This document shows positions 1-64,000 of a DNA stretch of 64,000 nucleotides, one piece after another (positions within the stretch are counted from its first letter, which is position 1; the number at the start of each line of letters is the position of its first letter). The notes beneath the pieces were generated by a model. It saw nothing but the letters and a program-made list of their open reading frames with translations. It was not told where the DNA came from and made no database searches. Origin of the DNA: an uncultured Gammaproteobacteria bacterium (lineage in GTDB: Bacteria > Patescibacteriota > Microgenomatia > CAYXHB01 > CAZYTL01); the NCBI GenBank assembly GCA_964650355.1, contig CAZYTL010000001.1, forward strand, positions 4,018 through 68,017, given 5' to 3'. Both the position numbers and the translations under genes were made by a program.

Positions 1-446
1 CAACTCTTTGGAATCGGCAAATCATGAGCATAAATGAAATTAATTATTTGTCCTTGGTGATGGGATTCATGCTCCACTAGAACCATATATTTCATCAATG
101 GGGTGGTACCATCTTCAAACTTCTGGAGTAAATCAGTTTCTTCGAGTACTTTCATTAAACTTTCATCTGCCTGCTTCATATGAGCAATGATCGTCTCCTT
201 AGTAACCTGCTTTTCCTCATCCAAACTGCACGCAAATCCTTTCCACTTACCCTCAGCAATAAAAGGAAGGTTACTCTCCTGGGTACCCACCATGCACCAA
301 AACTGATAACCCAGAGTTTGAGACTCAGGAAATGGCAGCTTTTTCTCTAAATCGCCTTCCTCAATCGCTTCAAGAAAATCATAGGTCATTCCGCGAAGTT
401 GTCGCCAATGATTTTTAAGTTCCTCTGGTAATGAACCTTTTGTCAT
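1..446 (-). CDS. DinB_2/YfiT-like metal-dependent protein, partial (runs off window start)
   Basis: Minus-strand ORF starts ATG at 446-444 (MTKGSLPEELK...) and is open to position 1. It contains an ...LVEHESHHQGQIINF... His-rich motif typical of the DinB_2 four-helix family. It is absent from the ORF track because it has no stop in the window. Confidence 0.45.
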   Translation of the reverse strand, partial: MTKGSLPEELKNHWRQLRGMTYDFLEAIEEGDLEKKLPFPESQTLGYQFWCMVGTQESNLPFIAEGKWKGFACSLDEEKQVTKETIIAHMKQADESLMKVLEETDLLQKFEDGTTPLMKYMVLVEHESHHQGQIINFIYAHDLPIPKS

Positions 447-518
447 CTCAACTTATTATACCCCAATCTTTCTAATTCCTTCCTTCAGGTAAATAAATTA
501 TCAAGATAATATCGTTGT

Positions 519-1052
519 TTAAGAATCTGCGGGAGGAGGCAATAACTCTCCGCTTTCTAACAAGTTAATCACTTCACTTGCATTTTCGCCTTCCACAAAA
601 TATCCCACAATATAATCCGCCCGATCAGGTTCTTCAGTTGAGGTCACTCTATATAGAAAAAATTCCGGCTGCTCCTCTAGTCCGTACATCATTAAATCTT
701 CTTCAAACAATATCGGTTCCTGAGGATGAGTTCTATAACAGGCAATCAACAGTTCAGGATGCTCTGGATTATCTCTTATCGGACCGATTCGCCATTCAGG
801 ATCTTGAGAGTTAATATCTACTCCTAATGCATCCAAAATTAGCCCTTCATACTTCTCATAACCAACATCAGTCATCTCTGTTGTTTCATCTACCAACCCC
901 GTATTCCAAGGATGAAGATCAATCAACCCTTCACCGACCGAAATCGCTGTCCTAAACAATATATTCTGTTTCATTTCTTCCAGCTGCTCCTTTTTCAACT
1001 CTACTTCAGGATCAACTAAATATCTTTCAGGGAGCTCTTCTAAACTACCCAT
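519..1052 (-). CDS. hypothetical acidic protein
   Basis: 177-aa ORF with no recognisable motif. The overlapping plus-strand ORF 578..814 is judged spurious. Confidence 0.4.
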   Translation of the reverse strand: MGSLEELPERYLVDPEVELKKEQLEEMKQNILFRTAISVGEGLIDLHPWNTGLVDETTEMTDVGYEKYEGLILDALGVDINSQDPEWRIGPIRDNPEHPELLIACYRTHPQEPILFEEDLMMYGLEEQPEFFLYRVTSTEEPDRADYIVGYFVEGENASEVINLLESGELLPPPADS

Positions 1053-1142
1053 AATATTAAAACTCTTTATACGATCTCATTTCCAGGTCTATCTTAACAT
1101 CTTCTCCACATTACCTATTCATTGGCCCTACTTTTTTCTTCA

Positions 1143-1874
1143 TCAAGAATATTTTTTTGCCTTTACACAATGCACCACTAGGAAGCTAGGCACATGCACT
1201 TCTCTGGAATAATTGGCTTTTTGTTTGGCGGTTTTTTCGTCCAGTTGGGGCTCAACCAGCTTTTTAATTTGACAACCCTGGTCAATCACAAAATTGATGT
1301 AGCTGCTCAAAGTCCTGTGGAATGAATAGCCAAAAGTCTGTTTTACACTATATTCTTTAAAATATTCTTTGATCTCCAGACAAGGATTTTTATCCCATTC
1401 GGTATCGGGAAAGAAACACGGATGAGAAATTGAAAAGATGAATGACCCGCCTGGCTTCAGAACCCGGATGCAATTTGCCATAGCGCTCTGATAATCAGGA
1501 ATATCCATGAACACCATGTTGGCCACCACCGCATCAAATTTTCCCCTTGATTTGTATCTGGATAAATCCGCTTTTATATAATTAATCCCCAACCGCTCTT
1601 TTTCCTCCTTATCTATTGCGTACTGGATGAAGTCACCGGCCGGTTCAAGCCCGGTGACCCTTGCACTCTTTTTAGCCAATAACCGCGATAAATATCCCTG
1701 CCCGCACCCAGCATCCAGGATTTTTTTGCCTTTTACATCTCCCAGCAGGGAAAATATTGCCGGATTAAGCAGATGTTGTCTGGCAAAGTCTCCGAAGTCG
1801 CCAAAATTATCCAAAAATTCCAGTGAAGCGGTTGACCATCCCTGAATATTCTGCTTGTTGGTAATTTTTGTCAT
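1143..1874 (-). CDS. class I SAM-dependent methyltransferase
   Basis: Motif I KILDAGCGQGYLS (GxGxG SAM-binding loop), an acidic residue after beta-2 (LEPAGD), and the post-motif FDAVVANMVF. Confidence 0.75.
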   Translation of the reverse strand: MTKITNKQNIQGWSTASLEFLDNFGDFGDFARQHLLNPAIFSLLGDVKGKKILDAGCGQGYLSRLLAKKSARVTGLEPAGDFIQYAIDKEEKERLGINYIKADLSRYKSRGKFDAVVANMVFMDIPDYQSAMANCIRVLKPGGSFIFSISHPCFFPDTEWDKNPCLEIKEYFKEYSVKQTFGYSFHRTLSSYINFVIDQGCQIKKLVEPQLDEKTAKQKANYSREVHVPSFLVVHCVKAKKYS

Positions 1875-1991
1875 CGTATGTAAATTCTTGGTAACTTTAT
1901 GGAGATGTCTGTCTCTAAGTATAGGGCGATTTCAATTCTAAACTCGAACTCCTAAGTTATAATTCCGTTAATGTTCTCTTTAATGCCTTCT

Positions 1992-2231
1992 TTAGCTCAC
2001 CTCTACCAAACCCGCTTTTAAGAAAACCTCCCGGGCTTTGGCATCTTCCTCATTTACAAAATAATCGTAATGTATAAGTTTTAAAGGCCTTCTATTTGCA
2101 GTTGATCTAACTTCACCTCTAGCATGTTGCGACAATCTATTGCGAAGATTTGTAGTAAAGCCGGTATAAAAACGTTTGTCTTTTAGACTTAGCAATGTAT
2201 AAACGTAATCGTGTTTACTTTGGAACGTCAC
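1992..2231 (-). CDS. GIY-YIG domain nuclease-family small protein
   Basis: YVYTLLS...FYTGFTTNLRNRLSQH matches the GIY...YIG core with a conserved Arg and His. 79 aa, stand-alone. Confidence 0.7.
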   Translation of the reverse strand: MTFQSKHDYVYTLLSLKDKRFYTGFTTNLRNRLSQHARGEVRSTANRRPLKLIHYDYFVNEEDAKAREVFLKAGLVEVS

Positions 2232-2256
2232 ACGTCTGTATTTGATATATATAAAT

Positions 2257-2281
2257 AAAAGCCAAGTCTGAGTTGGCTTTT
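2257..2281. terminator. bidirectional rho-independent terminator-like hairpin
   Basis: aaaagccaa-gtctgag-ttggcttt forms an 8-bp stem with a 7-nt loop, followed by T-runs on both strands (tttt on plus; ttttatttatatat on minus). Confidence 0.5.
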
Positions 2282-2660
2282 CGGGGGAAATCAGACTTCC
2301 CTGCGTCGCCTTCCTCCTGGAGGAGTCAGACTCCTTGAGCTGGGGACGGTACTCAGCTCGAACCTAAGATCTCTGGTTACGTCTGAACTCGAACTCCAGC
2401 TTCAAATTCTTAAAGAACATTTGAATATCAACTCGTTTGCTTCTTGTTAACACAGTTTTATTTTACTTCTAGGCTGATGTTTCCACAAGCTTATTACTGT
2501 CGATTAGTGTCAGTTGCTAACAAGTCAATTCTGATATATTGTATAATACTTATTACCTTAATTAAAGAGATTTCTTATTTGTAGGAATTGTTCGACCTGT
2601 CCCTCGAGGATTCTCATCTCGCAAAATAAATTAAGTAGAGTTATAGTTCAAGCAACCTAT

Positions 2661-2957
2661 ATGAGTAGAAAAAAGAAGCCACAATCGAAGATGACCGTTT
2701 TCGGGACCGCTCCGGTTAGTTCCAAGGGTCAGATTGTTATCCCAGCCAAACTAAGGAAAGCCCAAAATATTCAGGAAGGAGATACGTTGATATTTACAGG
2801 AAATCCTGAAGCTGGACACTTCCACGTTCTGAGTGCTAACTCATTTAAAGGTTTTACTGAAGATTTAAACAATCTTATTTTCAATGGAAATAAAACCTTA
2901 TCTGGACAATCTAAGAACAAAGAAGCCGATTCATCTAAACAAAAATCTAAAAGCTAA
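2661..2957 (+). CDS. AbrB/MazE/SpoVT-family DNA-binding protein
   Basis: SKGQIVIPAKLRKAQNIQEGDTL is the swapped-hairpin AbrB-type motif. The true start may be the internal ATG at 2691 (MTVFG...). An extended -10 (tgtataat, about 2546-2553) lies upstream. Confidence 0.6.
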   Translation: MSRKKKPQSKMTVFGTAPVSSKGQIVIPAKLRKAQNIQEGDTLIFTGNPEAGHFHVLSANSFKGFTEDLNNLIFNGNKTLSGQSKNKEADSSKQKSKS

Positions 2958-3179
2958 GTCGATTAAAATCGTGGCTATTGCAACTGCTACACTTACCTTC
3001 ACGGCAATTGTATTTACCTTTATTTTCAATTCACTAACATCATCTTGAAGCTGGTGTAGGTGATTGTCTTTTATCTCTTTTAACTCTTTTCCAATAAACT
3101 TAAAGCCACCATCAACTCGTTCTTCGAGTTTGGCGACTCTTTCGTGTATCTCAACAGTATTTAGGTTATTGTCTGACAT
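2931..3179 (-). CDS. XhlA-like lysis-associated membrane protein
   Basis: 82 aa with an N-terminal coiled-coil (ERVAKLEERV..., ...QLQDDVSELKIKV) and a single C-terminal transmembrane helix (VAVAIATILIDLAF). Terminal gene of the lysis cassette. Confidence 0.5.
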   Translation of the reverse strand: MSDNNLNTVEIHERVAKLEERVDGGFKFIGKELKEIKDNHLHQLQDDVSELKIKVNTIAVKVSVAVAIATILIDLAFRFLFR

Positions 3180-3182
3180 ATT

Positions 3183-3446
3183 TTAGAATGGGAGTTTATC
3201 AATAACACTGTCTTTATCTTCTGATCCAAAGGTATCACGTAGTAATTTCCCTACAGCGTTAATCCCTGCAATTCCGCCGGACAACAAAAACGGCAACACT
3301 AACGTATTGAGAAATCTATCCCAACTTGTAAGTGATTCTAGTTGAGCATTTACTAGTACCAGAGAGCCTGTAAAAAGGAATGCTGAAAGAAATATGCGAC
3401 CAAATCGCCATAAGACTTTTTTCCATTCAGGGTATTCAATGTTCAT
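3183..3446 (-). CDS. holin (two transmembrane helices)
   Basis: Two hydrophobic helices (IFLSAFLFTGSLVLV; LVLPFLLSGGIAGINAV) and a charged C-terminus. The start is probably the ATG at 3446 (MNIEY...), which abuts the stop of the peptidase gene. Confidence 0.55.
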   Translation of the reverse strand: MNIEYPEWKKVLWRFGRIFLSAFLFTGSLVLVNAQLESLTSWDRFLNTLVLPFLLSGGIAGINAVGKLLRDTFGSEDKDSVIDKLPF

Positions 3447-3447
3447 A

Positions 3448-4518
3448 TTAATCACCTCCCTTTCTTTGTAATAAGGTTCCAAAATATTGAATTGCTAGTG
3501 AGAAAATTATTTGAGGTGTGGGTTGAAGTGGGAGTTTATCTTTTTGGCAGGTTTCAAACTTACCTTTATATTCTTGAGCTTCGATCAGCGCTCGCCCCTT
3601 AGCTTTGTTTGCTTCATCTAGTTCGCCTTCCAATACCCCTATGCGAGCCTGTGCCAAGGGTAGTGCATCCGAGCCGTTTTTGAGTTGTTTATTTAGAGCG
3701 TCAATTAGGGATTTATAGTACTTTTCTTTATCTAGCAGTGACTTTTCTAACCTGCTCACTTGTTCAACCCTGTTATCAATTTCAGTGTTGGCTTTGTCTA
3801 CTTCAGTCTGTTTGTCATTTAGCTTGTTAGATAGGTCAGTTTCACGACTTTTATACCCTCCGATAACACTCTTAATTCTATCAGTGGGGGTAGTGTTGGG
3901 GTCATCATTTATCTCAAGTATCTTGAGTGCTTCAGGCCACTTTGTAGCAGAAGCAACAATCTGTTCATATTTGGTACGCCACTCTGGTGTATTGGGAACC
4001 AAACAACTATCTGGGACTGAATTCTCTCCGTTTTCTTTTTTATATTTCCTAAGTTCATCGAAGAATTCTTGAGGATTGATAGCGCCAAAGTAGCCGTTGT
4101 TATAGTTATCGCTTACAAACTTGCCACTTTGTAACTGTCCTCGTTTAACAGTGAGATGAAGGTGGCTCCCTGTGCTATTTCCAGTATTATCGCTAATAGC
4201 CATCGTGTCACCTTCGTTTTTAGTCTCAAAGTGCTCGATGGATTTACAGTGACCATAAGTCAGCTTGTATGTGTTATAAAGCTGGACAATCACTTCAAAA
4301 TATAAACCAAAGCCATCATTGCCTTCATTTCCTTGAGAGTAGAACTGAGACTTCCAGGAAGAGAAAATATATCTGAATCCTTGTGGGGTATCTGGAAACT
4401 TAGTTTTGAAATCCCAGCCGTTATGTCCTTTAAGACCAAAGCGAGCATAGGATTCAGGATTACCACCAAATCCTTGTGTAAGTTCAAATGGTTCTATTGG
4501 TCGAATTATGTCAGACAT
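3448..4518 (-). CDS. endolysin, M23/LytM-family peptidase with C-terminal coiled-coil region
   Basis: HxxxD (KGHNGWDF) and HxH (GSHLHLTV) zinc motifs of M23 peptidases. The position directly upstream of the holin supports an endolysin role. Confidence 0.7.
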   Translation of the reverse strand: MSDIIRPIEPFELTQGFGGNPESYARFGLKGHNGWDFKTKFPDTPQGFRYIFSSWKSQFYSQGNEGNDGFGLYFEVIVQLYNTYKLTYGHCKSIEHFETKNEGDTMAISDNTGNSTGSHLHLTVKRGQLQSGKFVSDNYNNGYFGAINPQEFFDELRKYKKENGENSVPDSCLVPNTPEWRTKYEQIVASATKWPEALKILEINDDPNTTPTDRIKSVIGGYKSRETDLSNKLNDKQTEVDKANTEIDNRVEQVSRLEKSLLDKEKYYKSLIDALNKQLKNGSDALPLAQARIGVLEGELDEANKAKGRALIEAQEYKGKFETCQKDKLPLQPTPQIIFSLAIQYFGTLLQRKGGD

Positions 4519-4521
4519 AGG

Positions 4522-7500
4522 TTATCGGTAAATCAAACTCTTAATACTTTGATTGTCGGTGGAACCACCCCCTTGTTTCAATGGAATAAGTGTTGATTCC
4601 TGTCCATTAGTATCACTATCTTGAGGAACCCCACCGGGAAGAGTTGTTTTCAATAGTCGTTGTAAGTCAGTAGCACTAAATGTGATACTGCTTTGGAATA
4701 GTGCAGCTTCCTTGGGATCGTCATTCATTAAGATAGGAACTATCTGTGGAATTAATTTTTCTGCTTCTTCATTCCACTGAAGAGCCATTTGTTGGGCACC
4801 TTGAAGATCGCCTTCTTCTATAAGTTTCTTCATTTGAAGACGAGTAGTGTTGTAGCCGACCTCAGCGTCATACTTAATATCCCAAGCAATACGCTGTCTT
4901 TCGCCACCGTGAGTTCTATAAAACCGATCCATTGTTAGCCCCAGAACATCTGCAGGACTTAATAATTCGCGCGCCAGGCTTCCTGTAAGCCCGTAAACGG
5001 CGTGAGTAAGCTTCATTGGGCTTACTCCTAGTGCTCTTCCGATAGTAATCGCTAAATCAGGCGTACGGCTGTCGTATTGTTCTGAAGGGGCTACTTTTTC
5101 CAATCGCCTTGGAACCACTGGAAACCCTGTAAAGAAATTCGTATTAGTGGCTATTTCAAGAGGTGTGCGAATAATTGGCGGAAGAGCTCCTGAGAAGAAA
5201 GCCTGGGAAGACAATTCACCGTCACGGGTGAAAGGCACAGGAGCCAACTGGCTCATCCACTCCAACCCAAGTTTAAATAGATTCTGAGGTTCCTGCTTTC
5301 TTATATATTCAAAAGAGTACATCAATGGATTGAAGAAAATCGTACCTATGTCACCTTTGGGAATCTGAACAACTTTAGGAACTCGATTACCTTCCTCGTC
5401 CCGATCCTCACCAACAATCACAATAAAATAGGTATCTTTAGCCCATTGAGGAATATCATCCCAGAGTTCTTCGTGGTTCATGACATTATAAAAATAGGTT
5501 GCCACACCAGGAAGGACGGTCATCGCCAATGCTCGAGCTGCCGTTCGAATAGGATTATCCTTCATAACCCGTCCAACATTAAGTAGCCCCTGCCATCGGG
5601 CATTCACAAATGGGACCCACATATTAATCAGCCGAGCCTCTACACCAGCTTTCGCAAAGTCAACGGTAACATTGCGTGCCTCAAAAGCTGCTTCAAGCGG
5701 AGAAGCTCCTTTGTTCATTGCTTTTTTGTAAATTCCCAATCGAGGAGCAAGCTCAATTGATTCAGAAAAGTTAGCTATTAACTCAAAGGGGTTAATTACT
5801 GCTTTAGTTCTTTCCATCCATTTTGGTCTAAACAATTGGTCAGAAGCCACAGCAAGACCTTTAGTAGATTCGATGTAGCTACCATAACCACCCTGATTCC
5901 TCATGAAGTCGTCATATGCTTGAGATTCCCACTTAAAGGCAGCTTTCAAGCCGTCTTTAAACCCCGATAGCCAAACCGCAGGATTAAACCCATATTTGGA
6001 GACCATTGTTGCTGTTTGGTAATCCCGAACTGCGTTCGAGAGAGTAAAGGGGAAATAAAGCGTAGTTGTTCCTGCTTTGAATGCTTTGGAAGATGTCATC
6101 ACCAACTTGCCCATCAAGCCCGCAGATGCAGGAGTCATGGTGTGCATCGATTCTGAAATATCTTTAGGAATTGCCCAGCGAGTAACTTTTCCTTTTATAA
6201 ATACGCTAATGGATTCCCAACCCTGGGGTGGATTCTCATCTTTGGGAAGAAACTTAATTAAATCTTTAGTGGCATCAGGGTGAGATTGCCTAAGACTGAC
6301 CAACTTCATAGCTACTTTGTTTCTCTCAACCAAACTAACGGCCTTAGTTAAATTATCAATAATGGAGACAAACGGATCACGGATTATTTTGTCAGTGCCT
6401 TCCAGGGCGCTCACGACACCCTGTTTGCTTACAGAAAATGTTTCCGAACCAATCACCATCTTGTCAGCTTCTTCTAGAGTGGGAATAAACTCCAGAACAT
6501 GGAACGGTAACCAGTTTTTATTCTTTTCTACAACAGCATTGAAGGCTCTATTGCTAAGTATTCCTGCATCCCTCATAGGCTCAAGAATTGCTTTGACTGC
6601 CCAATTCTGTACACTATTTCCAACCTGTTCGAGCGTTCTAAATGATTTTTGTCCTACCTTATTTTTTAACTCCTCAAGTGCTTTTTCAGCAGTATCCTGA
6701 CCAACTCCGAGTGGATTTTCTATACCCCGCGCAGCCCTTTCAGAAGTTCGTTGTGCCAGCAGATATCTAGTAAAATCTGCTCGCATTTTGCGAACTGGTT
6801 GAAGAGCTTTATAAAGGTCTTTGAAATTTCCCTCAACAATTCCAAATCTTCCCGCATACATCCTTGCTCCAACGTAGGCACTGGAATCAATATCTATGGA
6901 TTTTCCTTCAAGCTTGCTGACTTTATCTTCAAACTCTTTAATCGGTGCAAAACGATCAGTGAATAATCTGGGGAAAACTTGTATGGCTTTTTTAACCTTA
7001 TCTAGTAGATTTTGAGTTGTGGAGAGTTTGCCCACCATTGCATCAATTTTTCTAAGGGCGCTGTCCTCTGGTGGTAGATCATCTGAGTCAATTGAAGTTT
7101 CCTGTGGTGGTCGTGGTGGGCTCCCTGCAGGTGGTTCTTTTAGCTCATCTGCTCTTGGACTCTCAGGTGCAATTACGCTTCCATCCTGTCGCTCTTTAAA
7201 TACAGGTGAATTTTGAACTTCACTTGGATCTTTGGCCTGCTCGGCTTGTCGTAACTCAATTTCTTCAGGCTTAGTATATTTTTCTCTGACCTCTGCTGCT
7301 TTAACCGCAACTTTTTCTTCTTTGGAGAGTTTCTCCATGAGACCTGACACTTCAGGATCTTTGGCTGTATTTGGTAATTCATTTGTAGAAGGTATTTGCT
7401 CTCTGAAGGCTTTATCGTATCCGCGCCTAAATGTTTCTAGAGCACCATCTTCATCTGAATATACGTTGAGTACTTTTACGTCTTTAGGGTTGAGAGCTAC

Positions 7501-9924
7501 TAGTAAGTCTGCTTCTCCGGCAGCTTTCAGAACAACTGAGTCATATCCAGCTTTTCTAAGTGCCTTATCAACAAGCAATCTTGCAGATTTATTCTTTAAG
7601 TAGGTGTTTATGCTTTCATCGACGTTTGTTTTTTCTAAGACTTTATGAATAAACTCTCCCCAATTATTTGAACCAAAACCCATGAACTTTTCAGGTACCT
7701 CAATAACAAATGGTTTTTTGGGTGTGAACTCTGTCTCAACAATTGCTAAGTTTGCCCCCATTCCAGTCGGATCGGCACGTTTCCCATAGAAAAGTGCTCC
7801 TGACATGGCACCCTTATTCCCAGGTTGTAAATAAACGCCCTCACCATATTTTCTGCCTCCAGAAGCACTAAATGTTTCGGCATCTGGAACTTTGAATCCT
7901 GTCTTTTGAATAATGTCTGCGATTGCTCTGGTAGTACCGTGATAAGAGATTACTGGCTTATTTGGCAATATCTTTCCAGCTTGTTTAGCCAAGGCAAGGC
8001 CATGCTCATAACCTTCTTGAATGACTTGTTTACCTGCCTCCACACTTTCGTATTTATCCTTTATCCATTGAGGTATCTTTTCAAAAACATCATCAACAAT
8101 TGATTTTATAGAAGTACCTTGGTCAGATTTCTCCAACTCGAATTCAAACTTTTCAGGATTTAATACAACAGCTTCACCACTCGTTTCCAAGATAACGTCA
8201 TAGCCTTCTTGCTTTAACTGTTTTGCTACTTCAGTGGCTTCTTTAACGTTTTTGGTTTTACCCATTGTGTTGAGCCATTTTTCAGAATCGTCTCGAAGAA
8301 CGGATATTGTGGCATCTTTTTTAGGAGTAAGTTTTACAATTTGGTCACCATATGTTCCTGCAAAGTGGTCACTGCCTGATCCTTTTTCTGTACTGGCAAA
8401 TAAGGCATATGGAGCTTCATGTCCCTCCTTTACACTCTTTGATGGGTTAAAAGTCTGGCTTTTTACCAGAGATTTAGCATCTTCTGCGCTTGTGCCGTGG
8501 TAAAGGACCGTATTTTTATCTAGAATTTTTGCTGGAGGCCTTGAGGGAGTTACTTGTATCTTATTTTCCATCGCAACCGTCACTAGGTCAGCATCCGTTA
8601 GTTCAGCAACTTGCCCCAATCTGGTTTTAGCATTTTTACCACCAAGCGCAGTTACAATTTCGCTTCTTTGGTCATCATTCAAGGTTGCTCTAATTGATAA
8701 CCCTGCAGGCATATTTCTGACCGCGCGCACTACAATCGCTCGCTTATTTGGAACATCTCTCCAGAGCTGATAGTAAAGATCTTGGAACTCTTGCCTGAAT
8801 GTTTTACCTGTATATCCGGTAGGATTACTCACTTTCGATAAAAATTCATATGCCCTGTTAGCGGTATTCCATGCTTGATTGAATTGACCCATTTCTTGTG
8901 GTGTTTGTTTGGCTTGTGCAGGAAATTGATTTGTAATATCAACAACTTTATTTTTCCAAGCTTGTTTGATTTCCTGGGCTGTTGCTTTTTCGTTAACTCC
9001 CAAGTATTCCAGTGCCTGTTTCTTAGTTATTTTCAATTGTTCGCTCGCAGCTTTTTCTATCTGACTTTCCACAGCGGACTTGTTTGGAAGATATTTTGCG
9101 ACAGCAAAGTTAAGTGAGTGCAGCCCTATCATTGCTGCTGTATTTTTGAGAGCATCTTCGTTTGAGTCACCCTTTATCAAGGAGGTTACATAAGTTGCGG
9201 GGCCAATAATCGCAGAAGATTTAACAAATGATGGTTTCATCCCTGCGATAGAGAAGGCACCACCTAAGGCAAAATCACTAACAATGTCTTTAGCTCGCTG
9301 TTGGGCTGTCTTACTTGCTTCTTCTTTTTGTAACTGCGTAAGTCCAGCGAATGTTAGGCCGTTGGAAAGAACGCTGTATGTTTTCGGAGCAACAGTGGCC
9401 ACCTTGCTCATGAGGGGAACTCCTCTTAGTGCCCCTTGTACTAATTCGCCGCCAACAAGAAATGTTCCTATCGTTCCTAAAACCTCGAATTCAACCTCAG
9501 TCATCTTCCCAGCCATTTCTTCCACATCATTGGCATATTTGATTTCGGGATCCCACCAGCCAAAGGTCAAAGCCTGAGCTAGACCATCTCCGGCACCTTT
9601 GAGAGCTCCAATTGTAGCTTTGGGTAAACGTTCCAATACATCGGTATCACGATCTCCAAGCCCAAGCGTCTGTGCTGTTGCTTCTACGTATATATTCTTG
9701 AATGGCTTATATGATCCACTCGTTGGACCAGAAATGGAGAATTCACTTTGTTCTGGCTTTAATTTCTCTAAAGGTTTGAGAATGTCATCAATCTTTTGAG
9801 TGCCGATTTTTGCTACATTACCAACAGTTTGTTTAGATTTACCAAATAAATCACCAACCGTCTGCTCAGTAGACTGAATAGATGAGGTAATGTTCTTTTT
9901 TAGATTAGTTAAAAAATTGTCCAT
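4522..9924 (-). CDS. giant 1800-aa virion protein (internal/ejection-type polyvalent protein), function unknown
   Basis: Single uninterrupted 5.4-kb ORF placed between the fibre genes and the lysis cassette. It contains two tandem ~170-aa modules, each with a YHGT(S/T) motif and ending in AVVLNPEK / LLVALNPKD. There is a Pro/Glu-rich linker (PPAGSPPRPPQETS). Confidence 0.6.
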   Translation of the reverse strand: MDNFLTNLKKNITSSIQSTEQTVGDLFGKSKQTVGNVAKIGTQKIDDILKPLEKLKPEQSEFSISGPTSGSYKPFKNIYVEATAQTLGLGDRDTDVLERLPKATIGALKGAGDGLAQALTFGWWDPEIKYANDVEEMAGKMTEVEFEVLGTIGTFLVGGELVQGALRGVPLMSKVATVAPKTYSVLSNGLTFAGLTQLQKEEASKTAQQRAKDIVSDFALGGAFSIAGMKPSFVKSSAIIGPATYVTSLIKGDSNEDALKNTAAMIGLHSLNFAVAKYLPNKSAVESQIEKAASEQLKITKKQALEYLGVNEKATAQEIKQAWKNKVVDITNQFPAQAKQTPQEMGQFNQAWNTANRAYEFLSKVSNPTGYTGKTFRQEFQDLYYQLWRDVPNKRAIVVRAVRNMPAGLSIRATLNDDQRSEIVTALGGKNAKTRLGQVAELTDADLVTVAMENKIQVTPSRPPAKILDKNTVLYHGTSAEDAKSLVKSQTFNPSKSVKEGHEAPYALFASTEKGSGSDHFAGTYGDQIVKLTPKKDATISVLRDDSEKWLNTMGKTKNVKEATEVAKQLKQEGYDVILETSGEAVVLNPEKFEFELEKSDQGTSIKSIVDDVFEKIPQWIKDKYESVEAGKQVIQEGYEHGLALAKQAGKILPNKPVISYHGTTRAIADIIQKTGFKVPDAETFSASGGRKYGEGVYLQPGNKGAMSGALFYGKRADPTGMGANLAIVETEFTPKKPFVIEVPEKFMGFGSNNWGEFIHKVLEKTNVDESINTYLKNKSARLLVDKALRKAGYDSVVLKAAGEADLLVALNPKDVKVLNVYSDEDGALETFRRGYDKAFREQIPSTNELPNTAKDPEVSGLMEKLSKEEKVAVKAAEVREKYTKPEEIELRQAEQAKDPSEVQNSPVFKERQDGSVIAPESPRADELKEPPAGSPPRPPQETSIDSDDLPPEDSALRKIDAMVGKLSTTQNLLDKVKKAIQVFPRLFTDRFAPIKEFEDKVSKLEGKSIDIDSSAYVGARMYAGRFGIVEGNFKDLYKALQPVRKMRADFTRYLLAQRTSERAARGIENPLGVGQDTAEKALEELKNKVGQKSFRTLEQVGNSVQNWAVKAILEPMRDAGILSNRAFNAVVEKNKNWLPFHVLEFIPTLEEADKMVIGSETFSVSKQGVVSALEGTDKIIRDPFVSIIDNLTKAVSLVERNKVAMKLVSLRQSHPDATKDLIKFLPKDENPPQGWESISVFIKGKVTRWAIPKDISESMHTMTPASAGLMGKLVMTSSKAFKAGTTTLYFPFTLSNAVRDYQTATMVSKYGFNPAVWLSGFKDGLKAAFKWESQAYDDFMRNQGGYGSYIESTKGLAVASDQLFRPKWMERTKAVINPFELIANFSESIELAPRLGIYKKAMNKGASPLEAAFEARNVTVDFAKAGVEARLINMWVPFVNARWQGLLNVGRVMKDNPIRTAARALAMTVLPGVATYFYNVMNHEELWDDIPQWAKDTYFIVIVGEDRDEEGNRVPKVVQIPKGDIGTIFFNPLMYSFEYIRKQEPQNLFKLGLEWMSQLAPVPFTRDGELSSQAFFSGALPPIIRTPLEIATNTNFFTGFPVVPRRLEKVAPSEQYDSRTPDLAITIGRALGVSPMKLTHAVYGLTGSLARELLSPADVLGLTMDRFYRTHGGERQRIAWDIKYDAEVGYNTTRLQMKKLIEEGDLQGAQQMALQWNEEAEKLIPQIVPILMNDDPKEAALFQSSITFSATDLQRLLKTTLPGGVPQDSDTNGQESTLIPLKQGGGSTDNQSIKSLIYR

Positions 9925-9927
9925 AAT

Positions 9928-11001
9928 TTATACTCCTGGCGTGAATAATCTCCTTAAGAATCCCATTACTCCCGGTTGGGTTTTGAGTTGCCATTCTTCA
10001 TCGATAACAGCGGAAGCGCTCTTTCCTTTATCTGTAACTACACTTGATAAATTCGTTTTCAATTGATCAGCAGTGAAGCCTTGTTTCCAGGCTGCTCGTA
10101 TCTCAGTTCTCAGGTCACCTTCATTTACAGTGGTGTTTGTTGATTCCTCTGATGGCTGCTCATATAAACTAGTTGTTCCAGAGGTTGGATCAAAAAATCC
10201 AACCACGTTCCCAAAGGCATCTTTCACTTGCTGTTTGGCATATGTGCCACTACCTGAACCGCCGGCTTTTGCGCGATTGGTCTGAGCTTCATAGAGTTTT
10301 AATTCAAACTCTTTTTCCCAACGATCTTCTTCTTTTGTTGCAGCAAGTTCTGAGGATCTGACCTGGTTGTATGTATTTATTAACCCGCCTAAAAATTGGA
10401 GATCGTAACGGAGGTTATTTAGTTTTGCTTCCTTACCCTGAGTTTCCATTGCCACTTTGCGCGTAATTTCACCAAGTCTTGCGTTGTAATCTTCGGCTTT
10501 TGCATTTCGTTCCTCGATCAGGTTGTTAATCTTTGCATTGGCGAGCCTTTGAACTTCTCCAGATTCGCCTGTAATAGTAGCGGCCGAATATCCAGGGTTT
10601 TTCCTAATTTTGCTAACTGACTCATCACGAACATTTTTTTCTTTCGCAATGTCCGTATCCAAAGAGCTGATGGTGTCTTTCAAGGTATCCAGTTTTGCTT
10701 TGCTGTATTCTTCGTCATATCGTTTTGTCTGATATCCCTCAAGCTCACCTGAAAGCTCGTTTGCTTTTTTGTAAGTATCCTGAAAATTTGTGTTGAGGGT
10801 TCCGATGTCAAAACCCAGAATTTTATTCGAGCCACTACTTAGTTCAGAAAGACCTGAGCTAAGGTTTGTAGTCGATTGTTGTTTTGTTGGTTCAGTACCT
10901 TCTGTCCAAATGTCTTTTCCGGAGGAATCTGTACCCCACCAGCGGAGAGCCTTGTTGTCATTTGGTTGCCAGTACCAACCACCGTATTGCTTATCTGCCA
11001 T
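9928..11001 (-). CDS. phage structural protein (coiled-coil rich)
   Basis: 357-aa ORF in the tail module with no enzymatic motif. Confidence 0.4.
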   Translation of the reverse strand: MADKQYGGWYWQPNDNKALRWWGTDSSGKDIWTEGTEPTKQQSTTNLSSGLSELSSGSNKILGFDIGTLNTNFQDTYKKANELSGELEGYQTKRYDEEYSKAKLDTLKDTISSLDTDIAKEKNVRDESVSKIRKNPGYSAATITGESGEVQRLANAKINNLIEERNAKAEDYNARLGEITRKVAMETQGKEAKLNNLRYDLQFLGGLINTYNQVRSSELAATKEEDRWEKEFELKLYEAQTNRAKAGGSGSGTYAKQQVKDAFGNVVGFFDPTSGTTSLYEQPSEESTNTTVNEGDLRTEIRAAWKQGFTADQLKTNLSSVVTDKGKSASAVIDEEWQLKTQPGVMGFLRRLFTPGV

Positions 11002-11234
11002 TACGAAGCACCTCCTTTCTGACCTTTAGTTACCTGATTAATTTTTCCGCTACTAAGGTCAAAGGTGTATTCGCTGTTCACATCGAGTCCGTATTTGAAA
11101 TACTTATTAACAAGCCAACGATCTTTTTGTGATTCCAAAGCCTGAACAACTAACTTGTATTGATTAATCATCTGCATTCGCGCTTGCAGTTCATCGAGAT
11201 CTGATTTGTCTAGTTTTTTAGTTTTTTTGAACAT
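11001..11234 (-). CDS. small phage protein
   Basis: 77-aa ORF whose start and stop overlap the neighbouring genes by about one codon. Confidence 0.35.
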   Translation of the reverse strand: MFKKTKKLDKSDLDELQARMQMINQYKLVVQALESQKDRWLVNKYFKYGLDVNSEYTFDLSSGKINQVTKGQKGGAS

Positions 11235-12549
11235 AAGTATTGACCTCCTCTCTGCCTGACATAGTGATAAACTTTCGCCTGTAATCAGCGATTTTTTCTT
11301 CTATGTCGGGACCGCCTCGTTTTCGTATAAGGCTTATTTGGTGTTCAAGGTATCTTTGCTTGAAAGATGCTTCGTCTTCACCGTCTTGCTTGAGTAGTGG
11401 TTCACCTTCTGGTTCAAAATCAAAGTCAAAATAGCCATCACGGACGGTATAGACGCAGAAATCAAACGCTACATTCGAAACACCACCGAGCATTTCTTTT
11501 ACCAAGAGATACTCGTTAGTCAGTTCTGAGATATACAAACCGTTACAATCGGCTCGGGGAGTCAAGTATGCAGTTACATTTCGGGGATCGCTGACCGCTA
11601 TAAAGTGGTCTGGGAAGTCAATTCGTGTCTGTCCGTTACTGAGATTTACTGTTCCTCTATAAACGAGGAGAACTTCTGCTGCCTCGATACCAGTATACAC
11701 CAATCTATGGCCCTTTTTCCGGGGGTGTGGAATGGAGAAGTTGGATGTTCCTGTTTTATTAATGTTGCCAGCAACATTTAAAGCCTCCAAACCTGAGACT
11801 AAGATATTAACTTTGTCAAAATAGCCATAACCACCATAGATGCGATCGGCACTCATTTGTCCGGCATTTACCTTACCGGCATTCAAGTCATTGACTTCTG
11901 CGTTGGTTACAGCTAAATCCTGAATCTTTGCCGTAGAAATGGCCGCATTCATGATTCTGGAGTTTCCAACCTGAAGCAAACCTATTTTGGCATTGGTGAT
12001 AGTTGCATCTGCTATCTCTGCTGCAGTCACAGCTAAGTCCTGGATTTTAGCTGTACTGATAGCAGCGTTGGCGATTCTGGAGTTACCTACCTCTAAAGCT
12101 CCAATCTTGGCGTTGGTAATGGCAGCATCAGCAATTTCAGCATTGGTCACCGCCGCATCTTGTATTTTTGCTGTTGAAATTGCGGCATTGGCTATACGTG
12201 AGTTAGTGATCTGTGCCAAGCCAATATGTGCGGTTAGGATGATAGCTTCTTCAATCTGAGCTGAAAGAGTTATGACAGAACCGGCTTTATAAACCTTTGC
12301 TGCGGTTATGGCATCGTCCTTTATTTTTTGAGTTGCTACAGCCGCATTTGCTAGTTTTTCTTCAGTTACTGAAAAATCATCCAGCTCAGTGTCGCTAACA
12401 GCTCCTGGTTTTATGTTTACGCTATCTACAGAGTTCGGAGCTAAAAGTGGAGAATCAACTCCGTTATGCCTGTGAGGCACTACCTCAGGAAAAGGTTGGT
12501 CTTGTATCTTTTTGTTTTCTAGTACTTTTTTTATTTGTTTCGTTAACAT
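11218..12549 (-). CDS. tail fibre / receptor-binding-type protein with tandem 40-aa repeats
   Basis: Three tandem copies of NSRI(A/M)NAAISTAKIQD(A/L)AVT(N/A)AEIADA(A/T)ITNAKIG, then a Gly/Tyr-rich region. Confidence 0.5.
   Translation of the reverse strand: MLTKQIKKVLENKKIQDQPFPEVVPHRHNGVDSPLLAPNSVDSVNIKPGAVSDTELDDFSVTEEKLANAAVATQKIKDDAITAAKVYKAGSVITLSAQIEEAIILTAHIGLAQITNSRIANAAISTAKIQDAAVTNAEIADAAITNAKIGALEVGNSRIANAAISTAKIQDLAVTAAEIADATITNAKIGLLQVGNSRIMNAAISTAKIQDLAVTNAEVNDLNAGKVNAGQMSADRIYGGYGYFDKVNILVSGLEALNVAGNINKTGTSNFSIPHPRKKGHRLVYTGIEAAEVLLVYRGTVNLSNGQTRIDFPDHFIAVSDPRNVTAYLTPRADCNGLYISELTNEYLLVKEMLGGVSNVAFDFCVYTVRDGYFDFDFEPEGEPLLKQDGEDEASFKQRYLEHQISLIRKRGGPDIEEKIADYRRKFITMSGREEVNTYVQKN
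11860..12204. repeat. about 3 x 120-bp tandem repeat inside the fibre gene
   Basis: Repeated nucleotide blocks (gcaatttcagc..., gcggcattggc...) correspond to the 40-aa protein repeats. Confidence 0.6.
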
Positions 12550-12553
12550 AGTT

Positions 12554-13999
12554 TTATAAAATTCCTAACGGGTCAAAATAGGTTGTTGCTGAAATGATTT
12601 CCGGAGTGTCATTACCGTTTGGATGTAAGTTCATTGCCAATTCGTACTCCTCACCTGCGCCTGGATCTTCCTCATCACCGCCAGTTTCAATCGTGAATAT
12701 TGCCTTTGACTTTCCTTCCTTATCGAAAAGTTCAGCACCATCCTGCATCGTGGCTTTTTGCCAATCTGCTTGTTGGTTAACTTTGAAAAATACTTCAATA
12801 CTGCAGTCCTGAGGTAGTGGTTTCGTGACTAGCTTGATGTGTCGAAAACCTTTTTGAGTAAATGACTCTCCGCCATCAAAAACGAGCCCTTCATATCTGG
12901 CTTCCGCTTTGTTATCAGAATCGATAATATCCACACCAAAATCCGAGCCGTTCTTCCAGGAACAGTGGAGCTTGTCTTCATACATGGTTAAAGCTCCCAA
13001 CAACACGTTTTCTAGTTGGCCGTGAGAGGGTACATACTCAAGATTTAGAGCATAGGGGTCATTTTTGTTTAATCGGCCGTATGAATAAATACCGCATTTA
13101 TCACTACCATTAACTCCAAGTAGAGGTAAGCCACCCATAATAGTCACCCCGCCTGGATTTACCCAGCCATATTCCCCGGGAAGTTTCTTGATTCGTAGTA
13201 GGCTGGAGGTATCCCAAAAATAAAGCCCGCCTCTGACTCCTGCTTGAATTAGTAAAAATTCTCCTTGCAGTAATGCATTAATACCACGCTCTGCCACCAT
13301 TCTTCGCTGGATCCATGAAGGTTGAATCTTATCCCATGTCCATAGCCATCCTTCTTCTACCTTGTCACCTTTGGTTGATCCGAAAACTACCAATTGATCT
13401 AAACCGAATAAGCATTTGTTTCTATGACCTAAAGGAAGATCAATGGCATCTAAGTTAAAGCCTCCCTCGTAGTCAACCATTGCCAGATCTTTGGAGTCAC
13501 AAATAAGTAAAACGCCCAGAGCTTCGCTCATGGTGTGCCAGCTAGGATCACCGTCAAGTGACTGCCAATCATGCTCTACATCAGTAGACCAATTGCCTGA
13601 TAGTTTAATCCTGCTGAGCTTAGTTTCTGTTGCCCAATAAAGGTAAGGAACGTAATTATCAGAACCGTCATTGTTTGTATATTCTGCGGCTCCGATAATT
13701 GCGCCATTTGAGTCTGTGTAAACCAGTTCCCAGGCTCCACTGCCGCCCTGTTTCCTGTAAATGCGGCCAGTATCTCCAAAGCCGTACAGATTGCCGTTAG
13801 AAGCGGGAACAAAGAAGAGGATGAGGTCTGTAACTACCGTGTCGCTATCTATATCTTCTTTGAGTCGTTGATTGCATTTGAGTGTGTTTTCATCGCCACG
13901 AATGTTCAGACCATAGCCAAAACGGAAAGATTCCCTAACACCTTGATAGGGGTCATCTGCAATTCCGCCTCTAAAACCCTGTATTCTATATGCATTCAT
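12554..13999 (-). CDS. phage tail/baseplate-type structural protein
   Basis: 481-aa ORF in the tail module, Gly/Trp/Asp-rich (beta-rich look), no catalytic motif. Confidence 0.4.
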   Translation of the reverse strand: MNAYRIQGFRGGIADDPYQGVRESFRFGYGLNIRGDENTLKCNQRLKEDIDSDTVVTDLILFFVPASNGNLYGFGDTGRIYRKQGGSGAWELVYTDSNGAIIGAAEYTNNDGSDNYVPYLYWATETKLSRIKLSGNWSTDVEHDWQSLDGDPSWHTMSEALGVLLICDSKDLAMVDYEGGFNLDAIDLPLGHRNKCLFGLDQLVVFGSTKGDKVEEGWLWTWDKIQPSWIQRRMVAERGINALLQGEFLLIQAGVRGGLYFWDTSSLLRIKKLPGEYGWVNPGGVTIMGGLPLLGVNGSDKCGIYSYGRLNKNDPYALNLEYVPSHGQLENVLLGALTMYEDKLHCSWKNGSDFGVDIIDSDNKAEARYEGLVFDGGESFTQKGFRHIKLVTKPLPQDCSIEVFFKVNQQADWQKATMQDGAELFDKEGKSKAIFTIETGGDEEDPGAGEEYELAMNLHPNGNDTPEIISATTYFDPLGIL

Positions 14000-14005
14000 A
14001 GTGTT

Positions 14006-14713
14006 TTATGACCATCTGATATTTTTCGCTTGACCAATGAAGACGCTTGATGGTTCTTCGTCTTCACGGTCTTTTATTTGCTGTAACAAGGCATGCGCCT
14101 CAACAACCTCTTTTTCAGCGTCTTTTTTCCGACCTGGAGCCTTCGCTAGACAGGTACCCAGGGCCAATTTAAGAACTGGCTCATCCATTTCTTCAGGAGT
14201 AATCGGTTCATCGGTTTCTTCAACCAATCGAACAGGTCGGCGTTTATAAAATAAATCGATAACTTTCCCTTCAATTTCCAGTACTGGGTCCAAAAAGTAT
14301 TGATCGCCTATGACGGCGTAGACTTTTTGCCAACGCCAGTCTGTATGACTTGATGGATGTACAACGTCGAGAGAAGGATGGAATGTGGGAGCTATTTTGT
14401 TATCAGATTTTCTGCTTAGGTACTGGTTTTCAGTTACTTTATGATGCTCCTCACCATCAACAGACAAGAAAACCATTCCACCTGGCTTATAATCGAATGG
14501 TAAAAAGTAAGATTCTTTTCCGGATCCATCCGGATTAAGTTCGGTCAGTTGAGTGGCATGTTTGCTTAAAAACTTCCACCGTGCAAAATTGCAGGCACGG
14601 ATAATCGCTTTGTTAATCCAACGATCTTTAGCGGAATTCTTCCAGAAACCGCTTACTTTTGAAGCAGTTATTCTGGCATTTAAATCTTCTCTAAATTCTT
14701 GTAATTGCATAGT
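14006..14713 (-). CDS. phage structural protein
   Basis: The ORF track extends it to 14824, overlapping the upstream gene. The internal ATG at 14713 (MQLQEFREDL...) gives a non-overlapping gene. Confidence 0.35.
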   Translation of the reverse strand, partial: TMQLQEFREDLNARITASKVSGFWKNSAKDRWINKAIIRACNFARWKFLSKHATQLTELNPDGSGKESYFLPFDYKPGGMVFLSVDGEEHHKVTENQYLSRKSDNKIAPTFHPSLDVVHPSSHTDWRWQKVYAVIGDQYFLDPVLEIEGKVIDLFYKRRPVRLVEETDEPITPEEMDEPVLKLALGTCLAKAPGRKKDAEKEVVEAHALLQQIKDREDEEPSSVFIGQAKNIRWS

Positions 14714-14720
14714 TTTTTGT

Positions 14721-16385
14721 TTACTGGAGATTTCCAGTTGCTCGATAATGTTGAACATATGGCAACAGAGCGTTCCCCGGACAATTAGTTGCCGATTCAG
14801 GTACTTCTCCGTGACCCAAAACACGTTCTTTAGGGATACTTCGCTCTTGTCGCAACTCGTCGAGAACTGTTTGTAGGGTTTCTAATTGAGCTGCCGTAGG
14901 GGTTTCGTTGTTGTGGAAGTTGCCGCACAGGACTACACCAAGGGATCGGTAGTTCATCTTGTTGCTATCGCAGTGAGCTCCTATTACGTTATCTGGACGA
15001 CCTAAGATCAGGACTCCATCGCCATCAAGAGCACCGGCAACCCATTTGTGATATCCAATATCATCCCAACCGTAGCCGATATGAGCTTTTTTTATTGTTT
15101 GAAAATAGGTGTTGTCTCTGGGAGTTGCCGAATGGTGAACAATGATAAATTCTGGATAGTTTGCCTTGTTGTAGACCTCGATGTCTTTATCGCGCGTTGT
15201 AACTCTGCGCTCACGAGTCCAGGCAATCACTAACTGAGGCGCGTATTTACCAGAATCCTGGTTGTAGTCCCAGATATATTTAGTGTTTCCATGTCCCGAA
15301 AAATAGTTTTCTAAAATAATTCCAAGCTTGCTTCCTGCCCAGCCTGGACGATCAATAATTTCCTGAATTACTCCTTTTAACTCTGGAGACTCGTAAACAC
15401 TCTCTGCTGTCCAATGATCTCCTATAAGCACTCCTGCTTCAGCGTGGCCAGTATTCCATTGGATTTCTGAGGCTGTTTTACTTCTCAGAGAAGGTCTATT
15501 TGATCCATCTGATTGAAAAACTGCAGCATCGTCTTCAGCAATACCTTTTATGAGAATGTTGGCATGACCGTTATTCTGTATTGGGCTTGTTACGAGAAGT
15601 TTGGCTGAGAGAATCTCGACACCCTGAGGTAGAGAGATCGGGCTAAAGATAAATCCTGCATCATTGGCGGATTCGTCAGGATCTAGGCTACCATCATCAC
15701 CAAATGTGGTCATATTATTTTGATAACCACTCGGATACCAGGTTGTTTTGTAGTCTTCCTCTCCATCTCTGTCGTTACCTTGAATAAACCCAACAGTTAT
15801 TTGTTCGTGTAATCCCTGAGGCAGATAGTAGATTTCCAACTCTGCTTGATAACCATCCCCTTTACTGAAGTCAAAGCAGGTTTTTGATTGGTCTGAAGGG
15901 CTACCATCGTCTTCAATAACAAATGCAATAGCGTTCCCAGGTCTCCAGTTTGTTTGGGCAACAAGTTCTTCCACGATTAAGTTCAAATTAGGTGTTTGAA
16001 CCCATTCGTGGACATTCCATTTTTTGATGATGTCCCAATCCACAGAATTAACTGTTTTATTTCTCGTTGACGGACGGTCAGAGCCATCCGACTTGAATGG
16101 AGCGGGATCTGACTCTTTTATTCCCTTTATTTTTAGATTAACTGTAAAATCGCTACCATCGCTTACAGCAGGTCTTAGTTTTAGTCTTGCAAGAAAAATT
16201 TTTGAGAACTGAGGTATATCAATCCCCCTAAATCTAAAGGCGGCTGTTTGGGTTCCTGTATAGTTTCCAAACGTTATAATCCCTGACGAATTACCATCTT
16301 TATTCCAAGTTGAAGAGCCAGCTTCCTTGCCATCGTCAGAGTTCTGTTGAACTGTTGCTGTTATCTTCAGTACTTGGTTTGTCAT
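14721..16385 (-). CDS. tail-associated peptidoglycan hydrolase (N-acetylmuramoyl-L-alanine amidase, Amidase_2/PGRP domain) with N-terminal repeated modules
   Basis: C-terminal IIVHHSAT...GYH...GAHCDSN...ATNCPG carries the Zn ligands of Amidase_2. The N-terminus has two copies of a (F)xSDGS(D/N)RPS(T/L)R(N/S)KT module, also present in ORF 16676..17692. Confidence 0.7.
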   Translation of the reverse strand: MTNQVLKITATVQQNSDDGKEAGSSTWNKDGNSSGIITFGNYTGTQTAAFRFRGIDIPQFSKIFLARLKLRPAVSDGSDFTVNLKIKGIKESDPAPFKSDGSDRPSTRNKTVNSVDWDIIKKWNVHEWVQTPNLNLIVEELVAQTNWRPGNAIAFVIEDDGSPSDQSKTCFDFSKGDGYQAELEIYYLPQGLHEQITVGFIQGNDRDGEEDYKTTWYPSGYQNNMTTFGDDGSLDPDESANDAGFIFSPISLPQGVEILSAKLLVTSPIQNNGHANILIKGIAEDDAAVFQSDGSNRPSLRSKTASEIQWNTGHAEAGVLIGDHWTAESVYESPELKGVIQEIIDRPGWAGSKLGIILENYFSGHGNTKYIWDYNQDSGKYAPQLVIAWTRERRVTTRDKDIEVYNKANYPEFIIVHHSATPRDNTYFQTIKKAHIGYGWDDIGYHKWVAGALDGDGVLILGRPDNVIGAHCDSNKMNYRSLGVVLCGNFHNNETPTAAQLETLQTVLDELRQERSIPKERVLGHGEVPESATNCPGNALLPYVQHYRATGNLQ

Positions 16386-16650
16386 AATCTTTTTTGTTGT
16401 TTTTAACAGGAACGTCTAATTTGACGTTAATTCTGGCGTTACTTTTAACTCCAACCAGCTTCATGATTCTTCTGATTGCAGCTATAGTTGAACCACCTTT
16501 GCCGATAAGAGCGCCGGCATCCTGGTTGTCTAAGCGAACGATTAACAAGACACCCATTTCATCTACCTTGCGTTCAACTGCAACACTTTCCGGTTTATTG
16601 GTTATTGCTTTGACTATTTGTTCTAGTAGAGCTATATCGCTTCCTTGCAT
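16336..16650 (-). CDS. KH-domain RNA-binding-like small protein
   Basis: GALIGKGGSTIAAIRRI is the KH GxxG loop, in a KhpA/YlqC-like 104-aa protein. Confidence 0.55.
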   Translation of the reverse strand: MQGSDIALLEQIVKAITNKPESVAVERKVDEMGVLLIVRLDNQDAGALIGKGGSTIAAIRRIMKLVGVKSNARINVKLDVPVKNNKKDYDKPSTEDNSNSSTEL

Positions 16651-16675
16651 GGTTTGTTCACCTCCTTTTCATTTG

Positions 16676-17692
16676 TTAAATAGCATTTGGTTCTATTGTT
16701 AGTAACAGTTCGGCTGCATTTGCGGCTCCACTGTTAAAGTCCCAAATGTTTTCATATTGATTTGCTGGACTGGCATCATCCTCAATTGACAAAGCCAACG
16801 CTTTCCCGTCAAATTCTGCTTGCTGGATAATTTCATTTATTACTGAAGCTATGTCAGGAGACTCATACCAAGTGTTTAGAGCCCAATCTTCTGCAATATC
16901 CCAATCCACCCCAGCAGTCGTTTTGTTTCTGGTTGAAGGTCGATCACTCCCATCACCAGCGAATGTATCGGGGCTTGCTTCTAAAATTCCTCTGATTTTC
17001 AAAGTTGGCCGTTTAGTAGAATTCACAGCCGCTTTAACTCGTAGGATGGCACTTGTTACCTTGGCGTTGTTGGGAATGAAGGCTCGAAGGAATCTTAGAC
17101 CAGCATCACAACTGCCAGTGTTATCGTTGCCAATGCTTACTTGATTGGCAGTGAAGCCATTGGGATACCAGGTTGTATCGTAGTCTTCCTCGCCATCATC
17201 GTTGTTTCCCAATATTTTAAGTTTTGAGATGATGACCTTATCAAGTTTCGGGTCTAGTTCTGAAGGCGTTGCGAAATCTGTAGGATTTGATCCAGAATCT
17301 TTTGGTAAACCATTACTATCGAAGGCTACAAGATTGTTTTCAATAGCGCCGCTGACTCCAGCATGAGCGACTGGGTCATCCATGTCGTGTTGCCCAGGCG
17401 TTGCAGAAATAACCACCCAAGCAGAACCGTTATAAGTGTAAATTTTGTTTTCATCTTCTACCCAGCAGGCAAAGCCTTCGTTTGGAGTAGTGAAGATCCA
17501 AGTAGAGCCATTAAATTGTGCTATATCGTTGTCATGACCAGCCCATACTCCAGTGGCAGATCCGCCGATTAGATATCTGTCTCCTACTGATTCACCCCCT
17601 GGTGGAGCAGTAAGATCTTTATCGATTACAGAATCCTGCCAGTCAAGCATTTTCAGATCCGTAGCTGATTTTGCACTATTAAATTTGGCCAT
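16676..17692 (-). CDS. tail fibre/spike-like protein sharing a module with the amidase protein
   Basis: GEEDYDTTWYPNGF and GDGSDRPSTRNKTTAGVDWDI are paralogous to segments of ORF 14721..16385. Confidence 0.45.
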   Translation of the reverse strand: MAKFNSAKSATDLKMLDWQDSVIDKDLTAPPGGESVGDRYLIGGSATGVWAGHDNDIAQFNGSTWIFTTPNEGFACWVEDENKIYTYNGSAWVVISATPGQHDMDDPVAHAGVSGAIENNLVAFDSNGLPKDSGSNPTDFATPSELDPKLDKVIISKLKILGNNDDGEEDYDTTWYPNGFTANQVSIGNDNTGSCDAGLRFLRAFIPNNAKVTSAILRVKAAVNSTKRPTLKIRGILEASPDTFAGDGSDRPSTRNKTTAGVDWDIAEDWALNTWYESPDIASVINEIIQQAEFDGKALALSIEDDASPANQYENIWDFNSGAANAAELLLTIEPNAI

Positions 17693-17698
17693 ATGTAT

Positions 17699-17995
17699 TT
17701 ATTTTTCGGTTATTATCTCTACGACTTGTCCTGCTACTGACGAGCTGACCACTATCTGAGTTGTGTTTTTAATGCGCAAGGATAGGCTGTCACCAGGGTT
17801 ATCAATAATAAATGGTCCGTTTTTGCTATCATCATCATCGTGGGCAACATTTATTTCACCCGTATTGCCCGTCTTGCTTTTGATAACCACCTCACAACCT
17901 TCTCCGACTTTTATGTCAGGTAATGAGTACCATTCATCCTGATTTGTCAGAGTCACTTGGGCAGTAGTAAAAGTAGGTCTACTATTGCTGGACAT
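17699..17995 (-). CDS. small phage structural protein
   Basis: 98-aa ORF in the head-tail module. Confidence 0.35.
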   Translation of the reverse strand: MSSNSRPTFTTAQVTLTNQDEWYSLPDIKVGEGCEVVIKSKTGNTGEINVAHDDDDSKNGPFIIDNPGDSLSLRIKNTTQIVVSSSVAGQVVEIITEK

Positions 17996-18000
17996 AAGTT

Positions 18001-18642
18001 TTAAAACTTCGGCTGTTCAGCCGTACTCCTAACTCCGGTTACAGTCTTTTGGGCATCTGCGCCCTCAGCTGAACCTTTCATTTCAACCTCTTTCTGCTGA
18101 AGAGCTTTCTCTCTGGCAGCCAACTCTTTTTCTCGTTCTTCTAGAGTTCTGAACTTTTCTTGATAGAGTTGATCAACACTCTTACCACCTTTAAGATCAG
18201 CAGTATCGACTTTTCTGAATACATTGCCAAAATTTGGATGATTATCCAGATATTCAACTTCTTCTTGATTGCTAGTCTTGTAAACACCCTCATGGAATTG
18301 AATATATTTCCCTCTGATGATTAGAACTTTGCCACCAACTTCCTTAAGGTAGGAAGGATTCATGACTAGCTTTAATTCAAGGTAGCGGGAGATATAGACA
18401 ACCTCTTTAGGAGTTTCAGCTTTTTGGCTTGTTTGCTTTGTTTCAGGCTGTTGGACCGGAGCATTATCAGAGCCAAGTTCATCATCTTGAGGCGGTTTAT
18501 TTCCAGCAGATTTTTTTGCCTCTTTAATGCGAGCAATAAGCTCAGGTTTTTTGCCGTCTTTCGAGATACCAAGTTGCTTAGCTTCACTCCACAACTCAGC
18601 CATACTCATATCTTCTAGTTGTTTTTCGGTTGTTTCTGTCAT
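18001..18642 (-). CDS. phage protein with Rho-N/SAP-like N-terminal domain
   Basis: MAELWSEAKQLGISKDGKKPELIARIKEA matches the Rho termination factor N-terminal / SAP-like helix-hairpin. It sits immediately downstream of the capsid gene. Confidence 0.45.
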   Translation of the reverse strand: MTETTEKQLEDMSMAELWSEAKQLGISKDGKKPELIARIKEAKKSAGNKPPQDDELGSDNAPVQQPETKQTSQKAETPKEVVYISRYLELKLVMNPSYLKEVGGKVLIIRGKYIQFHEGVYKTSNQEEVEYLDNHPNFGNVFRKVDTADLKGGKSVDQLYQEKFRTLEEREKELAAREKALQQKEVEMKGSAEGADAQKTVTGVRSTAEQPKF

Positions 18643-18811
18643 AATTTTTTCACCTCACTTTCTTTTTTGTCTGATTAATATGGCTCCAGACTTGAGTGAA
18701 GGGGTGATAACGCCCACCCCTTCTTAGGCGACTACACTGAGTAAGAAAGTGTGTAGTGACTTCCAGTTTTTAGTTTGTTCATTCATAAGTTTTTTCAGTA
18801 ATAAGTGTGCT

Positions 18812-19978
18812 TTAGAGCGAGCCGACACTCATGATTGCGTGACGCTTCTCTTGCTCCATTTGCAGACCACATTCTGTTAGGTATTCATCAACCTGACTGT
18901 CTTCACCAGGGTTTTGACGGTTAGTCAAAAGCTTAGTGTCACGATTGGTCAGGTAGCGGTATGTCAAAGCCTCCATATCTAGACCAACGGCATAGTTACC
19001 GTAAGTCGTTCCAATTAAGAGTGGATGCTTGATGATGTGCAGAGTTCCATGCGGAGAGTCGTAAGTTACGATCCTTAATCCATAGGCTTTAGTAGGGTTA
19101 ACTACCTGGAGTTTCCCTTTAGCCCAACCATTAATCATTGAAACAACTGCTGCGGATGCAAACAGATATTTCTCAGTATTTCCGTGAGCGAAGAGACTCT
19201 CTAGCCATGAATCAAATTCTGATTCTGTGTCAACATTGGCGGTTGCATAGGTTGCGATTCTTCCAAGAATACCGTTAGTAAATCTTTTCGGATGCGTACC
19301 AGAAGTAATGACTCCTTTTTTACCAAACATAAAAGTACGCTCGATATCGACATAGTGTTCGATACCTTTTTTGCGCCTTTGGTAATCAAAGTCATTTTCT
19401 TTAACCCAGCCTTGAGTATTTCTAGCAGTTTCAGTAATACCCACTGGAGTTCGGAAGATCTGACAGTAGTTTGATACTTCGGCAATCGTAGTCGATTTGA
19501 TATCGCGCAAGCCCGCACCTTCTTCATTGGCGTTACCAATGAGCCAAACGTCTCCAACTGCAGAAGCAGCGGATCCAGTTGCCCCACCTAACTCAGCACC
19601 TACTGTTACAGTATTTGCGTCAACTATTGCTGTCACTTGGAAGACCCATTTTTGAGCAGCGACTAAAATTATGTCGCCAACTTGTAAGTATTGGGATTGT
19701 CCAGTGATAGTTAAGTTACCTCCGTCAGGATCAATCGTGCTGGAACCCGTCAATTGACGTTTTCCAAACTCATCTTCAAACCATTTGAATTCTGGATCTG
19801 AAGACTCTCTTTTTTTCAGAGCTTCACCTTCGCCGGTTGCCGGATCTTTTCCTGCGTTCGTCAGAATCGCTAAGAGAGGATATCTGTTGACATCCAATAG
19901 CGATACAACATCCGCCACGTCATATTTGCGTGTTGCACCTACATTACCTGTACCTCTAATTCCTGTTGCTGATGGCAT
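18812..19978 (-). CDS. major capsid protein (likely HK97-fold)
   Basis: 388 aa, immediately downstream of an acidic scaffold-like gene. Size and composition fit a major capsid protein. The call rests on position, without motif support. Confidence 0.5.
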   Translation of the reverse strand: MPSATGIRGTGNVGATRKYDVADVVSLLDVNRYPLLAILTNAGKDPATGEGEALKKRESSDPEFKWFEDEFGKRQLTGSSTIDPDGGNLTITGQSQYLQVGDIILVAAQKWVFQVTAIVDANTVTVGAELGGATGSAASAVGDVWLIGNANEEGAGLRDIKSTTIAEVSNYCQIFRTPVGITETARNTQGWVKENDFDYQRRKKGIEHYVDIERTFMFGKKGVITSGTHPKRFTNGILGRIATYATANVDTESEFDSWLESLFAHGNTEKYLFASAAVVSMINGWAKGKLQVVNPTKAYGLRIVTYDSPHGTLHIIKHPLLIGTTYGNYAVGLDMEALTYRYLTNRDTKLLTNRQNPGEDSQVDEYLTECGLQMEQEKRHAIMSVGSL

Positions 19979-20014
19979 ATTATTTTTTCACCTCCTTTCT
20001 TATTAATTAGGGGA

Positions 20015-20851
20015 TTAGATTCCTAATCCTCCTAAGGGGCTTTTTGACCCGCTTCCGGCGAGAGCTTTCTGGATGCGTTTTGTTTCGGCATCCGAGCTAT
20101 CGGGTTGAGTCGGAGCGCCCGCTCCACTCTCAACTTGAGCTTTTGCCTTTTTCAGACGGCTCTTTTCTTGATCTGATAATTCTTCAGATTCACCCTCATC
20201 GTTGTTCTCGGACTCATCACCTTTGTGCTTACCGAGAAAAGCATCGACCTGCATACAAGCTTCTTTTAGTGAAACTGTAGTGCCTTTGGCGTTAGCAGCA
20301 TCGATAATTGTTTGGACCATTTTTCGATAATCTGGTTCGTGGAGAGGATGATCTTTCTTGGCTTCTTCAATTTCTTTCTGTACTGCAGTACGCACTTTCT
20401 CCTGGACTTCGATTGTCCGCTTCACACCTTCATCAATACGGGCAAGTACCCATTTAGCAAAATCAGAAGGAGTCATTTTTTGCAGTTCTTCTGCACTAGG
20501 GAGATTTAGTTCTTCATTGCCATCCATTCCTTCTTTGTTATCCTTTTCCTGGGTTTCGTCATCTTCTGGCTTTTGGTTTTTCTCAAGAGCCTCATACTCT
20601 TTAATAATTTCTTCACGGCTTTTACCGTGCCAGCGATCCTGGTTTTTGGCATCTTTCTTTTTGTCTTTAGATTTATTTTTGTCTTCCATAGATTCATCTT
20701 TTTTGTCTGATTTAGATTTATCATTTGATTTGTCTACTTCCGGCTTTTCACCACCGTTAGCTCCGTCATCAGAGGGTTCTTCCTCATCAGAAGCATCAAG
20801 AAGGGCATTTAATTCTTCCTGTTCTTTTTGTTTCATTTGTTCTTCGTCCAT
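20015..20851 (-). CDS. scaffolding protein
   Basis: Highly charged low-complexity 278-aa protein (K/E/D runs) directly upstream of the capsid gene. Confidence 0.5.
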   Translation of the reverse strand: MDEEQMKQKEQEELNALLDASDEEEPSDDGANGGEKPEVDKSNDKSKSDKKDESMEDKNKSKDKKKDAKNQDRWHGKSREEIIKEYEALEKNQKPEDDETQEKDNKEGMDGNEELNLPSAEELQKMTPSDFAKWVLARIDEGVKRTIEVQEKVRTAVQKEIEEAKKDHPLHEPDYRKMVQTIIDAANAKGTTVSLKEACMQVDAFLGKHKGDESENNDEGESEELSDQEKSRLKKAKAQVESGAGAPTQPDSSDAETKRIQKALAGSGSKSPLGGLGI

Positions 20852-20855
20852 AGGT

Positions 20856-21110
20856 TTATTCCTTTCTTAAGCTCTGAGCGGTTTCATCGCGCTCTTTAAT
20901 AACGCCGTCAACCATGCTCAAAACTTTTTTGTAGGCCTTGATCAGCTGTTTATGTTCAAGGTCTTCTTCTACTGGGCAATCCAATAGATCTTTTGTTTCG
21001 ATCTCGACTTCTTTATCGATTAAGCCTTTGATTATTTGCCAACCTTCTGTTTGGGTCATTTCCCAGACAGCTCGTCCTCTTTCTAGTTTTTCGTCTAGTT
21101 CGTTAGTCAT
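20856..21110 (-). CDS. small phage protein
   Basis: 84-aa ORF tightly packed upstream of the scaffold gene. Confidence 0.3.
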   Translation of the reverse strand: MTNELDEKLERGRAVWEMTQTEGWQIIKGLIDKEVEIETKDLLDCPVEEDLEHKQLIKAYKKVLSMVDGVIKERDETAQSLRKE

Positions 21111-21112
21111 TT

Positions 21113-21496
21113 TTATAGGTTTGGATTGGCTGGAGGAGATTCTTCCTCTGGCTGCTCCTGGTCTTCTAATCCCATGCTTTTCTTTTGAGTACCCAAACCG
21201 CCAAGTGGTCTTACTTCGTTTTCTCTCATATCCTGTAGAGTAGCGATCAAACTATCGAGTACCTCAAGGAATGTTGATTGCCCTTCGAAGTATGTATTTC
21301 TAGCTACAGTGAACAAGGAATCAACCTTGTCCCAAGTCTGAGCCTCACCTTGTGTGTTGGCTTGGTTTGGCTCCTGAGTTGGTTTATCACCCTTTTCCTC
21401 AGGCATTGGTTTTTTATTTTGGTTAGTTTGTTCGTTTTCCATAATTACTCCTTTAAGTGAAAGGGAATGGTCTTTGAGCATTCCACAGTAAGGCAC
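21113..21496 (-). CDS. acidic phage protein
   Basis: 127-aa ORF rich in E/Q/P. Confidence 0.3.
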   Translation of the reverse strand: MPYCGMLKDHSLSLKGVIMENEQTNQNKKPMPEEKGDKPTQEPNQANTQGEAQTWDKVDSLFTVARNTYFEGQSTFLEVLDSLIATLQDMRENEVRPLGGLGTQKKSMGLEDQEQPEEESPPANPNL

Positions 21497-21851
21497 CTAT
21501 ATAAATTTCTGCAGACGGGGAAGAACCACCATCAATTGTCACAACTGCTCGAAGATATCTTTTCTTGCGATCAATCTGCATTTTGTAACCGGTATCTGCT
21601 TCAACGGTTACTTCTTCGCCACCAACTGCTACTGTCGCTCCACTTGAGAAGTCTGAAACATCAGATTCCTCAATTTTTACTTTTATTGATGTCTGGTCAC
21701 CAAGATCGCCAATAGCAATGTCGATGAGTCCAGAGTCATAAGCTGGTCTATTACTTAGATACGTATCAACACCAGTTGCTTCAGTTGTTTCTGTGATGAC
21801 TCCAATAGGAAGAAGAGTCGCAGTATGAATGTTTTGATTGAGTGTTTTCAT
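21453..21851 (-). CDS. phage head-associated protein (hypothetical)
   Basis: 132-aa ORF that overlaps the next gene by 44 nt. Confidence 0.3.
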   Translation of the reverse strand: MKTLNQNIHTATLLPIGVITETTEATGVDTYLSNRPAYDSGLIDIAIGDLGDQTSIKVKIEESDVSDFSSGATVAVGGEEVTVEADTGYKMQIDRKKRYLRAVVTIDGGSSPSAEIYIGALLWNAQRPFPFT

Positions 21852-22043
21852 ATTTTGTCCAGATATATTTTTCTAAGACCAAGCAAAAAGGGCTGCAACT
21901 TCTAAACACACGCTCATTTTGCGTATATTCAGAAGCCACAGCCCCGATTGTTTCGTTAGGCTTTACTTCCTAATGAATCCAGTCTAGTGAAGGAAAATCA
22001 AAACAGCAATAAACTTTCTGTTAGTTTATGGTGATTTAGAAAA

Positions 22044-22412
22044 TTATTTTTTAGAAGACATTTTGCGGCGCATATATAAACGCCTTTCACTGCTTGGGGA
22101 TATCATCTGAACAAAAGGGAGGCTACTTGAGTGATTCAAAAAATGATTAAGGGCGTTTCTGGCTATTTCCACATCTTTCCAATAACTGATACTCACCCAA
22201 TTCTTCCCAGATTTGAGAATTTCACATCTGATAAATCCATCTTGCTTTCTGAAGAAAGCGTATTGAGCCTTTTTAACAGCCTTTAACAAAGCTTCATCAG
22301 TGATACCTTCTATAGGGCTGAATTCGTAAAACTCTATAGCCATGTTTTTATTCATTTCAAGGCTAATTGTAGCATAAATGCTAGTTATCGTCTGTAGAGT
22401 TATTGTCTGCAA
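22044..22412 (-). CDS. hypothetical small protein
   Basis: 122-aa ORF with a vague ABM/Dabb-like alpha+beta look. Not assignable. Confidence 0.3.
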   Translation of the reverse strand: MQTITLQTITSIYATISLEMNKNMAIEFYEFSPIEGITDEALLKAVKKAQYAFFRKQDGFIRCEILKSGKNWVSISYWKDVEIARNALNHFLNHSSSLPFVQMISPSSERRLYMRRKMSSKK

Positions 22413-22439
22413 AAACCTACCCTTTTAGTCAAGGGTAGT

Positions 22440-22655
22440 ATGCCAAAATATAATGTTAGAAAAAAATTCGGTAAAAGACTGAGGTTCCTTAGAAAGGAGG
22501 CTCAATTGTCCCAAGAGGAGTTGGGTTTTAAAGCCAACATTCACAGGACATATATTGGTTCGGTTGAGAGGGGAGAACAAAATGTTTCCCTGGACAATAT
22601 TTACAGACTGGCCAAAGCTCTTAAAGTCGAAATGAAAGAACTATTCGCATTTTAA
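22440..22655 (+). CDS. XRE-family (Cro/C1-type) HTH transcriptional regulator
   Basis: LRFLRKEAQLSQEELGFKANIHRTYIGSVERGEQNVSLDNIYRLAKAL is a canonical XRE helix-turn-helix. It is convergent with the retroelement RT, and its stop lies 4 nt from the RT stop. Confidence 0.75.
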   Translation: MPKYNVRKKFGKRLRFLRKEAQLSQEELGFKANIHRTYIGSVERGEQNVSLDNIYRLAKALKVEMKELFAF

Positions 22656-22658
22656 TTA

Positions 22659-23696
22659 CTAATTAGTCTGAAAATAGTGGGCGTGGTTTTTTATTTCTTG
22701 AGACAGCTTATAACCATTGCAATGAGATAAATGCCCCAAATAAGACTGTAGTGCTTGTTCCAATGCTTCTGGTGGCAAGATTCCATCTTTTATTTTTTGA
22801 GAGGTTTCTGCTAACTTTCTGAAAATTCTTTTCTTTGTTTTTGTTCTAGGTAGAATGTACTTGGGGAAAATTACATAACCCAGAAAATCAACACCAAGAT
22901 AATAATCTACAATATGTATCTTGTTTGGATGTAGAGAAAGCTTTAGTTCTGTGGCAAGAAAACTCTCCAGTTCTAAGAGTATTTTTTCTAAATATTCACG
23001 ATTATCAGACAATACTGCAAAATCATCCGCATATCGTATGTAATGTTTTACCCTCAGCTTGTGCTTCACAAGCTGATCCAGCGGATCCATGTAAATATTG
23101 GCGAAAAGCTGTGACGTTAGATTCCCAATAGGCATACCACTATTTTGATTTGGAGACTTAAAGCTTGTGATTATCTCTGTTAAGAGGTTAACAAAATCAT
23201 CGTCTTTTATCTTTGTTCTCAGAAGTTTAATCAATATCTGGTGGTCAACATTGGCAAAAAACTTCTTGATATCACATTTTAGTACCAGTAGTTTTGAGGT
23301 ATTGTTTTTACTGGCTTTTCTGGACATTTTTATGAAAGCCTGAACAGCCTTATGGGTTCCTTTTCCTTTTCGGCAGGAGTAGGAGTGAGGGTAAAAAGTC
23401 GGATCAAAAAGTTCTTCCAGCACTTTGCTGGTAAGGTGGTGAACCACTCTATCTTTTACACAGGCCTTGTGAATATGACGAACCTTAGGATCTCTAACAT
23501 AAAACTCCTGATAGCTACCATGACGATAGGTTTTTTCCTCCAGCTCTTTGTGCAAACTAAATATATTATCTTCTAAATTTCGCCCGAATAACTGAACGTC
23601 AGCTTTGCTTTTCTTTCCTTTGATAAATTCTTCCCATGCCTGGAATAAATTCTCAAGTGTTATAATCTCAGTGTAATTACTATGCCAGATTCTCAT
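22659..23696 (-). CDS. diversity-generating retroelement (DGR) reverse transcriptase
   Basis: RT motifs are present: motif 2 SYSCRKGKGTHKA, motif 3 LKCDIKKFF, motif 4 MPIGNLTSQLFANIYM, YADD, and thumb FLGY. Motif 4 reads IGxxxSQ as in DGR RTs rather than QG as in group II introns. At 345 aa it lacks X/En domains. Avd and a TR/VR pair lie alongside. Confidence 0.85.
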   Translation of the reverse strand: MRIWHSNYTEIITLENLFQAWEEFIKGKKSKADVQLFGRNLEDNIFSLHKELEEKTYRHGSYQEFYVRDPKVRHIHKACVKDRVVHHLTSKVLEELFDPTFYPHSYSCRKGKGTHKAVQAFIKMSRKASKNNTSKLLVLKCDIKKFFANVDHQILIKLLRTKIKDDDFVNLLTEIITSFKSPNQNSGMPIGNLTSQLFANIYMDPLDQLVKHKLRVKHYIRYADDFAVLSDNREYLEKILLELESFLATELKLSLHPNKIHIVDYYLGVDFLGYVIFPKYILPRTKTKKRIFRKLAETSQKIKDGILPPEALEQALQSYLGHLSHCNGYKLSQEIKNHAHYFQTN

Positions 23697-24068
23697 AAAA
23701 GTTTTGAACCGGGCAGGCTTAATTTAGACATACCGGTTTTTCAGAAAACATACGAGCTCTACAAATTCTTTTACCAACTTGTAGCTCATTTTCCTAAAAA
23801 AGACCGGTATGCTATCGGGCAGAAAATCGAAAATGGGATACTAGGTTTAATTGAGGATATTATCACCGCAAGCCAACTATCGAAGTCTGAAAAAGTGCCT
23901 ACTTTGCAGAACGCTAGTATAAAGCTTGATGTGCTTAAAGTTCTCATACGATGTTGTAAAGATTTAAAGATTATTGATAACAAAAATTACCTCCTACTTG
24001 AGTCAATGCTACAGGAAATAGGTAGGATGCTTGGTGGCTGGATTAAAGCATCTACCTATAACTCCTGA
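23682..24068 (+). CDS. avd: Avd (accessory variability determinant), four-helix-bundle protein
   Basis: 128 aa. FPKKDRYAIGQKIENGILGLIEDIITA and the C-terminal EIGRMLGGWIKA closely resemble the TIGR02436 four-helix-bundle / Bordetella phage Avd pattern (EVGRILGSWIAR). It is encoded divergently from the RT, and the two 5' ends overlap by 15 nt. Confidence 0.75.
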   Translation: MPDSHKSFEPGRLNLDIPVFQKTYELYKFFYQLVAHFPKKDRYAIGQKIENGILGLIEDIITASQLSKSEKVPTLQNASIKLDVLKVLIRCCKDLKIIDNKNYLLLESMLQEIGRMLGGWIKASTYNS

Positions 24069-24108
24069 TTTGATTTGGGGCAGTTTGTTTGTGCAGTCAG
24101 AGATAAGA

Positions 24109-24240
24109 CTACAGTGACACGGAAACCAACGTTGTCATTCGAGTTCGCCGGATGATTCCAATTGGCGTTGGCGGCACCACCATTGTCGGAGTTGCCAACA
24201 ATGACACGGTTAGACTCGCCGTCATCACGTTTCGCATTGC
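24109..24240 (-). repeat. DGR template repeat (TR)
   Basis: About 130-bp near-copy of the target gene's 3' end. On the coding (minus) strand it is adenine-rich (encodes NRVIVGNSDNGGAANANWNHPANSNDNVGFRVTVVL). The ORF 24056..24310 spanning it is regarded as non-coding template. Confidence 0.8.
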
Positions 24241-24611
24241 TTACTTTCTTTCCTGAAAGGGTATTAAACCTTTCATTATTACCACTGGCTTCTTTAACGT
24301 ACAGTTTCAAGCTTTTACTTCTTTACCAAGATTGTCCTTAATTTCTTAAGAACTCTCTCCTGTATTTTATTTGGCTCAGGTTACCCCAAGGCCTTCAAGA
24401 GTAAGCAAGTAGTTTTATCTCTCCTTAGTCAGCACTCTCCTTATAGCCGTAACCACAAGGACTCTGGCCTAGCTCTATAGAAGAGCGACTTTGTGAAATA
24501 CAGGCTTACCCGTATTTTCATTAACAAAATCTAACTTGAAGTATAAAGAAGGAGAGCGTAAAAAATCAAGGGTAAATGCTATTTATAGACTTCATATTGA
24601 AGATTGGTAAT

Positions 24612-24642
24612 TTTTCAAAAAAAGCGACCCGCTTCGCGGGTC
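24612..24642 (-). terminator. GC-rich hairpin / rho-independent terminator just 3' of the VR
   Basis: gacccgc-ttc-gcgggtc forms a 7-bp GC stem. On the minus strand it is followed by gcttttttttgaaaa. It lies about 50 nt beyond the target gene stop. Confidence 0.6.
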
Positions 24643-24688
24643 AAGGGACCAAGAATCAAGAAACCAAAAGAACCAATAATTTAAGAGA

Positions 24689-26632
24689 TCAAGTTCCAAG
24701 AACTACAGTGACACGGAAACCAACGTCGTCAGACGAGTACGCCGGAGGAGCCCAAAAGGCGTAGGCGGCACCACCACAGTCGGAGTCGCCAACAACGACA
24801 CGGCGAGACCCGCCGTCACCACGCGCTTCAGTATTAGTCCACTCGTATGTGTTGGTAGAACCCCAACCCTCACGATTTGCCAATAAATTCCATTCAACAG
24901 CTTCAAGCATCCTTACATCGGCTGATGATGGTAAACCAATTTCACTAAGAAGTTCACGTTTATTGTTTTCAATAGCTCTGTGTGCATCGTCCCAGGAAAC
25001 ATTAAAACGGTCATCAATCCCTAGTCCTTCACTTACTGGCGTTCTATCATAGTGTTCACCATAAGAAGGTTTTTGCATGGTTTCTACAGCCACCCATGTA
25101 CCTGGTAATTGAGGAAGCTCCATTCTGCCATCTTTTGCTAATCCCCAGAACCATTCTTCAAGGTTTCTTCCAACTCTATGATCTTCTCTTTCCTCGCTGG
25201 ACAAAGTTTCATATCTACGCCAGTTCGGATAACGACGTTGGATTTCATCCAAGAACCTCTCCTGGCCGTTTCTCTGGAGTTCATCCAAAATGCCAATATC
25301 AAGTTTAGGGATATATCTTAACTCAAATCCGAGACGTTCAAGATTTCTTTGAACCTCAGGAGTAACTTCTGCAGGTAGTGGTGGAACTTCTACATTTGTA
25401 CCTAAAGCTTCATTCCAAGCATCTTGCTCCTGAGATACTTCAACCGTTTCCCTTTGTCTCTCGGGAACAGCAGTCGAGCTTCGATCAAAACCACGTCTAG
25501 GAGAAACATTTTGAGGTGCAACATATTCTACGTGGCGAATCAATTCTTCAAGCTTTTGTTTGTCAACATCAGAATCAAGTTTATTTGAATAGTAATAACG
25601 GAGAGCAGCTTGAAAAGTTTCGTTGATATCACCACTATAAAACCTGAGAATAAAATCTCTAACCCTTCTGGGTTCCATACGGTCGTCATACGTAAAGGGT
25701 TGAGGTTGATCGGCAGCTATTCTTCTACCCTTAACCAGCTCTTTTGCAGCCTTATGAAATTCTTTGTATTTTCCTAAAATTGAATCTATCCCTGGAATTT
25801 CCTGTAGCTGCTCTGGTTGAAGAGCGTAGTCTTGAGAAACCAAGAAATCTTCCGGCGAGACACCTTCTTCCTGAGGAGCTAAGGTGAATAGAGCATCAGT
25901 TGAATAAGAAAATGTATCATCAGGTAACTCAGAAGGAGCTTTGAGATATACCCAACGCCTTAACTGTGCAGGATCTAGTGGTTCACGACCAAAATATCCT
26001 TTCCCGGGGGGATTCATAAGAGCAACTACTTTGGTAGTTTCTTTACTAACAGGAATCGACTCTGATGCATCTTCCGATAAAACAACTGACTCTCCACGAT
26101 TAATTGCATCTAAGACTTCGTGAAGTCTGATTACAATATTTGGAGCAGCTGAATTAAATTCATCCAAAATAATTACCTTGACCTTACCGTCTTCTTGCCT
26201 CAAACCAGAAGTAACTTTTCCGTCAGCGAATATATACTCAGGATCATCTGCACTTCTTTTGTCCGGATTGGGGATATATCTGCCCATTAGATCCTCAACA
26301 TCGGTTGCTCCGTTTAAATTAGCGTAATGTACTTCCCAACCCAAATCTGCCGCCATTTTTCTAACAGTAGTAGTTTTTCCTATGCTGGTTCCACCCTCGA
26401 TTAATATCGGATCTCCCTGTAGCCAGCTGACGGCTATATCCTTTTGCAGACCAAGTGAAAATTTATCATTAATATAGTCAGCGTATTGTTCACGGCTAGG
26501 TACAAAATGCCCCCCATCATTTTCAGCTTTGGGTAAGCGGACACCTAAGTAGGCGACAGTGTCATGACTCTCCTCAACAGGATATTCTGGTGGTGGCGTA
26601 AATTGGTGTCTTTCCATAGATTCGTCTGGCAT
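24689..26632 (-). CDS. DGR target protein: MoxR-like AAA+ ATPase with C-terminal C-type-lectin/FGE-like variable domain
   Basis: Walker A ILIEGGTSIGKTTTV, Walker B KVIILDEFN, sensor-1 VVALMNP, and RR Arg finger. The C-terminal ...SRRVVVGDSDCGGAAYAFWAPPAYSSDDVGFRVTVVLGT has the CLec-type VR signature ending GFRV. Confidence 0.75.
   Translation of the reverse strand: MPDESMERHQFTPPPEYPVEESHDTVAYLGVRLPKAENDGGHFVPSREQYADYINDKFSLGLQKDIAVSWLQGDPILIEGGTSIGKTTTVRKMAADLGWEVHYANLNGATDVEDLMGRYIPNPDKRSADDPEYIFADGKVTSGLRQEDGKVKVIILDEFNSAAPNIVIRLHEVLDAINRGESVVLSEDASESIPVSKETTKVVALMNPPGKGYFGREPLDPAQLRRWVYLKAPSELPDDTFSYSTDALFTLAPQEEGVSPEDFLVSQDYALQPEQLQEIPGIDSILGKYKEFHKAAKELVKGRRIAADQPQPFTYDDRMEPRRVRDFILRFYSGDINETFQAALRYYYSNKLDSDVDKQKLEELIRHVEYVAPQNVSPRRGFDRSSTAVPERQRETVEVSQEQDAWNEALGTNVEVPPLPAEVTPEVQRNLERLGFELRYIPKLDIGILDELQRNGQERFLDEIQRRYPNWRRYETLSSEEREDHRVGRNLEEWFWGLAKDGRMELPQLPGTWVAVETMQKPSYGEHYDRTPVSEGLGIDDRFNVSWDDAHRAIENNKRELLSEIGLPSSADVRMLEAVEWNLLANREGWGSTNTYEWTNTEARGDGGSRRVVVGDSDCGGAAYAFWAPPAYSSDDVGFRVTVVLGT
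24703..24834 (-). repeat. DGR variable repeat (VR) at 3' end of target gene
   Basis: Aligns base-for-base with the TR. Every mismatch (about two dozen) falls where the TR coding strand has A (plus-strand T), for example TR AAC codons becoming S/R/D/C/Y/F/P codons. An identical 3' block (cgttggtttccgtgtcactgtag) acts as an IMH-like end. Confidence 0.8.
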
Positions 26633-26640
26633 AGTTTTTC

Positions 26641-27048
26641 TTAGCTTTGATATGTAATACCTGCTATTTCAAGAATCCTAAAACCTGATTCTTGGGTTTT
26701 CTTAAGAGCAGCTTTAGTTAATACATAAATAATTGTAACGCCTTTATAAATTGGTGTTACCATCTGAGATTTCAGATTGAACTTATCATAAATCTCAACC
26801 TGGCCTGTGGGGTACTGTACCGCAAAATCATATAGGTCTTTAGGCAAAACATCTTTAATCACCACAAAAGACTTAGAAGCTTTTTCAACTTGTTTAAATA
26901 AATCTGATGTATCAACTGCTTGTCTGAACTCGCCTTCACTCAATTTTTTTATAAAATCCTCAAGCTCATTTTCGTCCTTGGCGATCATGAGTGAAACCTC
27001 TTTTTGTGAATTGGCGAATTTTAGAAAATCTTTTATCGTATTTGTCAT
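26641..27048 (-). CDS. hypothetical protein between the AAA+ and vWA genes
   Basis: 135-aa ORF packed tightly between the two genes. Confidence 0.35.
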   Translation of the reverse strand: MTNTIKDFLKFANSQKEVSLMIAKDENELEDFIKKLSEGEFRQAVDTSDLFKQVEKASKSFVVIKDVLPKDLYDFAVQYPTGQVEIYDKFNLKSQMVTPIYKGVTIIYVLTKAALKKTQESGFRILEIAGITYQS

Positions 27049-27065
27049 ATATTATTCATAGTATA

Positions 27066-29162
27066 CTAAAAAGTGTCGTAATTGGCGACCACTTCTCTGA
27101 TAACGTCTGCTAATTTATCGGACATTTCCCTCACTCCTATATTTGCCACACTATTTGGATAATATCTGCCTACGTGATCTGTGCCGGGACCAATGCCTAA
27201 CCCTATCAATTTCTGATCTGTATTTTGCATTATTTGATCAACTGTTTTACCTAGCTCGAATTCCGGTCCGGAATGAGCGCTTGATTCTTCAGGAAGACCA
27301 TCAGAAAGAACAAACAGGAATTTTTCTGCTGATTTTTGACGGGCCAAACGTTCCGATGCTTGTTGAACAGCCCAACCGTCATCATTGTAAGCTGCAGCAG
27401 AGCTGTCTACCTCCTGGAGCATACCTCCCATATGTTCCCTAACTTCACGACCCATATCGTGTCCGAAAGGTTGATATTCATATAACCTATCATTAAAACC
27501 CAAAACCTCCGTGTTGATTGAAAGCCTATTAAGAACTTCTGCTAAGACAATTGCAGCTCTAAAAGTTTCCCTTATTTTTTGACCTCTCATTGAACCGGAT
27601 AAATCAACCAACAGACTAATTGCATAATCTTTCTCCTGAGGAATTTCCCGTTTCTGCCAGGCTCTACTTTCAACAGGTGAAATACCTAATGCTTTTTCCT
27701 GCATTCTTCGTTTAATGTCGATACGTTTTCCTGACTTAAAACCTGTCTGCCACTTCTGAGCTCGTCTGGCTACAAAAATTTCTCTCAAATCCGCTTCTAG
27801 AGTGTCAATAAGCGGGAGAACATCCCTTCGGTATTCTTCATAGATATTTTCATCTCCGCGCAAAGCTTTTTCAATTAAATCCTTAAATCGCTTCTGATCC
27901 GGAGTTTGCTCTGGTTTCGTTTTCCCTTCCTGTTCATCGTCTGAGGCTGAATCCCTATCTCGTTTTGTTCCTTCTACGGCTTCTCCACGCTGAGCCTGCT
28001 TTTCCGGATTGTCTGAAAGTTTGCCTTCGAATTCTTCATTAACTTCTCGCTCAAACCCCTGTAATGCTTGCTGTGCTTTCTCTGCCAGCTCACGTTTGAC
28101 ATCTTCAGGCAAAGAGTCAATATAGTCTTTTATTTTTTGTTTTAATCCCTCAGACAAAGAGTCAAGATCAATAGCTCTGGGTTGCCCGCTACCTTCCTGC
28201 TCAGCTTGGTTGCCTTGCTGAGCATTTTCAATAGCTTCTTCAAGCTCTTTTTGTTCTTCTTCTGTTAGTGAATCTGCCAACTCCTGAGGGAGTCCTTGTT
28301 GTCCTTCTCCTTCGCCACCTCCCTGCATATCCTCCATAAATTCCTGCATTTCCTGATCTTGCATATCCTGTTCAACCAACTTCTGAAATTCCGGCCATAC
28401 CTCATCCCGATTAATTTCATAGCTGACATTAGCGTACCTTCTGATTAAGTCTTCACTTTCATCTGCTTCGTGTTTTGAAGGGTATCGTAGCCAGGAATCT
28501 CTGGCACTTTCTAGCGTTTGACTAACCACCGCTTTTACTTCTTCCGGCAAATCTTCACTCAGTGCCCCAAATTCTTTTCCCTGAGTTTCTCCATACCACT
28601 GGCGTATATACTCAAAACCTGCTTGCATGAATCGAGGAGTATACCCCAGCTGGTCGTGAGCTTTTTCTTTAGCCTTGCCTTCAAAATCCAGATCTTCCTG
28701 ATATGCAATATCCATCTGATCACGAAAGCGGGGGTAAGCTTCTGCCACAAAATTATTTGTTCGAGGATCTTCAATGGCATTCATCATAAAAGAGAACCCT
28801 GGTTGTCTCCAGGTTTCTGTGGGAATGTCCTCAGTTCGAGATACACGCCTGTGACCGCCCTCATGAGAAATAACAAAACGTAAGTAGTCCATATCCTTCT
28901 GAAGCAGGTCTTGGGGGTCGATGCGGATTTTATTTTGTCCAAAATCCCAATGCCAGCCGGCACCTGGTTGGTTAAGCTCGACAGGTATCTGAAAATCTTT
29001 ACCTATAAAATAGGCCAATGAAGAAAGAATTTGTTGCCTATGCTGAATTTCCTGCTGTTGGTCAGGAGAAAAATGTCCGAGTATCTCGGTTTGATTATCT
29101 TTACGTAGAGCGTGTAGGGTTGTCTGTGATTCTCGTTCCATAAAATCAGTTTTTTGTTCCAT
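27066..29162 (-). CDS. vWA-domain protein with N-terminal HExxH zincin-like motif (partner of the MoxR-like ATPase)
   Basis: C-terminal MIDAS DLSGSM (DxSxS) plus FVLSDG and a downstream Thr/Asp pattern of vWA domains. N-terminal FVISHEGGHRR is an HExxH motif. Long acidic coiled-coil linker. Confidence 0.7.
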   Translation of the reverse strand: MEQKTDFMERESQTTLHALRKDNQTEILGHFSPDQQQEIQHRQQILSSLAYFIGKDFQIPVELNQPGAGWHWDFGQNKIRIDPQDLLQKDMDYLRFVISHEGGHRRVSRTEDIPTETWRQPGFSFMMNAIEDPRTNNFVAEAYPRFRDQMDIAYQEDLDFEGKAKEKAHDQLGYTPRFMQAGFEYIRQWYGETQGKEFGALSEDLPEEVKAVVSQTLESARDSWLRYPSKHEADESEDLIRRYANVSYEINRDEVWPEFQKLVEQDMQDQEMQEFMEDMQGGGEGEGQQGLPQELADSLTEEEQKELEEAIENAQQGNQAEQEGSGQPRAIDLDSLSEGLKQKIKDYIDSLPEDVKRELAEKAQQALQGFEREVNEEFEGKLSDNPEKQAQRGEAVEGTKRDRDSASDDEQEGKTKPEQTPDQKRFKDLIEKALRGDENIYEEYRRDVLPLIDTLEADLREIFVARRAQKWQTGFKSGKRIDIKRRMQEKALGISPVESRAWQKREIPQEKDYAISLLVDLSGSMRGQKIRETFRAAIVLAEVLNRLSINTEVLGFNDRLYEYQPFGHDMGREVREHMGGMLQEVDSSAAAYNDDGWAVQQASERLARQKSAEKFLFVLSDGLPEESSAHSGPEFELGKTVDQIMQNTDQKLIGLGIGPGTDHVGRYYPNSVANIGVREMSDKLADVIREVVANYDTF

Positions 29163-29200
29163 AGATCTCTTAAATTATATAAAAAATCTGTGAAAAAGTC

Positions 29201-30763
29201 TTACAGAAACTGAGAGGTATCAGCATACATATTCATAATTGGTTTTTTGCTTGCCTTGTGCTTTTTCTCCTCCTCAACATTTACAAAATTAATCAAATAA
29301 ATAATTGCTGCCTTGGTGAGGCACATAAGATTAATTGTCTCTTGGAAGAGAGTATCAGAATCAATGTTGTGCTTATCTGTTTCATCATCAACGCTTGTTA
29401 TTAATGAATCGAAGACTATTAGTCGTCTGTGGGTAAGTGCATTTCTGATTTGTTTTATCTTTTGATATCTATTGAGTTTGAAATCCCGGTATATGTCATA
29501 TAAAGCATAAAGGCTTAAATTATCAGAATTGAGTATTTCTTTCCTGATAACTTCTTTATGTTCCCAGACTGAGGCTGTGGAAAAGTAGATATTATTTTCC
29601 TTAAGCCTCAGATCGTAATAGTCGTTAATAAATACAGCAATTTTGTCCAATATATTGAAAGCATCCTTAAATGCCGATTTTAATAGACCTACATAAAGAT
29701 TGAATTGTGAGTAGTCCAGGGCGTATACATAGCTGGTTCTCTTGCTAATACTGTCGAAAGTCTTTTGTTTGTATTGAGATTGAACCAGATTGAGCCTGGC
29801 TACTGCGTAATCTTCTTTAATTTGATTGAGTTGTTTGGCGAAATTATAGAATGTGTCGTTGTCGTCAATTTTTGTGATCAGCCTGATAAATACTGGGTCC
29901 TCAATTGCGGCTTCACAAAAATCATCATGGATATGGAAATTGAGAAATAGCTTTTCCCTGCTGCAGAAATCTAAGTAATACTGTTCGAATTTAGTCAACC
30001 CTTTTGTTTTATATTTGGGATGCTTGATACTTTTCTTAAGTAATGATTTATCTTGAAAAAGAGATTCGATGTAATCAAGTTCGCGCTCGAAAGCTTTTTT
30101 AGCATCAGTACCTCCAACTTGTACCAGCTTCGGATCGTCTAAAACTGATTTGATATCTTGGTAAGCGGTTACATATATTGAAGCCCGATATTTGTCAGAG
30201 ATATCAGCAAATGCCCGAAGTGCTTTGGCTCTGTTTGCTACTGCCATTGGGAAGTTTTTGTTCAAGTCGAGCGCTTCGTTGTAGGCAGTTATGGCTTCAA
30301 TCCCTCGACCTAATGTGTCTAAACAGTTGCCTAGATTAACTAACACTTGTGTCTTTAGGTTTGGGTCATCAAATTCATTATTTGTCGCTTGAATTAAATG
30401 TTGTTTGGCTTGTAATAGATTTGTACTTTGCGGTATTGTGCGATCTACAGCGCCACCCATTCTTTCTGTAAGCTGATATAAACTTGTATACCCATTTGCC
30501 AGACAATAGTGAAGGTAAGCCTTCGTCTTGCCATTCTTTGTTTGTATTAGTGTGGATTCACCAAAATCAATACCTTCTCTTATGATATTTTCGTCCCTGA
30601 GATCGTTTCCTATATCAACTAAAAAGCCAGGTTTATAAAATATCAGTCTCTTGTCATCAGGGTTTTCCTTTTCGAATTCAGTTAATTTTTCAAGTGCCTT
30701 TTTTGCTTCTCCTGAATTGATAAGTAGTGAGATTGTTTGGAATGAGAGAGTCTTTTTATCCAT
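29201..30763 (-). CDS. TPR-repeat protein with C-terminal HEPN-like (Rx4H) domain, Abi/defence-like
   Basis: The N-terminal half reads as TPR-like helical repeats (AITAYNEALDLNKNFPMAVANRAKAL...). The C-terminal region contains IRNALTHRR (R-x4-H HEPN catalytic motif). Confidence 0.5.
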   Translation of the reverse strand: MDKKTLSFQTISLLINSGEAKKALEKLTEFEKENPDDKRLIFYKPGFLVDIGNDLRDENIIREGIDFGESTLIQTKNGKTKAYLHYCLANGYTSLYQLTERMGGAVDRTIPQSTNLLQAKQHLIQATNNEFDDPNLKTQVLVNLGNCLDTLGRGIEAITAYNEALDLNKNFPMAVANRAKALRAFADISDKYRASIYVTAYQDIKSVLDDPKLVQVGGTDAKKAFERELDYIESLFQDKSLLKKSIKHPKYKTKGLTKFEQYYLDFCSREKLFLNFHIHDDFCEAAIEDPVFIRLITKIDDNDTFYNFAKQLNQIKEDYAVARLNLVQSQYKQKTFDSISKRTSYVYALDYSQFNLYVGLLKSAFKDAFNILDKIAVFINDYYDLRLKENNIYFSTASVWEHKEVIRKEILNSDNLSLYALYDIYRDFKLNRYQKIKQIRNALTHRRLIVFDSLITSVDDETDKHNIDSDTLFQETINLMCLTKAAIIYLINFVNVEEEKKHKASKKPIMNMYADTSQFL

Positions 30764-30764
30764 G

Positions 30765-31016
30765 TTATTTATTCAGGCTTTTATAGCAATCATTTGTAAA
30801 CTTAGTTTCATCATCGATTAGCTTCTTCCAAGAGTCAGAGCCAAAATCGGTTATCCCCAACTCTTTTTTACCAATTTCAAGATAAGCCCCACCAAGTTCT
30901 GCACAGTTGGTGGGTTTGGAGCCAATGCCAATTTTGTAGCCAACAAACAGACAAATAACTGAAAATACAAAGGCCAGTAATATTATCACTGGGAGTTTTA
31001 CTTTTCTTACCTTCAT
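30765..31016 (-). CDS. small single-pass membrane protein coupled to the TPR-HEPN gene
   Basis: N-terminal transmembrane helix (LPVIILLAFVFSVICLFVGY). The stop lies 1 nt from the start of the downstream gene. Confidence 0.4.
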   Translation of the reverse strand: MKVRKVKLPVIILLAFVFSVICLFVGYKIGIGSKPTNCAELGGAYLEIGKKELGITDFGSDSWKKLIDDETKFTNDCYKSLNK

Positions 31017-31059
31017 AACTCAATTATATTCACTCAAGGTGAGAAATCAAAGACAATCG

Positions 31060-32967
31060 CTAGTTAGTAAGCATCTTTCCTAGTCCAGGAATTTTTCCGA
31101 TTAGTTGTCGAATTTTGTTCTTATTCGCTACTAGTGGCTCATTGGTCGTTTCTTTCTGTAAAGTGCCGTTAGAAGGCGACACAGGGGCTACAACTTCTGC
31201 CTCTGTTGATGTTTCATCTGATTTTTCCTGTTTTTCCGTTATTTCCGGACCAAGTAGAATATCGACATACTGGTCAAGGTCTAACTCTTCCAAAATCATC
31301 TTTTGCAAAGCTCGCTTACGAATCAGCCACTGCTTTATACCAATTGGGTCACTTGGGTCCGGCTTGTCCTGGGCAATGAATTTGTCATATAGCAACAATA
31401 TCTGGTTGAGTCTTGCTTGTTTGTCAGGCGGAATTACTGGCTCAACTTCGACAATTGCATCTACGCTAACTTTTTTATCTTCAGATTTAAATTCCTTAAA
31501 ATCAACATTATTTCCTACTATCCTGTAGAGCTTATCCTCGCTGAGGAACTCTCTATTTAACTGGATGAGGATATTAGCCACAGTAGTTAAAGCGTTTGAA
31601 ATATTTTGAGCATTTATGCTTAACCGTAGGTTGCTTTGACCAAGGAGCATTGCAACTTTCCCTAGTGGTTCGCTGGACGACTTTGGTAGCCCCTGCAAAT
31701 ATTCACCTAGCGCCAGAGTCCTCGATATCTCATCTCGCAGCATCTTATCTTCGTTGAGCCCCATCAAACTTATTTCTGGAGGTCGCTCAATAACCACATC
31801 ATCCATTTTTCTGAGCTCCCAAACAGCTCCAGGAGAGAAAATAATGTCATTCTTGGTGATGCCGGTATCTTTACGGATCTTAACTACTGGATCTAGCATC
31901 AGAATTACATCATCCATGCGTTGGTTACGCAGGTCAGCAATCTCCATAATGGTACTTTCAACAGGCTCAACATGACCGGTTGCCCAGAATTCCCAGAGAA
32001 GAGACATATCTGGCAAATCAACAAAGATGTGTCCATTGTTGATATCCAAGTATGGGTTCTCGTCATCCCTAATTACCACTTCACCATTGGCAATAACTAC
32101 CAGTTCATCTTCCTCATAGTCCCAACATTCCCATAACTCCAGTTGCTTCTCTTGATCACTTTTTACAGGCAGGACTTTTTGTTCACCGGTGTCGGCTTTC
32201 TTAAGATCGCCATCAATCTGAGACATTTTTTTGGTGTTTATTTCATATCGTTCTTTTTTCCAATCCTCAACATTCTTGGGGTTACAAAATTCAAGATTCT
32301 TGTATATATGGTTTTCTCCACGGTTTTCTTCTTCTTTTGTAATTTTTTCCTTAGTTTTAACTATCCTGTGGATTAGCCAAGGGCACCCATCCTGCAGATC
32401 CTCTGTTTCTGGTGCCGGCAGGAAGTCCCACAAGTCGCATAGAATCATGGTTGGATCGTCATATAAGACTTTGAATGTTTCATCCGATTTTTTCCTGCTT
32501 TGAACTTTCCAGGCTAATTTAACAATTCCGTTTCCATACAATACTGATGACTCAATCCAGTGGGGAAGCTTTTTGGCTAGTTCAATAATGTCAAAGTCAT
32601 AGTTGACCAAGTCATCCCAAGAAGATAATGCTCTTGACTCTACATCTCTCTTGTCTCTGGGAATGACTCGTGTTTTGCGTTTAGCAGTCGCTAGTCTAGA
32701 TACAACCGTCTTGACGATTTCAAATGCTATTGGGGGCATGAGGCGAGTGTTGTAGGCGTAGTTTTGTTTGTGCTGATAAGCCCGGTAGAGCTTATACATC
32801 CTCAGCCACTTAGCTTGGTATGGATCACGAAACTCTTTTGCCCGCTTAAATCGAGCTTTCCATTTTTTGAGGAGTTTTTCATCACGTTCCGTAGGTTCGT
32901 ATCTTTTTCCTGGTGAAATTTTTGTTTCTTTGACTTTAGGGTTTGGCATAGTAATTTTGGCCAACAA
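31060..32967 (-). CDS. portal (head-tail connector) protein
   Basis: 635 aa, upstream of the head module. The N-terminal RAKEFRDPYQAKWLRMYKLYRAYQ region is interpreted as portal-like, and the C-terminus is acidic. The assignment rests on size and position and is not backed by a motif. Confidence 0.45.
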   Translation of the reverse strand: MLAKITMPNPKVKETKISPGKRYEPTERDEKLLKKWKARFKRAKEFRDPYQAKWLRMYKLYRAYQHKQNYAYNTRLMPPIAFEIVKTVVSRLATAKRKTRVIPRDKRDVESRALSSWDDLVNYDFDIIELAKKLPHWIESSVLYGNGIVKLAWKVQSRKKSDETFKVLYDDPTMILCDLWDFLPAPETEDLQDGCPWLIHRIVKTKEKITKEEENRGENHIYKNLEFCNPKNVEDWKKERYEINTKKMSQIDGDLKKADTGEQKVLPVKSDQEKQLELWECWDYEEDELVVIANGEVVIRDDENPYLDINNGHIFVDLPDMSLLWEFWATGHVEPVESTIMEIADLRNQRMDDVILMLDPVVKIRKDTGITKNDIIFSPGAVWELRKMDDVVIERPPEISLMGLNEDKMLRDEISRTLALGEYLQGLPKSSSEPLGKVAMLLGQSNLRLSINAQNISNALTTVANILIQLNREFLSEDKLYRIVGNNVDFKEFKSEDKKVSVDAIVEVEPVIPPDKQARLNQILLLYDKFIAQDKPDPSDPIGIKQWLIRKRALQKMILEELDLDQYVDILLGPEITEKQEKSDETSTEAEVVAPVSPSNGTLQKETTNEPLVANKNKIRQLIGKIPGLGKMLTN

Positions 32968-32970
32968 AAA

Positions 32971-33019
32971 GGGGCTTGGGTTTTCCTACTTTCTTAAAAA
33001 ATAGAGAAACCTAAGCCCC
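32971..33019 (-). terminator. long stem-loop (13-bp stem) followed by T-run on the minus strand
   Basis: ggggcttgggttt...aaacctaagcccc. On the minus strand it is followed by tttttgttgg. It lies at the boundary between the portal gene and the defence cassette. Confidence 0.45.
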
Positions 33020-33035
33020 GATAGATTCGTTAGGC

Positions 33036-33060
33036 GGATTTATTTATGCCTTCAGAGTAC
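33036..33060 (+). repeat. left copy of about 24-bp imperfect direct repeat flanking the RM/SIR2-HerA cassette
   Basis: ggatttatttatgccttcagagtac compared with ggatttacttatgccttcagggttc at 44147..44170. Confidence 0.55.
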
Positions 33061-33173
33061 CGATTTACCAGTCAAATGGCTAGTTGTTTAATGTCACTAT
33101 GTGTAATTACCTAGTTGAAGCTATAAAAAGCTGTTGAAATAAATCGAATTTTTTTATATCCTATTGGTATATA

Positions 33174-33386
33174 TTGTTAAGTAAATTTATCAACAGTAAT
33201 ACTATGGAAGAACTTCTAACGATAGGCGAAGCCGCTCAGATTTTGAAGGTTCATCCCAACACTTTACGTTTGTGGGATAAAAACGGCATCTTGAAAGCTG
33301 TGAGAATTGGTGTGAAAAAAACTCGCAGATACAGAAAAGAGGATATCGAGAAGTTTATTAAAGAAGGTAAAAATAATAAGGAATAA
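33174..33386 (+). CDS. excisionase/MerR-like HTH DNA-binding protein
   Basis: LTIGEAAQILKVHPNTLRLWDKNGILKAVRIG is the MerR/excisionase-family HTH. The likely start is the ATG at 33204 (MEELLTIGEA...). It is a paralogue of ORF 48019..48213. Confidence 0.6.
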   Translation: MLSKFINSNTMEELLTIGEAAQILKVHPNTLRLWDKNGILKAVRIGVKKTRRYRKEDIEKFIKEGKNNKE

Positions 33387-33391
33387 AAACT

Positions 33392-35614
33392 ATGACTCAA
33401 GCTCAAAAACAGCAACTAGAAAAACAACTTTGGGCAGTTGCCAATGTTCTTCGAGGCAAGATGAATGCTGACGAATACAAGAACTATATCTTGGGGTTTA
33501 TTTTTTACAAATATCTTTCAGAAAAACTTGCTCGATACATAGATGAGAAACTATTATCCAACGAGAAGTTTGATTTTTCCGAAATTGATGAATCTAGCAA
33601 AGATGGTCAAAAAATCATTGATGCTGTCAAGAAAGCCTGTATTGATCACTTAGGATTTTTCCTTAAACCTAAGGACCTTTTCTCTTATCTCGTAAAGAAA
33701 GGTAATGGAGAAATTAAGAGTCAAAGCACCTTTATCCTAGAAAACCTTAAAGACGTTCTTAACTCCATTGAACAAACTTCTATGGGAACAGCTAGTGAAG
33801 ATGATTTCAAAGGACTTTTTGACGACGTGGACTTAACTTCATCCAAATTAGGTAAATCGGAAAACAAGAAAAATCAAGTAATTGTGGAAGTATTGACACT
33901 ACTTGGCGCTATTGATTTTAAGCTAGAAGATTCTAAAAGTGATTTACTTGGTGATGCTTATGAATACTTGATCGGAGAATTCGCAGCCGGAGCGGGTAAA
34001 AAAGGTGGAGAGTTCTACACTCCAGCCCAAGTTTCTAGATTGCTTTCTAAGATAGTGATTCGCGGCAAGAAAAAAATTAAATCTGTTTACGATCCTACTT
34101 GTGGATCAGGCTCTCTTCTACTTCGCATAGGCGAGTATGTAGATGTAAAGGCTTATTATGGGCAAGAACTAAACCCTACAACCTACAACTTAGCTCGAAT
34201 GAACATGATCTTGCATGGAGTCCACTTTGATGATTTCAGTATTCGCCAAGGAGATACATTAACCGACGACATGCACTTAGATTTAAAGGCAGAAGCAGTT
34301 GTTGCTAATCCTCCCTTCTCAGCTGACTGGAAGGGTGATAAAGACCCAGCTTTGGTGCACGATGAGAGATATTCTCAATACGGAAGATTGGCTCCAAAAA
34401 GCAAAGCAGATTATGCTTTTGTTACGCACATGCTACATCATTTATCTGATAACGGAATAATGGCTGTGGTTTTACCTCATGGTGCGCTATTCAGGAGTGG
34501 AGCTGAAGAACAGATTCGTAAATATATAATCGAAAAACAGAATTACCTTGATGCGGTAATAGGTTTGCCACCAAATATTTTTTATGGAACAAAGAAACCT
34601 TTTGCAATATTAGTATTTAAAAAATGTAGAAGCGAAGATCAAGACATATTTTTTATTGATGGTTCAAACGAGTATGTTGTTGGAGAAAAAAAGAACCTGA
34701 TGACAGATCAAAACATTAATAAAATATTTAACATATATGAAAATCGCCAAGAAATCGATGAATTTTCTTATAGAGCAAAATTATCTGAGGTAAAGAAAAA
34801 TAATTTTGACCTTTATATTTCTCGATATGTAAAAATAATTGAAAAAGAACAAGAAATCTCAATCGCTGAGGTTGCAAAAAAACTGTATAGACTTCAAGAG
34901 CTAGAACAACCCCATCAAGAAAGAGTTAAAAAATATTGCGATAAATTAGGATGTCCGCCTCCAATTGGATCTAATACTCAACTTCTTACCGATTATAAGC
35001 GTGGTTTAATTCAGAAGCTTTTTTCAAGAGAAATTAGGTTTAGAGATAAAAAACAGAAAGATTTTCCAGATTGGACAATCTATAAACTCGAGAATGTTTT
35101 ACACGAACATGGAAAAAAAAGTACCGGAAAAGAAAAAGTGTACTCTGTTTCTGTGCATAAAGGTTTGGTTGACCAGATTGAACATCTTGGAAGAAGTTAT
35201 GCAGCTAAATCAACAAGCCACTACAATTTAGTAAAACCAGGAGATGTTGTATACACAAAAAGTCCAACTGGTGATTTCCCTCTAGGAATTATAAAACAAA
35301 GCAAAATTAGTAAGACAGTCATAGTCTCTCCGCTTTACGGAGTATTTACCCCCAAAACATTTGATTTGGGATTTATTCTAGATGCCTATTTTGAATCAAC
35401 TGCCAATACGAACAACTACCTATCACCCATTGTTCATAAAGGTGCAAAAAACACCATTGCAATTACTAACAGCACTTTTTTGTCTGGCGAACTATCACTG
35501 CCTGTTTCTGAAGAAGAAATACAAATAGTTGCAGACTTTATAAGGTCTATTGACCAGATAATTCTCTTAAAGAGCGGATCTTTTTCGCAAAATGTCAAAA
35601 GTCACGAAGTTTAA
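33392..35614 (+). CDS. hsdM: Type I restriction-modification HsdM methyltransferase fused to a single-TRD HsdS specificity module
   Basis: HsdM motifs: SAM-binding VYDPTCGSGSLLL and catalytic VVANPPFS (NPPF). The C-terminal ~250 aa has HsdS features: conserved boundary DFPDWTIYKLENV, one target-recognition domain, and the terminal LPVSEEEIQIVADFIRSIDQII repeat. Confidence 0.75.
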   Translation: MTQAQKQQLEKQLWAVANVLRGKMNADEYKNYILGFIFYKYLSEKLARYIDEKLLSNEKFDFSEIDESSKDGQKIIDAVKKACIDHLGFFLKPKDLFSYLVKKGNGEIKSQSTFILENLKDVLNSIEQTSMGTASEDDFKGLFDDVDLTSSKLGKSENKKNQVIVEVLTLLGAIDFKLEDSKSDLLGDAYEYLIGEFAAGAGKKGGEFYTPAQVSRLLSKIVIRGKKKIKSVYDPTCGSGSLLLRIGEYVDVKAYYGQELNPTTYNLARMNMILHGVHFDDFSIRQGDTLTDDMHLDLKAEAVVANPPFSADWKGDKDPALVHDERYSQYGRLAPKSKADYAFVTHMLHHLSDNGIMAVVLPHGALFRSGAEEQIRKYIIEKQNYLDAVIGLPPNIFYGTKKPFAILVFKKCRSEDQDIFFIDGSNEYVVGEKKNLMTDQNINKIFNIYENRQEIDEFSYRAKLSEVKKNNFDLYISRYVKIIEKEQEISIAEVAKKLYRLQELEQPHQERVKKYCDKLGCPPPIGSNTQLLTDYKRGLIQKLFSREIRFRDKKQKDFPDWTIYKLENVLHEHGKKSTGKEKVYSVSVHKGLVDQIEHLGRSYAAKSTSHYNLVKPGDVVYTKSPTGDFPLGIIKQSKISKTVIVSPLYGVFTPKTFDLGFILDAYFESTANTNNYLSPIVHKGAKNTIAITNSTFLSGELSLPVSEEEIQIVADFIRSIDQIILLKSGSFSQNVKSHEV

Positions 35615-35620
35615 ATACAT

Positions 35621-38416
35621 ATGGCACAATCAGAACTACAACTAGAAAACGAATTAATATCTCAACTTAATACATTAGGTTTTGATATTGTTTCTATTCC
35701 CAACGTTGATTCGCTTCATCAGAATTTACAATCTCAACTTGAAAAATTCAATCAAACTAAATTCTCTGATCTTGAATTCTCTCGAATTTTAAACTACTTA
35801 ACTAAGAGTGATCGTTTTCAAAAAGCAAAAACTTTGCGAGATAGATTTGCCCTAAAGCGCGATGATGAAAGCACTTTGTGGGTACGCTTTTTCAACATGG
35901 ATAAGTGGTGTAAGAACGAATATCAAGTTACACATCAGGTTACCCAAGCCGGAAGATATGAGAATCGTTACGACGTAACTTTGCTTATTAACGGTTTGCC
36001 ATTGGTTCAGATTGAACTCAAACGTCGTGGTGTTGAAATGAAAGAAGCGTTTAATCAAATTCAACGCTATCATCGTCATTCTTTCACAGGGACCCTGTTT
36101 GAATATATTCAAGTATTTGTAATTTCTAATGGCGTTAACACTAAATACTTTTCGAATAATCCTAGACAATCATTTGAACAAACATTTTTTTGGACAGATG
36201 TAAACAATAAAAAAATAACTCAACTTAATGAGTTTGCTGATGTGTTTTTAGAAAAATGCTCTTTGTCAGCAATGATCGCTGAATATATTGTTCTTCATGA
36301 ATCACTTAAGATTCCAATGATCTTACGTCCCTATCAGTATTTTGCAGTTAAAGCTATTGAACAACGAGTAAAAGAATCAGATAAAAATGGTTACATTTGG
36401 CACACCACTGGATCTGGAAAAACTTTAACCTCATATAAGGCGAGCCAGATTCTCTCTCAGCTACCGGAAATTAAGAAGGTTTTATTCGTTGTTGATCGAA
36501 AAGATTTAGACATTCAGACCACCAAAGAATTTAATTACTTCTCTGATGGCTCAGTAGATGGTACCGATAACACACGAAATTTAGTTGCTCAACTTAAAGA
36601 TCCAAATCGAAAACTCATAGTTACTACCATTCAAAAACTAGATAGGGCTGTTTCGAGAGAATCATATATTCATCAATTTGAAGCTCTCCAAAATGAAAAA
36701 CTGGTCATTATTTTTGATGAATGTCACCGAAGTCAATTTGGATTAACACATTCAAGAATTAAAGGTGCTTTAAAAAATGCTCAGTTGTTTGGTTTCACTG
36801 GTACGCCAATCTTTGCAGACAACAATGTCGGTGGTGTAACTACCAAAGATGTGTTTGGCGAGTGTCTGCACAAGTACATTATCACTCATGCCATTGATGA
36901 TAATAATGTGCTCGGTTTTGCAGTTGAGTATGTTGGTAAATATAAGAAAAAAGATCAAGATACTTTGGACGCAGATATTTTTGCTGAAACTTTAGTAGAA
37001 GGTATTAATACCAAAGAAGTTCTTGAAAGCGATGAGCGTCTAGAAAAAATTACTGAGTACATTCTTCAAGATTGGAAACGAAAAACTAAAAAAGGTAAAT
37101 TCAACGCAATTTTTGCCACAAGCAATATTAGTGTTTTGAAAAGATACTACAAGTTGTTTGCTGACCAAAAACCTGACGATTTCAAAGTAGCGACAATATT
37201 TACTTATCAAGCCAATGAAGATGATAGCTCCGACATGCTTGACGTTGATATTTTTGCTGGTGAAGGTACTACCGGTAACCAACATTCTAGAGATTTCTTA
37301 GAGTCATGCATAAAAGATTACAACACTCTCTATGGAACAAATTATTCAACTGACCGCTTCTACGACTATTATCGAGATTTACAAAAACGAATTAAAGAAA
37401 AGCAAGTTGATTTAGTTATTGTGGTGAACATGTTCCTAACAGGTTTTGATAGTCCGAGACTCAATACCTTGTTCGTAGATAAAAACCTAAGATATCACGG
37501 TCTAATCCAAGCGTACTCACGTACTAACCGTCTACTTAATTCAGACAAACCACATGGGAATATTGTTTCCTTTAGGAATCTAAAACTAGCCACTGATAAA
37601 GCATTAGCATTGTTTGGTGATGAGAACGCTAAAGAAGTTGTTTTCAAAAAACCGTATGAGATTCAGAAAAAAGAATTTGAACAAAAATTATCAGAAGTAA
37701 AGAAAAAGGTTCCTACTGTAGATTCAGTTGATGATTTGCAGGGAGAAGAAGAAAAGGCTTCATTTGTTAAAAGCTTTAGAGATCTTTTGAGAATTAAATC
37801 CTCTCTAGAAACTTTTGCTGAATTTTCATTTGATGACTTAGGTATATCTGAGCAAGAATTTTATGATTACCAAAGCAAATATCTCGACATTCATGAAGAG
37901 CGCAAAAAACACGATCCTGAAAAGGAATCTATATTAGATCAAATCGACTTTGAGCTTGAACTTACAGTAAGAGATGTTGTTGATTTTGACTATATTATTC
38001 AACTTATTGCTGGGTTGAAAGACATTAGCTCAGATGCTGTTAGAGAAAAGAAGACTGAAGAAATCTTGAAGCTATTTGACCGTGATGTAAAACTTCGCAA
38101 GAAGAAAGAGCTAATCAAGAAATTTATTGAAGAAAATCTTCCCAAGGTTGGTAAAGATGGAAACGTCGAAGAAGCCTTTGAGAAATTCTGGTCAAGTGAA
38201 AGATCTACTGCTTTAAAAGATGTGGCTCAGACTGAAAATATTCCTCTAGAAAAATTTGAACAAGTTATTGGTGAGTACTTGTATACCCAAAAACTTCCAC
38301 ATAGTCAGGACATTATTGATCTACTCCCAGAAGCTCCCAAGATCTTAGAGCGTCAAGGAATCATCGATAGGATTAAAAATGCAATTGAAAATATAGTGGA
38401 TATTTTTGAATGGTAA
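35621..38416 (+). CDS. hsdR: Type I restriction enzyme HsdR (endonuclease/helicase subunit)
   Basis: N-terminal PD-(D/E)xK (DVTLLINGLPLVQIELK), helicase motif I HTTGSGKT, and motif II IIFDECHRS (DECH box). Confidence 0.8.
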   Translation: MAQSELQLENELISQLNTLGFDIVSIPNVDSLHQNLQSQLEKFNQTKFSDLEFSRILNYLTKSDRFQKAKTLRDRFALKRDDESTLWVRFFNMDKWCKNEYQVTHQVTQAGRYENRYDVTLLINGLPLVQIELKRRGVEMKEAFNQIQRYHRHSFTGTLFEYIQVFVISNGVNTKYFSNNPRQSFEQTFFWTDVNNKKITQLNEFADVFLEKCSLSAMIAEYIVLHESLKIPMILRPYQYFAVKAIEQRVKESDKNGYIWHTTGSGKTLTSYKASQILSQLPEIKKVLFVVDRKDLDIQTTKEFNYFSDGSVDGTDNTRNLVAQLKDPNRKLIVTTIQKLDRAVSRESYIHQFEALQNEKLVIIFDECHRSQFGLTHSRIKGALKNAQLFGFTGTPIFADNNVGGVTTKDVFGECLHKYIITHAIDDNNVLGFAVEYVGKYKKKDQDTLDADIFAETLVEGINTKEVLESDERLEKITEYILQDWKRKTKKGKFNAIFATSNISVLKRYYKLFADQKPDDFKVATIFTYQANEDDSSDMLDVDIFAGEGTTGNQHSRDFLESCIKDYNTLYGTNYSTDRFYDYYRDLQKRIKEKQVDLVIVVNMFLTGFDSPRLNTLFVDKNLRYHGLIQAYSRTNRLLNSDKPHGNIVSFRNLKLATDKALALFGDENAKEVVFKKPYEIQKKEFEQKLSEVKKKVPTVDSVDDLQGEEEKASFVKSFRDLLRIKSSLETFAEFSFDDLGISEQEFYDYQSKYLDIHEERKKHDPEKESILDQIDFELELTVRDVVDFDYIIQLIAGLKDISSDAVREKKTEEILKLFDRDVKLRKKKELIKKFIEENLPKVGKDGNVEEAFEKFWSSERSTALKDVAQTENIPLEKFEQVIGEYLYTQKLPHSQDIIDLLPEAPKILERQGIIDRIKNAIENIVDIFEW

Positions 38417-39602
38417 GAAAAATTTTATGAAAATTATAGACGATAAATCATTAGAAGAACTTAAAAATATAGTTCAAGATTGTAATGTAAACTTTTTACT
38501 TGGTTCAGGCATGTCCATGCCCTATCTTTCTACTCTTGGGAAAATTGAACAATTTTTAACAGAACTTGCACAAAAAAAAGAAAAAGGAGAAGTAACAAAC
38601 GAACAAGAAAAGATTATTAGAGTATCTTTGTATAAAAAATTTTTTGATGGCGCAATAGTAAAGAATTTAGATGTTCTAAAAGAAAGTGTTGATGCTAAGA
38701 AGGTATTGGATAACTACGAGAATTTTTTAGTAATTCTTAATTCTATTTTACTTAATAGAAAAAGCAGCATCCTAAATAAACAATTAAATATCTTTACAAC
38801 AAATGTAGATATTTTTTTAGAAAAATCACTGGAAAATACAAACGTAGAATATAACGATGGGTTTAGTGGAAGATTTTCTCCGAAATTTAATTTAACCAAT
38901 TTTAAAAAGTCGTTTTATAAAACTAGTCTTCATTATGACAATGTTTCAGAGCTACCAGTGTTTAATTTAATGAAAATTCACGGCTCACTGACTTGGGATA
39001 AAAGAGAGAAAGAAGATATTTTGTTCTCATCCAAACTAAATATTGTCGATAAAATTAAATCTAAAACAATAACTGGAAATACACTTATTGATATTGATGA
39101 TGAAGAAACAATAGATGAACTTATTACCAAAGCCAATACTAAGACCCCAGATTCGTCAGTAGATGAATTTATAGTTGAATACGAAAAGCTTGCGATTGTA
39201 AATCCGACAAAAGAAAAATTCAGAGAAACTGTTTTAAACAGAAATTATTATGAATTACTCAGGATTTATTCAAATGAACTTGAAAAAGAAAACACAATTC
39301 TTATTGTTGCTGGATTTTCATTCGCTGATGAACATATTCGAGATGTAACAATAAGAGCCGCCAATTCAAATCCAACTTTAAAAATCTATATACTTTCCCA
39401 TTCAAGTGATGCCGACGAAGGATCATTAATAGTCAAAGATAAGTCGATAAACGGCAATGTTGAGATTGTTGTACCACCGCAAAAGCAAGATGATCCTGAA
39501 CAAGAACCAGTAGATGAGTTCAAATATAACTTAAAAAACATAAATGAAAAAATCTTTACAGAATTACTTAAAAAGATTGGTGAGAGAAAAGAAGATAAAT
39601 AA
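38406..39602 (+). CDS. SIR2-family (NAD-dependent deacetylase-fold) defence protein
   Basis: FLLGSGMS (GxGxS Rossmann loop of SIR2), TTNVD (TTNYD-like) and KIHGS (HG catalytic His). The start overlaps the hsdR stop. An alternative start is at 38427. Confidence 0.7.
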   Translation: MNGKKNFMKIIDDKSLEELKNIVQDCNVNFLLGSGMSMPYLSTLGKIEQFLTELAQKKEKGEVTNEQEKIIRVSLYKKFFDGAIVKNLDVLKESVDAKKVLDNYENFLVILNSILLNRKSSILNKQLNIFTTNVDIFLEKSLENTNVEYNDGFSGRFSPKFNLTNFKKSFYKTSLHYDNVSELPVFNLMKIHGSLTWDKREKEDILFSSKLNIVDKIKSKTITGNTLIDIDDEETIDELITKANTKTPDSSVDEFIVEYEKLAIVNPTKEKFRETVLNRNYYELLRIYSNELEKENTILIVAGFSFADEHIRDVTIRAANSNPTLKIYILSHSSDADEGSLIVKDKSINGNVEIVVPPQKQDDPEQEPVDEFKYNLKNINEKIFTELLKKIGERKEDK

Positions 39603-39611
39603 TCCTAAAAC

Positions 39612-41471
39612 ATGAATAGCAAGCAAATACTCAAAGATTCTATATTCAAAGTTGGTAAGGTCATATCAGTTGATGGGCGAATTGTTAGAATAAAGGTTGA
39701 TAAAACAAAGAACTCTTCGAACTTACTATATAATGGCAAGTTGCTTAAAAATATTTCTGTAGGTGGGTATGTAAAAATAATCAAAGGTTTCACAAAGATA
39801 ATTGGCAAGGTCGATGGAGAATATATTAATGAAGAAAAAACCTTTTCAAATAAGGAATATGCAAGCGGAAAAGAAAAAATCAGCCGCGTGCTTAATGTTA
39901 GTTTGTTAGGTTTTTTTGGGGATAAAGGTTTTGAGAGAGGCATAAAAGAATTGCCTTTAATAGACAATGAGTGTTTTTTGCTTGAAAATGAAGAGTTTGG
40001 TTCAGTTCACCATTTTGTTAAAAAAGATGATGAGCCAATAACCGTAGGAAGTCTTTCTTTAGAAAAAGGTCAAGAAATCAAAGTTGGAGTTAATAGTTTG
40101 TTTGCGAGCCATATAGGAATTTTTGGGAATACTGGTAGCGGAAAATCATATACGTTAGCAAAAATTTATAGGGAATTATTTAAAAAGTATGAAGGGAGAG
40201 AAAATTTTCGGAACAATGGTATGTTTCTCTTGTTTGATTTTAATGGAGAATATGCAGATGAGAAGTGCATAATCGAAGGAAAAAAAATTTACAACCTAAC
40301 CACCAAAAAGACACTTAATACAATTAATAATGACGATAAATTTCCATTAAATGAGAATGACTTAATTGATTTGGAGCTTATTTCTATTCTTGCTAACGCA
40401 ACAGAAAAAACTCAGAGACCATTCTTATCCAGATCGTTAGACTTTTATAAAAAAATAAATGATGCCGATGACTCTCTTGAGTTTTTCAAAAATGTTTTAA
40501 AAAAACGGACAAAAGAAGTTCTAAGGATGGCAGATAAAGATAAAGCGCACGTTCTTATCGATTATTTAATTAATATTTTAGAAAAACCAGAAGAAAACTT
40601 AAACGAAGATCTTTTCGCCGCTATCGAATGGAACAATACAAATCATCACTTCATGCCTAGAAATGGCCAAAGCAGAGAATTAACGGATAGCGAAATTGAA
40701 GGAACAATTTTATATACATCCGCTAATAGCTATCAATTTCCCCAAAATATACTTACAAAAGTCATTCATTTTCTATACTTACAAGTAATTTTTGATATTT
40801 ACAACGACAAGGCTCAAAACGAACATATTGCCCCGGCCATTAATAAATTGAAGAGTAAACAAAAAGATATAGAGAAAGTTTTGAATACTAGCAGTACAAC
40901 CAACGACTTCTTTGTAGATAGCAATTTTGTGGTATTGAATCTTAAAGACGTTAATATCGAAATGAGAAAGACATTGCCTCTACTACTATCCAAAAAGGCT
41001 TATTCAGAACATAAACACAAACATAGACGAGATGAGAAGAAGTATTTAAATATTATTATTGATGAGGCTCACAATATATTATCCAAAGAATCTTTTAGAG
41101 AGGCTGAGAGCTGGAAAGATTATCGACTGGAAACATTTGAAGAGATAATTAAAGAGGGGCGTAAGTTTGGGGTCTTTCTAACAATAGCGAGTCAGCGACC
41201 CCATGATATATCCGCGACTATTATTTCCCAGCTGCACAATTATTTCCTACATAGATTGATAAATAATCACGACATTGTGGCTGTAGAAAGAACTATTGCT
41301 TATCTTGATAAATTGTCTGTTGAGTATTTATCTATTTTACCTACTGGTACATGTGTATTAGCAGGTTTGCTTGCACAGGTTCCTGTAGTTATTGATATTG
41401 GCAAAATAGAACCCAAAGAGCACGAACCTAACAATAAAACTATCAACTTAATAGAAAGTTGGAGTGACTGA
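39612..41471 (+). CDS. herA: HerA-like hexameric ATPase/helicase
   Basis: Walker A GIFGNTGSGKSYT, Walker B LNIIIDEAHN, FLTIASQRP, and an N-terminal HAS-barrel-like region. It sits immediately after the SIR2 gene. Confidence 0.75.
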   Translation: MNSKQILKDSIFKVGKVISVDGRIVRIKVDKTKNSSNLLYNGKLLKNISVGGYVKIIKGFTKIIGKVDGEYINEEKTFSNKEYASGKEKISRVLNVSLLGFFGDKGFERGIKELPLIDNECFLLENEEFGSVHHFVKKDDEPITVGSLSLEKGQEIKVGVNSLFASHIGIFGNTGSGKSYTLAKIYRELFKKYEGRENFRNNGMFLLFDFNGEYADEKCIIEGKKIYNLTTKKTLNTINNDDKFPLNENDLIDLELISILANATEKTQRPFLSRSLDFYKKINDADDSLEFFKNVLKKRTKEVLRMADKDKAHVLIDYLINILEKPEENLNEDLFAAIEWNNTNHHFMPRNGQSRELTDSEIEGTILYTSANSYQFPQNILTKVIHFLYLQVIFDIYNDKAQNEHIAPAINKLKSKQKDIEKVLNTSSTTNDFFVDSNFVVLNLKDVNIEMRKTLPLLLSKKAYSEHKHKHRRDEKKYLNIIIDEAHNILSKESFREAESWKDYRLETFEEIIKEGRKFGVFLTIASQRPHDISATIISQLHNYFLHRLINNHDIVAVERTIAYLDKLSVEYLSILPTGTCVLAGLLAQVPVVIDIGKIEPKEHEPNNKTINLIESWSD

Positions 41472-42985
41472 TGAATATGACATTATCTAAATCCGACTAC
41501 ATGCTTTTTCTTCGTCACCCAGCTTGGCTGTGGTTGAAGAAGTTCAACAAAAATAAACTTCCCCCGATTGATGAGGATACGCAGGCTTTATTTGACGCTG
41601 GTCATGAATTTGAAAGTTACACAGAAAAGCTGTTTCCTGATGCCATCCGTTTAGGTTTTAACAATTTCGATGAGTATCTTTCACTACCCAATAAAACCCT
41701 TCAAGAGATTAATAGTGGCACTCAAACTATTTTTCAAGGTCGATTAGAGATAGATGGTTTAACTTGTATTTTTGACGTTTTGCAAAAAGTTGGGGAGAAG
41801 GAATTTGACTTAATTGAAATAAAAGCCACTACCAGAGCTAAGCCAGAACACGAATACGATCTAGCATTTCAACTGTTAGTTTTGGAGAGGTCTGGTTACT
41901 CGGTTAGAAATATTTCTGTTGTTCATGCCAATAAAGAGTATGAGAGAAATGGGGATATAGATCCAAAACTTCTTTGTGACCAAACTAATATCACTGAAAA
42001 AGTAAAAGCTCTGAGAGAAGTAACTGAGCAACAGGTATCTGCAGCTCAGACGATGCTGGGCGAAAAAACAATTCCTGACATTTCTCCTCGGTACGTGAAC
42101 AAAGTTAACATTCCTGGCGTTTCTCAATGGTTCCAAGAATGGCTGGATATCTACAAGATACTGAAACCAAATAATGATCCCTACAATATTTACGAGCTTA
42201 GTTACCCTAGTGCTGAACAAATAGCTAGTTTAGAGGACGAGGGCATAACAAGGATAGCTGATGTGCCTGATGAGTTAGTTTTAAGACCAAAACAATTTGC
42301 TCAAGTAAAAACCACCAGAGAAGATAGGCCAATTTTAGATAAAGAAAAGATCAGAGAATTTTTAGATTCTTTTCAGTACCCACTTTACTTTTTTGATTAT
42401 GAAACGATGTCCTCAGTAGTCCCCGTGTTTGATCGCATGAGCCCTTATAAAGACTATCCATTTCAGTACTCCTTGCACGTTCTTCGATCCCCAGATGCTG
42501 AAGTCGAGCATCATGAATATCTGCATTCGGAGAATTCAAATCCGATGCCAAGACTTCTTAGTCAGCTCACACAAGATATTGGCAATGAAGGCACTGTTCT
42601 CACTTGGAATATGAGTTATGAAAAAGGATGCAATGACCGCATGGTCGCACTATACCCAGAATATTCAGAGTTTTTGGCAGAACTTAACGAGAGAATAAAT
42701 GATCTAATGATTCCATTCTCTGAGATGTGGTATTTCCATAAGGATTTCTTTGGTAGTGCATCAGTTAAAAAAGTAATGCCTGTATTGGCTCCTGAGTTAA
42801 GTTACAAGGAGCTCAATGTTGGCAATGGACTCCTTGCTAGGAGAATGTGGACCCAAACTATTTTAGAAGACAAACACCAAGATCAACGAGATAAAATTAT
42901 GGAGGATTTGAGCAAATATTGCACTCTAGATACATTTGCTATGGTTCGAATTTTGGAGGTATTGAGGGAAATTATTAATGAATAA
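41471..42985 (+). CDS. predicted two-domain nuclease (PD-(D/E)xK-like N-terminus + DEDD/RNase H-like C-terminus; DUF2779-like)
   Basis: N-terminal IFDVL...DLIEIKAT (D...ExK). C-terminal YFFDYETMS (Exo I FDxET) and YCTLD (Exo III YxxxD). Its ATG overlaps the HerA stop (tgaTGAatATGa), which implies translational coupling. Confidence 0.5.
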   Translation: MNMTLSKSDYMLFLRHPAWLWLKKFNKNKLPPIDEDTQALFDAGHEFESYTEKLFPDAIRLGFNNFDEYLSLPNKTLQEINSGTQTIFQGRLEIDGLTCIFDVLQKVGEKEFDLIEIKATTRAKPEHEYDLAFQLLVLERSGYSVRNISVVHANKEYERNGDIDPKLLCDQTNITEKVKALREVTEQQVSAAQTMLGEKTIPDISPRYVNKVNIPGVSQWFQEWLDIYKILKPNNDPYNIYELSYPSAEQIASLEDEGITRIADVPDELVLRPKQFAQVKTTREDRPILDKEKIREFLDSFQYPLYFFDYETMSSVVPVFDRMSPYKDYPFQYSLHVLRSPDAEVEHHEYLHSENSNPMPRLLSQLTQDIGNEGTVLTWNMSYEKGCNDRMVALYPEYSEFLAELNERINDLMIPFSEMWYFHKDFFGSASVKKVMPVLAPELSYKELNVGNGLLARRMWTQTILEDKHQDQRDKIMEDLSKYCTLDTFAMVRILEVLREIINE

Positions 42986-43021
42986 CTGTAATAAGTCATG
43001 ATTGAACTTAAAATAAAATAA

Positions 43022-44113
43022 ATGAAAAATGTTTCATCAATTGTCAGATTTTGCATTCTACTAGCCTTATTATTTGGTTTGATCTATACAAACAAGCAAC
43101 TCGGTGAGACTAATGCACGACTGGAGAAAGTTGAGATCAAGCTTGGCGGTGCAGAAAAAATTGATTGCAACGAAAAGGATTCCATTGAAAAAGTTCGTCA
43201 ATCTGTCGTTAGAATCATCGGGGGAGAAGCTGAAGGATCTGGTTTTGCTATTAAATCAGGTGGAGTAATTCTCACAAATTTCCATGTTATCGAGTTTGAA
43301 CCCACGCCGAAGGTTGTCTTACCAGATAATTCATTCGAAACAGCAGAAGTGCTTATGGCTGATAAAAATGCAGATCTCGCCATAATAAAGATCAATAAAG
43401 AATTGCCTGTTATTTCTTGGGGTGAGCCATCAGAACTTGATCCGGCAGAAGAATTACTTGCCATAGGCTTTCCGTTAGGTGGTCAGCTTAGCGGTGAAGC
43501 ATCGGTTAACAAAGGCTCCCTTTCTGGGCGAAGAAGGTCGAAAGATGTCGGTATCGAGTACTTACAAACTGATACTACTTTGAATCCTGGAGTAAGCGGT
43601 GGGCCTATGATTAATATTTGTGGCGAGGTAGTTGGTATAAACACAGCTGGTCTATCTGGATTAGGCCTTGGTATATCTTCCGACTCAATTAAGCAAAAAT
43701 GGCTTGAAATGGCCACGGCAGAGGATCCATTGGCTGATGTTCAGAAGATTGACTTTAAACCCGAGGAAAGCTCGTTAGAGGCGGTCAGAGCGTTCTATAA
43801 CTACCTCAAGGCTCGCAAACTAGAGAAAGCATTTGATTTGCTGTCAGATAATTTTAAGAAAGGTTATGATTTTGACTACTGGAAACAGGGGTATGAACCC
43901 CTTCTAGACACCAGTGTTATTAAAATCGAGGATGACCCAGAAATAGAAAATAGGGTAATTATCAAGCTGTCAACTAAGGACTTCGTTGATGAGGAAATTG
44001 TTTATAAGTACTTCGAGGGCTATTGGGACGTTAAAGATGTTGATGGTCGCTGGTTGCTTTGGGACCCTGAAATAAAAGAGGTAGATCCAGATTTTCTCTG
44101 GTTCTATGAATAG
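43022..44113 (+). CDS. membrane-anchored/secreted trypsin-like serine protease (S1 family)
   Basis: N-terminal transmembrane/signal helix. Catalytic triad context: TNFHV (His), DLAII (Asp), GVSGGP (Ser). Confidence 0.65.
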   Translation: MKNVSSIVRFCILLALLFGLIYTNKQLGETNARLEKVEIKLGGAEKIDCNEKDSIEKVRQSVVRIIGGEAEGSGFAIKSGGVILTNFHVIEFEPTPKVVLPDNSFETAEVLMADKNADLAIIKINKELPVISWGEPSELDPAEELLAIGFPLGGQLSGEASVNKGSLSGRRRSKDVGIEYLQTDTTLNPGVSGGPMINICGEVVGINTAGLSGLGLGISSDSIKQKWLEMATAEDPLADVQKIDFKPEESSLEAVRAFYNYLKARKLEKAFDLLSDNFKKGYDFDYWKQGYEPLLDTSVIKIEDDPEIENRVIIKLSTKDFVDEEIVYKYFEGYWDVKDVDGRWLLWDPEIKEVDPDFLWFYE

Positions 44114-44146
44114 ATATCATGAAAATTAAACACGAGACGATATTGG

Positions 44147-44170
44147 GGATTTACTTATGCCTTCAGGGTT
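44147..44170 (+). repeat. right copy of about 24-bp imperfect direct repeat
   Basis: ggatttacttatgccttcagggtt, with 21 of 24 positions identical to 33036..33060. Confidence 0.55.
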
Positions 44171-44185
44171 CTAGTTGAGTTAAAT

Positions 44186-46564
44186 CTAAAACATTCTTCG
44201 ACTTTGTGTCTTGATTTTGGCCTTCCAAACTTCAAAAATAAATTTATTAACATCTTCTTCGTTTACTAAGCGTACGATGATTTCATTGGATCTTCCCAGC
44301 ATTGGTACTCTGTTGTATCTATCCCTAATGGCCTCTACTAAGCCATAAACTTCCATCATTAGTTGTTTTTCTGTAGGAGATGACAACTTGACTCCGTCAG
44401 GAACATCAGAAAACCATTTATTGGCATAAGCTTTCTCAAATGGTTTGATGAACTCTTTCAGATAGTTAACAATTCCCATTTTATCTTGCTTAAGTGCCAA
44501 TATCCCAATAAAACATGCTCTCTCCATGATTCTGGGTTCTGTAAATCCATAACTATCTCCGGTTTCTTTTGTGAGCATTTTACTTGCAAAATTATTGATT
44601 ATTTTGATTGCGTCCCTGGCGACTTGGTCTTGGTTTTTCTGCAAAGCTCTAATACCAATTTTTGCTGCTGCCTCGACAAGAGAGTCAAGTGATTGATCTT
44701 TCCTAATTTTTTCTACATCGTGAGTAAACCACTCAGTCTGGAAGATGTACCAACCTACTTGTTTTAATAATTCTTCCTTATCTTGTTGCCACTTCTCATC
44801 TTCTGTTAAATCTAAAAGAAGGCATCCGATATCTGCAATTAAGTTTCCAAAAGTGTTCACCAACAAATGGTTGGGGTTTTTCATTTTTTCTGATAGATAG
44901 CGTAGCGTAGAGCGAAGTTCTTCAACAACCACAAAGAAGATTCCTTTCCATTCTTTGCGGTCATCTTCCTTTTTTGCACTATTAGCAGCTTTTGCAATTT
45001 GAAAGATCAAAGATGACGTATTTTCAAATGGGTTGGATAGGTTGGTTTGCATTACGAAGCTGCTGTCTAGAGCTCCCGCCATCATGGAGAGGTAAGCATA
45101 ATAAATTATTTGTCTAAGATGTTCCCACAAAGAACCCAATTCCATCTCTAGGTTGAAGTATTTAGAAGTTATAAGTTGAGTTAATATCGAGTTGTAAGTA
45201 TTAATGACCTCACCTAACACAACATTGTATTTATTTCCCAAAGCACTGAAGGCAATTTTATCGAGCATCCCGTAAATTGAGATGAACTCATAGTGGAGAT
45301 TTTGCTTTATTGCAATAGGAGCTATCTGACCGTAAGCGACTGCACCTTGAAATAAGGCTTCTTGATATTTAAATTTGATCGCGCTTTGAAGTAGTTGATC
45401 GAGGTAACCTCGACACTGTTCCATTATTGGACTTTCTACCTTTCTTTTGGTTAGGTAGTTAATTTGACTAGCAGATTGAGATAATTGGACAAAAATGTTA
45501 ATTACTTGGGTTATTCCCTGGTTATCATTTTCTCGCATATAGTTTTCACCAACGGCAACCAGCCTCTCTAGAGGCGGAGTCAAGAAAGCTCTTGAATCAC
45601 TAGTTGTTGCAAGCACAAATCCTGCAGGTAACACGAAAGAAGAATCTTTTCTAACTTCAAAATATTTTTGCAAAATACTTGTTATTACTTGTAATACTTG
45701 AAGTGCAGAGCTCCTTTCGTTTGTAGACACAAGTCGATCATGGTAATCGAAAAGATAATTTAGCCTGCTATTAATGTAAGCAAATTCTGGCTGCATGTAC
45801 TGAAAAGATGTCGCCAGAGCTTCTTGTTTAGTTACCTTTTTATCTAGCTTTGGTTGTTTCATTAAGACATCAGCTATTTCTTGAGCTCGCTTGTAAATAG
45901 ATTCAATTTTATGAAGAGCTTGCTCTGAAGCGATTTTCAAAACATTGTTAGGGTTCAGCCTAGTCCTAACTCTCTGATAGAGGATAAATGTTAGGTAGAA
46001 AACAAAACCTACTAAAATTAAGGAGAGCTGAAGCGAGGCTGTCGATAGCCCTAATCCAAAATTCCCAAAGAGCAGAGAAAAGGAAAAGACAACCAAGGCA
46101 CAGGCACTAATTAAGAAGAAAATTAAATCATGGACATTATCTTTCGCGGCAGTTTCATAAAACCCTACTGGTATTCTCTCAGCAGCGTTTCCCATAAGCA
46201 AAATGCTCAAAGAAAAAATTATTGCCAAGATTCCACCAATCATAGCTGCTACTGCAGTAAAAAAGGTCAGAGCATCACTTCTGTCAAAGATTGAAATATA
46301 AGGGCCAAGAAAATAAACCAAACAAAGGAGAAGAACAAAATATAACAATCCGCCAAGCAAGTTCCTTTTCGACTTTAAGTAAAGAGACAATCTGTAGCGA
46401 ATAAAATTTAGGATCCTAAGCTTAATCAAGTAGAAATAGAAAACTGCTGTTTTCTTGAGAGATCTCAGCTGACTCAACAACTTTTTCTTGTTTTGAAAAA
46501 ATAATCTACAGACTTTTTTTGAGCCTTTCAAAAATGATTGTTTAGAGGATTTCTTTTTTGCCAT
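44186..46564 (-). CDS. large multi-pass membrane protein with long cytoplasmic domain (candidate defence effector)
   Basis: 792 aa. The N-terminal basic leader is followed by about 4-5 hydrophobic helices, then about 600 aa of soluble domain with no known motif. It is the last gene of an HTH-led operon. Confidence 0.45.
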   Translation of the reverse strand: MAKKKSSKQSFLKGSKKVCRLFFQNKKKLLSQLRSLKKTAVFYFYLIKLRILNFIRYRLSLYLKSKRNLLGGLLYFVLLLCLVYFLGPYISIFDRSDALTFFTAVAAMIGGILAIIFSLSILLMGNAAERIPVGFYETAAKDNVHDLIFFLISACALVVFSFSLLFGNFGLGLSTASLQLSLILVGFVFYLTFILYQRVRTRLNPNNVLKIASEQALHKIESIYKRAQEIADVLMKQPKLDKKVTKQEALATSFQYMQPEFAYINSRLNYLFDYHDRLVSTNERSSALQVLQVITSILQKYFEVRKDSSFVLPAGFVLATTSDSRAFLTPPLERLVAVGENYMRENDNQGITQVINIFVQLSQSASQINYLTKRKVESPIMEQCRGYLDQLLQSAIKFKYQEALFQGAVAYGQIAPIAIKQNLHYEFISIYGMLDKIAFSALGNKYNVVLGEVINTYNSILTQLITSKYFNLEMELGSLWEHLRQIIYYAYLSMMAGALDSSFVMQTNLSNPFENTSSLIFQIAKAANSAKKEDDRKEWKGIFFVVVEELRSTLRYLSEKMKNPNHLLVNTFGNLIADIGCLLLDLTEDEKWQQDKEELLKQVGWYIFQTEWFTHDVEKIRKDQSLDSLVEAAAKIGIRALQKNQDQVARDAIKIINNFASKMLTKETGDSYGFTEPRIMERACFIGILALKQDKMGIVNYLKEFIKPFEKAYANKWFSDVPDGVKLSSPTEKQLMMEVYGLVEAIRDRYNRVPMLGRSNEIIVRLVNEEDVNKFIFEVWKAKIKTQSRRMF

Positions 46565-46570
46565 ATATTG

Positions 46571-47284
46571 CTATTCCAACCAACCAAAATCTTTGTTTAA
46601 ATATTTTTTATCGATTTGGTTGTTTATCTCTTTTCTAACTTTTTCTTTGGATCCGGTTCTTTTTAGTTCCAAAACATTCGGAACTTTGTTTTGTTTATAA
46701 AGAAAAGCAATTTCTCCAACGTTTATATACCCGATTTGGATATCTAGATTCAATACTGTTAAAGAAACGATTGTATCTGGGGTCGTTTGTATGATTTGAA
46801 GAGCCCATACAGCGAATTTTATTTGATGTTTGATCAAAAACTGGTTTACTTCTTGGTAATTAGGTTCTATACCATCTTCAACTTTCACTAGGAGCACGTA
46901 TTGCTCACCGTACTTCGTATATTTTGAGTTAATTTTGTCAGATGACAGAAGTTGTTGTAGTAATGTTTGCCCATTTTTAGCATCGTATCGAGTTAGTTCT
47001 ATTGTCGAAATATCAAAATCTCCCAGACGCTCTTTTGATTCTTGTCCGATGTAACCATCAGGAGGATCTTGTTTAGACACTTGGACAAGGGGCAACTCGT
47101 GCGTTTTTTTGTTCAATGCGTAAATAGCTAAGGCGGTGAGGGAAAGATCGTATGACTCTATTAATTTTTTATATTTTCGCTCTTTCTTTAGTTGTTCTAT
47201 TCCTTTATTTTGAACCAATTCAACACAACACTGATGAATAAAGGCAGGACAGAACCAGATCTTGTTAGGGTGTTTCCATGCCAT
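46571..47284 (-). CDS. hypothetical protein (operon partner)
   Basis: 237-aa ORF spaced 3-6 nt from its neighbours. Confidence 0.4.
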   Translation of the reverse strand: MAWKHPNKIWFCPAFIHQCCVELVQNKGIEQLKKERKYKKLIESYDLSLTALAIYALNKKTHELPLVQVSKQDPPDGYIGQESKERLGDFDISTIELTRYDAKNGQTLLQQLLSSDKINSKYTKYGEQYVLLVKVEDGIEPNYQEVNQFLIKHQIKFAVWALQIIQTTPDTIVSLTVLNLDIQIGYINVGEIAFLYKQNKVPNVLELKRTGSKEKVRKEINNQIDKKYLNKDFGWLE

Positions 47285-47287
47285 AAA

Positions 47288-48022
47288 TTATTTCTTTATA
47301 TAATTTTGTTTATACTTTTTTTGAATTTCTTTTAGACGATACGGCTCGAATCTAGAAAGGTAATCAATAACTAAGGCTACGTGATGCTTAGCATTATTTT
47401 CTACATGGTGATACATCCAAGTTTCGTCATTCAATTTGCCAGAAATTGTGTTGAGTATTTTCTCTATTGTTTTAAATAACTCTTTAACTTCAGCAGCACT
47501 AATACTAGGCAATTTTGGTTTTCTAACGTCGTCGTGAACAAGCCACTTGTCTCGATAGGTTTTCGCTTTTTTGATAGCTTTGTTTTGTTTTTCAAGCATT
47601 TTTCTTATTAAAGCTAGATCTGAATATTGCAAACCTTTGTACCTCTCTGTTAGTTCTTTTAAGAGTTGACGATCTTGATTGTATTCAGTGAAAGCATCAA
47701 TTGTTAAGTGTTTTAGTTTGCTCTCCGTGAAGTTAACAATTTTGTTGATATGCAGTGACTGATCTGATACATCTAGGAGCTTTCCCAATTCAAGGAAAAA
47801 GTAAGTGCGGAGCGCTTCCTGAGTAGGAACAAAAAAATTCCTATATTTATCCATGGTTTTTACATTTGCTTTTGCGCGTGATGGTCCAACAACGTTTGGA
47901 GCTGCAGCTTCCTTCATTCCTTCGTAAGCGTAAAAAGCAGATAGGGCGTGGAAATATCTACTTTGCAACTTCTTGATGTAGGACATTAGGGTTTTGAATT
48001 CTGTATTTTTTGGTTTGGTCAT
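47288..48022 (-). CDS. hypothetical alpha-helical protein with Rx5H (HEPN-like) motif
   Basis: 244 aa. YRDKWLVHDD gives R-x5-H in an all-alpha context, resembling HEPN/AbiU2-type proteins. Confidence 0.4.
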   Translation of the reverse strand: MTKPKNTEFKTLMSYIKKLQSRYFHALSAFYAYEGMKEAAAPNVVGPSRAKANVKTMDKYRNFFVPTQEALRTYFFLELGKLLDVSDQSLHINKIVNFTESKLKHLTIDAFTEYNQDRQLLKELTERYKGLQYSDLALIRKMLEKQNKAIKKAKTYRDKWLVHDDVRKPKLPSISAAEVKELFKTIEKILNTISGKLNDETWMYHHVENNAKHHVALVIDYLSRFEPYRLKEIQKKYKQNYIKK

Positions 48023-48213
48023 GTATTTTTCGTTTTGATAAATTGATCGATAGATTTTGGATCATATCTTCTATCCCCGCGCTCGTTTACTTTAATTGCT
48101 TTTAGTTTTCCGCTCTTATCCCATCGCCTAAGGGTCTCGACATGAACATTCAAAACTTCCGCCGCTTGGCGAATATTTAGTAGTTTCGGTAATGCAATGT
48201 TTTTCTTCGACAT
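48019..48213 (-). CDS. excisionase/MerR-like HTH DNA-binding protein (paralogue of 33174..33386)
   Basis: LLNIRQAAEVLNVHVETLRRWDKSGKLKAIKV. It overlaps the start of the downstream gene by 4 nt. Confidence 0.6.
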   Translation of the reverse strand: MSKKNIALPKLLNIRQAAEVLNVHVETLRRWDKSGKLKAIKVNERGDRRYDPKSIDQFIKTKNT

Positions 48214-48269
48214 AACTCAACTTAATTATACAAAAATATAGCCTAAGTTGATATACTTGTAATACAACC

Positions 48270-49922
48270 ATGAGTGCAAAAAAAACTAACAATCATGTAC
48301 CATCGCATAGTGACAACGACTTTACAGATAAAGAGTCAGTAAGTCTTATTGAAAATATTTTAGCTCGCCATAAACGAGTCATGCCGAAGCTGTATTCGAG
48401 CGACAAATGGCCAAATATTGATGGCCATATTGAAGTCCAAGACGCTGGCCATACGTTGGTAGGTCGCTCATTTGTGCAGGCCAAAACCCTCCCAGGCGAT
48501 CATAATTTGAAATTTGCTTGCCCGGTCTCGTTCTTTTCAAGTTGTGAGATAGACCCGTGTTTTTTGTTTGGTGTTGATAATCAAAATGGGAGGGTTTATT
48601 GGCTTTACTTCGATGCTAACGTTATAAAGGAAATTGATTTTGATGGGAACACCTCAACAAAAACAATTGAATTTAATGAATCACAATACTTCGATAAGGA
48701 TAAGACTGATTATATTGAGGAGTGGAAAAAAATCATCAGAGATAACCAACAAAAATTTAAGCAGTATAACGAGCTAAAAGAGTCGTACGAGCTTATTCTC
48801 AGTAGTTCCAATAGAGCCATGGGGAAAACTGATAAAAACTTTTCTAAAATTCATTTGTTTCTTGATGAACTAAATAGAGGACTTGATCATCAATTTCAGA
48901 TAGTAAAAGATATTTTTTACCCAAAAACTTGGAAAATAGGGCTTGCGTACTATAACTATGAAGACACAAAGGTTGCCTACATTTCGTTTCCAATCCCAAT
49001 CGATCAGAATGATGTTCAAATAAAAGAGGTTGATGATGATCTACGAGATAAATTGAAGCAGCAAGGCCTTGGGTTTACTGGACACTTTGCTGAAAACCCT
49101 ATTGAGGTTAGGCCAAGAGAATATGCGAAAGAAATTATAGGTTCAAAAGTGACATCTATCTTGGAGAGGCAACTTCTAAACCACAGAGGGCATGAGTTGT
49201 TGGCTCAAGAAACTGTATTCAACTTCATTAATAGTTACCACGACCACTTAGATTTACCTAAAAAAGACTCTTACCCTCTCGAAGAAGTAAAAAGCAGCAA
49301 AGAATTGATGCGGATGAAAAACACTTCCTTATTATCTATAAACGCAAAACACATCAATCTAAGCATTTTTTGGGAACTCTTAAATTTCTTGGAATCAAAA
49401 CAACTTCCAATCAGCAGAGTGTATAAGGCAAAAGATTTTTCAAGAATTCCCAATGGTGGTTGGGTTTGGAATGTTTTCTCAAAACCGGATACAGAACATA
49501 ACCTAAATATTGTCTTTGATAATCTTTCTTCTGCTTACGAACAGATCATCCTCAATAACTTCCCTTTGCTTAAAAAGGATTTTTCTCTCTTTCAGGAAGC
49601 AAACAAAATTCTCGTCCGCTATAAACTTAAAGAAAAATATACAGATTTCGGATCGGGACCAACTTACGAAATGTTCTATCTCAAAGCGGACAACAATGCT
49701 ACACAAAAATCAATTGAAGTAATAGAAGATAGTGAAGCAAACACCCTTAATAAGTTATTTTATTCTGGTGGTCCATATAAATATGAATATAAAGGTGGTC
49801 GATACACCTTACTTTCGGCACAGCATAGCGTTTTAGATTTTATCTACGATGACACTCCGCTATTTAGCTTAGTGTACGAAATACTAGTTCGAAGAGTTAA
49901 TCAATATTTTGAAAAATCATGA
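48270..49922 (+). CDS. hypothetical 550-aa protein, possible N-terminal PD-(D/E)xK-like motif
   Basis: WPNIDGHIEVQD...FVQAKT is a possible D...E.Q...QAK arrangement, which is weak. The remainder has no recognisable domain. Confidence 0.35.
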   Translation: MSAKKTNNHVPSHSDNDFTDKESVSLIENILARHKRVMPKLYSSDKWPNIDGHIEVQDAGHTLVGRSFVQAKTLPGDHNLKFACPVSFFSSCEIDPCFLFGVDNQNGRVYWLYFDANVIKEIDFDGNTSTKTIEFNESQYFDKDKTDYIEEWKKIIRDNQQKFKQYNELKESYELILSSSNRAMGKTDKNFSKIHLFLDELNRGLDHQFQIVKDIFYPKTWKIGLAYYNYEDTKVAYISFPIPIDQNDVQIKEVDDDLRDKLKQQGLGFTGHFAENPIEVRPREYAKEIIGSKVTSILERQLLNHRGHELLAQETVFNFINSYHDHLDLPKKDSYPLEEVKSSKELMRMKNTSLLSINAKHINLSIFWELLNFLESKQLPISRVYKAKDFSRIPNGGWVWNVFSKPDTEHNLNIVFDNLSSAYEQIILNNFPLLKKDFSLFQEANKILVRYKLKEKYTDFGSGPTYEMFYLKADNNATQKSIEVIEDSEANTLNKLFYSGGPYKYEYKGGRYTLLSAQHSVLDFIYDDTPLFSLVYEILVRRVNQYFEKS

Positions 49923-49937
49923 ATAAAACCAGGCAAT

Positions 49938-50501
49938 TTATTCAAAGCTCACACTCGATAATATTTGATCAGTAATTGCCTTATTTTCCTCTGTTGGAGG
50001 ATATGTGGAGAATGACATAAGTTTGTCATCCTTGACTATGATTGTTTGGTATCTGCCCTTAGGACCTGTAACTAGCCCCTCAATGCCCCTGTAGCCGCCC
50101 ACAACGGCTTCCTTGATCGATTCCTTGGACATATCCTTCTTGGCTTGCTCTAGCCCTTCCACAGCCATATTTTTGTTTGGCTGGTAAACCGTATAAAGCT
50201 GATATGTAGGCTTATCCTCTGAACCTGATTCGATATAAAAATTTACGGCGTGTTCAGTAGCCGGATCTTGCCTGAAATTCATATCTTCGGGAACAACTAC
50301 ATAAAGGCTCATTGTTCCGATAAACTTTTCACCCTCTTTGAGCTTTCTGCCAGGAGTCGCTTCCGGCAAAGGAGATGGCTTTACATTTTCCAGAACTATT
50401 GGTGAAGAAGGGACTTTCGTTGAATCTTTACGTGAGTAAATGTAGACCCCACATATAAGGATAACTATTATTGCGATAACTGTAGTTGCACGTATTTTCA
50501 T
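49938..50501 (-). CDS. membrane-anchored/secreted protein
   Basis: N-terminal transmembrane/signal helix (TTVIAIIVILICGVYIY). Confidence 0.4.
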   Translation of the reverse strand: MKIRATTVIAIIVILICGVYIYSRKDSTKVPSSPIVLENVKPSPLPEATPGRKLKEGEKFIGTMSLYVVVPEDMNFRQDPATEHAVNFYIESGSEDKPTYQLYTVYQPNKNMAVEGLEQAKKDMSKESIKEAVVGGYRGIEGLVTGPKGRYQTIIVKDDKLMSFSTYPPTEENKAITDQILSSVSFE

Positions 50502-50503
50502 AA

Positions 50504-51046
50504 TTATTCACTCGGTCGGACTTGTGGTTCGCCCATATAAGGACCGCCAGGCATAAACATATAACCATAATCCGTTTTTACTTCCTGAGGATAGTTAAGG
50601 AGAATCCTGGCTACTTCCCAGGTGGTCATTTTAGTTCCCAAGCCATAAACTCCCCTGTCGATAGTATTTCTTCCAACTTTTATTGCGTTTTCTTCACCAA
50701 GGTTAGTGTCTTCCGAGTTCTCCAGGGCGTATCTTAAAGCCTGCTCATCCCTAACAAATCCATAGTAGTGTAGGTTGCTTACGAGAGCATCCAGTGTCAT
50801 ATTTTCGGTTACATAGAAGCTGGCACCCAATTCTTCTGCATCCTGGGCTTCTTCCGGAGTCATACGAAGTCTCTCAATGAAGTAATCTGCTACCGTTTTG
50901 CCGTCCCAGGTACTTTTATCGACAGCCTGGAATTTTGATTGATCTATTTTGGGCCGGAACATTTGAAAGGAGACTGTTGCTACAATGAGTATTGCCAGTC
51001 CGTATAGTAAGTAATATTTTATTGATTTTTGCCTTGAGTTTTTCAT
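50504..51046 (-). CDS. membrane-anchored protein
   Basis: The ORF track starts it at 51094. The internal ATG at 51046 (MKNSRQKSIKYYLLYGLAILIVA...) gives a typical signal-anchor. Confidence 0.4.
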   Translation of the reverse strand: MKNSRQKSIKYYLLYGLAILIVATVSFQMFRPKIDQSKFQAVDKSTWDGKTVADYFIERLRMTPEEAQDAEELGASFYVTENMTLDALVSNLHYYGFVRDEQALRYALENSEDTNLGEENAIKVGRNTIDRGVYGLGTKMTTWEVARILLNYPQEVKTDYGYMFMPGGPYMGEPQVRPSE

Positions 51047-51182
51047 ATTTACCTGCTTTTCCAACATTATCTCCAGGAAGATAAGGAAAGTCAAATTATT
51101 CTTACTTTACTTACATATTGCCTATAGGAACAGGAAATCTAGCCCCTTTCAGAGCTAGAATTTCCTTGCCTCATCCTTCAGA

Positions 51183-51803
51183 TTAAGGATTGTGGCTACC
51201 TGGACAATAGGCGCTTGATGAGTTTGCTTCATGACAAATTTCGGTATCATCGAAACCAATTTGTCTAGTAGTGCCCTCACAGGTTACGTCAGTCAACCAA
51301 GTGTTCATAATCTGATAGTAGTTGCTTGTTGTAGGCAACGAAATCCATCGATTATAGTAAGCATTTTGATTGATCGTGAAGCTGTAACCGCTTCCGCCGT
51401 TGTAGGTAATCTGATATGGGGCTGCCGTTGTCGTGGCATAGTTACTTGGAACAAAAGTGTACCAGTAGCTCCACTGGGCAATATTACCCATATTCCATCT
51501 CGCATAGTTGCTCAGAGAACAACCTGAGTAGGTCTTCCACATACTGTAGGGAGCCCCGTTGTATGGGGACTGATTTGAGCATTGACCATTCTCACACCAG
51601 TTGTTTGGGTTATGGCACCAGCCATAATCTCCATGCTCCCACCAGTATTGGCCTGGCCCATACCTGTCAAAGTATGCACCGCCAGAACAGACGATCGTTC
51701 TCTCGTTATATGCCGAGACCTGCGGGGTAACTCCAAAGAGAGCAATACCAGCTACCATTGCCAAGCTTAGAAACAATTTTGATAGAACATTTAGTTTTTT
51801 CAT
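51183..51803 (-). CDS. secreted Cys/Trp/Tyr/Asn-rich protein (toxin/bacteriocin/lectin-like)
   Basis: Signal peptide (LFLSLAMVAGIALFGVTPQVSA). The mature part has about 10 Cys and many W/Y/N. Confidence 0.45.
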   Translation of the reverse strand: MKKLNVLSKLFLSLAMVAGIALFGVTPQVSAYNERTIVCSGGAYFDRYGPGQYWWEHGDYGWCHNPNNWCENGQCSNQSPYNGAPYSMWKTYSGCSLSNYARWNMGNIAQWSYWYTFVPSNYATTTAAPYQITYNGGSGYSFTINQNAYYNRWISLPTTSNYYQIMNTWLTDVTCEGTTRQIGFDDTEICHEANSSSAYCPGSHNP

Positions 51804-52582
51804 AGATTGTCAAAAAAGCCTGCGTTGGTATAGCCAATCAATTGCCCACCTTGGGTAAATGCTACCTGCAAGGACTTACCATCTTCTCCGTGCCAGGTAA
51901 AGAAATACGTACCGACTTTTTGACCTCTTTCGAGTTCAAGTTTGTCGAGATCGACACCGAGATCCTGATCGGAAATTACATCCTTAGCCATTTGCTCTAA
52001 CTGAGCAGCGTCATAGCGAGGAGTCATATCCATGAACTCTTTTGGCTCGCCAACTTCTTTTGGACGAATGTAAGCGTCAAGAACTTTTCCAGTGGCAACA
52101 TCAACCTGATACGCATAATCTTGTGAGAAGTAGACCTCAACTCCATCTTTTTTGAAATTCTGGATACCGCCAATCTTGCGGGAATATTGCACTTCCTGCT
52201 TTGGCTGATCCTGAACTTTGTAGAGAAAACGATCATTCCAGTTGTTGATAGCGTTAATCGTTACTGCTCTCTCAGCTTCTGGACGCGCTTCCAGGCCTCT
52301 GATTTCGTTAGAGACATCTTCATGAAGTTTCTTCATCTGCACAGCTGTCTCACCGGCGTAAACTCTTTCACCAAATTCGTTAGTTGTAAATTCACCGTTC
52401 TGTTGAGCATCAGCTATAGCATCCTGAAGTTTTTTGGTCAGTGCTTCTACCTTCGCCTGTACAGGGTCCTGCTGTGCTCCGACTGGTGTCGTCTTTGATG
52501 CAACCACACCAACGAGGGCAAAGACCGCTAATAGGGGAAGAATTGCGAGATACTTTTTGGAAAGTTGATTATGTACCTTCAT
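51800..52582 (-). CDS. secreted protein, paralogous C-terminal domain to the anti-sigma factor
   Basis: Signal peptide. The C-terminal FFTWHGEDGKSLQVAFTQGGQLIGYTN parallels FFTWKGERK...TLTQGGQLVNFTN of ORF 52891..53910. Confidence 0.45.
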   Translation of the reverse strand: MKVHNQLSKKYLAILPLLAVFALVGVVASKTTPVGAQQDPVQAKVEALTKKLQDAIADAQQNGEFTTNEFGERVYAGETAVQMKKLHEDVSNEIRGLEARPEAERAVTINAINNWNDRFLYKVQDQPKQEVQYSRKIGGIQNFKKDGVEVYFSQDYAYQVDVATGKVLDAYIRPKEVGEPKEFMDMTPRYDAAQLEQMAKDVISDQDLGVDLDKLELERGQKVGTYFFTWHGEDGKSLQVAFTQGGQLIGYTNAGFFDNL

Positions 52583-52890
52583 AGCTTTTTATTTTTTTCA
52601 CCTCCTTTCTACCAGCTTTATTTATAAAAAAACCCAGACTACGCTGTTAATCTGAGTTTGCTGAGGAAAAGGAATTGAAAAGCTCTTTTGTGGAGTCTGA
52701 GTGAAGCTAAATTGAGTATGTAGAGTAAGTATATTCTTACTATTCTTACTTTTCATACATCAATAATTACAAATAGTTTTGAGAATGTCAAGCCCTGTTT
52801 ATTAGTGGTGATTTCTGTATCTCTAAAGCTATAAAAATTTCGAAGACGAGAGGAAATACCAGATGGCCTTGTTCAGAAGAGAAGAGTGAA

Positions 52891-53910
52891 TTAATCACCG
52901 AGTTCGTTCGTAAAGTTGACGAGTTGCCCACCCTGAGTTAAAGTAACTGTCAGTTGAGGAGTATAGTATTCTTTTTTCACCGTTATGCACGGTAATCCCT
53001 CCTCAAAGCTATCAGCATCCTCATTTTTTATATCCGCCCGGCAGGTAGTATAAGGATGATCAAGTTTTCGCTGTTTTCGCTCTCCCTTCCAGGTGAAGAA
53101 AAAGTTTAGGTCCTGGTCGTTTTCACCCTTACTACCGGTCTCAAGTGAGAGCTTAGTTAGATCTATTTTACCGATTGCTTTCTGATGATCCTGAATGAAC
53201 TCTCTAACTAAGATTTCAGCTTCAGCCAGGTTGTAACGAGGTGTGTAATCATATTCTTTTTGGGGACTAAACCAATGAGAACCATCTTTATTTTTACCCC
53301 AGTTGCCTTCTTTGGGAGACATTTCAACTACAAGATTTGTTTCTGTATCGATAATAAACCGGTCAAAATCCACGAGATAACTTTCAACTCTTATATGTTC
53401 TTCATCGTTGTCATTGGGATTTCTAATGCACTCATAAGTGACGTTAGCATCCGGCCTGTCGAGAAACTCTCTGACAGCCGCCACAGACTTCTCTTGTTCC
53501 TCAGCCGGTCTCGCGCTTACTGAACACCATTCTTGTTGAGCCTGTTTGTATTTCTGGCTATTTTTATCCCTGTAGTCAGGATCATTTGTAAGTAGTGATG
53601 TAAGCTCCTCTTGTAATTGATTTCTAAGACTTATGAGTGCATCAATAATTGATCCCTTGGCTGAAACGGGAGACTTTGTACTCAAAAAACCAACAAATAA
53701 GATTACCAAAGCTATGGATGCGAAAGCCAAAGGCAATCGAAATGACCAAAATGGATTTGGGGGAGGAGAGAATGTTTTGTTCAGATTTTCTTCAAGTTGC
53801 TTTTCTTCCCTAATTCTTTCGAGAATCTGTCTTTCCAAAACACTAATGTGCTTGAACTCTTTTTTACTCTCTTTGAGAAAATATGATCTAATAATGTTTT
53901 TTAGTTTCAT
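52891..53910 (-). CDS. anti-sigma factor-like single-pass membrane protein
   Basis: Cytoplasmic N-terminus, one transmembrane helix (LAFASIALVILFVGFL), and an extracytoplasmic domain. Its start overlaps the stop of the ECF sigma gene by 4 nt. Confidence 0.5.
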   Translation of the reverse strand: MKLKNIIRSYFLKESKKEFKHISVLERQILERIREEKQLEENLNKTFSPPPNPFWSFRLPLAFASIALVILFVGFLSTKSPVSAKGSIIDALISLRNQLQEELTSLLTNDPDYRDKNSQKYKQAQQEWCSVSARPAEEQEKSVAAVREFLDRPDANVTYECIRNPNDNDEEHIRVESYLVDFDRFIIDTETNLVVEMSPKEGNWGKNKDGSHWFSPQKEYDYTPRYNLAEAEILVREFIQDHQKAIGKIDLTKLSLETGSKGENDQDLNFFFTWKGERKQRKLDHPYTTCRADIKNEDADSFEEGLPCITVKKEYYTPQLTVTLTQGGQLVNFTNELGD

Positions 53911-54407
53911 ATCAGTGATTCTTTCAATTTGACGACTGCTCTATAAAAACGCATTTTCACTGCTGGCTCTTTAGAGTCGAGAGCGGTGGCAATATCGCAA
54001 AACTGCATCTCCTCATTAACCCTAAGCCTGATTATTTCCTGTTCAACCGGCTTTAGTTTTTTGAGTGCTGCCGTAACTTTTTTAATATCTTCCTCTTGAG
54101 TAATTTTGGCCTCTAGTAAGACTTCCACATCGCTGTCATCAAATAGTTGAATATTGTTTTGCTCAATTGAAAGATGATGCTTATTTGCTCTAAACATATC
54201 TGTAATTACATGTCTGCAGATGGTAAGTAACCAGCTCTTGAGCTGTCCTTCACTTTTAAATTTGAAATTGTCGTATGCTTTCATAGCTTTTAAAAATGTT
54301 TCCTGGACAGCGTCATCAACGTCGTCCTGTTGGGACAAGGACTTTTTAGCAAAAAAATATACTAATCTTATGTAGTCCCGGACTACATCTTCAAAAGGTG
54401 GTTTCAT
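53907..54407 (-). CDS. ECF-type sigma-70 family sigma factor
   Basis: Region 2 (AVQETFLKAMKAYDNF) and a region-4 HTH (EEMQFCDIATALDSKEPAVKMRFYRAV). Confidence 0.65.
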   Translation of the reverse strand: MKPPFEDVVRDYIRLVYFFAKKSLSQQDDVDDAVQETFLKAMKAYDNFKFKSEGQLKSWLLTICRHVITDMFRANKHHLSIEQNNIQLFDDSDVEVLLEAKITQEEDIKKVTAALKKLKPVEQEIIRLRVNEEMQFCDIATALDSKEPAVKMRFYRAVVKLKESLI

Positions 54408-54656
54408 CGTATTTAAGTGTCCCGTCCCACCCTTCTATATAAGTAAACGGATGAGTTAGGAAAAGTAACATTTTTACTTCTTACGCAATTATATATAAAT
54501 TCTATGGAAGAGGTTGGAGCTATCGCTCTTTTGGTGGGGCTAAGTTAATCTTTTTCATCAATTCCTTGATTTCGTTGACTAATGTTTGGGCTTTGTCTAG
54601 TTTTCTGAGAATGATGTATTTGGTTTTTTGTTCTTCATCATTGTCTATTTTCTGTG

Positions 54657-54839
54657 TCATGTTTCTGTCACCTCCCATCGTTTCTTATACTTGCGGTAGT
54701 TTGTCATTATTTCTAAGATTTTCTCTCTTGAGAGACCGGATAGCTTTACTACATTCCTGAGGTCAAACATATTGGTTTTTCCTGAGCTTTGCACTTTTAA
54801 ATAGGCCTGAAAATCATCTTTTGTTATCTTAATAGCCAT
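54657..54839 (-). CDS. small hypothetical protein
   Basis: 60-aa ORF between the sigma and terminase blocks. Confidence 0.25.
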   Translation of the reverse strand: MAIKITKDDFQAYLKVQSSGKTNMFDLRNVVKLSGLSREKILEIMTNYRKYKKRWEVTET

Positions 54840-55002
54840 AGGATTCCTTTAACTGCTAACAGAGCGATGACAATGATGTAAATTGTGCCGAAGAAGTAAG
54901 CGAGGCATTTTTCTAACTTGGGATTGGCGTAATTTTCTGGACGTTTCATAGCGATTCAACAAGCAATTATCATCAAACACCTCAAGAAGTCAAATTTTCT
55001 TA

Positions 55003-55224
55003 TCAAAGCTCAACAGCACTTTGTTTCTTGGACATTTCACCGGCACTACCTCCATTTTCAGGCATGATTCTTCGTTGTTCGGTCACTTCTTTTCTGAAAG
55101 GTTTCCCATTTTGAATAAAAACTTCAACTCTCCCAAATTTCACCTGACGTATATCTTCAATTATTTTCCTTTCAGCTTTGCTGAGAATTATTTGATTGGT
55201 AGTTTGTTTATTTGTTTGGCTCAT
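55003..55224 (-). CDS. small hypothetical protein
   Basis: 73-aa ORF that overlaps the stop of the large terminase gene. Confidence 0.25.
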   Translation of the reverse strand: MSQTNKQTTNQIILSKAERKIIEDIRQVKFGRVEVFIQNGKPFRKEVTEQRRIMPENGGSAGEMSKKQSAVEL

Positions 55225-56764
55225 ATTTCATTCTCTTTTTTAGGGCGATGTGCCAATAGATAAGGGATAGCCAAAAATCATTTGGACCTGTGTTAGCCCA
55301 TTCTCTTTTTGGTTGCCCAAGTTTGTCAGTAACAGTTCTGGCATACATCGTTTGAGCGTGTTTTATTAACTCTTTGAATGCTGGGTGGTCAGGAGATACC
55401 GCAAATTTTATATTGCCCTGGCGAAGCGAGGAAATGGTTTCATCCATTATTCTGGTTCTGGAAGAGAGGACTTTTACTTCATCTTCAAAGGCCACGTCCT
55501 TACCTTCTTTTTCATCAAAAAATCTAACTACCTCAAGCATTTTTGGGTCATCCTTAAACCAGCTCAGATATACTCTGTATGGAAATTCTTTCGCCAGAGC
55601 AAAGGCTTCTTGGGTATAAGGTTGGCCATCAATGACAATTACTCTTACATCGAAGAATTTTATTAAATCACTGGTTTGTTTCCATCTATCAATCCCCTCA
55701 TGATCTTGGAGTACACCAATCCAGAAAATACCTCGCCTGTTTCCTATCATGACATGGTTGCCTTTACCGGATCCCATGCCTGTATCAATACCCATTACGT
55801 TGAAATCTTCCGAAGCGTTAACTTTCGAGTCTGTTAAGTTACGAACAAATAAACTTGAGGGTATTTTCTGCTCACTTGATAAATAAGGAAGTCCTAAAAC
55901 AAAGTTGTAGAAGTAGGTGTCATCATCAGCATCTTTTTTCTCCTTGATTAAATCTGCAGCACTTTTCCAGGGACAATGCATTTGGCTAATCCAGTATCCT
56001 GAGATTTGTCTTCCCGGATATCTGGCTTCCCAGCTACCCAGATCGTTTATTTGTCTTGGAGTAATCAGTTTCTGGCACTTTTGGCATACATAGATTCCAC
56101 GATTTTCATCTACATTATTATCCCACTCCATGTGTTGTCTGAAGTCACAGTGTGGGCAATTAAATCGCCAGTGCTTTTGATCTGACTCTTCAAATATTTT
56201 GTCTACGCCAAAGTCTGGAGTAGTGGGGGTAGAGAAAAAATGCTGGCTTCTTATCTTTGAGTAACCCATACGAGAGGTGTAATCTCTCACCACTTCTGGT
56301 TTTGATTTATCCAGCTCATCGTGGATATTACGATCCGAAGTAAGCATTATGGCTTCCTTCTCGGTAAACGTGCCTTTGAAAAACAAAAAGGATTTGCCTA
56401 TTTGTTTCTGCTCAATAGAGTCAACGTCTTTTGAACCAACACCTTCTAAAATACATGGATTGACTTTAATCAGCCTATTTACCTTGCTTTTGACGAATTC
56501 GCTGACATCATCAACTGTGGGGAGAGTGTATATCTGGTTAATTCCCCAGAATCTAGCCGCATGAAAGGCTCGTAGGATCTCCATTGTGCTGGCGCCTACC
56601 TGAGAACCTTTTCTAATCACCTGGACTGGTGAACGATCCGAATAGACATCCAGCATGAAGCTATGGTCCTCAAACTCAATAGGATTACCGTTTTCATTTT
56701 TTATTTCGTTCTCGGTTATCCAATAAAGTATGCTATTTTTTTGATGTTCTTCGTTTTTTGTCAT
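55208..56764 (-). CDS. terminase large subunit (GpA-like)
   Basis: Deviant P-loop IRKGSQVGAST (compare lambda gpA KSARVGYS). CxxC...CxxC cluster (CPHC...CQKC). C-terminal nuclease acidic residues (MGIDTGMGSG, VIVIDGQPY). Confidence 0.6.
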   Translation of the reverse strand: MTKNEEHQKNSILYWITENEIKNENGNPIEFEDHSFMLDVYSDRSPVQVIRKGSQVGASTMEILRAFHAARFWGINQIYTLPTVDDVSEFVKSKVNRLIKVNPCILEGVGSKDVDSIEQKQIGKSFLFFKGTFTEKEAIMLTSDRNIHDELDKSKPEVVRDYTSRMGYSKIRSQHFFSTPTTPDFGVDKIFEESDQKHWRFNCPHCDFRQHMEWDNNVDENRGIYVCQKCQKLITPRQINDLGSWEARYPGRQISGYWISQMHCPWKSAADLIKEKKDADDDTYFYNFVLGLPYLSSEQKIPSSLFVRNLTDSKVNASEDFNVMGIDTGMGSGKGNHVMIGNRRGIFWIGVLQDHEGIDRWKQTSDLIKFFDVRVIVIDGQPYTQEAFALAKEFPYRVYLSWFKDDPKMLEVVRFFDEKEGKDVAFEDEVKVLSSRTRIMDETISSLRQGNIKFAVSPDHPAFKELIKHAQTMYARTVTDKLGQPKREWANTGPNDFWLSLIYWHIALKKRMKYEPNK

Positions 56765-57335
56765 AGTAGTTTTTTATTGCCTGGTCGATCTCTTTTCCTA
56801 GCTCGTCTTCTTCAGGTGTGGGAGGATTCTGATCTTCTTCATTGATGGTATGAGCCACTTCGGATTTACCTGTAGATAGTCCAAGCTCTGTCCTAAACAT
56901 CTCCCACAATGCTTTAACATCACTAGTCGAGACATTTTCCCCTTTACGAAGTTGTTTAATTTTCAGATCAAGTGTGCGTTTAAAGGCTTCTGCCACTTTA
57001 TGTTTTCGGTTTGTAGCTATTCGTTTGGTTTCTTTTCTTAGTGCAATTAAATCTTCCTCTAGCTTTAAGTCGGTTCGTTTTACCCACTGATATTTTTTGG
57101 ACCATTTGGCAATACTTCTTCTGCTTACTGGGATACCTAATCGGTTTTTTAAATTGCTCAATTCCGGTGAACTTTCAGTGAACCCTTGGTGAACCCCTTT
57201 CCAGGCGTTTAGTAGTTTATCGATTGTTCCAAAATCACAGTAAAGTAGCCAAGCAACGTACTGCCTTTCAGTTTCTCCTGGCAACTTGGTGGTCGCCAAT
57301 TTAATTGTGGTTTTTCTTTTTTTCTTAGTTGCCAT
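56733..57335 (-). CDS. terminase small subunit
   Basis: 200-aa basic protein with an N-terminal HTH-like region, immediately upstream of and overlapping the large subunit. Confidence 0.4.
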   Translation of the reverse strand: MATKKKRKTTIKLATTKLPGETERQYVAWLLYCDFGTIDKLLNAWKGVHQGFTESSPELSNLKNRLGIPVSRRSIAKWSKKYQWVKRTDLKLEEDLIALRKETKRIATNRKHKVAEAFKRTLDLKIKQLRKGENVSTSDVKALWEMFRTELGLSTGKSEVAHTINEEDQNPPTPEEDELGKEIDQAIKNYYDKKRRTSKK

Positions 57336-57337
57336 AT

Positions 57338-58597
57338 TTAATTCAGTTTGAGACGTTGAGTTCTCTTGCGAATCAGGTCACAAAACTTTTCATCTCGCTC
57401 CATCAGGTAGGCAGTTCGACCTACTTTATGTGCAGCCATAAGAGTACTTCCTGAGCCTCCGAATAAATCGAGGACTATTTGTCCGCGCCTACTACCGCCT
57501 TTAATTGCCTTCATAATCAGCCATTCAGGTTTTTCTGTTGGATGGACCATTTCAGTTACTGCTTTTCTTGGCATATTCCAGACATCACTTTCATTTGTCT
57601 CTCCGGTAAAAACGTGCTTTTCTCCTTGCTTCCATCCGTAAATAATTCCCTCAGCTTTGGTTTTACCTTTACCTTTTTTACCTTTCATAATCTGTTCATA
57701 TTGTTTCTTGTAGTCGCTCCAGCCAACTGCAAAAGAGGGTTTAACCCAAACAATGGCACTACTAAATACAAACCCAGAGTTAAGCATTTGGTAGTAAAAC
57801 AACGGATAGGAAGTGTAGCCAGTGCAGACATAAATAATTCCTCCAGGCTTAAGAGATTCGTGCATGGTTGTGAAAAAACCATAGGTGAATTTTTTGAAGT
57901 CTTCTTCGTTTTGGTCATCGCCAAGAATAATTCCTTTTTCAGTATGGAATTTGCCCTGTTTTTCTTTGCTAGTATGAGCAACGTTATAAGGGGGATCTGT
58001 GAACACCATGTCTGCAGATTTATCGCCCATTAGTTTTTTTACGTCCTCTAAGTTCGTAGAATCGCCACACATGAGCCGATGAGGACCAACTTGGTATACC
58101 TCCCCATATTTTGAAATGGGGTCTGTTATTTGTTTGATTTCTTCCTCTGTATCCCAAGGTTTTTCTTCTTCTTGTTCCAGAAGCATGGTTGTATCTAAAA
58201 GATTGCTTACTTCTACTTCGTTAAAACCTGTAATAGAAATATCAAAGTCTGATTGAGTGAGGTCTGTTATTATTTGGGCGAGTTTTTCTTCATCCCATTG
58301 ATCTTCAATCTTATTAAGAGCAAGGTTTAGTGCCTTTTCCTTTTGTAGTGGAATATCAACGGAACTGAAGGGAATCTCTGTCCAACCTAACTCTGTTGCC
58401 GCACGTACTCTTTTTTCGCCACCCACGATGACATTTTCTCTGCCTTTGCGAGTATTAATAACAATAGGCAAGGGACACCCGAACTCCTGAAGTGAGCGCT
58501 TTAATTGTTCAATAACACTCCTGGTTACTTTACGAGGATTGTATTCCGCAAATCTGAGTGAACTTATAGCTATGGTTGGGTATGTTTTTTCAGTCAT
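57338..58597 (-). CDS. ParB-like nuclease domain fused to DNA N6-adenine/N4-cytosine methyltransferase
   Basis: N-terminal ParB motif VIVGGEKRVRAA. Methyltransferase motif IV VFTDPPY. C-terminal motif I LDLFGGSGSTLMAA. Confidence 0.7.
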   Translation of the reverse strand: MTEKTYPTIAISSLRFAEYNPRKVTRSVIEQLKRSLQEFGCPLPIVINTRKGRENVIVGGEKRVRAATELGWTEIPFSSVDIPLQKEKALNLALNKIEDQWDEEKLAQIITDLTQSDFDISITGFNEVEVSNLLDTTMLLEQEEEKPWDTEEEIKQITDPISKYGEVYQVGPHRLMCGDSTNLEDVKKLMGDKSADMVFTDPPYNVAHTSKEKQGKFHTEKGIILGDDQNEEDFKKFTYGFFTTMHESLKPGGIIYVCTGYTSYPLFYYQMLNSGFVFSSAIVWVKPSFAVGWSDYKKQYEQIMKGKKGKGKTKAEGIIYGWKQGEKHVFTGETNESDVWNMPRKAVTEMVHPTEKPEWLIMKAIKGGSRRGQIVLDLFGGSGSTLMAAHKVGRTAYLMERDEKFCDLIRKRTQRLKLN

Positions 58598-58766
58598 AGT
58601 TGTTTTAATCTTTTTTTAATAAATACCTTAAGCTCTAGAAATAGACGTACATAAATTGGCATTTTTAAACCGTCTGCTGGCATTAAGGGAATCATTCGTT
58701 TCTGTGTTTCATTTTGTAGTTTTCTTGAGATGTATCCCTCTTTTAATAACGGGTATATAAAATTTT

Positions 58767-58997
58767 TCATTTCTTAGTTTTAAAACTTTCTCCCTCTAAT
58801 GCTTCAAGAAGTAAACCTAGCCAAGTACGTTTACCGATTTCATCAATTAATTTTTCATTGAGGTCAATCCACTGCTTTTTTGTAAGCATTTGCGCATCAA
58901 GCCAACTAGCGGTAAACATTTTGTATATCCTAATCACAAATATAGGGTTTACCTGAGCAAGCCTAACATCTTTGTTAGCAATCTTAATTTTTGTCAT
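58767..58997 (-). CDS. small hypothetical protein
   Basis: 76-aa ORF. Confidence 0.25.
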   Translation of the reverse strand: MTKIKIANKDVRLAQVNPIFVIRIYKMFTASWLDAQMLTKKQWIDLNEKLIDEIGKRTWLGLLLEALEGESFKTKK

Positions 58998-58999
58998 GG

Positions 59000-59311
59000 T
59001 TAACTTACTTTCATTTTTTTGATAATACCTAACACTTTCTTGCGTTTTTCGATGTCTTCAGAGTACTTGGCTAAAATATCCTTCTTGGTTAAGTTTTCTT
59101 CTCTTGCACCAAGGGGAGATCTTTTGACTACTGTCTCAATAACTTTGTCATCTGGAACATCGTCTAAGGTCGCAATTGCAATCTCCATGCGGATAATCTC
59201 CTCATGAACTGTGTTATATATTTCTTCTAGTAATTCTGTTTTTGTTTTAATCATATTTTTAGTACTCAACTTGAGATTCATTTTTCTTGAAAGTTTTCTC
59301 ATTCCATTCAA
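59000..59311 (-). CDS. small hypothetical protein
   Basis: 103-aa ORF. Confidence 0.25.
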   Translation of the reverse strand: MNGMRKLSRKMNLKLSTKNMIKTKTELLEEIYNTVHEEIIRMEIAIATLDDVPDDKVIETVVKRSPLGAREENLTKKDILAKYSEDIEKRKKVLGIIKKMKVS

Positions 59312-59428
59312 GTATTTTGTTTGTTTTTAAATCGAGGACCATATAGACCTTATTACCATCTTGGTCATTTTTAGTACCTTCAAAATGATATTTAGGATTT
59401 TTGGAAACTGATCCTTTTTGTCCTGGCT

Positions 59429-60526
59429 TCATAAGTAATTCACCTCCTTTATGAGTAATTTTGCTAATTCAGTTATTACAGTCGTTGTTACCGCATTCCC
59501 TAGGCACTTGTATCTTTGAGTGTCACTTAATTCCTCAGTCCAGCCATCTGGAAAACCTTGCAAGCGCTCGCATTCAGTAGGTGTTAGTCGTCTGATTTTT
59601 AAGCCGTCAAATACTCCATGCCTATCCTGACTAGTCAGAGTAAAGGCTGGCTCTCCATGAGTTTTGAAACGACGACCGTTTTGACGCTTCTTTTTTCTGT
59701 CTGGAGTTAAGACTGGTATGGCGTAGAGACCTGTTTTCCCACCAAGCCCACCAGCATTGCCAGCAAGGGTCGAAGCAATACCATCAGCCGCATATACTCG
59801 TTGGCCTTGACTAAAGTTTCTGCTATGTTGTTTTTTGTCTTTGATCCACATATCTCTTTTTCCTGTAATACCTCCTATGTAGTGGAGGTAGGTTTCTCCT
59901 GAATTTCGCAGGGACCCATAACGGGCATCAATCGTGCTCGAAACCCTCGTCCCGATTCTTTGTTTTGTTGGCTTCTTCTTATTAAGAACTGCGTAGCTTT
60001 CTCCGATAGGAAATACTTTGGGTCTACTGTTTTCTCTAAGATGTCCAACAATGAAGACTCTCTCCCTGTTTTGGGGAACTCCGAAATTTTTGCTGTTAAG
60101 AACTTGCCATTGATGCTCGTACCCCAGGTCGGTGAGAACCCCAAGTATTGTCTGGAAAGTTTTTCCTTTGTCATGACTAAGTAGCCCCTTAACATTTTCA
60201 AGGAGAAAATATCGGGGTCTTTTGTCTCGGAGAATCCGAGCGATTTCAAAAAAGAGAGTCCCTCTGGTGTCTTCAAACCCCAATCTTTTTCCGGCGATGC
60301 TAAACGATTGACAAGGGAAACCAGCACAGAGAAGGTCGTGGTCTGGTATTTCTGCTGTGTCGACAGACCTGATGTCTCTTGAATCACACTCCTGATAGTG
60401 TTTTTTGTAGACTTGGTTTGCATATTTGTCCCATTCATTTGAGTATTTGCATTTAAACTTTGGACTGGCTTTTTCAAGTCCATATCTAAATCCTCCTATT
60501 CCAGCGAATAAATCTATAAACTTCAT
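59429..60526 (-). CDS. DNA (cytosine-5)-methyltransferase
   Basis: Motif I FAGIGGF, motif IV GFPCQSFS, motif VI LLENVKGL, and motif VIII VPQNRERVF. Confidence 0.85.
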   Translation of the reverse strand: MKFIDLFAGIGGFRYGLEKASPKFKCKYSNEWDKYANQVYKKHYQECDSRDIRSVDTAEIPDHDLLCAGFPCQSFSIAGKRLGFEDTRGTLFFEIARILRDKRPRYFLLENVKGLLSHDKGKTFQTILGVLTDLGYEHQWQVLNSKNFGVPQNRERVFIVGHLRENSRPKVFPIGESYAVLNKKKPTKQRIGTRVSSTIDARYGSLRNSGETYLHYIGGITGKRDMWIKDKKQHSRNFSQGQRVYAADGIASTLAGNAGGLGGKTGLYAIPVLTPDRKKKRQNGRRFKTHGEPAFTLTSQDRHGVFDGLKIRRLTPTECERLQGFPDGWTEELSDTQRYKCLGNAVTTTVITELAKLLIKEVNYL

Positions 60527-61257
60527 AATTCATGTTGTGCGTTTGCTAAGGCTTTTTGATTTGCCTTGATTAGTATTTCGACTACTTCTTTTGTTATGCC
60601 CGAGGACGTTTCTGAATGACTTTTAAGTGCTAATGTATTCACCCCTAGCTCTCGAATTGATTTATCCGAGGGAGTTAGTGTTGCCAGTTCCTTAATTGAT
60701 AAAACCAGCTCTCGTTCCTGAAGGTCGGTCTTGGTGCTATCGACTGTTTCAATCCAATGTTCTGTATTGCAGCCTGAACTAGATGGGCAATAAACTCTCG
60801 CCAGATCAGTCACCTCACCACTTTGTTGATATTGCTTGTAGTAACTCAGTGTGGTAATTCCGTTTGCAACATCCTGACAGGAATCATATAAACTGGTGTA
60901 TTCCGTTCGACAGCTACCCCAGCCAAAGGGATTTCCACCACAAGCTTTTTTCCCAAAGGTGCTTTCTATTCGACTAATGCCTATAAGAATATAAGGGTCA
61001 GCATGATTGTCATCTGCGCAACTCACTAGAGTTTCGCTACTAAGCGGACTGTCAACCTCAGTTAACAGTTCTTTAACTGCCTTTAAGCGAAAGTCTTTTA
61101 CATACGAACTTGTATCCGGAGTTAGTGTTTGAAGTGGTGTAGATTCAGGAATAGGAGAAATGAGCTCCTGTTCTTTATGTCCGAAAGGAATCCCCATGGC
61201 CATGCTCCCTAAGAACATTGCAGTGACCATTAGTGGTATTAATATTATTTTTCTCAT
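60523..61257 (-). CDS. secreted Cys-rich hypothetical protein
   Basis: Signal peptide (ILIPLMVTAMFLGSMAMG) and about 8 Cys. A weak ESTFG segment falls short of a lytic-transglycosylase call. Confidence 0.35.
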   Translation of the reverse strand: MRKIILIPLMVTAMFLGSMAMGIPFGHKEQELISPIPESTPLQTLTPDTSSYVKDFRLKAVKELLTEVDSPLSSETLVSCADDNHADPYILIGISRIESTFGKKACGGNPFGWGSCRTEYTSLYDSCQDVANGITTLSYYKQYQQSGEVTDLARVYCPSSSGCNTEHWIETVDSTKTDLQERELVLSIKELATLTPSDKSIRELGVNTLALKSHSETSSGITKEVVEILIKANQKALANAQHEL

Positions 61258-61991
61258 ATAGCTTCATTGGCACACCGCCAGTAGAACAATTTCTCAATAT
61301 CTCGAACTCCTACCGCATCCTTGCAGTAAGACAGTGCTACAGCCAGACGACCTTGTTGGTTTTTAGTAAATGCTCGCTTAATGTGTTTGGCGAATTCTTG
61401 ACTTGGACTACCGTTTAACCCGAGCTGACTCCAAAGCCTAATAGCTTCTACTTGCCATTCATGCTTAATCTGACTATTAATTTGATCTGGAAGTTGGTAT
61501 TGATTAAGAACATCCCCAATAGCCGCCACACCGTTTCCATTTATTAAATTTTTTTGACGAACACTATCGTTGTTTATTTCTTTGTCTATATCTTTGTTTG
61601 CTCTCATTTTGATACTTAGATTTGTCTCACTTTGAGATTCTTGGGATCTCACTTTGAGACTGTTAGTCTCATATTGAGACTCAGTTTTAATCATCACTGA
61701 GTCGAACCAATTACTGGTTGCCTTGAGTAGAGCTGGCTGATCTGGATGCTTCTCAAGGAGATCTATGCTTAATCCTTTTTTGATAGCTCGAAATACAGTT
61801 GCTCGACCTAAATCAAGATAGCCAGCTAGCGTTTCCTTCCTGGCATAGCACCATCCCATTTGGGCATTCTTAGGATTGCTGGCAAGGTTATGGATTAGGT
61901 CGAACACGCAATACTCGTTGATTGTCAGACCAAGCCGCACTCTGGCCTCGTGATTTATAATCGTGTAGTTGATGCGGACTACTTTGTTCAT
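61254..61991 (-). CDS. replication initiator-like protein (N-terminal HTH) containing internal iterons
   Basis: The N-terminus has a winged-helix look (GYLDLGRATVFRAIKKGL). Three to four 13-bp palindromic repeats lie within the coding sequence, as in lambda O-type origins. Confidence 0.4.
   Translation of the reverse strand: MNKVVRINYTIINHEARVRLGLTINEYCVFDLIHNLASNPKNAQMGWCYARKETLAGYLDLGRATVFRAIKKGLSIDLLEKHPDQPALLKATSNWFDSVMIKTESQYETNSLKVRSQESQSETNLSIKMRANKDIDKEINNDSVRQKNLINGNGVAAIGDVLNQYQLPDQINSQIKHEWQVEAIRLWSQLGLNGSPSQEFAKHIKRAFTKNQQGRLAVALSYCKDAVGVRDIEKLFYWRCANEAI
61600..61685. repeat. iteron-like repeats (candidate origin of replication)
   Basis: TCTCAcTTTGAGA at 61625, 61647 and 61667 (with one variant TCTCAtaTTGAGA), plus a degenerate copy (ctctcattttgat) at about 61602. 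Each unit is itself an inverted repeat. Confidence 0.55.
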
Positions 61992-62036
61992 CTTGGTATT
62001 TGGTTAGACCTTTATTCATAGGCGTTACAATCGTGA

Positions 62037-62336
62037 CTAGCTGTTATTGTTTTCAGAAACACTTTCATGTCCTACGGATTCGCGCTCGATGTACCATTTG
62101 CTTGCTGGAATATCTAAGTAATCTCCAATCTTTTTTACTGTTGAAGGTCTTGGGTCACCGCCGGCAACTAAAACACGCCTAACTGTTTGGGGGGAGAGCT
62201 CAACATCTATTGCCAATTGAAACCTAGAGAGTCCTTTAGTAAGCCTTATTTCATCAAAGAGCTCACTGTTAACTCTCTTGTCTTTATTGATGTAGATTGT
62301 TTTTTCCTGGGCAGTTTTTGTCATCTTTAATACCAA
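62037..62336 (-). CDS. Cro-like XRE-family HTH regulator
   Basis: RLTKGLSRFQLAIDVELSPQTVRRV is an XRE-type HTH. It is divergent from the CI-like gene. Confidence 0.6.
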   Translation of the reverse strand: MVLKMTKTAQEKTIYINKDKRVNSELFDEIRLTKGLSRFQLAIDVELSPQTVRRVLVAGGDPRPSTVKKIGDYLDIPASKWYIERESVGHESVSENNNS

Positions 62337-62480
62337 AGTACAGACTGTTGTAATTTAGCTCAATAAACTTTATGATGATTTATGTTCATTTATGTAAACT
62401 AATGTCATTATAGTAAGAAATCTCTTACATTTCATACAGTATTTGCTACAATAAAAATTAGCTATAAAAAATTAATCATC

Positions 62481-62939
62481 ATGAAAAGAGACCAAAATCC
62501 TAAAACCAAATTTCAGGGACCCGATGATTTTGACTCTGTGGGGCAATATCTTAGTAGTTTGCGTGAGGCCAAAGACTTTACAATGAGTGCGGTTGTTGAG
62601 GAGGTCAAAAGTCTTATAGATTCCGGCAAACTGGATAAGCAATCGGCTGTTTCCCGAGGTTATCTTTCTAGTCTTGAATCTGACAAATACTTACATCCTT
62701 CACCTTTTAAATTGAAAGCATTGGCTCATGTCTACAAAATTCCGTATGAACTGCTACTAAACAAAGCAGGCTATTGGGATAAGACGAACAAAAATATCAA
62801 AGAAGATGCAACGTTCACTCTGATGTTAAAAGAAGTCCAGGATATGACACCTGGCGAAAGAGAATCTGTTCTGGAATACATTGAATTTGTTAAGTCCAGA
62901 AGGAATCAAAAATATGACAAAAGCCCAAAGAAGGGCTAG
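62481..62939 (+). CDS. CI-like repressor (XRE-family HTH; ImmR-type)
   Basis: SVGQYLSSLREAKDFTMSAV...SRGYLSSLE is an XRE-type HTH. It is followed by, and overlaps, the ImmA-like protease gene. Confidence 0.6.
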   Translation: MKRDQNPKTKFQGPDDFDSVGQYLSSLREAKDFTMSAVVEEVKSLIDSGKLDKQSAVSRGYLSSLESDKYLHPSPFKLKALAHVYKIPYELLLNKAGYWDKTNKNIKEDATFTLMLKEVQDMTPGERESVLEYIEFVKSRRNQKYDKSPKKG

Positions 62940-63366
62940 GCAAATTTTACGAAAGTATAATTTGTCTACTGCCCCGATAAACTTACAGAAAATAGTTGAT
63001 GGAGAAAACTTAGTTCTTGATGAGTGGGACTTTCATGGTAGGGTCAAGGAAGTTTACCTGGGTGACAGTATAGGAATTGATAACAGTGTCGACCATAAAA
63101 AACAGCGTGAGTTAATAGCTCACGCATTAGGTCATCATTTCCTTCACACAGGGAATCATCTTTACTTTGAAAGTAATGACCAGTTCACCACCTTCAAACA
63201 GGAGCATGAAGCTCAGTGTTTTGCTGCAGAATTGCTCATGCCCAGAGAGATGCTCGTTTGCCGGAAGAACCTGCCGATTAAGGAAGTTGCCGATTACTTT
63301 AATGTCCCAATTGATTTTACGGGGTTTGGCATGAATGTTGTTTTAAAGGGGGGTCTATGTCACTAG
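62914..63366 (+). CDS. immA: ImmA/IrrE-family metallopeptidase (anti-repressor protease)
   Basis: HExxH zinc motif (HALGHHFLH) and the downstream AQCFAAELLMP typical of ImmA/IrrE. The start is chosen at the ATG at 62914, whereas the ORF track starts at 62881. Confidence 0.65.
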   Translation: MTKAQRRARQILRKYNLSTAPINLQKIVDGENLVLDEWDFHGRVKEVYLGDSIGIDNSVDHKKQRELIAHALGHHFLHTGNHLYFESNDQFTTFKQEHEAQCFAAELLMPREMLVCRKNLPIKEVADYFNVPIDFTGFGMNVVLKGGLCH

Positions 63367-63992
63367 CAATGCTTATTTTCATGGACGAGTCTGGAGATAC
63401 TGGATTTAAGTTAAAAACTGCCTCCAGCCGATTTTTTGTTCTCACCATAGTCATCTTTGATAATTTAGAATCAGCGGAAAAAGCGAACGAAGCTATTAAA
63501 GAATTGCACACTGAATTAAGTTTCTCAAACCAAAAAGAGTTTAAATTCAGTACCGGAACCTCAAATAAATTTAAGGTGGCTTTTCTACAAAAACTTTCCC
63601 GCCAGGACTTTCGATACCGATCGATAGTAATTGACAAAACAAAACTTGCACAAATGAACCCTAAAAATCCGGAGGATAGTTTATATATGCTGGTAACTGA
63701 CCAGCTATTTTTGAGGGCACAGGATAGAATCAAAAACGCTTCTTTATTTATCGATCAAACCGCTCAGTCGAAAAAATTTATACAAAAATTTAACACCTAT
63801 CTGAAACGTAAACTTAATACTGACATAAGGAAAGTTATAGGAGAAGTTAGACACAAAGACTCAAAGCGCAATAACTTACTCCAACTGGCAGATATGGTGT
63901 GTGGAGCAATTTACCGTAAGTACAACAAAAAGGATGACAAATTCTATAAACTGATTAAAAAGAGGGAAGAAGATTTATGGAAGCCTTACTAA
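63357..63992 (+). CDS. DUF3800-family protein
   Basis: N-terminal IFMDESGDTGF (the DESG motif characteristic of DUF3800), 211 aa. Confidence 0.5.
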   Translation: MSLAMLIFMDESGDTGFKLKTASSRFFVLTIVIFDNLESAEKANEAIKELHTELSFSNQKEFKFSTGTSNKFKVAFLQKLSRQDFRYRSIVIDKTKLAQMNPKNPEDSLYMLVTDQLFLRAQDRIKNASLFIDQTAQSKKFIQKFNTYLKRKLNTDIRKVIGEVRHKDSKRNNLLQLADMVCGAIYRKYNKKDDKFYKLIKKREEDLWKPY

Positions 63993-64000
63993 CCTAAAAA

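Follow-up and report, generated by a model that had tools for sequence, protein, structure and literature searches.

A portal-adjacent TPR-HEPN gene of the LA2681-like family in a phage of CPR/Patescibacteria: cargo with a candidate role in abortive infection or exclusion

What is a protein that joins TPR-like repeats to a HEPN domain doing among the structural genes of a phage, and does it depend on the small membrane protein encoded just upstream? These questions are raised by two genes of the window, by which we mean the whole 64,000-nucleotide stretch of DNA that was analysed. An earlier note, made from the letters of this DNA, had described a 520-aa open reading frame containing the peptide IRNALTHRR and had placed it between the portal gene and the vWA/AAA+ unit. 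Both the reading frame and the peptide are present, and the coordinates of the SU10-type portal, vWA/CobT_C and AAA_5 genes confirm the position (Table 1). Sequencing run SRR14802573 contains this exact locus.

Table 1. Coordinates of the TPR-HEPN locus and of related features in the window.
Feature	Position	Strand	Remark
AAA_5 protein	24689-26632	(-)	
vWA/CobT_C protein	27066-29162	(-)	
TPR-HEPN protein, 520 aa	29201-30763	(-)	ATG start; full-length LA2681-like HEPN family member
HEPN_LA2681 domain, residues 305-497	29273..29851	(-)	Pfam PF18733 match
RNALTH, Rx4H catalytic-type motif, R440...H445	29429..29446	(-)	Read from sequence
TPR-like alpha-solenoid, N-terminal, residues 1-245, 11 helices	30029..30763	(-)	Proposed sensor/regulatory domain
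TM83, 83-aa single-pass membrane protein	30765-31016	(-)	ATG ORF; hydropathy, charge
TM helix of TM83, ~residues 8-30	30927-30995	(-)	Hydropathy
Promoter-like site TTGATT-16 nt-TATAAT, between portal stop and TM83 ATG	31023..31050	(-)	Sigma-70-type consensus match
SU10-type portal	31060-32967	(-)	
AbiU2-family HEPN gene	47288-48022		In window

The 520-aa protein was compared with family profiles, as had been proposed, and the LA2681-like family, one of those named in that proposal, was matched over its full length. Pfam model PF18733 (HEPN_LA2681) gave an E value of 1.8e-31 and 109.6 bits against a cut-off of 27, with profile positions 7-204 of 204 covered by residues 305-497. Within this domain, residues 439-447 read IRNALTHRR, and nowhere except at RNALTH (440-445) does the protein match Rx4-6H. 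Given that ~0.36 Rx4H motifs are expected from the composition of the protein, the motif alone could be due to chance; it becomes significant through the full-profile match and through the invariance of R440 and H445, which were retained throughout alignment A1 (29 sequences) and alignment A2 (41 sequences, 25-67% identity). K362, D373 and K374 were likewise invariant, in alignments down to 25% identity. The protein has 404 homologues, most of which are ~500-545 aa long and colinear with it; the TPR-HEPN family forms 217 clusters at 50% identity (E<1e-30), and the HEPN family extends over bacteria, archaea, plasmids and phages. Moreover, the gene is under purifying selection, with a dN/dS of 0.11 against a 95%-identical relative (dS was saturated in every pair except the closest one). 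The reading of a TPR protein with an Rx4H HEPN domain was therefore borne out: the protein belongs to the LA2681-like family of the HEPN superfamily and its Rx4H motif is intact. The protein is a putative RNase.

Structure models were examined as well. The protein displays the four-helix up-and-down bundle of the HEPN fold, in which R440 lies within a helix (434-443) and H445 follows directly after it; H445 borders a low-confidence stretch (445-459) in the full-length model and is better resolved in the domain model. The possibility that the Rx4H falls in a non-helical region that is not conserved among homologues was checked and does not hold, as the motif is invariant and R440 is helical in a HEPN-fold domain. 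The N-terminal TPR fusion typical of the LA2681-like architecture was also found. We nevertheless speak of a TPR-like solenoid, because TPR repeats were recognised at the level of fold, whereas the Pfam TPR_1/TPR_2 threshold was not reached (best TPR_1 score 24.3 bits versus 27.8, for one repeat at residues 140-171). Among NCBIfam models only TPR_BatC matched, far under threshold, and sequence and profile searches of the PDB returned TPR proteins only, the HEPN half being without any match. The 520-aa protein has neither a signal peptide nor a TM segment.

This architecture was already described computationally in 2013, when Anantharaman, Makarova, Burroughs, Koonin and Aravind reported the LA2681 family as having a conserved Rx4-6H motif and being "fused to TPR" (PMC3710099). 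The window copy, which resembles that family in its full-length HMM match and conserved Rx4H, is a further example of a catalogued family; taken singly, the finding annotates a known family correctly and does not introduce a new type of system. What differs is the setting: the family has hitherto been described in cellular genomes, whereas the window copy lies in a cargo hotspot of CPR phages. In the literature searched, no RNase, toxicity or phage-defence assay of any LA2681-family member was found; an E. coli member of the family is listed as a novel defence gene predicted by DefensePredictor, without validation (PMC13092281, supplement). Neither the 520-aa nor the 83-aa protein matched PADLOC-DB 2.0, even at E<=1, or PHROGs. 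The Pfam Abi models did not match the 520-aa protein, a search of the BFVD viral structures returned zero matches at E<=0.001, and a GenBank phage collection (50,697 records) held a single match, distant and unannotated.

How the gene is distributed among related phages was then informative about its status. In L049 and L051-L053, the portal gene is followed by p132-p278-MCP and the slot is empty; in L045, L048 and L056, different cargo occupies the portal-adjacent slot; and in L014, L076 and L077, the HEPN gene sits in the terminase-portal hotspot. These comparisons bear out the earlier note's description of non-structural cargo. The HEPN gene is a "moron", cargo that moves horizontally and here occupies a hotspot next to the portal of an SU10-like phage or prophage whose hosts are the ultra-small CPR/Patescibacteria. 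Judged from sequence, it has the makings of a phage moron, being a variable accessory gene between conserved phage genes and associated with a promoter-like element. Since relatives do without the gene and it also turns up outside phages, a structural or morphogenetic role was rejected. A functional link to the adjoining DGR or to the vWA/AAA+ unit, with which the gene co-occurs in many loci, was considered; the HEPN gene, however, is found without them in L028/L043 and L034, and with a different DGR in L002 and L030.

Gene neighbourhoods outside the phage clade were surveyed in a census of 148 neighbours at 56 non-redundant loci. Because the metagenome scan was queried with alignment A1, the census is biased to homologues of ~44% identity or more, and it consists of short metagenomic contigs. 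The commonest neighbour was a type IIG RM enzyme (Pfam counts: Eco57I 7, N6_Mtase 7 and MmeI_Mtase 6; PADLOC REase_MTase_IIG in 9 of the 148, best E 8e-235). An RM gene was found directly upstream and on the same strand in L018, L080, L130, L090 and L038, with edge fragments or remnants of such genes in L091, L103 and L019; when only loci with >2.5 kb of upstream sequence were counted, 6 of 29 had an RM gene directly upstream. The RM proteins of the HEPN-adjacent loci share only 27-49% identity. Other homologues lie in a T4SS/relaxase conjugative element, beside a serine recombinase, or in neighbourhoods containing a tyrosine integrase with a BsuBI/PstI RM system, GmrSD, or UvrD with HsdM, and plasmid homologues adjoin helicases, toxins and WYL proteins. 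The family is thus associated with defence genes and mobile elements (type IIG RM, integrases, recombinases, T4SS and plasmids), as judged without a formal background model.

These neighbourhoods make a role in abortive infection or exclusion plausible, and we give about an even chance to the reading that the gene is a stand-alone abortive-infection or exclusion gene in which a TPR sensor governs a HEPN RNase. HEPN domains cleave RNA internally without needing a metal, and they do so as dimers with a composite active site. In such a scheme, the 520-aa protein would be a cytoplasmic sensor and effector in a single polypeptide, its TPR solenoid fused to the LA2681-type HEPN domain. The TPR domain would keep the RNase inactive until an invader protein or a peptide signal was bound or, alternatively, until a partner such as a restriction enzyme was disturbed. 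Once activated, the HEPN domains would cut cellular RNA and translation would stop, an arrest that may protect the lysogen population and the resident prophage and exclude competing mobile elements. TM83 is, on this reading, an envelope protein in its own right, confined to the phage lineage and not required by the HEPN protein. We infer both the triggering through the TPR domain and the defence phenotype. Such a system would consist of one gene, which could be cloned by itself, with R440 and H445 as its key residues.

The sensor of PrrC and RloC, two anticodon nucleases, is an ABC-type ATPase and their RM partner is of type Ic, whereas the sensor of the TPR-HEPN proteins is a TPR solenoid and their partner is of type IIG; in the window, no RM gene adjoins the TPR-HEPN gene on the same strand. 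The likeness lies in the arrangement. PrrC and RloC are HEPN-type RNases fused to a sensor and encoded beside RM genes; both have an entry in Table 1 of PMC3710099. TPR-HEPN homologues, for their part, immediately follow type IIG RM genes of diverse sequence at no fewer than 5 to 8 independent loci. Such recurrent operonic adjacency suggests a latent RNase that backs up restriction. By analogy, we tentatively propose that the LA2681-type TPR-HEPN protein may be a stand-alone "guardian" RNase that in cellular genomes backs up type IIG RM as PrrC does EcoprrI, and that CPR phages may have captured it as a leaderless, self-promoted moron that excludes competitors, beside TM83 as a separate envelope exclusion protein. 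The RNase would fire when the TPR domain detected an anti-restriction factor or another invader protein. If true, a widespread HEPN family would receive its first functional assignment, and a defence gene would be seen at work among CPR bacteria, whose phage-host systems are poorly understood.

The place of the gene in the phage genome also invites an opposite interpretation. Located among the late/structural genes, between portal and capsid and on their strand, the HEPN gene has no terminator-like site 3' of it, so that its expression may belong to the lytic cycle of the phage itself and not to lysogeny. Transcription might read through from the portal operon, and in L034 the gene has been kept beside a portal that has diverged to 75% identity. 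The product could accordingly be an offensive, self-serving RNase that does not protect a lysogen but degrades host or competitor RNA (for shut-off or nucleotide scavenging) or inactivates an RNA-based host defence. We regard this as unlikely. Many phages of the same family lack the gene or carry unrelated cargo in the slot, and the gene is served by a conserved promoter-like element of a kind that the structural genes lack. Moreover, the protein family also occurs on plasmids, in a conjugative element and behind type IIG RM genes, settings outside phages in which an anti-host role would make no sense.

The promoter-like element lies upstream of TM83. Its -10 hexamer ends 6 nt from the TM83 ATG, and there is no Shine-Dalgarno sequence. 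Among the sigma-70-type matches across 26.5-33.5 kb it is in the top two (10/12), although such matches are not in excess there (17 observed versus 17.4 in shuffled sequence) and CPR promoters in general are uncharacterised. The two hexamers, TTGATT and TATAAT, are kept in L002, L010, L027, L028, L029, L031 and L048, and also in L011, L013 and L030, where TM83 has been lost; their spacing is conserved (TTGATT-N16/17-TATAAT) and the surrounding bases vary. A perfect TATAAT within 60 nt of the start was found for 3 of the 49 ORFs of the window, all of them in cargo units, and the structural genes carry AAGGAGGTGA. The conservation of the site is consistent with a promoter function, and TM83 and the HEPN gene appear to be co-transcribed from this element of their own.

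TM83 itself was confirmed as the 83-aa single-pass membrane protein claimed 1 nt upstream, a single base separating its stop from the 520-aa ATG (TAA-C-ATG). Its Kyte-Doolittle 19-residue maximum is 2.9 (residues 8-26) and its N-terminal tail is basic (MKVRKVK, charge +4). The C-terminal domain of ~50 aa, which is predicted to be extracytoplasmic, is conserved and contains C38 and C77; in alignment A4, C38 is invariant and C77 near-invariant, and the TM segment is variable. The homologues form 25 clusters, all within this phage lineage, and are 71-88 aa long except for one 50-aa entry; the Pfam models gave no match to the family. The gene has a dN/dS of 0.12-0.16. A 100%-identical cluster came from the same 23-kb contig and added nothing new. 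A lipoprotein was considered and rejected on reading the sequence, as S-V-I-C, the residues up to C22, is unlike a lipobox.

TM83 had been called a membrane peptide coupled to the HEPN protein. Locally this stands, in that the two genes share a promoter-like site and the stop-1nt-ATG junction is kept in every locus that has both; obligate pairing does not, as each gene is found alone. The HEPN gene occurs without TM83 in L011/L072, L013, L030/L075 and L034, with intergenic gaps of <110 nt, and TM83 occurs without the HEPN gene in L045 and L048, where other cargo follows. TM83 is therefore a neighbour in an apparently shared transcription unit and not an obligate partner, and this natural deletion series shows that it is dispensable for the HEPN gene. 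A two-component module, in which TM83 would sense an envelope event (DNA injection or membrane damage) and signal to, or restrain, the TPR-HEPN protein in the manner of membrane-protein-plus-effector Abi/Sie pairs or of a toxin-antitoxin pair, consequently seems quite improbable to us. It would accord with the conserved junction and common promoter-like site, with purifying selection on both genes, with the conservation of the short cytoplasmic N-tail of TM83 (MKVR.V) and the persistence of a mini-ORF for that tail in deletion variants, and with L065, where a small membrane protein other than TM83, but resembling it in its C...DFG...W...C pattern, precedes the HEPN gene. However, besides the loci at which either gene stands alone, TM83 is limited to one phage lineage, and no conserved small membrane partner was seen at any of the 56 loci outside phages. 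Furthermore, it is the extracytoplasmic side of the membrane on which the conserved portion of TM83 is predicted to lie, and the HEPN protein lacks both a signal peptide and a TM segment.

Many HEPN proteins are not nucleases, among them the C-terminal domains of KNTases and sacsin. That the 520-aa protein is a non-catalytic RNA- or protein-binding regulator or scaffold, using the HEPN fold for binding, is nonetheless very improbable, since the Rx4H dyad, the hallmark of HEPN families of the nuclease type, does not vary anywhere in the family, nor do three further charged residues; the motif is given as conserved in the LA2681 family by Anantharaman et al. (PMC3710099), and the genomic surroundings, with RM genes, integrases and mobile elements, are those typically seen for toxins and defence genes.

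The preferred reading, a stand-alone sensor-effector RNase, was also set against other known systems. Lactococcal AbiD/F, AbiJ, AbiU2 and AbiV are similar in being HEPN effectors encoded by single genes or small operons on mobile elements, and AbiU2 has been reported in operons with Sel1 (TPR-like) repeat proteins (PMC3710099); they belong, however, to other HEPN families, and TPR-HEPN proteins unite repeats and HEPN domain in one polypeptide, with no separate gene for the repeats. HEPN-MNT type II/VII toxin-antitoxin systems differ more, as the TPR-HEPN protein is about four times larger, carries a TPR domain, and has neither an MNT nor a conserved antitoxin-like neighbour: no MNT antitoxin gene is present at the window locus, which is flanked by the portal, TM83 and vWA genes, and none of the 25 Pfam families most often assigned to the 148 neighbours is a nucleotidyltransferase family. 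Unlike Avs and bacterial NLR-like STAND proteins, the TPR-HEPN protein has no STAND/NACHT NTPase between sensor and effector, and its fold matches to STAND proteins and RRNPP receptors (PlcR, phage Rap) are generic for TPRs and not specific.

Prophage exclusion genes such as lambda rexAB and P2 old/tin offer a last comparison. Hotspots of phage morons and exclusion genes have been described (PMC9122126), and the TPR-HEPN gene resembles their content in being accessory, in having its own promoter-like element, in lying between structural genes, in being present or absent among close relatives, and in having further defence cargo around it; it differs in host clade (CPR/Patescibacteria) and in gene content, and exclusion at the TPR-HEPN locus is putative. 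With a widespread family that has kept its catalytic-type residues, the locus and its relatives offer concrete leads, and they document dense, exchangeable defence cargo around the portal gene in CPR phages. Other defence cargo of the window, in addition to the AbiU2-family gene in Table 1, comprises a Type I RM system, SIR2-HerA and a Cas4-like gene.

The two ORFs described in the earlier note, the 520-aa TPR-HEPN gene and the 83-aa membrane-protein gene directly 5′ of it (TM83), were both found among the six-frame ORFs and in the raw sequence, where a single base separates the TM83 stop codon from the ATG of the 520-aa ORF. Because about 0.36 Rx4-6H matches are expected in the 520-aa protein from composition, its sole such match (RNALTH, within IRNALTHRR at residues 439-447) is not evidence by itself. 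When the protein was compared with Pfam, HEPN_LA2681 (PF18733) matched residues 305-497 over nearly the whole profile (E 1.8e-31; 109.6 bits, threshold 27), the related family HEPN_Cthe2314 matched more weakly, and TPR matches at residues 139-171 fell below threshold. The domain assignment of the earlier note was correct to the level of the family. Searching 5.8 billion proteins yielded 404 homologues; of the 120 matches listed, most were about 500-545 aa long, colinear and 50-95% identical. When 1.8 billion cluster representatives were searched exhaustively with HMMER, 217 clusters had E<1e-30, most of them full-length. R440 and H445 were invariant in a 29-sequence alignment of homologues and also across 41 representatives of 25-67% identity, in which the only other invariant residues were G52, N143 and R153 (TPR half) and K362, D373 and K374 (HEPN half). 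The full-length AlphaFold2 model was all-helical (pLDDT 77, pTM 0.81): residues 3-234 form 11 helices, and helix 434-443 contains R440. The motif thus does not fall in a non-conserved, non-helical region, which the earlier note had named as counting against its claim. Mean pairwise identity was 51% in the TPR half versus 67% in the HEPN half, making the TPR half the more variable, and the dN/dS of the gene against a 95%-identical relative (0.11) indicated purifying selection. These data show that a TPR-like solenoid is joined in one chain to a domain of HEPN fold whose Rx4H is invariant. The C-terminal tail (..DTSQFL, residues 512-520) was also conserved, Q518 being invariant and D515 and T516 nearly so in the 29-sequence alignment; it is preceded by a lysine-rich linker, is predicted to be disordered (pLDDT <50), and might serve for docking or autoinhibition.

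Among the papers searched, the one found to name LA2681 was the 2013 census of HEPN proteins by Anantharaman et al. (PMC3710099); in the DefensePredictor supplementary tables (PMC13092281), an E. coli LA2681-family protein appears among predicted, unvalidated novel defence genes. No experiments on the family turned up in the literature searched, and PADLOC (2023) contained no model matching the TPR-HEPN protein; the protein is therefore a further member of an already known, but only computationally defined, family.

Coordinates of features in the window
Feature	Position	Strand	Basis or remark
1800-aa protein	4522-9924	(-)	LPD38 'large polyvalent protein' domain
Major capsid protein	18812-19978	(-)	
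DGR, complete	22659-24860		RVT_1 E 5e-29, bAvd E 8e-24
DGR RT	22659-23696	(-)	
DGR bAvd	23682-24068	(+)	
DGR TR	about 24040-24330	(-)	
DGR VR	about 24640-24860	(-)	
Three-gene unit	24689-29162	(-)	conserved; vWA/CobT_C (698 aa), 135-aa protein, AAA_5 ATPase with DGR VR
TPR-HEPN ORF, 520 aa	29201-30763	(-)	six-frame ORFs, raw sequence
Conserved ..DTSQFL tail	29204-29230	(-)	
TM83 ORF, 83 aa	30765-31016	(-)	six-frame ORFs, raw sequence
Promoter-like element TTGATT-16-TATAAT	31050-31023	(-)	6 nt before TM83 ATG
Start-context examples	31017-31050, 29163-29200, 23640-23681		
SU10-type portal gene	31060-32967	(-)	upstream of TM83-HEPN; PF23899, PHROG portal/adaptor families
Defence island, low GC (0.30-0.35)	33174-44113	(+)	between terminase-side genes and portal
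Trio with AbiU2-type gene	44186-48022	(-)	
AbiU2-type HEPN ORF, 244 aa	47288-48022	(-)	HEPN_AbiU2 (PF18734, E 9e-14)
Terminase	55208-56764	(-)	
DNA methylase cluster	57338-61991	(-)	ParB_N-N6_N4_Mtase, C-5 cytosine methylase
DUF3800 protein	63357-63992	(+)	window edge

The HEPN gene had been described as non-structural cargo, and a comparison of phages related through the portal gene bore this out. In L049 and L051-L053 the portal is followed directly by the p132, p278 and capsid genes, leaving the slot empty; in L045, L048 and L056 the portal-downstream slot holds other cargo (including a C5 methylase with a HerA-like ATPase, a 1407-aa HEAT-like protein with an S26 peptidase, and a P-type ATPase with a phosphatase); and in L014, L076 and L077 the HEPN gene sits in the terminase-portal hotspot instead. 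L034, with a portal of only 75% identity, has a HEPN gene (58% identical) that immediately follows the portal and stands alone between it and the capsid module. Given such varied contents, the gene is non-structural and exchangeable. In a 364-kb contig of a Nomurabacteria MAG (L009, 4691-7701), the portal is cut down to its last 197 codons, with a large serine-recombinase-like gene just 5′ of it and an intact block of TM83, HEPN gene and diversity-generating retroelement (DGR); this may be a prophage remnant that retained its cargo.

Outside this phage clade, homologues were found in a conjugative element, between its RadC/relaxase and TrbC/TraC/TraG genes; beside a serine recombinase; overlapping a type IIG restriction-modification (RM) gene at its end; behind a tyrosine integrase and ahead of a BsuBI/PstI RM system; close to GmrSD; in methanogens, close to UvrD and HsdM; and on 22 plasmids among helicases, polymorphic toxins, WYL and PD-(D/E)XK proteins. 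A census combining a metagenome scan with earlier loci gave 93 loci with a homologue, 66 of them non-redundant at 90% identity (10 from the phage clade of Patescibacteria (CPR), 56 from outside it). When the 148 nearest genes (two per side) of these 56 loci were scanned in one batch, the commonest Pfam families were Eco57I (7), N6_Mtase (7), MmeI_Mtase (6) and TaqI_C (5), followed by Resolvase/Recombinase (3), HSDR_N (3), Phage_integrase (2) and UvrD (2); the top PADLOC family was REase_MTase_IIG (9 members, best E 8e-235), and no conserved antitoxin-like or small membrane partner emerged. A type IIG RM gene lies immediately 5′ on the same strand in five loci (L018, L080, L130, L090, L038), is partial at the contig edge in L091 and L103, and is a remnant in L019; such a gene was present in 6 of the 29 loci having more than 2.5 kb of upstream sequence. 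The mutual identity of these RM proteins is only 27-49%, which argues for recurrent linkage and not a single clone. The gene is mobile on its own, occurring in phages and plasmids, a conjugative element and RM islands.

TM83 has an N-terminal tail of charge +4 and a strongly hydrophobic segment (residues 8-26, Kyte-Doolittle 2.9), and its C-terminal half is polar. The TM83 family is confined to this phage lineage and comprises just 25 clusters, all of 71-88 aa with one 50-aa exception and none of them matching Pfam. The TM segment is variable and the C-terminal domain (~50 residues) strongly conserved, with C38 invariant and C77 near-invariant; dN/dS is 0.12-0.16. By the positive-inside rule, this domain is predicted to lie outside the cell, and hydropathy analysis found no hydrophobic segment in the HEPN protein. 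The TAA/TAG-N-ATG junction is kept wherever the two genes occur together. The HEPN gene occurs without TM83 in L011/L072, L013 and L030/L075, where the portal-HEPN spacer (<110 nt) retains the promoter-like element and the first TM83 codons (ATGAAAGTA...), indicating that TM83 was deleted and the HEPN gene kept; TM83 is wholly absent from L034, and L045 and L048 have TM83 without the HEPN gene. On this evidence, we concluded that TM83 is a lineage-specific envelope protein at the promoter-proximal position of the cargo slot, and not a dedicated partner. The "coupled pair" of the earlier note thus survives as a shared transcription unit with a conserved junction, but not as a functional unit. 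In the deletion variants (L011 7924-8000, L013 355-443, L030 7912-8000), the first ~10 codons (MKV...) are left, and the L011 mini-ORF remnant ends TAG-C-ATG before the HEPN gene, so that stop and start are still 1 nt apart. In L065-L067, the space between portal and HEPN gene is occupied not by TM83 but by three further small signal/TM proteins (111, 89 and 123 aa in L065, 5869-6976), the last of which has a C...DFG...W...C pattern in common with TM83; L045 has a 129-aa signal-peptide protein after the portal. Small exported proteins seem to accumulate in the slot next to the portal.

The promoter-like element before TM83 ranks in the top two of the sigma-70-type matches within 7 kb and is kept in all related loci while the bases around it vary; promoter-like matches in total were not above shuffled expectation. 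A perfect TATAAT within 60 nt upstream was found for only 3 of the 49 window ORFs, namely TM83, the vWA gene (17 nt 5′ of its start) and the DGR Avd gene, the three cargo transcription units. Several structural genes carry strong AAGGAGGTGA Shine-Dalgarno ribosome-binding sites. In the three cargo units, the 3′ end of TATAAT lies 6-15 nt before the start, with no Shine-Dalgarno sequence; judged from these consensus matches, the cargo is moron-like in organisation, with probably leaderless or near-leaderless starts.

HEPN endoRNases include Csm6, Cas13, RNase L and PrrC. HEPN domains act as metal-independent endoRNases that are active as dimers and latent via an appended sensor domain or partner (PMC3710099). 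In the TPR-HEPN protein, the TPR domain would be the sensor keeping the RNase latent; an invader-derived protein or peptide binding to it would allow productive HEPN dimerisation and RNA cleavage, and at RM-linked loci lost contact with the RM partner could trigger the HEPN domain likewise. The ensuing translational arrest would amount to abortive infection or exclusion, to the benefit of the resident prophage. This role, for which the earlier note had put the gene forward as a candidate, is well motivated but unproven, and we rate its chances as about even. The main rival, an RNase used by the phage during its own lytic cycle, appears rather unlikely; the gene lies close to the portal gene here, but its homologues are also carried by plasmids and a conjugative element. 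A genuine two-component system with TM83 would fit the conserved junction but is improbable, given that each gene occurs alone. A non-catalytic role, with R440 and H445 both invariant, is more doubtful still. The finding is of value for the leads it offers to experiment, namely the catalytic residues, the linkage to type IIG RM genes and the fact that TM83 is dispensable.

The window is from an SU10-like phage or prophage of CPR bacteria; the portal, amidase and tail genes are on the minus strand. The MAGs in which close relatives occur are labelled Woesebacteria, Nomurabacteria, Gottesmanbacteria and Patescibacteria, and other close relatives are IMG/VR viral contigs of 54-62 kb. Two cargo regions flank the portal, an opposite-strand island upstream and the TM83-HEPN side downstream. 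The island encodes HTH_17/MerR, a type I RM system (HsdR, and an HsdM whose long C-terminal extension is without annotation), SIR2_2 with a HerA/DUF87 ATPase, a DUF2779/Cas4-like gene and a trypsin-like protease; in L002, the relative of 95% identity, this slot is occupied instead by DUF4365, a PLD-SNF2 helicase and a type IIG methylase-endonuclease. The locus shows how much exchangeable defence cargo these phages carry. A second HEPN gene, of the AbiU2 family, is part of a trio whose other members (237 and 792 aa) had no Pfam match. On the downstream side, TM83-HEPN comes first, then the vWA/CobT_C, 135-aa and AAA_5 unit, and then the DGR, whose TR and VR differ at template adenines only. The VR forms the CLec/FGE-like tail at the C-terminus of the 647-aa AAA_5 (MoxR/CobS-like) ATPase, an unusual DGR target. 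Across L010, L011, L013, L023, L027, L029, L031 and L064-L067, the three-gene unit is 79-92% (vWA), 67-85% (135-aa) and 79-94% (AAA_5) identical; in other relatives a different DGR, whose target is a 1530-aa FGE-sulfatase/fn3 protein, takes its place (L002).

Follow-up and report, generated by a model that had tools for sequence, protein, structure and literature searches.

A probable hotspot of exchangeable, putative anti-phage genes between the terminase and portal genes of a temperate phage of Patescibacteria

Introduction

In phage P2, the hotspot is located between genes gpA and gpQ, immediately upstream of gpQ, which is the portal gene, and a dedicated recombinase is lacking (2022, PMC9122126); for the P2/P4 hotspots, adjacency to the cos site was demonstrated, and DNA ends were proposed to drive recombination (PMC9122126). 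Phage-borne defence hotspots are already established, and the locus described here adds a member to the class of P2/P4-like prophage hotspots and overturns no concept. Classical morons consist of one or two genes of deviant GC content that have promoters of their own, are located between conserved late genes and are thought to benefit the lysogen. The genomes of CPR bacteria (Patescibacteria) have a size of about 1 Mb. Few defence systems are reported per CPR genome, together with a high defence density and with prophages as the main mobile elements of these bacteria (PMC12259885).

The present study considers a stretch of 64,000 nucleotides, referred to below as the window. Like the P2/P4 hotspots, the site found in the window is a fixed locus of temperate phages with conserved core-gene bounds and many alternative, predicted anti-phage systems in close relatives, and, as in P2, the island adjoins the region upstream of the portal gene. 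Unlike the P2/P4 hotspots, it belongs to phages whose probable hosts are Patescibacteria and not E. coli; its upstream flank is a terminase-linked sigma module and not a replication gene, the site possesses a conserved Mad1-like HTH leader and a conserved hairpin, and the islands of the family are larger (up to ~24 kb) and contain multiple systems. Adjacency to cos was shown for P2/P4; in the window, a conserved non-coding block lies beside the island. The cargo shares with morons the deviant GC content and the location between conserved late genes, and presumably also promoters of its own and a benefit to the lysogen, but the window island appears to combine at least four multi-gene modules in 16.5 kb.

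Results

Layout of the terminase–portal interval

All of the genes named in the first-pass annotation of the window were found at the positions given there or near them, and the terminase genes (55208-57335) are indeed located far from the portal gene, with 22.3 kb between TerS/TerL and portal (TerL–portal gap 32950-55207, i.e., 22.26 kb). The genes bounding the interval, and the spacer next to TerL, are as follows:

56733-57335, minus strand: TerS (phrog_6299 at 1.6e-8)
55208-56764, minus strand: TerL (phrog_675 at 1e-91; Pfam GpA_ATPase)
54408-55207, minus strand: spacer, short and variable, in which the Logan gene calls place three small ORFs (52, 60 and 73 aa; 54520-55224)
31060-32949, minus strand: portal gene, 629 aa (Pfam SU10_portal at 3.6e-10; phrog_332; phrog_1216)

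TerS and TerL constitute the conserved upstream anchor of the interval (55–95% aa identity in 50 or more related loci) and the portal gene constitutes the downstream one (57–98% aa identity in related loci). In the Logan gene calls, the portal gene begins with the ATG at 32949, which also aligns with the relatives; the TTG at 32967 was rejected as a start, being an artefact of ORF extension. The last small ORF of the spacer overlaps the end of TerL, and the distance from TerL to the sigma gene is 0.3–1.6 kb among the relatives. Additional accessory genes (~9 kb) are present in the window downstream of the portal gene.

Adjacency of the terminase and portal genes, assumed earlier as the normal state, holds for this family: in the distant relatives L013/L014, whose TerL is 55% identical, the TerL–portal spacing is 339 nt. 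Across the family, the TerL–portal distances are 0.34, 3.4, 4.6–5.2, 8.6, 16–18.5, 21 and 28 kb, and the range within the clade is at least 24 kb. The first-pass annotation regarded the whole 22 kb as cargo, which is correct for the variable part at 33387-49937 (16.55 kb) but not for 49938-54407, which is conserved backbone in the lineage. The GC content falls sharply within the interval, to 35.0% in the island vs 41–42% in the backbone and sigma module, so that the composition of the island is foreign. The 22-kb interval is real and very probably part of one temperate phage, being composed of a conserved module of 4.5 kb and an exchangeable island of 16.5 kb with putative defence genes.

The conserved sigma module

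The terminase side of the interval (49.9–54.4 kb) contains the following genes, all co-oriented:

53907-54407, minus strand: ECF sigma factor, 166 aa (Sigma70_r2 and Sigma70_r4)
52891-53910, minus strand: anti-sigma-like single-pass membrane protein (one TM segment, residues 59-77)
51800-52582, minus strand: signal/TM-anchored protein (TM analysis)
51183-51803, minus strand: signal/TM-anchored protein (TM analysis)
50504-51094, minus strand: signal/TM-anchored protein with a weak YceG-like match (TM analysis)
49938-50501, minus strand: signal/TM-anchored protein, last gene of the module (TM analysis)

The gene downstream of the ECF sigma gene overlaps it by 4 nt; Pfam and NCBIfam searches detected no anti-sigma domain in the putative anti-sigma protein. 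The module has a backbone-like GC content (41.1%), and its order is kept in all checked relatives with a TerL identity of ~72% or more. In eight distinct contigs with an empty site (L008, L009, L010, L038, L039, L075, L094 and L096), the module and the portal gene are just 136–154 nt apart. The putative sigma/anti-sigma pair and the secreted proteins, listed as cargo in the first-pass annotation, have thus proved to be a conserved module, which is the old, lineage-fixed layer of the interval; it may control late or envelope-related functions of the phage.

Phages of the phiEco32/7-11/SU10 group (PMC8948821, PMC12276001, PMC4281155) also combine an SU10-type portal and capsid with their own sigma-70-family (ECF-like) factor, but a tblastn search (E <= 1e-3) revealed no similarity between the window sigma and the sigmas of this group. 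Unlike in these phages, the window sigma is accompanied by an anti-sigma-like membrane protein and by exported proteins, and the window phage appears to be temperate, with a CPR bacterium as its probable host.

The leader region on the portal side

Two features separate the portal gene from the island:

32950-33110, minus strand: conserved non-coding block, adjoining the portal ATG upstream and present in both empty and occupied sites
33204-33386, plus strand: Mad1-like HTH_17/MerR leader gene, 60 aa (Pfam HTH_17 at 4e-13; PADLOC mad1 at 5e-14)

The non-coding block contains a terminator-like hairpin (32972-33019), followed by a T-run; 20 pairs were predicted for it, five of them with compensatory changes (MFE −26 kcal/mol, z = −4.0). 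An Rfam search gave no match for the block, and a comparison of match positions indicated that no related contig ends there. The leader gene is divergent from the portal gene, and its product is 78–96% identical (aa) across the HTH-led occupied sites (e.g., L018, L019, L021-L024, L031, L055-L060, L062, L065, L066, L068, L069), the cargo of which is otherwise unrelated. The leader gene was not detected in the occupied sites L020/L063/L064, L067/L070/L093, L072/L095 and L074, and it is absent from the empty sites.

Gene content of the island

Modules A to D follow one another between 33.39 and 49.94 kb:

33392-35614, plus strand: HsdM fused to half-HsdS, module A, first half (N6_Mtase at 8e-102; HsdM_N; PADLOC Specificity_I)
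35621-38416, plus strand: HsdR, module A, first half (REase_I at 6e-297)
38427-39602, plus strand: SIR2, module A, second half (PADLOC PDLC04080 at 3e-66)
39612-41471, plus strand: HerA, module A, second half (PADLOC PDLC04097 at 1e-182)
41471-42985, plus strand: DUF2779/Cas4-like nuclease, module B (Pfam DUF2779 at 2e-38)
43022-44113, plus strand: trypsin-like protease, signal-anchored, module B (Pfam Trypsin_2 at 1e-26)
44186-46564, minus strand: 792-aa protein, module C (four N-terminal TM segments by TM analysis; alpha-solenoid body)
46571-47284, minus strand: 237-aa protein, module C
47288-48022, minus strand: AbiU2 HEPN protein, module C (HEPN_AbiU2 at 9e-14)
48019-48213, minus strand: Mad1-like HTH_17 protein leading the operon of module C (Pfam HTH_17 at 8e-11; PADLOC mad1 at 1e-12)
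48270-49922, plus strand: 550-aa protein with an N-terminal DREN/DUF4365 PD-(D/E)xK nuclease fold, module D (homologues carry PF14280)

The Type I RM set (GC 34.7%) is complete, with HsdM, HsdS (half-size, fused) and HsdR encoded together; the half-HsdS comprises a single TRD, matched by PADLOC Specificity_I at 5e-33 over residues 530-727. Both genes of a SIR2-HerA system (GC 30.9%) are present and adjacent, 9 nt apart. All components of the known SIR2-HerA and Type I RM systems are present in the window; unlike in the known systems, they are chained in one HTH-led operon, with the gene for the DUF2779 nuclease next, its start codon overlapping the stop codon of HerA. Similarity to the MADS system (PADLOC mad1-mad8) was also considered: the mad1 match of the leader HTH is full-length, HsdM matches mad2 and HerA matches mad8, but the set is incomplete. 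No match to mad3-mad7 was found among the window island proteins scanned against PADLOC, and the matches to Type I MTase (5e-155) and SIR2-associated HerA (1e-182) are far stronger than those to mad2 and mad8, so the island was not assigned to MADS.

AF2 modelling predicted an all-helical repeat for the 792-aa protein (pLDDT 82), whose family has matches solely in CPR-labelled or unlabelled metagenome records. In the model of the 550-aa protein (pLDDT 84), the N-terminal part (~145 aa) matches the nuclease subunit of SPARDA (9qcc_A, E 5e-4, prob 1.0); this protein is 87% identical (aa) in L003/L020 and is missing from most relatives. The searches gave no functional match for the 792-aa protein, the 237-aa protein and the C-terminal part of the 550-aa protein.

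The locus L105 contains HTH_17, SIR2, HerA, DUF2779 and DREN genes as a single tight orthologous operon, with which the window genes agree in order and strand if the Type I RM genes, the protease gene and the inverted AbiU2 operon are left aside. By its gene order, the island looks nested, and the repetition of the HTH-SIR2-HerA-DUF2779-DREN order in L105 suggests an extended SIR2-HerA variant. The island is, as gene content and distribution indicate, an assemblage of at least four independently circulating modules (A–D), predicted to consist of anti-phage defence genes.

It is unlikely that the cargo serves the lytic programme of the phage or counter-defence (host DNA degradation, lytic-growth exclusion) and not the immunity of the lysogen. 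The island is located inside the late-gene region, RM-like and nuclease genes used for host takeover are known in phages, and the orphan MTases of the backbone (57338-58597 and 59429-60526) could protect phage DNA; most of the island genes, however, are antisense to the late operon and belong to their own HTH-led operons, and complete systems of the abortive-infection type (SIR2-HerA and AbiU2, as well as Gabija in the relatives) would be self-defeating if fired in the phage's own lytic cycle. The temperate nature of the element and the agreement of the pattern with the prophage hotspots (PMC9122126) also argue for a defensive role in the lysogen.

Occupancy of the site and turnover of the cargo

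About 30 related contigs contain 2–24 kb at the island site, in at least 13 other gene arrangements. PADLOC matches in the cargo of the relatives include Type I RM, Type III Mod/Res, Type IIG RM paired with a Snf2 helicase, GajA/GajB (Gabija) in three size classes, DrmA/DrmB (DISARM), a Ppl-like protein and Cas4-like nucleases; Pfam searches found the HEPN domains AbiU2 and LA2681, and some of the sites hold HEPN proteins and unknowns. The 265 cargo ORFs of at least 100 aa form 150 clusters at 60% identity. The features of a hotspot can be recognised here: the portal gene and the homologue of 49938-50501, which flank the site, are conserved, the site occurs in empty and in occupied form, gene turnover among close relatives is high, and known anti-phage systems are enriched. 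The cargo hotspot proposed earlier is therefore supported, as related prophages leave the site empty or load it with different putative defence genes. Relatives with the same interval had been named in the first-pass annotation as evidence against its finding; they do have an interval at the same site, but its contents differ, which supports the hotspot reading and does not refute the finding.

Comparison of DNA sequences revealed sharp breakpoints. Homology to L018/L019 continues past the portal gene into the HTH leader, where it ends at 33318/33361, and homology to L001/L002 ends at 49938/49939, precisely at a stop codon. The identities are mosaic: the closest relative (L001+L018) shares with the window TerL (95%), portal (98%), trypsin-like (99%) and DUF2779 (93%) proteins, but its flanking core gene is 48% identical and the 10 kb adjoining the portal gene have nothing in common. 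Module B as a whole is 92–95% identical (nt) to L001/L048, while the neighbouring core gene is just 43–48% identical (aa).

State of the prophage

The window includes an HTH_3/HTH_19 and ImmA-like switch (ImmR/ImmA-type) at 62.0–63.4 kb, an SU10-type capsid and portal, tail genes and amidase/lysis genes. Relatives of TerL were found inside contigs of 0.38–1.13 Mb and in one complete Woesebacteria chromosome of 901,682 bp, and the window proteins are recorded on an NCBI contig of 295,193 bp. We are confident that the window represents one temperate phage that is integrated in the genome of a CPR bacterium (Patescibacteria), the host being assigned from the MAG labels of the relatives, some of which are Pseudomonadales or Gammaproteobacteria.

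The first-pass annotation had also suggested two juxtaposed phage remnants or a degraded prophage, and the separation of the genes, unusual for a lambdoid-type order, together with the large accessory load (16.5 kb and ~9 kb downstream of the portal gene), could indicate that the terminase and portal sides come from different or defunct elements. This is quite improbable. Two remnants were rejected, since more than 30 relatives share one order (lysogeny switch, MTases, TerS, TerL, sigma module, portal, capsid, tail) and the empty-site relatives (L008, L038, L039 and others), eight contigs with nothing between the sigma module and the portal gene, present a continuous block from TerS and TerL through the sigma module to portal and capsid. 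A degraded prophage is not supported either: between 64 kb and ~11 kb, the window is collinear with the relatives, and all backbone ORFs compared are full length; the lysogeny switch, capsid, portal, tail and lysis genes, including the amidase, are all there. The identities of the two sides of the interval to the same relatives also vary together; on one contig, TerL is 95% and portal 98% identical.

The island itself is very unlikely to have entered the prophage as a self-mobile element, whether a transposon, an integrative element, a phage satellite or an array of integron-like cassettes. Its ends are discrete, the HTH_17 family includes excisionase-like proteins, and the operon of L105 adjoins a serine recombinase, in a different element. 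Nevertheless, Pfam, NCBIfam and PADLOC searches found no integrase, transposase or relaxase among the island proteins, and the absence of recombinase domains in the island and of direct repeats flanking 33.4/49.9 kb led to the rejection of an integrative element or transposon. An integron or cassette array was rejected as well: there is no integrase, and the module junctions show no recurrent inverted repeats and no repeated hairpin or attC-like sites. Moreover, the HTH leader side is common to unrelated cargo, the far side ends exactly at the core stop codon, and the relatives share single modules and not the whole island.

Continuity of the assembly

Two contigs of the independent Logan assembly of SRR14802573 agree with the window, with 0 mismatches. 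Contig _12565 corresponds to 24,231-47,260 (portal, HTH and RM genes, up to the 792-aa gene) and contig _7504 extends from 47,242 to beyond 60.5 kb (AbiU2, the 550-aa gene, sigma module, TerL and TerS); the junctions at 33 kb, 49.9 kb and 54–55 kb were thus assembled independently. The Logan assembly graph breaks at 47,242-47,260, within the 237-aa gene, so this internal join derives from the source assembly only; it would not alter the finding. A chimera of two phages or strains joined at ~33 or ~54 kb, a possibility raised by the first-pass annotation, is extremely improbable in spite of the metagenomic source, the GC fall and the Logan break, as the two contigs together cross the outer junctions without mismatches, dozens of contigs from samples unrelated to one another repeat the backbone order and have cargo at the same site, and the lone unsupported join (47.25 kb) is inside the cargo, in a tightly packed operon. 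The independent assembly of both island edges argues against the chimeric, two-remnant and self-mobile readings alike and supports the cargo hotspot.

Discussion

Above the old layer formed by the sigma module, the second layer of the interval can be regarded as an island in a hotspot. One boundary is the stop codon of the last sigma-module gene (49938), and the other is the conserved leader region upstream of the portal gene, with the Mad1-like HTH_17 gene, a putative divergent promoter region and the terminator-like hairpin. The island presumably uses its own promoters, mostly antisense to the late operon, from which the hairpin would insulate it; the small HTH proteins probably regulate it, and its genes are probably expressed during lysogeny, when they would shield the host and the prophage from other phages. 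Sequence patterns suggest that the cargo turns over by homologous recombination between related prophages, which may proceed via the conserved flanks and the shared internal modules and without a dedicated recombinase.

The TerL–portal spacing has a spread of at least 24 kb, which is much for a capsid whose packaging size is fixed; some prophages with a heavy load, possibly including that of the window, might therefore no longer be efficiently packaged.

The locus provides a concrete, alignable case of one prophage-family site with 0 to ~24 kb of interchangeable, putative immunity genes. The space between the conserved flank gene and the portal leader can be used for mining new defence genes in an uncultivated phylum, and, for annotation, a large terminase–portal gap should not be taken as evidence of chimerism or prophage decay.

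A more speculative suggestion, advanced here with considerable doubt, is that defence cassettes have a dedicated 'docking platform' in the CPR prophages of this family, a platform that would consist of the conserved Mad1-like HTH leader and the conserved structured non-coding element by the portal gene. This element may correspond to the packaging (cos) site, and ultra-small bacteria might swap immunity through the platform, which would concentrate uncharacterised CPR-specific defence genes. Candidates for such genes, as tentative as the suggestion itself, are the 4-TM alpha-solenoid protein, the DREN-fusion protein, the recurrent pair of Cas4-like/DUF2779 nuclease and trypsin-like protease, a 1420-aa protein and the nine-gene set of L074. 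If the docking-platform reading is true, a large share of the immunity of ultra-small bacteria would be outsourced and quickly exchanged in this way.

Genes lying between the terminase and portal genes

The separation of the terminase and portal genes reported in the first-pass annotation is real, and the genes that it named were recovered by ORF listing and family searches. The large terminase subunit (TerL) matched phrog_675 (1e-91) and Pfam GpA_ATPase, and the portal protein matched Pfam SU10_portal, phrog_332 and phrog_1216. TTG 32967 was considered as the portal start and rejected, the true start being ATG 32949; with this start, the ORF listing places the TerL–portal gap at 32950-55207 (22.26 kb).

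Genes of the terminase–portal region of the window
Start ATG 32949, minus strand: portal gene, 629 aa
33204-33386, plus strand: 60-aa HTH_17/MerR gene
33392-35614, plus strand: HsdM fused to half-HsdS
35621-38416, plus strand: HsdR
38427-39602, plus strand: SIR2
39612-41471, plus strand: HerA
41471-42985, plus strand: DUF2779/Cas4-like nuclease
43022-44113, plus strand: trypsin-like protease, signal-anchored
44186-46564, minus strand: 792-aa protein with four TM helices
46571-47284, minus strand: 237-aa protein
47288-48022, minus strand: AbiU2 HEPN
48019-48213, minus strand: HTH_17 gene leading the minus-strand operon
48270-49922, plus strand: 550-aa protein
49938-52582, minus strand: four signal/TM-anchored proteins
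52891-53910, minus strand: single-pass membrane protein
53907-54407, minus strand: ECF sigma factor
55208-56764, minus strand: TerL
56733-57335, minus strand: small terminase subunit (TerS), from ORF listing and family searches

Gene order in related loci and position of the variable site

The synteny comparison proposed in the first-pass annotation found no comparable cultured phage, the best TerL match being only about 25% identical (Vibrio and Staphylococcus phages) and the portal gene giving no useful match. TerL and the portal protein served as queries against IMG/VR, GTDB genomes and JGI metagenomes; this yielded about 100 related loci (L numbers below), on which all window proteins were placed by tblastn. 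The gene order is constant across these metagenomic relatives: lysogeny switch, MTases, TerS, TerL, sigma module (49938-54407 in the window), portal, head and tail. The TerL–portal distance varies widely, from 0.34 kb in L013/L014 (TerL 55% identical), through 3.4-5.2 kb in several loci, 8.6 kb in L027, 16.4-18.5 kb in several others and 21.1 kb in L001/L018, to 28.4 kb in L002/L019. The site is empty in eight distinct contigs (L008/L032/L076, L009/L077, L010, L038, L039/L080, L075, L094 and L096), where the portal gene follows the last gene of the sigma module after only 136-154 nt. Because of these contigs and the gene order of the relatives, the sigma module is assigned to the backbone, and the variable site lies between it and the portal gene.

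The 22-kb cargo hotspot originally proposed is thus upheld for 33.4-49.9 kb, which joins the known class of phage defence hotspots, and falls for the 49.9-54.4 kb block: the ECF sigma/anti-sigma pair and secreted proteins, taken there for cargo, are a conserved module of the lineage that directly precedes the portal gene in the eight empty-site contigs. Distant relatives without the sigma module still hold accessory genes at the TerL–portal junction, including a YceG/MltG-like gene in L027 and L029 and, also in L027, a C5-MTase, an R.HinP1I endonuclease and a Dam methylase, which indicates that the junction has gathered genes throughout the history of the family. Decay of the prophage is an unsupported explanation; the genes recognised include an SU10-type capsid gene and an amidase. 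Two juxtaposed phage remnants are rejected, since the same backbone order is conserved throughout the relatives.

Searches of Pfam, NCBIfam, PADLOC and PDB sequences with the sigma-module proteins gave no or negligible matches. A tblastn comparison of the ECF sigma factor with those of cultured phages returned no phiEco32-group phage; there were only 12 weak matches (23.5-34.5% identity), to uncultured faecal 'Bacteriophage sp.' records and two Rhizobium phages. The exported proteins of the module (49938-53910) exist as strongly divergent alleles among relatives, being 28-59% identical (aa) to those of L001/L048, though TerL is 94-95% identical, and 64-94% identical to those of L002; such alleles imply recombination or fast evolution within this conserved block. 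The anti-sigma-like protein and a 260-aa exported protein are paralogues (23-31% identity).

Boundaries and modules of the island

In blastn comparisons with the closest relatives, homology extends beyond the portal gene across the intergenic region and ends inside the HTH leader gene, at 33318 (L018) or 33361 (L019); on the far side it ends at 49938/49939, the stop codon of the flanking gene. The island proper is therefore 33387-49937 (16.55 kb). At 35.0%, its GC content is lower than that of the backbone (41-42%) and that of the sigma module (41.1%). Sequence comparison indicates separate histories for its four modules.

Modules of the island and their closest counterparts
Module A, 33392-41471: Type I RM and SIR2-HerA; common to no sampled family member
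Module B, 41475-44112: DUF2779 nuclease and protease; L001/L048, 92-95% nt identity (core gene beside the module just 43-48% aa)
Module C, 44186-48213: 792-aa gene in AbiU2 operon; L020, about 70%
Module D, 48270-49922: 550-aa protein; L003/L020, 79% nt identity

The closest relative has a TerL 95% and a portal protein 98% identical to those of the window, yet it lacks the RM and SIR2-HerA genes of the window; adjoining its portal gene are HTH, Snf2 helicase, Type IIG RM and GajA genes. No att- or attC-like sites were detected at the island edges and module junctions when these were searched for direct and inverted repeats. Scans of the island for sigma-70 promoters and terminators were uninformative, with counts at or below the shuffle expectation, and an Rfam scan of 32-56 kb matched zero families. 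Integron, transposon and MADS were considered as identities of the island and rejected.

Cargo of related loci

PADLOC annotation of the relatives revealed at least 13 cargo arrangements at the site. HTH-Snf2-IIG RM comes before GajA, before a Ppl-like protein or before an Aga-like REase. Other HTH-led sets are Type III Mod/Res, HsdM/S/R plus Gabija (two versions) and GajA on its own (3.0 kb). In further arrangements, Type III RM accompanies the 4-TM and 550-aa proteins, HEPN_LA2681 is combined with a 1420-aa protein, DISARM is represented by DrmA/DrmB, e.g., in L072 within a 416.7-kb contig, and L074 has nine unknown genes. The 265 cargo ORFs of at least 100 aa formed 150 clusters at 60% identity.

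Many islands are closed, distally from the portal, by a PD-(D/E)xK nuclease (Cas4-like/DUF2779) and a signal-anchored trypsin-like protease, which recur whatever system precedes them (window 41471-44113, L006:18078-20122, L035:9294-11338, L068). The pair is a candidate for either a two-gene module or a recombination anchor.

Uncharacterised proteins and the SIR2-HerA operon

The 792-aa, 237-aa and 550-aa proteins gave no or negligible matches in Pfam, NCBIfam, PADLOC and PDB-sequence searches. Homologues of the 550-aa protein carry PF14280 (DUF4365), and the N-terminal ~145 aa of its AF2 model (pLDDT 84) match 9qcc_A, the nuclease subunit of SPARDA complexes (E 5e-4, prob 1.0); as modelled, the protein is plausibly a stand-alone nuclease effector. 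The family of the 792-aa protein has no Pfam match and appears confined to CPR; AF2 modelling predicted a membrane-anchored alpha-solenoid, the structural matches of which concern the generic fold only.

A counterpart of the SIR2-HerA region was found on a different Patescibacteria element (L105:5169-11827, also L106 and L107), where HTH_17, SIR2, HerA, DUF2779 and DREN (DUF4365) genes form a tight operon beside a serine recombinase. L105 comes from Hainich groundwater and is a Patescibacteria contig of 380 kb. Its identities with the window are 72% for HTH_17, 56% for SIR2, 54% for HerA, 49% for DUF2779 and 43% for DREN, and order and strand agree between the two, provided that the Type I RM, protease and inverted AbiU2 operon of the window are regarded as later insertions. 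The DUF2779 start of the window overlaps the HerA stop at 41471. This five-gene operon may be an extended variant of SIR2-HerA. The DREN protein was rejected as an obligate partner of SIR2-HerA, since homologues of it are also found alone in other contexts.

The leader gene and the non-coding block next to the portal gene

The portal-side edge carries a 60-62-aa HTH_17 gene with a full-length match to PADLOC mad1 (5e-14). This leader is 78-96% identical between sites with otherwise unrelated cargo and is missing from empty sites; its product would be a shared regulator of whichever operon comes after it. The intergenic stretch from the leader gene to the portal ATG (~130 nt) is conserved whether a site is empty or occupied. 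The non-coding block (32950-33110, minus strand) contains the motif GCCTAACGAATC and ends in a hairpin (32972-33019, 48 nt) with a T-run on the portal strand; the hairpin has a folding energy of -26 kcal/mol (z = -4.0) and compensatory changes in 5/20 pairs. In the alignment inspected by eye, conservation of the block appears equal to or higher than that of the neighbouring coding sequence.

The block has no Rfam match; its candidate roles are terminator or attenuator, promoter leader and packaging site. A cos site is unsupported, as 0 related contigs end at the block by match positions. The motif TAACGAAYYTA upstream of the portal gene, considered as an ECF-type promoter or regulator motif, was not enriched (6 matches vs 5.2 expected). 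We infer that the site is an operon boundary, at which insertions would be tolerable because the portal operon is preceded by a terminator or leader element.

Other variable regions and backbone methyltransferases

Variable DNA is found on both sides of the portal gene, with a second variable region directly downstream of it (22000-31059). This region contains a TPR + HEPN_LA2681 protein (29201-30763), vWA and AAA_5 proteins and a complete diversity-generating retroelement (22659-26632), composed of a reverse transcriptase gene (22659-23696), TR (24108-24229) and VR (24702-24823), with 18/18 TR-to-VR mismatches at TR adenines. The VR is located in the C-terminus of a 647-aa AAA_5 (MoxR-like) protein adjoining a vWA/CobT_C protein (27066-29162). 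The portal gene is followed directly by a homologue of 21453-21851 in L025, L027, L029, L041 and L042, and L067/L070/L093 have the HEPN_LA2681 gene upstream of the portal instead.

Two orphan DNA methyltransferases of the backbone (57338-58597, ParB-N fused to N6/N4 MTase; 59429-60526, C5 MTase) are conserved among relatives; they may give the phage itself protection from RM systems. The tail/lysis end of the prophage encodes a SAM-dependent methyltransferase (1143-1874), with distant homologues in the variable region downstream of the portal in L022/L024, and a MazE-like antitoxin-domain ORF (2661-2957).

Hosts, lifestyle and assembly

Matches in genome collections were MAGs without exception, and the host lineages named were Gottesman-, Davies-, Woese-, Shapiro- and Nomurabacteria, Parcubacteria and Saccharibacteria. 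MAG contigs with the family reach 0.38-1.13 Mb, one being a complete 901,682-bp chromosome, and the window proteins are on record in a 295,193-bp NCBI contig. The MAGs of L035, L036, L042, L045, L048, L050 and L051 are labelled 'Pseudomonadales' or 'Gammaproteobacteria', probably by taxonomic mislabelling; the other hosts are all Patescibacteria, and one 'Pseudomonadales'-labelled isolate name, 'HK-STAS-PATE-15', contains 'PATE'.

The HTH_3 gene facing an HTH_19 gene and an ImmA-like Peptidase_M78 at 62.0-63.4 kb indicate a temperate phage. The whole lysogeny switch region (62037-63992) comprises Cro-like HTH_3 (minus strand), CI-like HTH_19 (plus strand), ImmA/IrrE Peptidase_M78 and then a DUF3800 protein, and the window ends ~2 kb before the point where several IMG/VR contigs stop.

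An assembly chimera, suggested earlier as a join at 33 kb or 54 kb, is rejected, since two independently assembled Logan contigs (SRR14802573), corresponding to 24,231-47,260 and 47,242-60,501+ with 0 mismatches, verify the outer island junctions. They overlap by only 19 nt (47242-47260) inside the 237-aa gene, and the internal join is that of the source assembly alone; an exact-protein look-up of this gene across the break found it not on record. The break suggests a graph branch, possibly reflecting strain-level alternative cargo in the sample.

Comparison with known hotspots

The closest precedent is provided by the hotspots of phages P2 and P4. In P2, the hotspot is flanked by gpA and by gpQ, the portal gene, and is next to cos; exchange at P2/P4 hotspots was proposed to be recombination without a dedicated recombinase (PMC9122126). 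The window locus likewise combines a fixed site, high turnover and defence enrichment, but differs in host, flanks, conserved HTH leader and island size. CPR prophages and the enrichment of defence genes on CPR mobile elements are known from surveys (PMC12455944, PMC12259885); a literature search found no description of this prophage family or this site. The locus is a useful anchor for mining CPR defence genes.

Follow-up and report, generated by a model that had tools for sequence, protein, structure and literature searches.

The window, by which the whole analysed stretch of 64 kb is meant, is a prophage of a CPR/Patescibacteria (Microgenomates) bacterium and encodes a sigma factor of its own. 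It contains a hotspot of variable gene content between two conserved phage genes on the minus strand. The proximal flank is the SU10-type portal gene (31060-32949; Pfam SU10_portal), which is 57-98% identical in 16 distinct viral-contig loci and 19 genome loci, and the distal flank is o49938 (49938-50501, 187 aa), the final conserved phage gene ahead of the hotspot. The portal-side border is formed by a conserved spacer of ~150 nt upstream of the portal gene, termed junction J here (32950-33100, minus strand; defined by alignments across relatives). Among related phages the interval from o49938 to the portal gene ranges from ~0.15 kb (empty) to ~17 kb and has at least eight different contents at this fixed position between core genes. 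By sequence match these contents correspond to known defence systems, namely Type I, Type IIG-like and Type III-like R-M, SIR2-HerA, Gabija, a Ppl-like protein, DUF4365, AbiU2 and PDC-S39.

In the window the hotspot is occupied by two modules of low GC content. Module A, next to J, is an operon of seven genes on the plus strand. A candidate sigma-70-like promoter (33134-33162, TTGAAA-17-TATCCT), a consensus match whose count is at chance level, precedes the gene of an HTH_17/MerR-type DNA-binding protein (33204-33386; Pfam and PADLOC mad1 matches). This is followed by a type I R-M methyltransferase fused to one C-terminal specificity (half-S) domain (33392-35614; N6_Mtase 8e-102, HsdM_N, PADLOC MTase_I 5e-155), with the Specificity_I domain at residues 530-727 (PADLOC) and no separate hsdS gene, and by the type I restriction subunit HsdR with an EcoR124_C-type C-terminus (35621-38416; PADLOC REase_I 5.6e-297; Pfam HSDR_N, SWI2_SNF2, T1R_D3-like and EcoR124_C). 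A SIR2-domain protein (38406-39602; PADLOC SIR2 3.4e-66, Pfam SIR2_2) and a HerA-type ATPase (39612-41471; PADLOC HerA 1.2e-182, Pfam DUF87), encoded 9 nt apart, form a SIR2-HerA pair. The conserved 3' end of the module consists of a DUF2779/Cas4-like PD-(D/E)XK nuclease gene (41471-42985; Pfam DUF2779 2e-38) and, as the last gene, that of a trypsin-like (S1) serine protease (43022-44113; Pfam Trypsin_2 1e-26). HsdM, HsdS and HsdR functions thus occur together, and the strong HMM matches to HsdM, HsdR, SIR2 and HerA, the canonical gene order and the adjacency of the genes resemble known type I R-M and SIR2-HerA systems. The module differs from these in the single half-S domain fused to HsdM and in the placement of both systems in one HTH_17-led operon that continues into the conserved DUF2779 nuclease and the trypsin-like protease. 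A MADS system was considered and rejected; there are only weak secondary matches to mad1, mad2 and mad8, the other mad models are unmatched (PADLOC), and the proteins concerned match Type I MTase and HerA much more strongly.

The original prediction took the HTH protein to be excisionase-like. This was not supported: a protein ~80% identical to it leads operons with quite different cargo in relatives, and this conserved position suggests that it is an operon regulator rather than an excisionase. The view of the block as a discrete low-GC module of defence genes did hold, but the low-GC island extends past the right repeat to ~50 kb. There it includes module B (44186-49922, mixed strands), made up of p792, a predicted membrane protein (44186-46564, minus), a 237-aa gene (46571-47284, minus), an AbiU2-type HEPN protein (47288-48022, minus) and p550 (48270-49922, plus). 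In a relative (L006/c1927) the module is likewise bounded by p792 and p550 homologues.

Two imperfect direct repeats enclose exactly one operon, from the HTH gene to the S1 protease gene, as had been predicted. The left copy (33036-33060; GGATTTATTTATGCCTTCAGAGTA at 33036-33059) lies within the resident J, and the right copy, J' (44147-44170; GGATTTACTTATGCCTTCAGGGTT), is found 15 nt downstream of the p792 stop codon, separated from the protease stop codon by a spacer of 33 nt (44114-44146). The two are identical at 21 of 24 positions, with a longest exact run of 12 nt. A gapped extension of the repeat (CTAGTTG...) was not significant (p about 0.08) and no similarity was found on the other flank; the repeat is therefore only ~24-26 nt long. 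A 23-mer of the left copy is identical and in the same place in five relatives (L002, L035, L036, L037 and L038), while in the public viral, metagenome and genome collections an exact 20-mer was found only as a single copy, at J, and the C-variant of the right copy was absent from the public collections searched. A REP-like element or generic terminator, the reading that would have followed from a genome-wide repeat, was rejected, since the motif has only these two sites in the 64 kb (search allowing ≤3 mismatches), close relatives hold one copy each, beside the portal gene, and the right copy has no hairpin.

The left copy is embedded in a larger conserved structure. In J, a moderately conserved 5' part, which holds the repeat, is followed by the invariant box GCCTAACGAATCTATC (33020-33035; from alignments of J across relatives), a hairpin and a U-run. 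Read in portal sense, the repeat directly adjoins the invariant GCCTAACGAA box on its 5' side, and the similarity of the right copy to J stops exactly at the start of this box. The stem-loop at 32971-33019 has a fold energy of -40.9 kcal/mol (z = -3.2), and 4 of its 15 predicted pairs keep pairing through changes on both sides. Since its U-run follows on the minus strand, it is a predicted intrinsic terminator of the phage-gene strand before the portal gene and does not belong to the cassette; the stem-loop noted earlier beside the left copy is real, but its attribution to the cassette is not supported. Folding revealed no hairpin or other stable structure in J'. The GCCTAACGAA-hairpin element is a separate two-copy element, and its second locus lacks the 24-mer.

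Comparison with relatives shows three states of the hotspot. In the empty state, o49938 is followed directly by J and the portal gene (L008/L017, L046 and L051; four loci). In the B state, p792 is followed by J and the portal gene (L006, L039 and L047). In the A state, o49938 abuts the protease end of an antisense protease-to-HTH operon, which is followed by J and the portal gene with one junction copy (c0160, c1209 and c1825). Whether a relative is empty, B-type or A-type, J is conserved in front of its portal gene, with one J after the module in every state, and the repeat aligns to the 5' part of J. Most relatives carry the antisense operon from HTH to nuclease and protease with swapped interior defence systems. 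Only in the window do modules B and A stand in tandem, so that the order is p792, J', the protease-to-HTH operon, J and the portal gene.

The ends of module A are shared with relatives and its boundaries are sharp. In the nearest relatives (portal 98% and TerL 95% identical) the protease is 99-100% and DUF2779 93-96% identical, the latter in c7080, L037 and L057-L064. DNA homology with the closest relatives begins at the DUF2779 start codon. Where relatives have the same cassette, homology ends precisely with the protease stop codon (position 44112), and it ends there for all relatives, before the 33-nt spacer. A protease of 100% identical protein sequence is encoded on 18 contigs, among different neighbouring genes, and in some relatives the gene of a large serine recombinase lies directly downstream of the identical protease gene. 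The window is also visibly mosaic around the hotspot, being most like c1825 from o53907 to o50504 (80-94% identical), like c7080/L037 in the portal gene and cassette ends, and like L006 in p550 (87%).

Based on this comparison, the two repeats would be a recombination scar in which a mosaic boundary sequence was partly duplicated, and neither attachment sites nor a target-site duplication; we assign this reading a probability of about 0.7. In related phages the hotspot is empty or contains either module B, ending in p792 on the phage strand, or module A in antisense orientation, with the HTH regulator first, then R-M, an NTPase-type defence system and the PD-(D/E)XK nuclease, and usually the trypsin-like protease last, each state having a single J. 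The left repeat would be part of the resident J, and the right repeat a 24-nt stub of the J that formerly followed p792. The join, which would have needed no extended homology, may have linked the 3' end of an A-type phage's protease gene with a point just past ...AAATCC in a B-type J, by an illegitimate or microhomology-mediated event that retained the stub. No donor phage with a window-type J behind p792 turned up; direction and mechanism are both inferred, and the event may have run either way: module B with a J stub may have been inserted beside module A, or a B-type phage may have received module A together with its J inside its own J. J' is probably functionless.

Some observations weigh against a scar. 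Only ~24 nt of J are left in J' and neither flank has significant similarity, so the link to a former p792-J junction depends on position and on three relatives with a p792 only ~70% identical to that of the window. It is also somewhat odd that the 24-mer kept 21/24 identity while all its surroundings were lost. The latter could be explained if the 24-mer were a functional cis-element kept twice by selection, for example one to which the HTH regulator, an antiterminator or the phage sigma factor binds. The moderate conservation of the matching part of J across relatives, the sigma factor encoded by the phage and the recurrence of the neighbouring GCCTAACGAA-hairpin element at a second locus would fit such a role. 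J', however, lies between the convergent stop codons of the protease and p792, a place that calls for neither promoter nor operator, and the strongly conserved parts of J, the invariant box and the hairpin, are missing from it. With a second copy in no relative and no 24-mer at the second GCCTAACGAA locus, a selected element appears unlikely.

Chance similarity of two AT-rich intergenic sequences has to be weighed as well. Taken alone the repeat pair is weak evidence, because about 0.5 such pairs are expected per window by chance: the window holds four distinct direct pairs at ≥21/24, against a mean of 0.5 per block-shuffled window, and at least one pair occurred in 4 of 10 shuffles. The insignificant extension past 24 nt points the same way. 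The pair is nevertheless judged to be non-random because both copies lie in short intergenic spacers at the boundaries of one module and because the sequence of the left copy follows p792 in relatives; one copy is inside J and the other directly after p792, a gene followed by J in three relatives. Scaled from the shuffles, a rough estimate of the chance of any intergenic-intergenic pair is ~0.005, and for these two spacers it is far lower. Coincidence is thus quite improbable.

The original prediction favoured insertion of a self-contained cassette or a recombination site. In its explicit form, a recombinase would have integrated the 11-kb block into J and duplicated a core sequence, giving attL/attR sites, with the HTH_17 protein as excisionase. 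As with att core repeats, direct repeats flank a block and the unoccupied site carries a single copy: the search for an empty site, proposed as a check, yielded p792, one J and the portal gene in three relatives (L006, L039 and L047). This pattern, which counts to some extent against a scar, is equally predicted by it. The HTH_17 family does include excisionases, but this protein also leads operons in relatives where nothing could be excised. Domain searches found no integrase, transposase or other recombinase in the 64-kb window, and the seven genes of the block are all assigned otherwise. The serine recombinase next to the identical protease gene in some relatives might be taken as the missing enzyme, but no J-like sequence was found near it, and we know of no serine integrase that leaves 24-bp direct repeats behind. 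Copies matching at only 21 of 24 positions fit poorly with a duplicated core. Finally, the repeats do not mark the cassette elsewhere: none of the relatives carrying it (c7080, L057-L064, c0160, c1209 and c1825) has a second copy, and at the protease end the repeat was explicitly lacking in c7080, L057-L059, c0160, c1209 and c1825. Integration at attachment sites is therefore regarded as very improbable.

Alternatively, J itself, made up of the 24-mer segment and the invariant GCCTAACGAA box, could serve this CPR-prophage family as a dedicated site of docking or recombination for capturing and stacking defence modules before the portal gene. A hitherto unrecognised phage- or host-encoded recombination function would then act on J, and the duplicated 24-mer would be its footprint rather than the trace of a random illegitimate join; this idea is a long shot. 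A target-site duplication left by transposon-like insertion of the block, which direct repeats around a discrete segment of foreign composition might bring to mind, can be given next to no weight, as no transposase, no terminal inverted repeats and no inverted repeats pairing the two inner ends of the block were found, the copies are imperfect, the same cassette occurs elsewhere without a duplication, and 24 bp is far longer than any target-site duplication known to us.

A boundary scar of this kind has a close precedent in mycobacteriophage LRRHood, where a 1.35-kb insert lies between 29-bp direct repeats that are single-copy in relatives (Pope et al. 2011, PMC3029335). Repeats of ~50 bp are described for gene 68 of Island3 (Pope et al. 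2011, PMC3029335). The window shares with LRRHood the extra DNA in one phage between short direct repeats, the single copy in relatives without the extra DNA, the insert genes that protect, here by prediction, against other phages, the location of the repeat at gene ends, and an explanation by recombination at or beside a short boundary sequence. It differs in its imperfect repeat (21/24), which is the stub of a conserved regulatory spacer of greater length, and in the 11-kb size of the bracketed segment, itself a module that has long been resident in the phage clade. Stacking of two alternative modules also describes the event better than simple insertion. P2-like phages and P4-like satellites possess hotspots of antiviral systems, with portal-adjacent ones known in P2-like phages (Rousset et al. 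2022, PMC9122126), and exchange by recombination between co-resident phages has been proposed for these (PMC9122126). The fixed portal-adjacent position, the related temperate phages and the variable known defence systems between core genes are common to both cases. Here, in contrast, the host is an uncultured member of the CPR/Patescibacteria, the phage type has an SU10-like capsid and portal, defence is predicted from genes alone, and the hotspot has an internal frame with the HTH gene first, nuclease and protease last, and nested sub-slots. Lambdoid phages are reported to carry morons and conserved boundary ('linker') sequences, said to have been described by Juhala in 2000 and Clark in 2001, and T4-like phages reportedly have PeSL repeats in their hyperplastic regions (Arbiol, 2010). 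The window resembles these in its accessory genes of low GC content, which are inserted between core genes and have a promoter of their own (here a candidate one), and in the short conserved sequences at module borders, which act as recombination substrates in those phages. For J such a role is putative, and J is a single-locus spacer (with its terminator box at two loci) rather than a dispersed intergenic family.

The repeat pair is thus most likely an ordinary product of phage mosaic recombination and a known kind of feature. Reading it as a scar keeps the block from being mis-annotated as an att-flanked mobile element. In CPR/Patescibacteria, genomes are tiny and recognised immune systems few. 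The setting is moderately interesting in that a CPR prophage family has a portal-adjacent hotspot that swaps R-M and abortive-infection-type systems. The swapped systems, which include SIR2-HerA, Gabija, DUF4365 and Ppl-like proteins, sit in a conserved frame from HTH gene to nuclease and protease, and the swaps of cargo are very recent, since contigs that differ in cargo share a 100% identical protease. The hotspot is a dated example of module stacking and a place to mine for new defence genes, among them p792, p550, a 366-aa gene and the DUF2779-protease pair.

The two repeat copies lie where originally predicted, GGATTTATTTATGCCTTCAGAGTA at 33036 (33036-33060) and GGATTTACTTATGCCTTCAGGGTT at 44147 (44147-44170), in direct orientation and with 21 of 24 positions identical. 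Between them stands a single compact plus-strand operon, module A (33204-44113), in which the gene for an HTH_17/MerR protein (33204-33386) is followed by those for a Type I methyltransferase fused to a half-specificity domain (33392-35614), HsdR (35621-38416), SIR2 (38406-39602), HerA (39612-41471), a DUF2779/Cas4-like nuclease (41471-42985) and, last, a trypsin-like protease (43022-44113). Judged by HMM score and gene order, the predicted cargo fits Type I restriction-modification (R-M) plus SIR2-HerA, a far better fit than membership of MADS, for which the PADLOC matches to mad1, mad2 and mad8 are secondary. The reading of the HTH protein as excisionase-like is unsupported.

At no more than 3 mismatches, the repeat motif occurs at just these two sites in the window. 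A full scan for direct pairs with at least 21 of 24 identical positions returned four distinct pairs, the other three being the two repeats of a retroelement, paralogous coding segments and an AT-rich coding pair. Since ten block-shuffled windows gave 0-2 such pairs each (mean 0.5), the pair by itself is weak evidence, and its weight derives from the location of both copies. A gapped extension of the repeat (CTAGTTG...TTAA) was not significant (p about 0.08). An assembly chimera at the repeat is considered unlikely, because exact matching extends over 12 nt at most and the junction is covered at 100% identity by a Logan contig of run SRR14802573, which may not be the window's own sample.

The left copy lies inside J (32950-33100), the conserved spacer between the portal gene and o49938, a 187-aa minus-strand gene (49938-50501) that forms the distal flank of the hotspot. 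J is conserved whole in empty, B-type and A-type phages (alignments A1, A2 and A3 of the region upstream of portal) and consists of a moderately conserved 5' segment, an invariant box GCCTAACGAA(nnn)ATC seen in 18 of 20 aligned sequences, a hairpin in which 4 of 15 predicted pairs stay paired despite changes on both sides, and a T-run. The stem-loop noticed beside the left copy (32971-33019) is indeed strong (-40.9 kcal/mol, z = -3.2), with the amendment that the U-run after the hairpin is on the minus strand, which makes it a terminator just upstream of the portal gene. The invariance of the 5' box suggests a role beyond simple termination, such as factor binding or antitermination. The combination of box, long GGGGCT...AGCCCC hairpin and T-run is found twice per phage, on the minus strand (21870-21961 and 32971-33035 in the window), once ahead of portal and once, directly behind the retroelement module, ahead of the capsid-side operon, and likewise in the related loci L003, L005, L006, L010 and L017.

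On the portal strand the left repeat reads ACTCTGAAGGCATAAATAAATCC and occupies the stretch of J that directly precedes the invariant box. The right copy matches this same stretch, and the similarity stops exactly where GCCTAACGAA would start. It lies 15 nt past the stop codon of p792 (44186-46564, minus), an end gene of the neighboring module B (44186-49922). The 33 nt that separate the right copy from the protease stop codon have no significant similarity to the rest of J and match nothing. The intergenic spacer containing the right copy forms no stable structure. In L006, L039 and L047 the order is p792, then J, then portal, so that the anticipated empty site with a single J does exist.

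Searches with the portal and TerL proteins gave 16 and 17 distinct loci, respectively, with viral contigs partly shared, and a MAG search gave 19 loci. For the exact portal protein the sole record is a Logan contig of run SRR14802573, and BLAST found no match to the portal flank among GenBank phages or to the block among plasmids. With o49938 as anchor nothing was found in viral contigs; TerL replaced it, and TerL- and portal-anchored loci were stitched into complete TerL-to-portal intervals. The MAG hosts are Patescibacteria (CPR) of the Microgenomates, namely Woesebacteria, Gottesmanbacteria, Daviesbacteria, Shapirobacteria and Roizmanbacteria. Several MAG matches lie well inside contigs of 0.38-1.1 Mb, and the loci therefore represent a family of integrated CPR prophages. 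The window, too, is assigned to a CPR host of the Microgenomates. Some related MAG contigs (among L037-L055) carry the label Gammaproteobacteria or Pseudomonadales, perhaps owing to errors of binning or taxonomy, or to an association with hosts of these epibionts.

Across these genomes the o49938-to-portal interval is a hotspot with three basic states. In the empty state (L008/L017, L046, L051) about 145 nt separate o49938 from portal. In the second, module B lies on the phage strand with p792 last, adjoining portal in L039 and L047; L006/c1927 carries p550, HTH_17-HNH, an N6/N4 methylase, a Res-type helicase-endonuclease and p792. The ends of module B, p792 and p550 (48270-49922, plus), are conserved and its interior varies, with an AbiU2-type HEPN protein in the window and a Type III-like R-M in L006. 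In the third state module A lies antisense, its HTH gene (about 80% identical everywhere) adjoining portal and very different cargo following behind: PLD-SNF2 helicase, Type IIG-like methylase, Ppl-like ATPase, PD-(D/E)XK nuclease and trypsin-like protease in c0160 and c1209; PLD-SNF2, IIG methylase, Gabija, DUF2779, protease, a 366-aa gene and DUF4209/PDC-S39 in c7080 and L058; the same with DUF4365 replacing Gabija in L037/L057/L059; Type I R-M, Gabija and a PD-(D/E)XK nuclease in c0191/L050; and a Type III-like R-M and others in c1562. Among the genomes seen, only the window combines the two modules, and its order runs from o49938 through B, the right repeat, A, the left repeat and the terminator to portal. 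It is visibly mosaic around the join point, in that the o53907-o50504 stretch is closest to c1825 (80-94% identical), portal and cassette ends to c7080/L037, and p550 to L006.

We consider it probable, at roughly 70%, that the right copy is a stub of J that formerly followed p792 and was kept when two hotspots, one B-type and one A-type, became joined in tandem. Such a join would need no extended homology, its points being directly behind ...AAATCC in J and at the 3' end of the protease gene, and it could have run in either direction, with B and the stub entering an A-type phage or A and J entering the J of a B-type phage. The original prediction is upheld in part: the repeat marks a boundary between modules and a recombination junction, not a self-mobilising cassette. 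Chance similarity is unlikely given the positions of both copies. A functional cis-element duplicated as the 24-mer is likewise unlikely, since the right copy sits between two convergent stop codons and comes without the conserved box and hairpin.

Site-specific att sites, as the cassette reading would have it, fail on two counts. The window contains no integrase, transposase or other recombinase domain anywhere. It also has no tRNA gene as an integration target and no Rfam family. Nor does the repeat bound the cassette everywhere. The closest relatives (portal 98%, TerL 95%) lack the second copy; the DNA they share with the cassette is confined to the span between the start codon of DUF2779 (41475/41486) and the stop codon of the protease (44112), past which they run into a different gene. 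The identical protease protein occurs on 18 contigs in at least four different neighborhoods. In c0160, c1209 and c1825 the stop codon of the protease lies about 10 nt from that of o49938 with no J-like sequence between. No second J was found in the relatives, either in the 10 kb upstream of portal or in the stitched TerL-to-portal intervals. Rather than recurring genome-wide, the exact 20-mer (either base allowed at the variable position) is always single-copy at J in relatives, occurring on three contigs only in the viral and metagenome collections and, by mapping of fetched genome loci, in two further MAGs. A target-site duplication is excluded, as transposase and inverted repeats are absent, including any pairing the block's two inner ends.

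Between window 41471-44113 and L057-L064 the protease is 100% and the DUF2779 nuclease 95-96% identical, with wholly different upstream cargo from contig to contig (SIR2-HerA plus Type I R-M, Gabija, or DUF4365); homology breaks off precisely at the start codon of DUF2779 and at the stop codon of the protease. This pattern points to very recent cassette swapping within a conserved frame. Close to the module A 3' end a PD-(D/E)XK nuclease turns up repeatedly, with the protease as partner in most, not all, relatives, and the pair may be an undescribed two-gene unit. Some relatives with the identical protease also encode a large serine recombinase (L060:7098-9140, L063:5838-7880, also L062 and L064), as an in-frame fusion with codons 1-159 of the 366-aa gene. 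This gene, the usual neighbor downstream of the protease, is 98% identical up to the breakpoint ...TGCAAAGACTGCGAT. Host-like genes follow (a Glucodextran_B/Big_13 protein and a Wzy_C O-antigen ligase), and the locus probably represents either the end of a prophage or an integrative element that entered the 366-aa gene. As a cognate integrase the recombinase was rejected: no J-like sequence lies nearby and the junction is inside the 366-aa gene.

The remainder of the window is phage and lies on the minus strand, except for p550 and a cI/ImmA-like lysogeny module (62.5-64 kb, plus). Its minus-strand genes include an SU10-type major capsid protein (18812-19978), SU10-type portal (31060-32949), TerL (55208-56764), a ParB-methylase (57338-58597), a C5 methylase and an amidase. 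An ECF-like sigma factor (Sigma70_r2 + r4; 53907-54407, minus), kept in all relatives, is phage-encoded between TerL and the hotspot, and an 1800-aa protein that carries an LPD38 'large polyvalent protein' domain (4522-9924, minus) lies in the tail/injection region. A canonical diversity-generating retroelement (22659-26632, minus) comprises a reverse transcriptase (22659-23696), template repeat (24108-24229) and variable repeat (24702-24823), all on the minus strand; the variable repeat lies in the C-terminus of a 647-aa AAA_5 (MoxR-like) protein adjoining a CobT/VWA protein, and all mismatches between the two 122-nt repeats fall on template adenines. Between portal and the CobT/AAA_5 genes, a low-GC gene for a TPR + LA2681-type HEPN protein (29201-30763, minus), present in some relatives and missing from others, is likely a further defence or abortive-infection moron within the structural region.

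GC content is 41-44% in the phage core and 30-37% from 33.0 to about 50.0 kb, so the low-GC stretch outruns the right repeat by 6 kb, across p792, a 237-aa protein, the AbiU2-type HEPN protein and p550. The p792 product is a predicted membrane protein with a multi-pass N-terminus and no Pfam or PADLOC match, and p550 has no match; both are predicted candidates for exclusion or defence functions.

The closest precedents for the repeats are the short direct repeats at mosaic boundaries of mycobacteriophages, such as the 1.35-kb insert of LRRHood, which carries a heterologous repressor between 29-bp repeats that are single-copy in relatives, and Island3 gene 68 between ~50-bp repeats; homologous exchange at short boundary sequences and illegitimate recombination were both weighed there (PMC3029335). 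The locus as a whole comes closest to the defence hotspot that P2-like phages carry between gpA and gpQ, their portal gene (PMC9122126). In principle the window's repeats might allow module A to be deleted on rare occasions, which would regenerate p792-J-portal. New here are the host clade, with these hotspots in prophages of CPR bacteria, and the way module A is built, as a frame with multiple slots.
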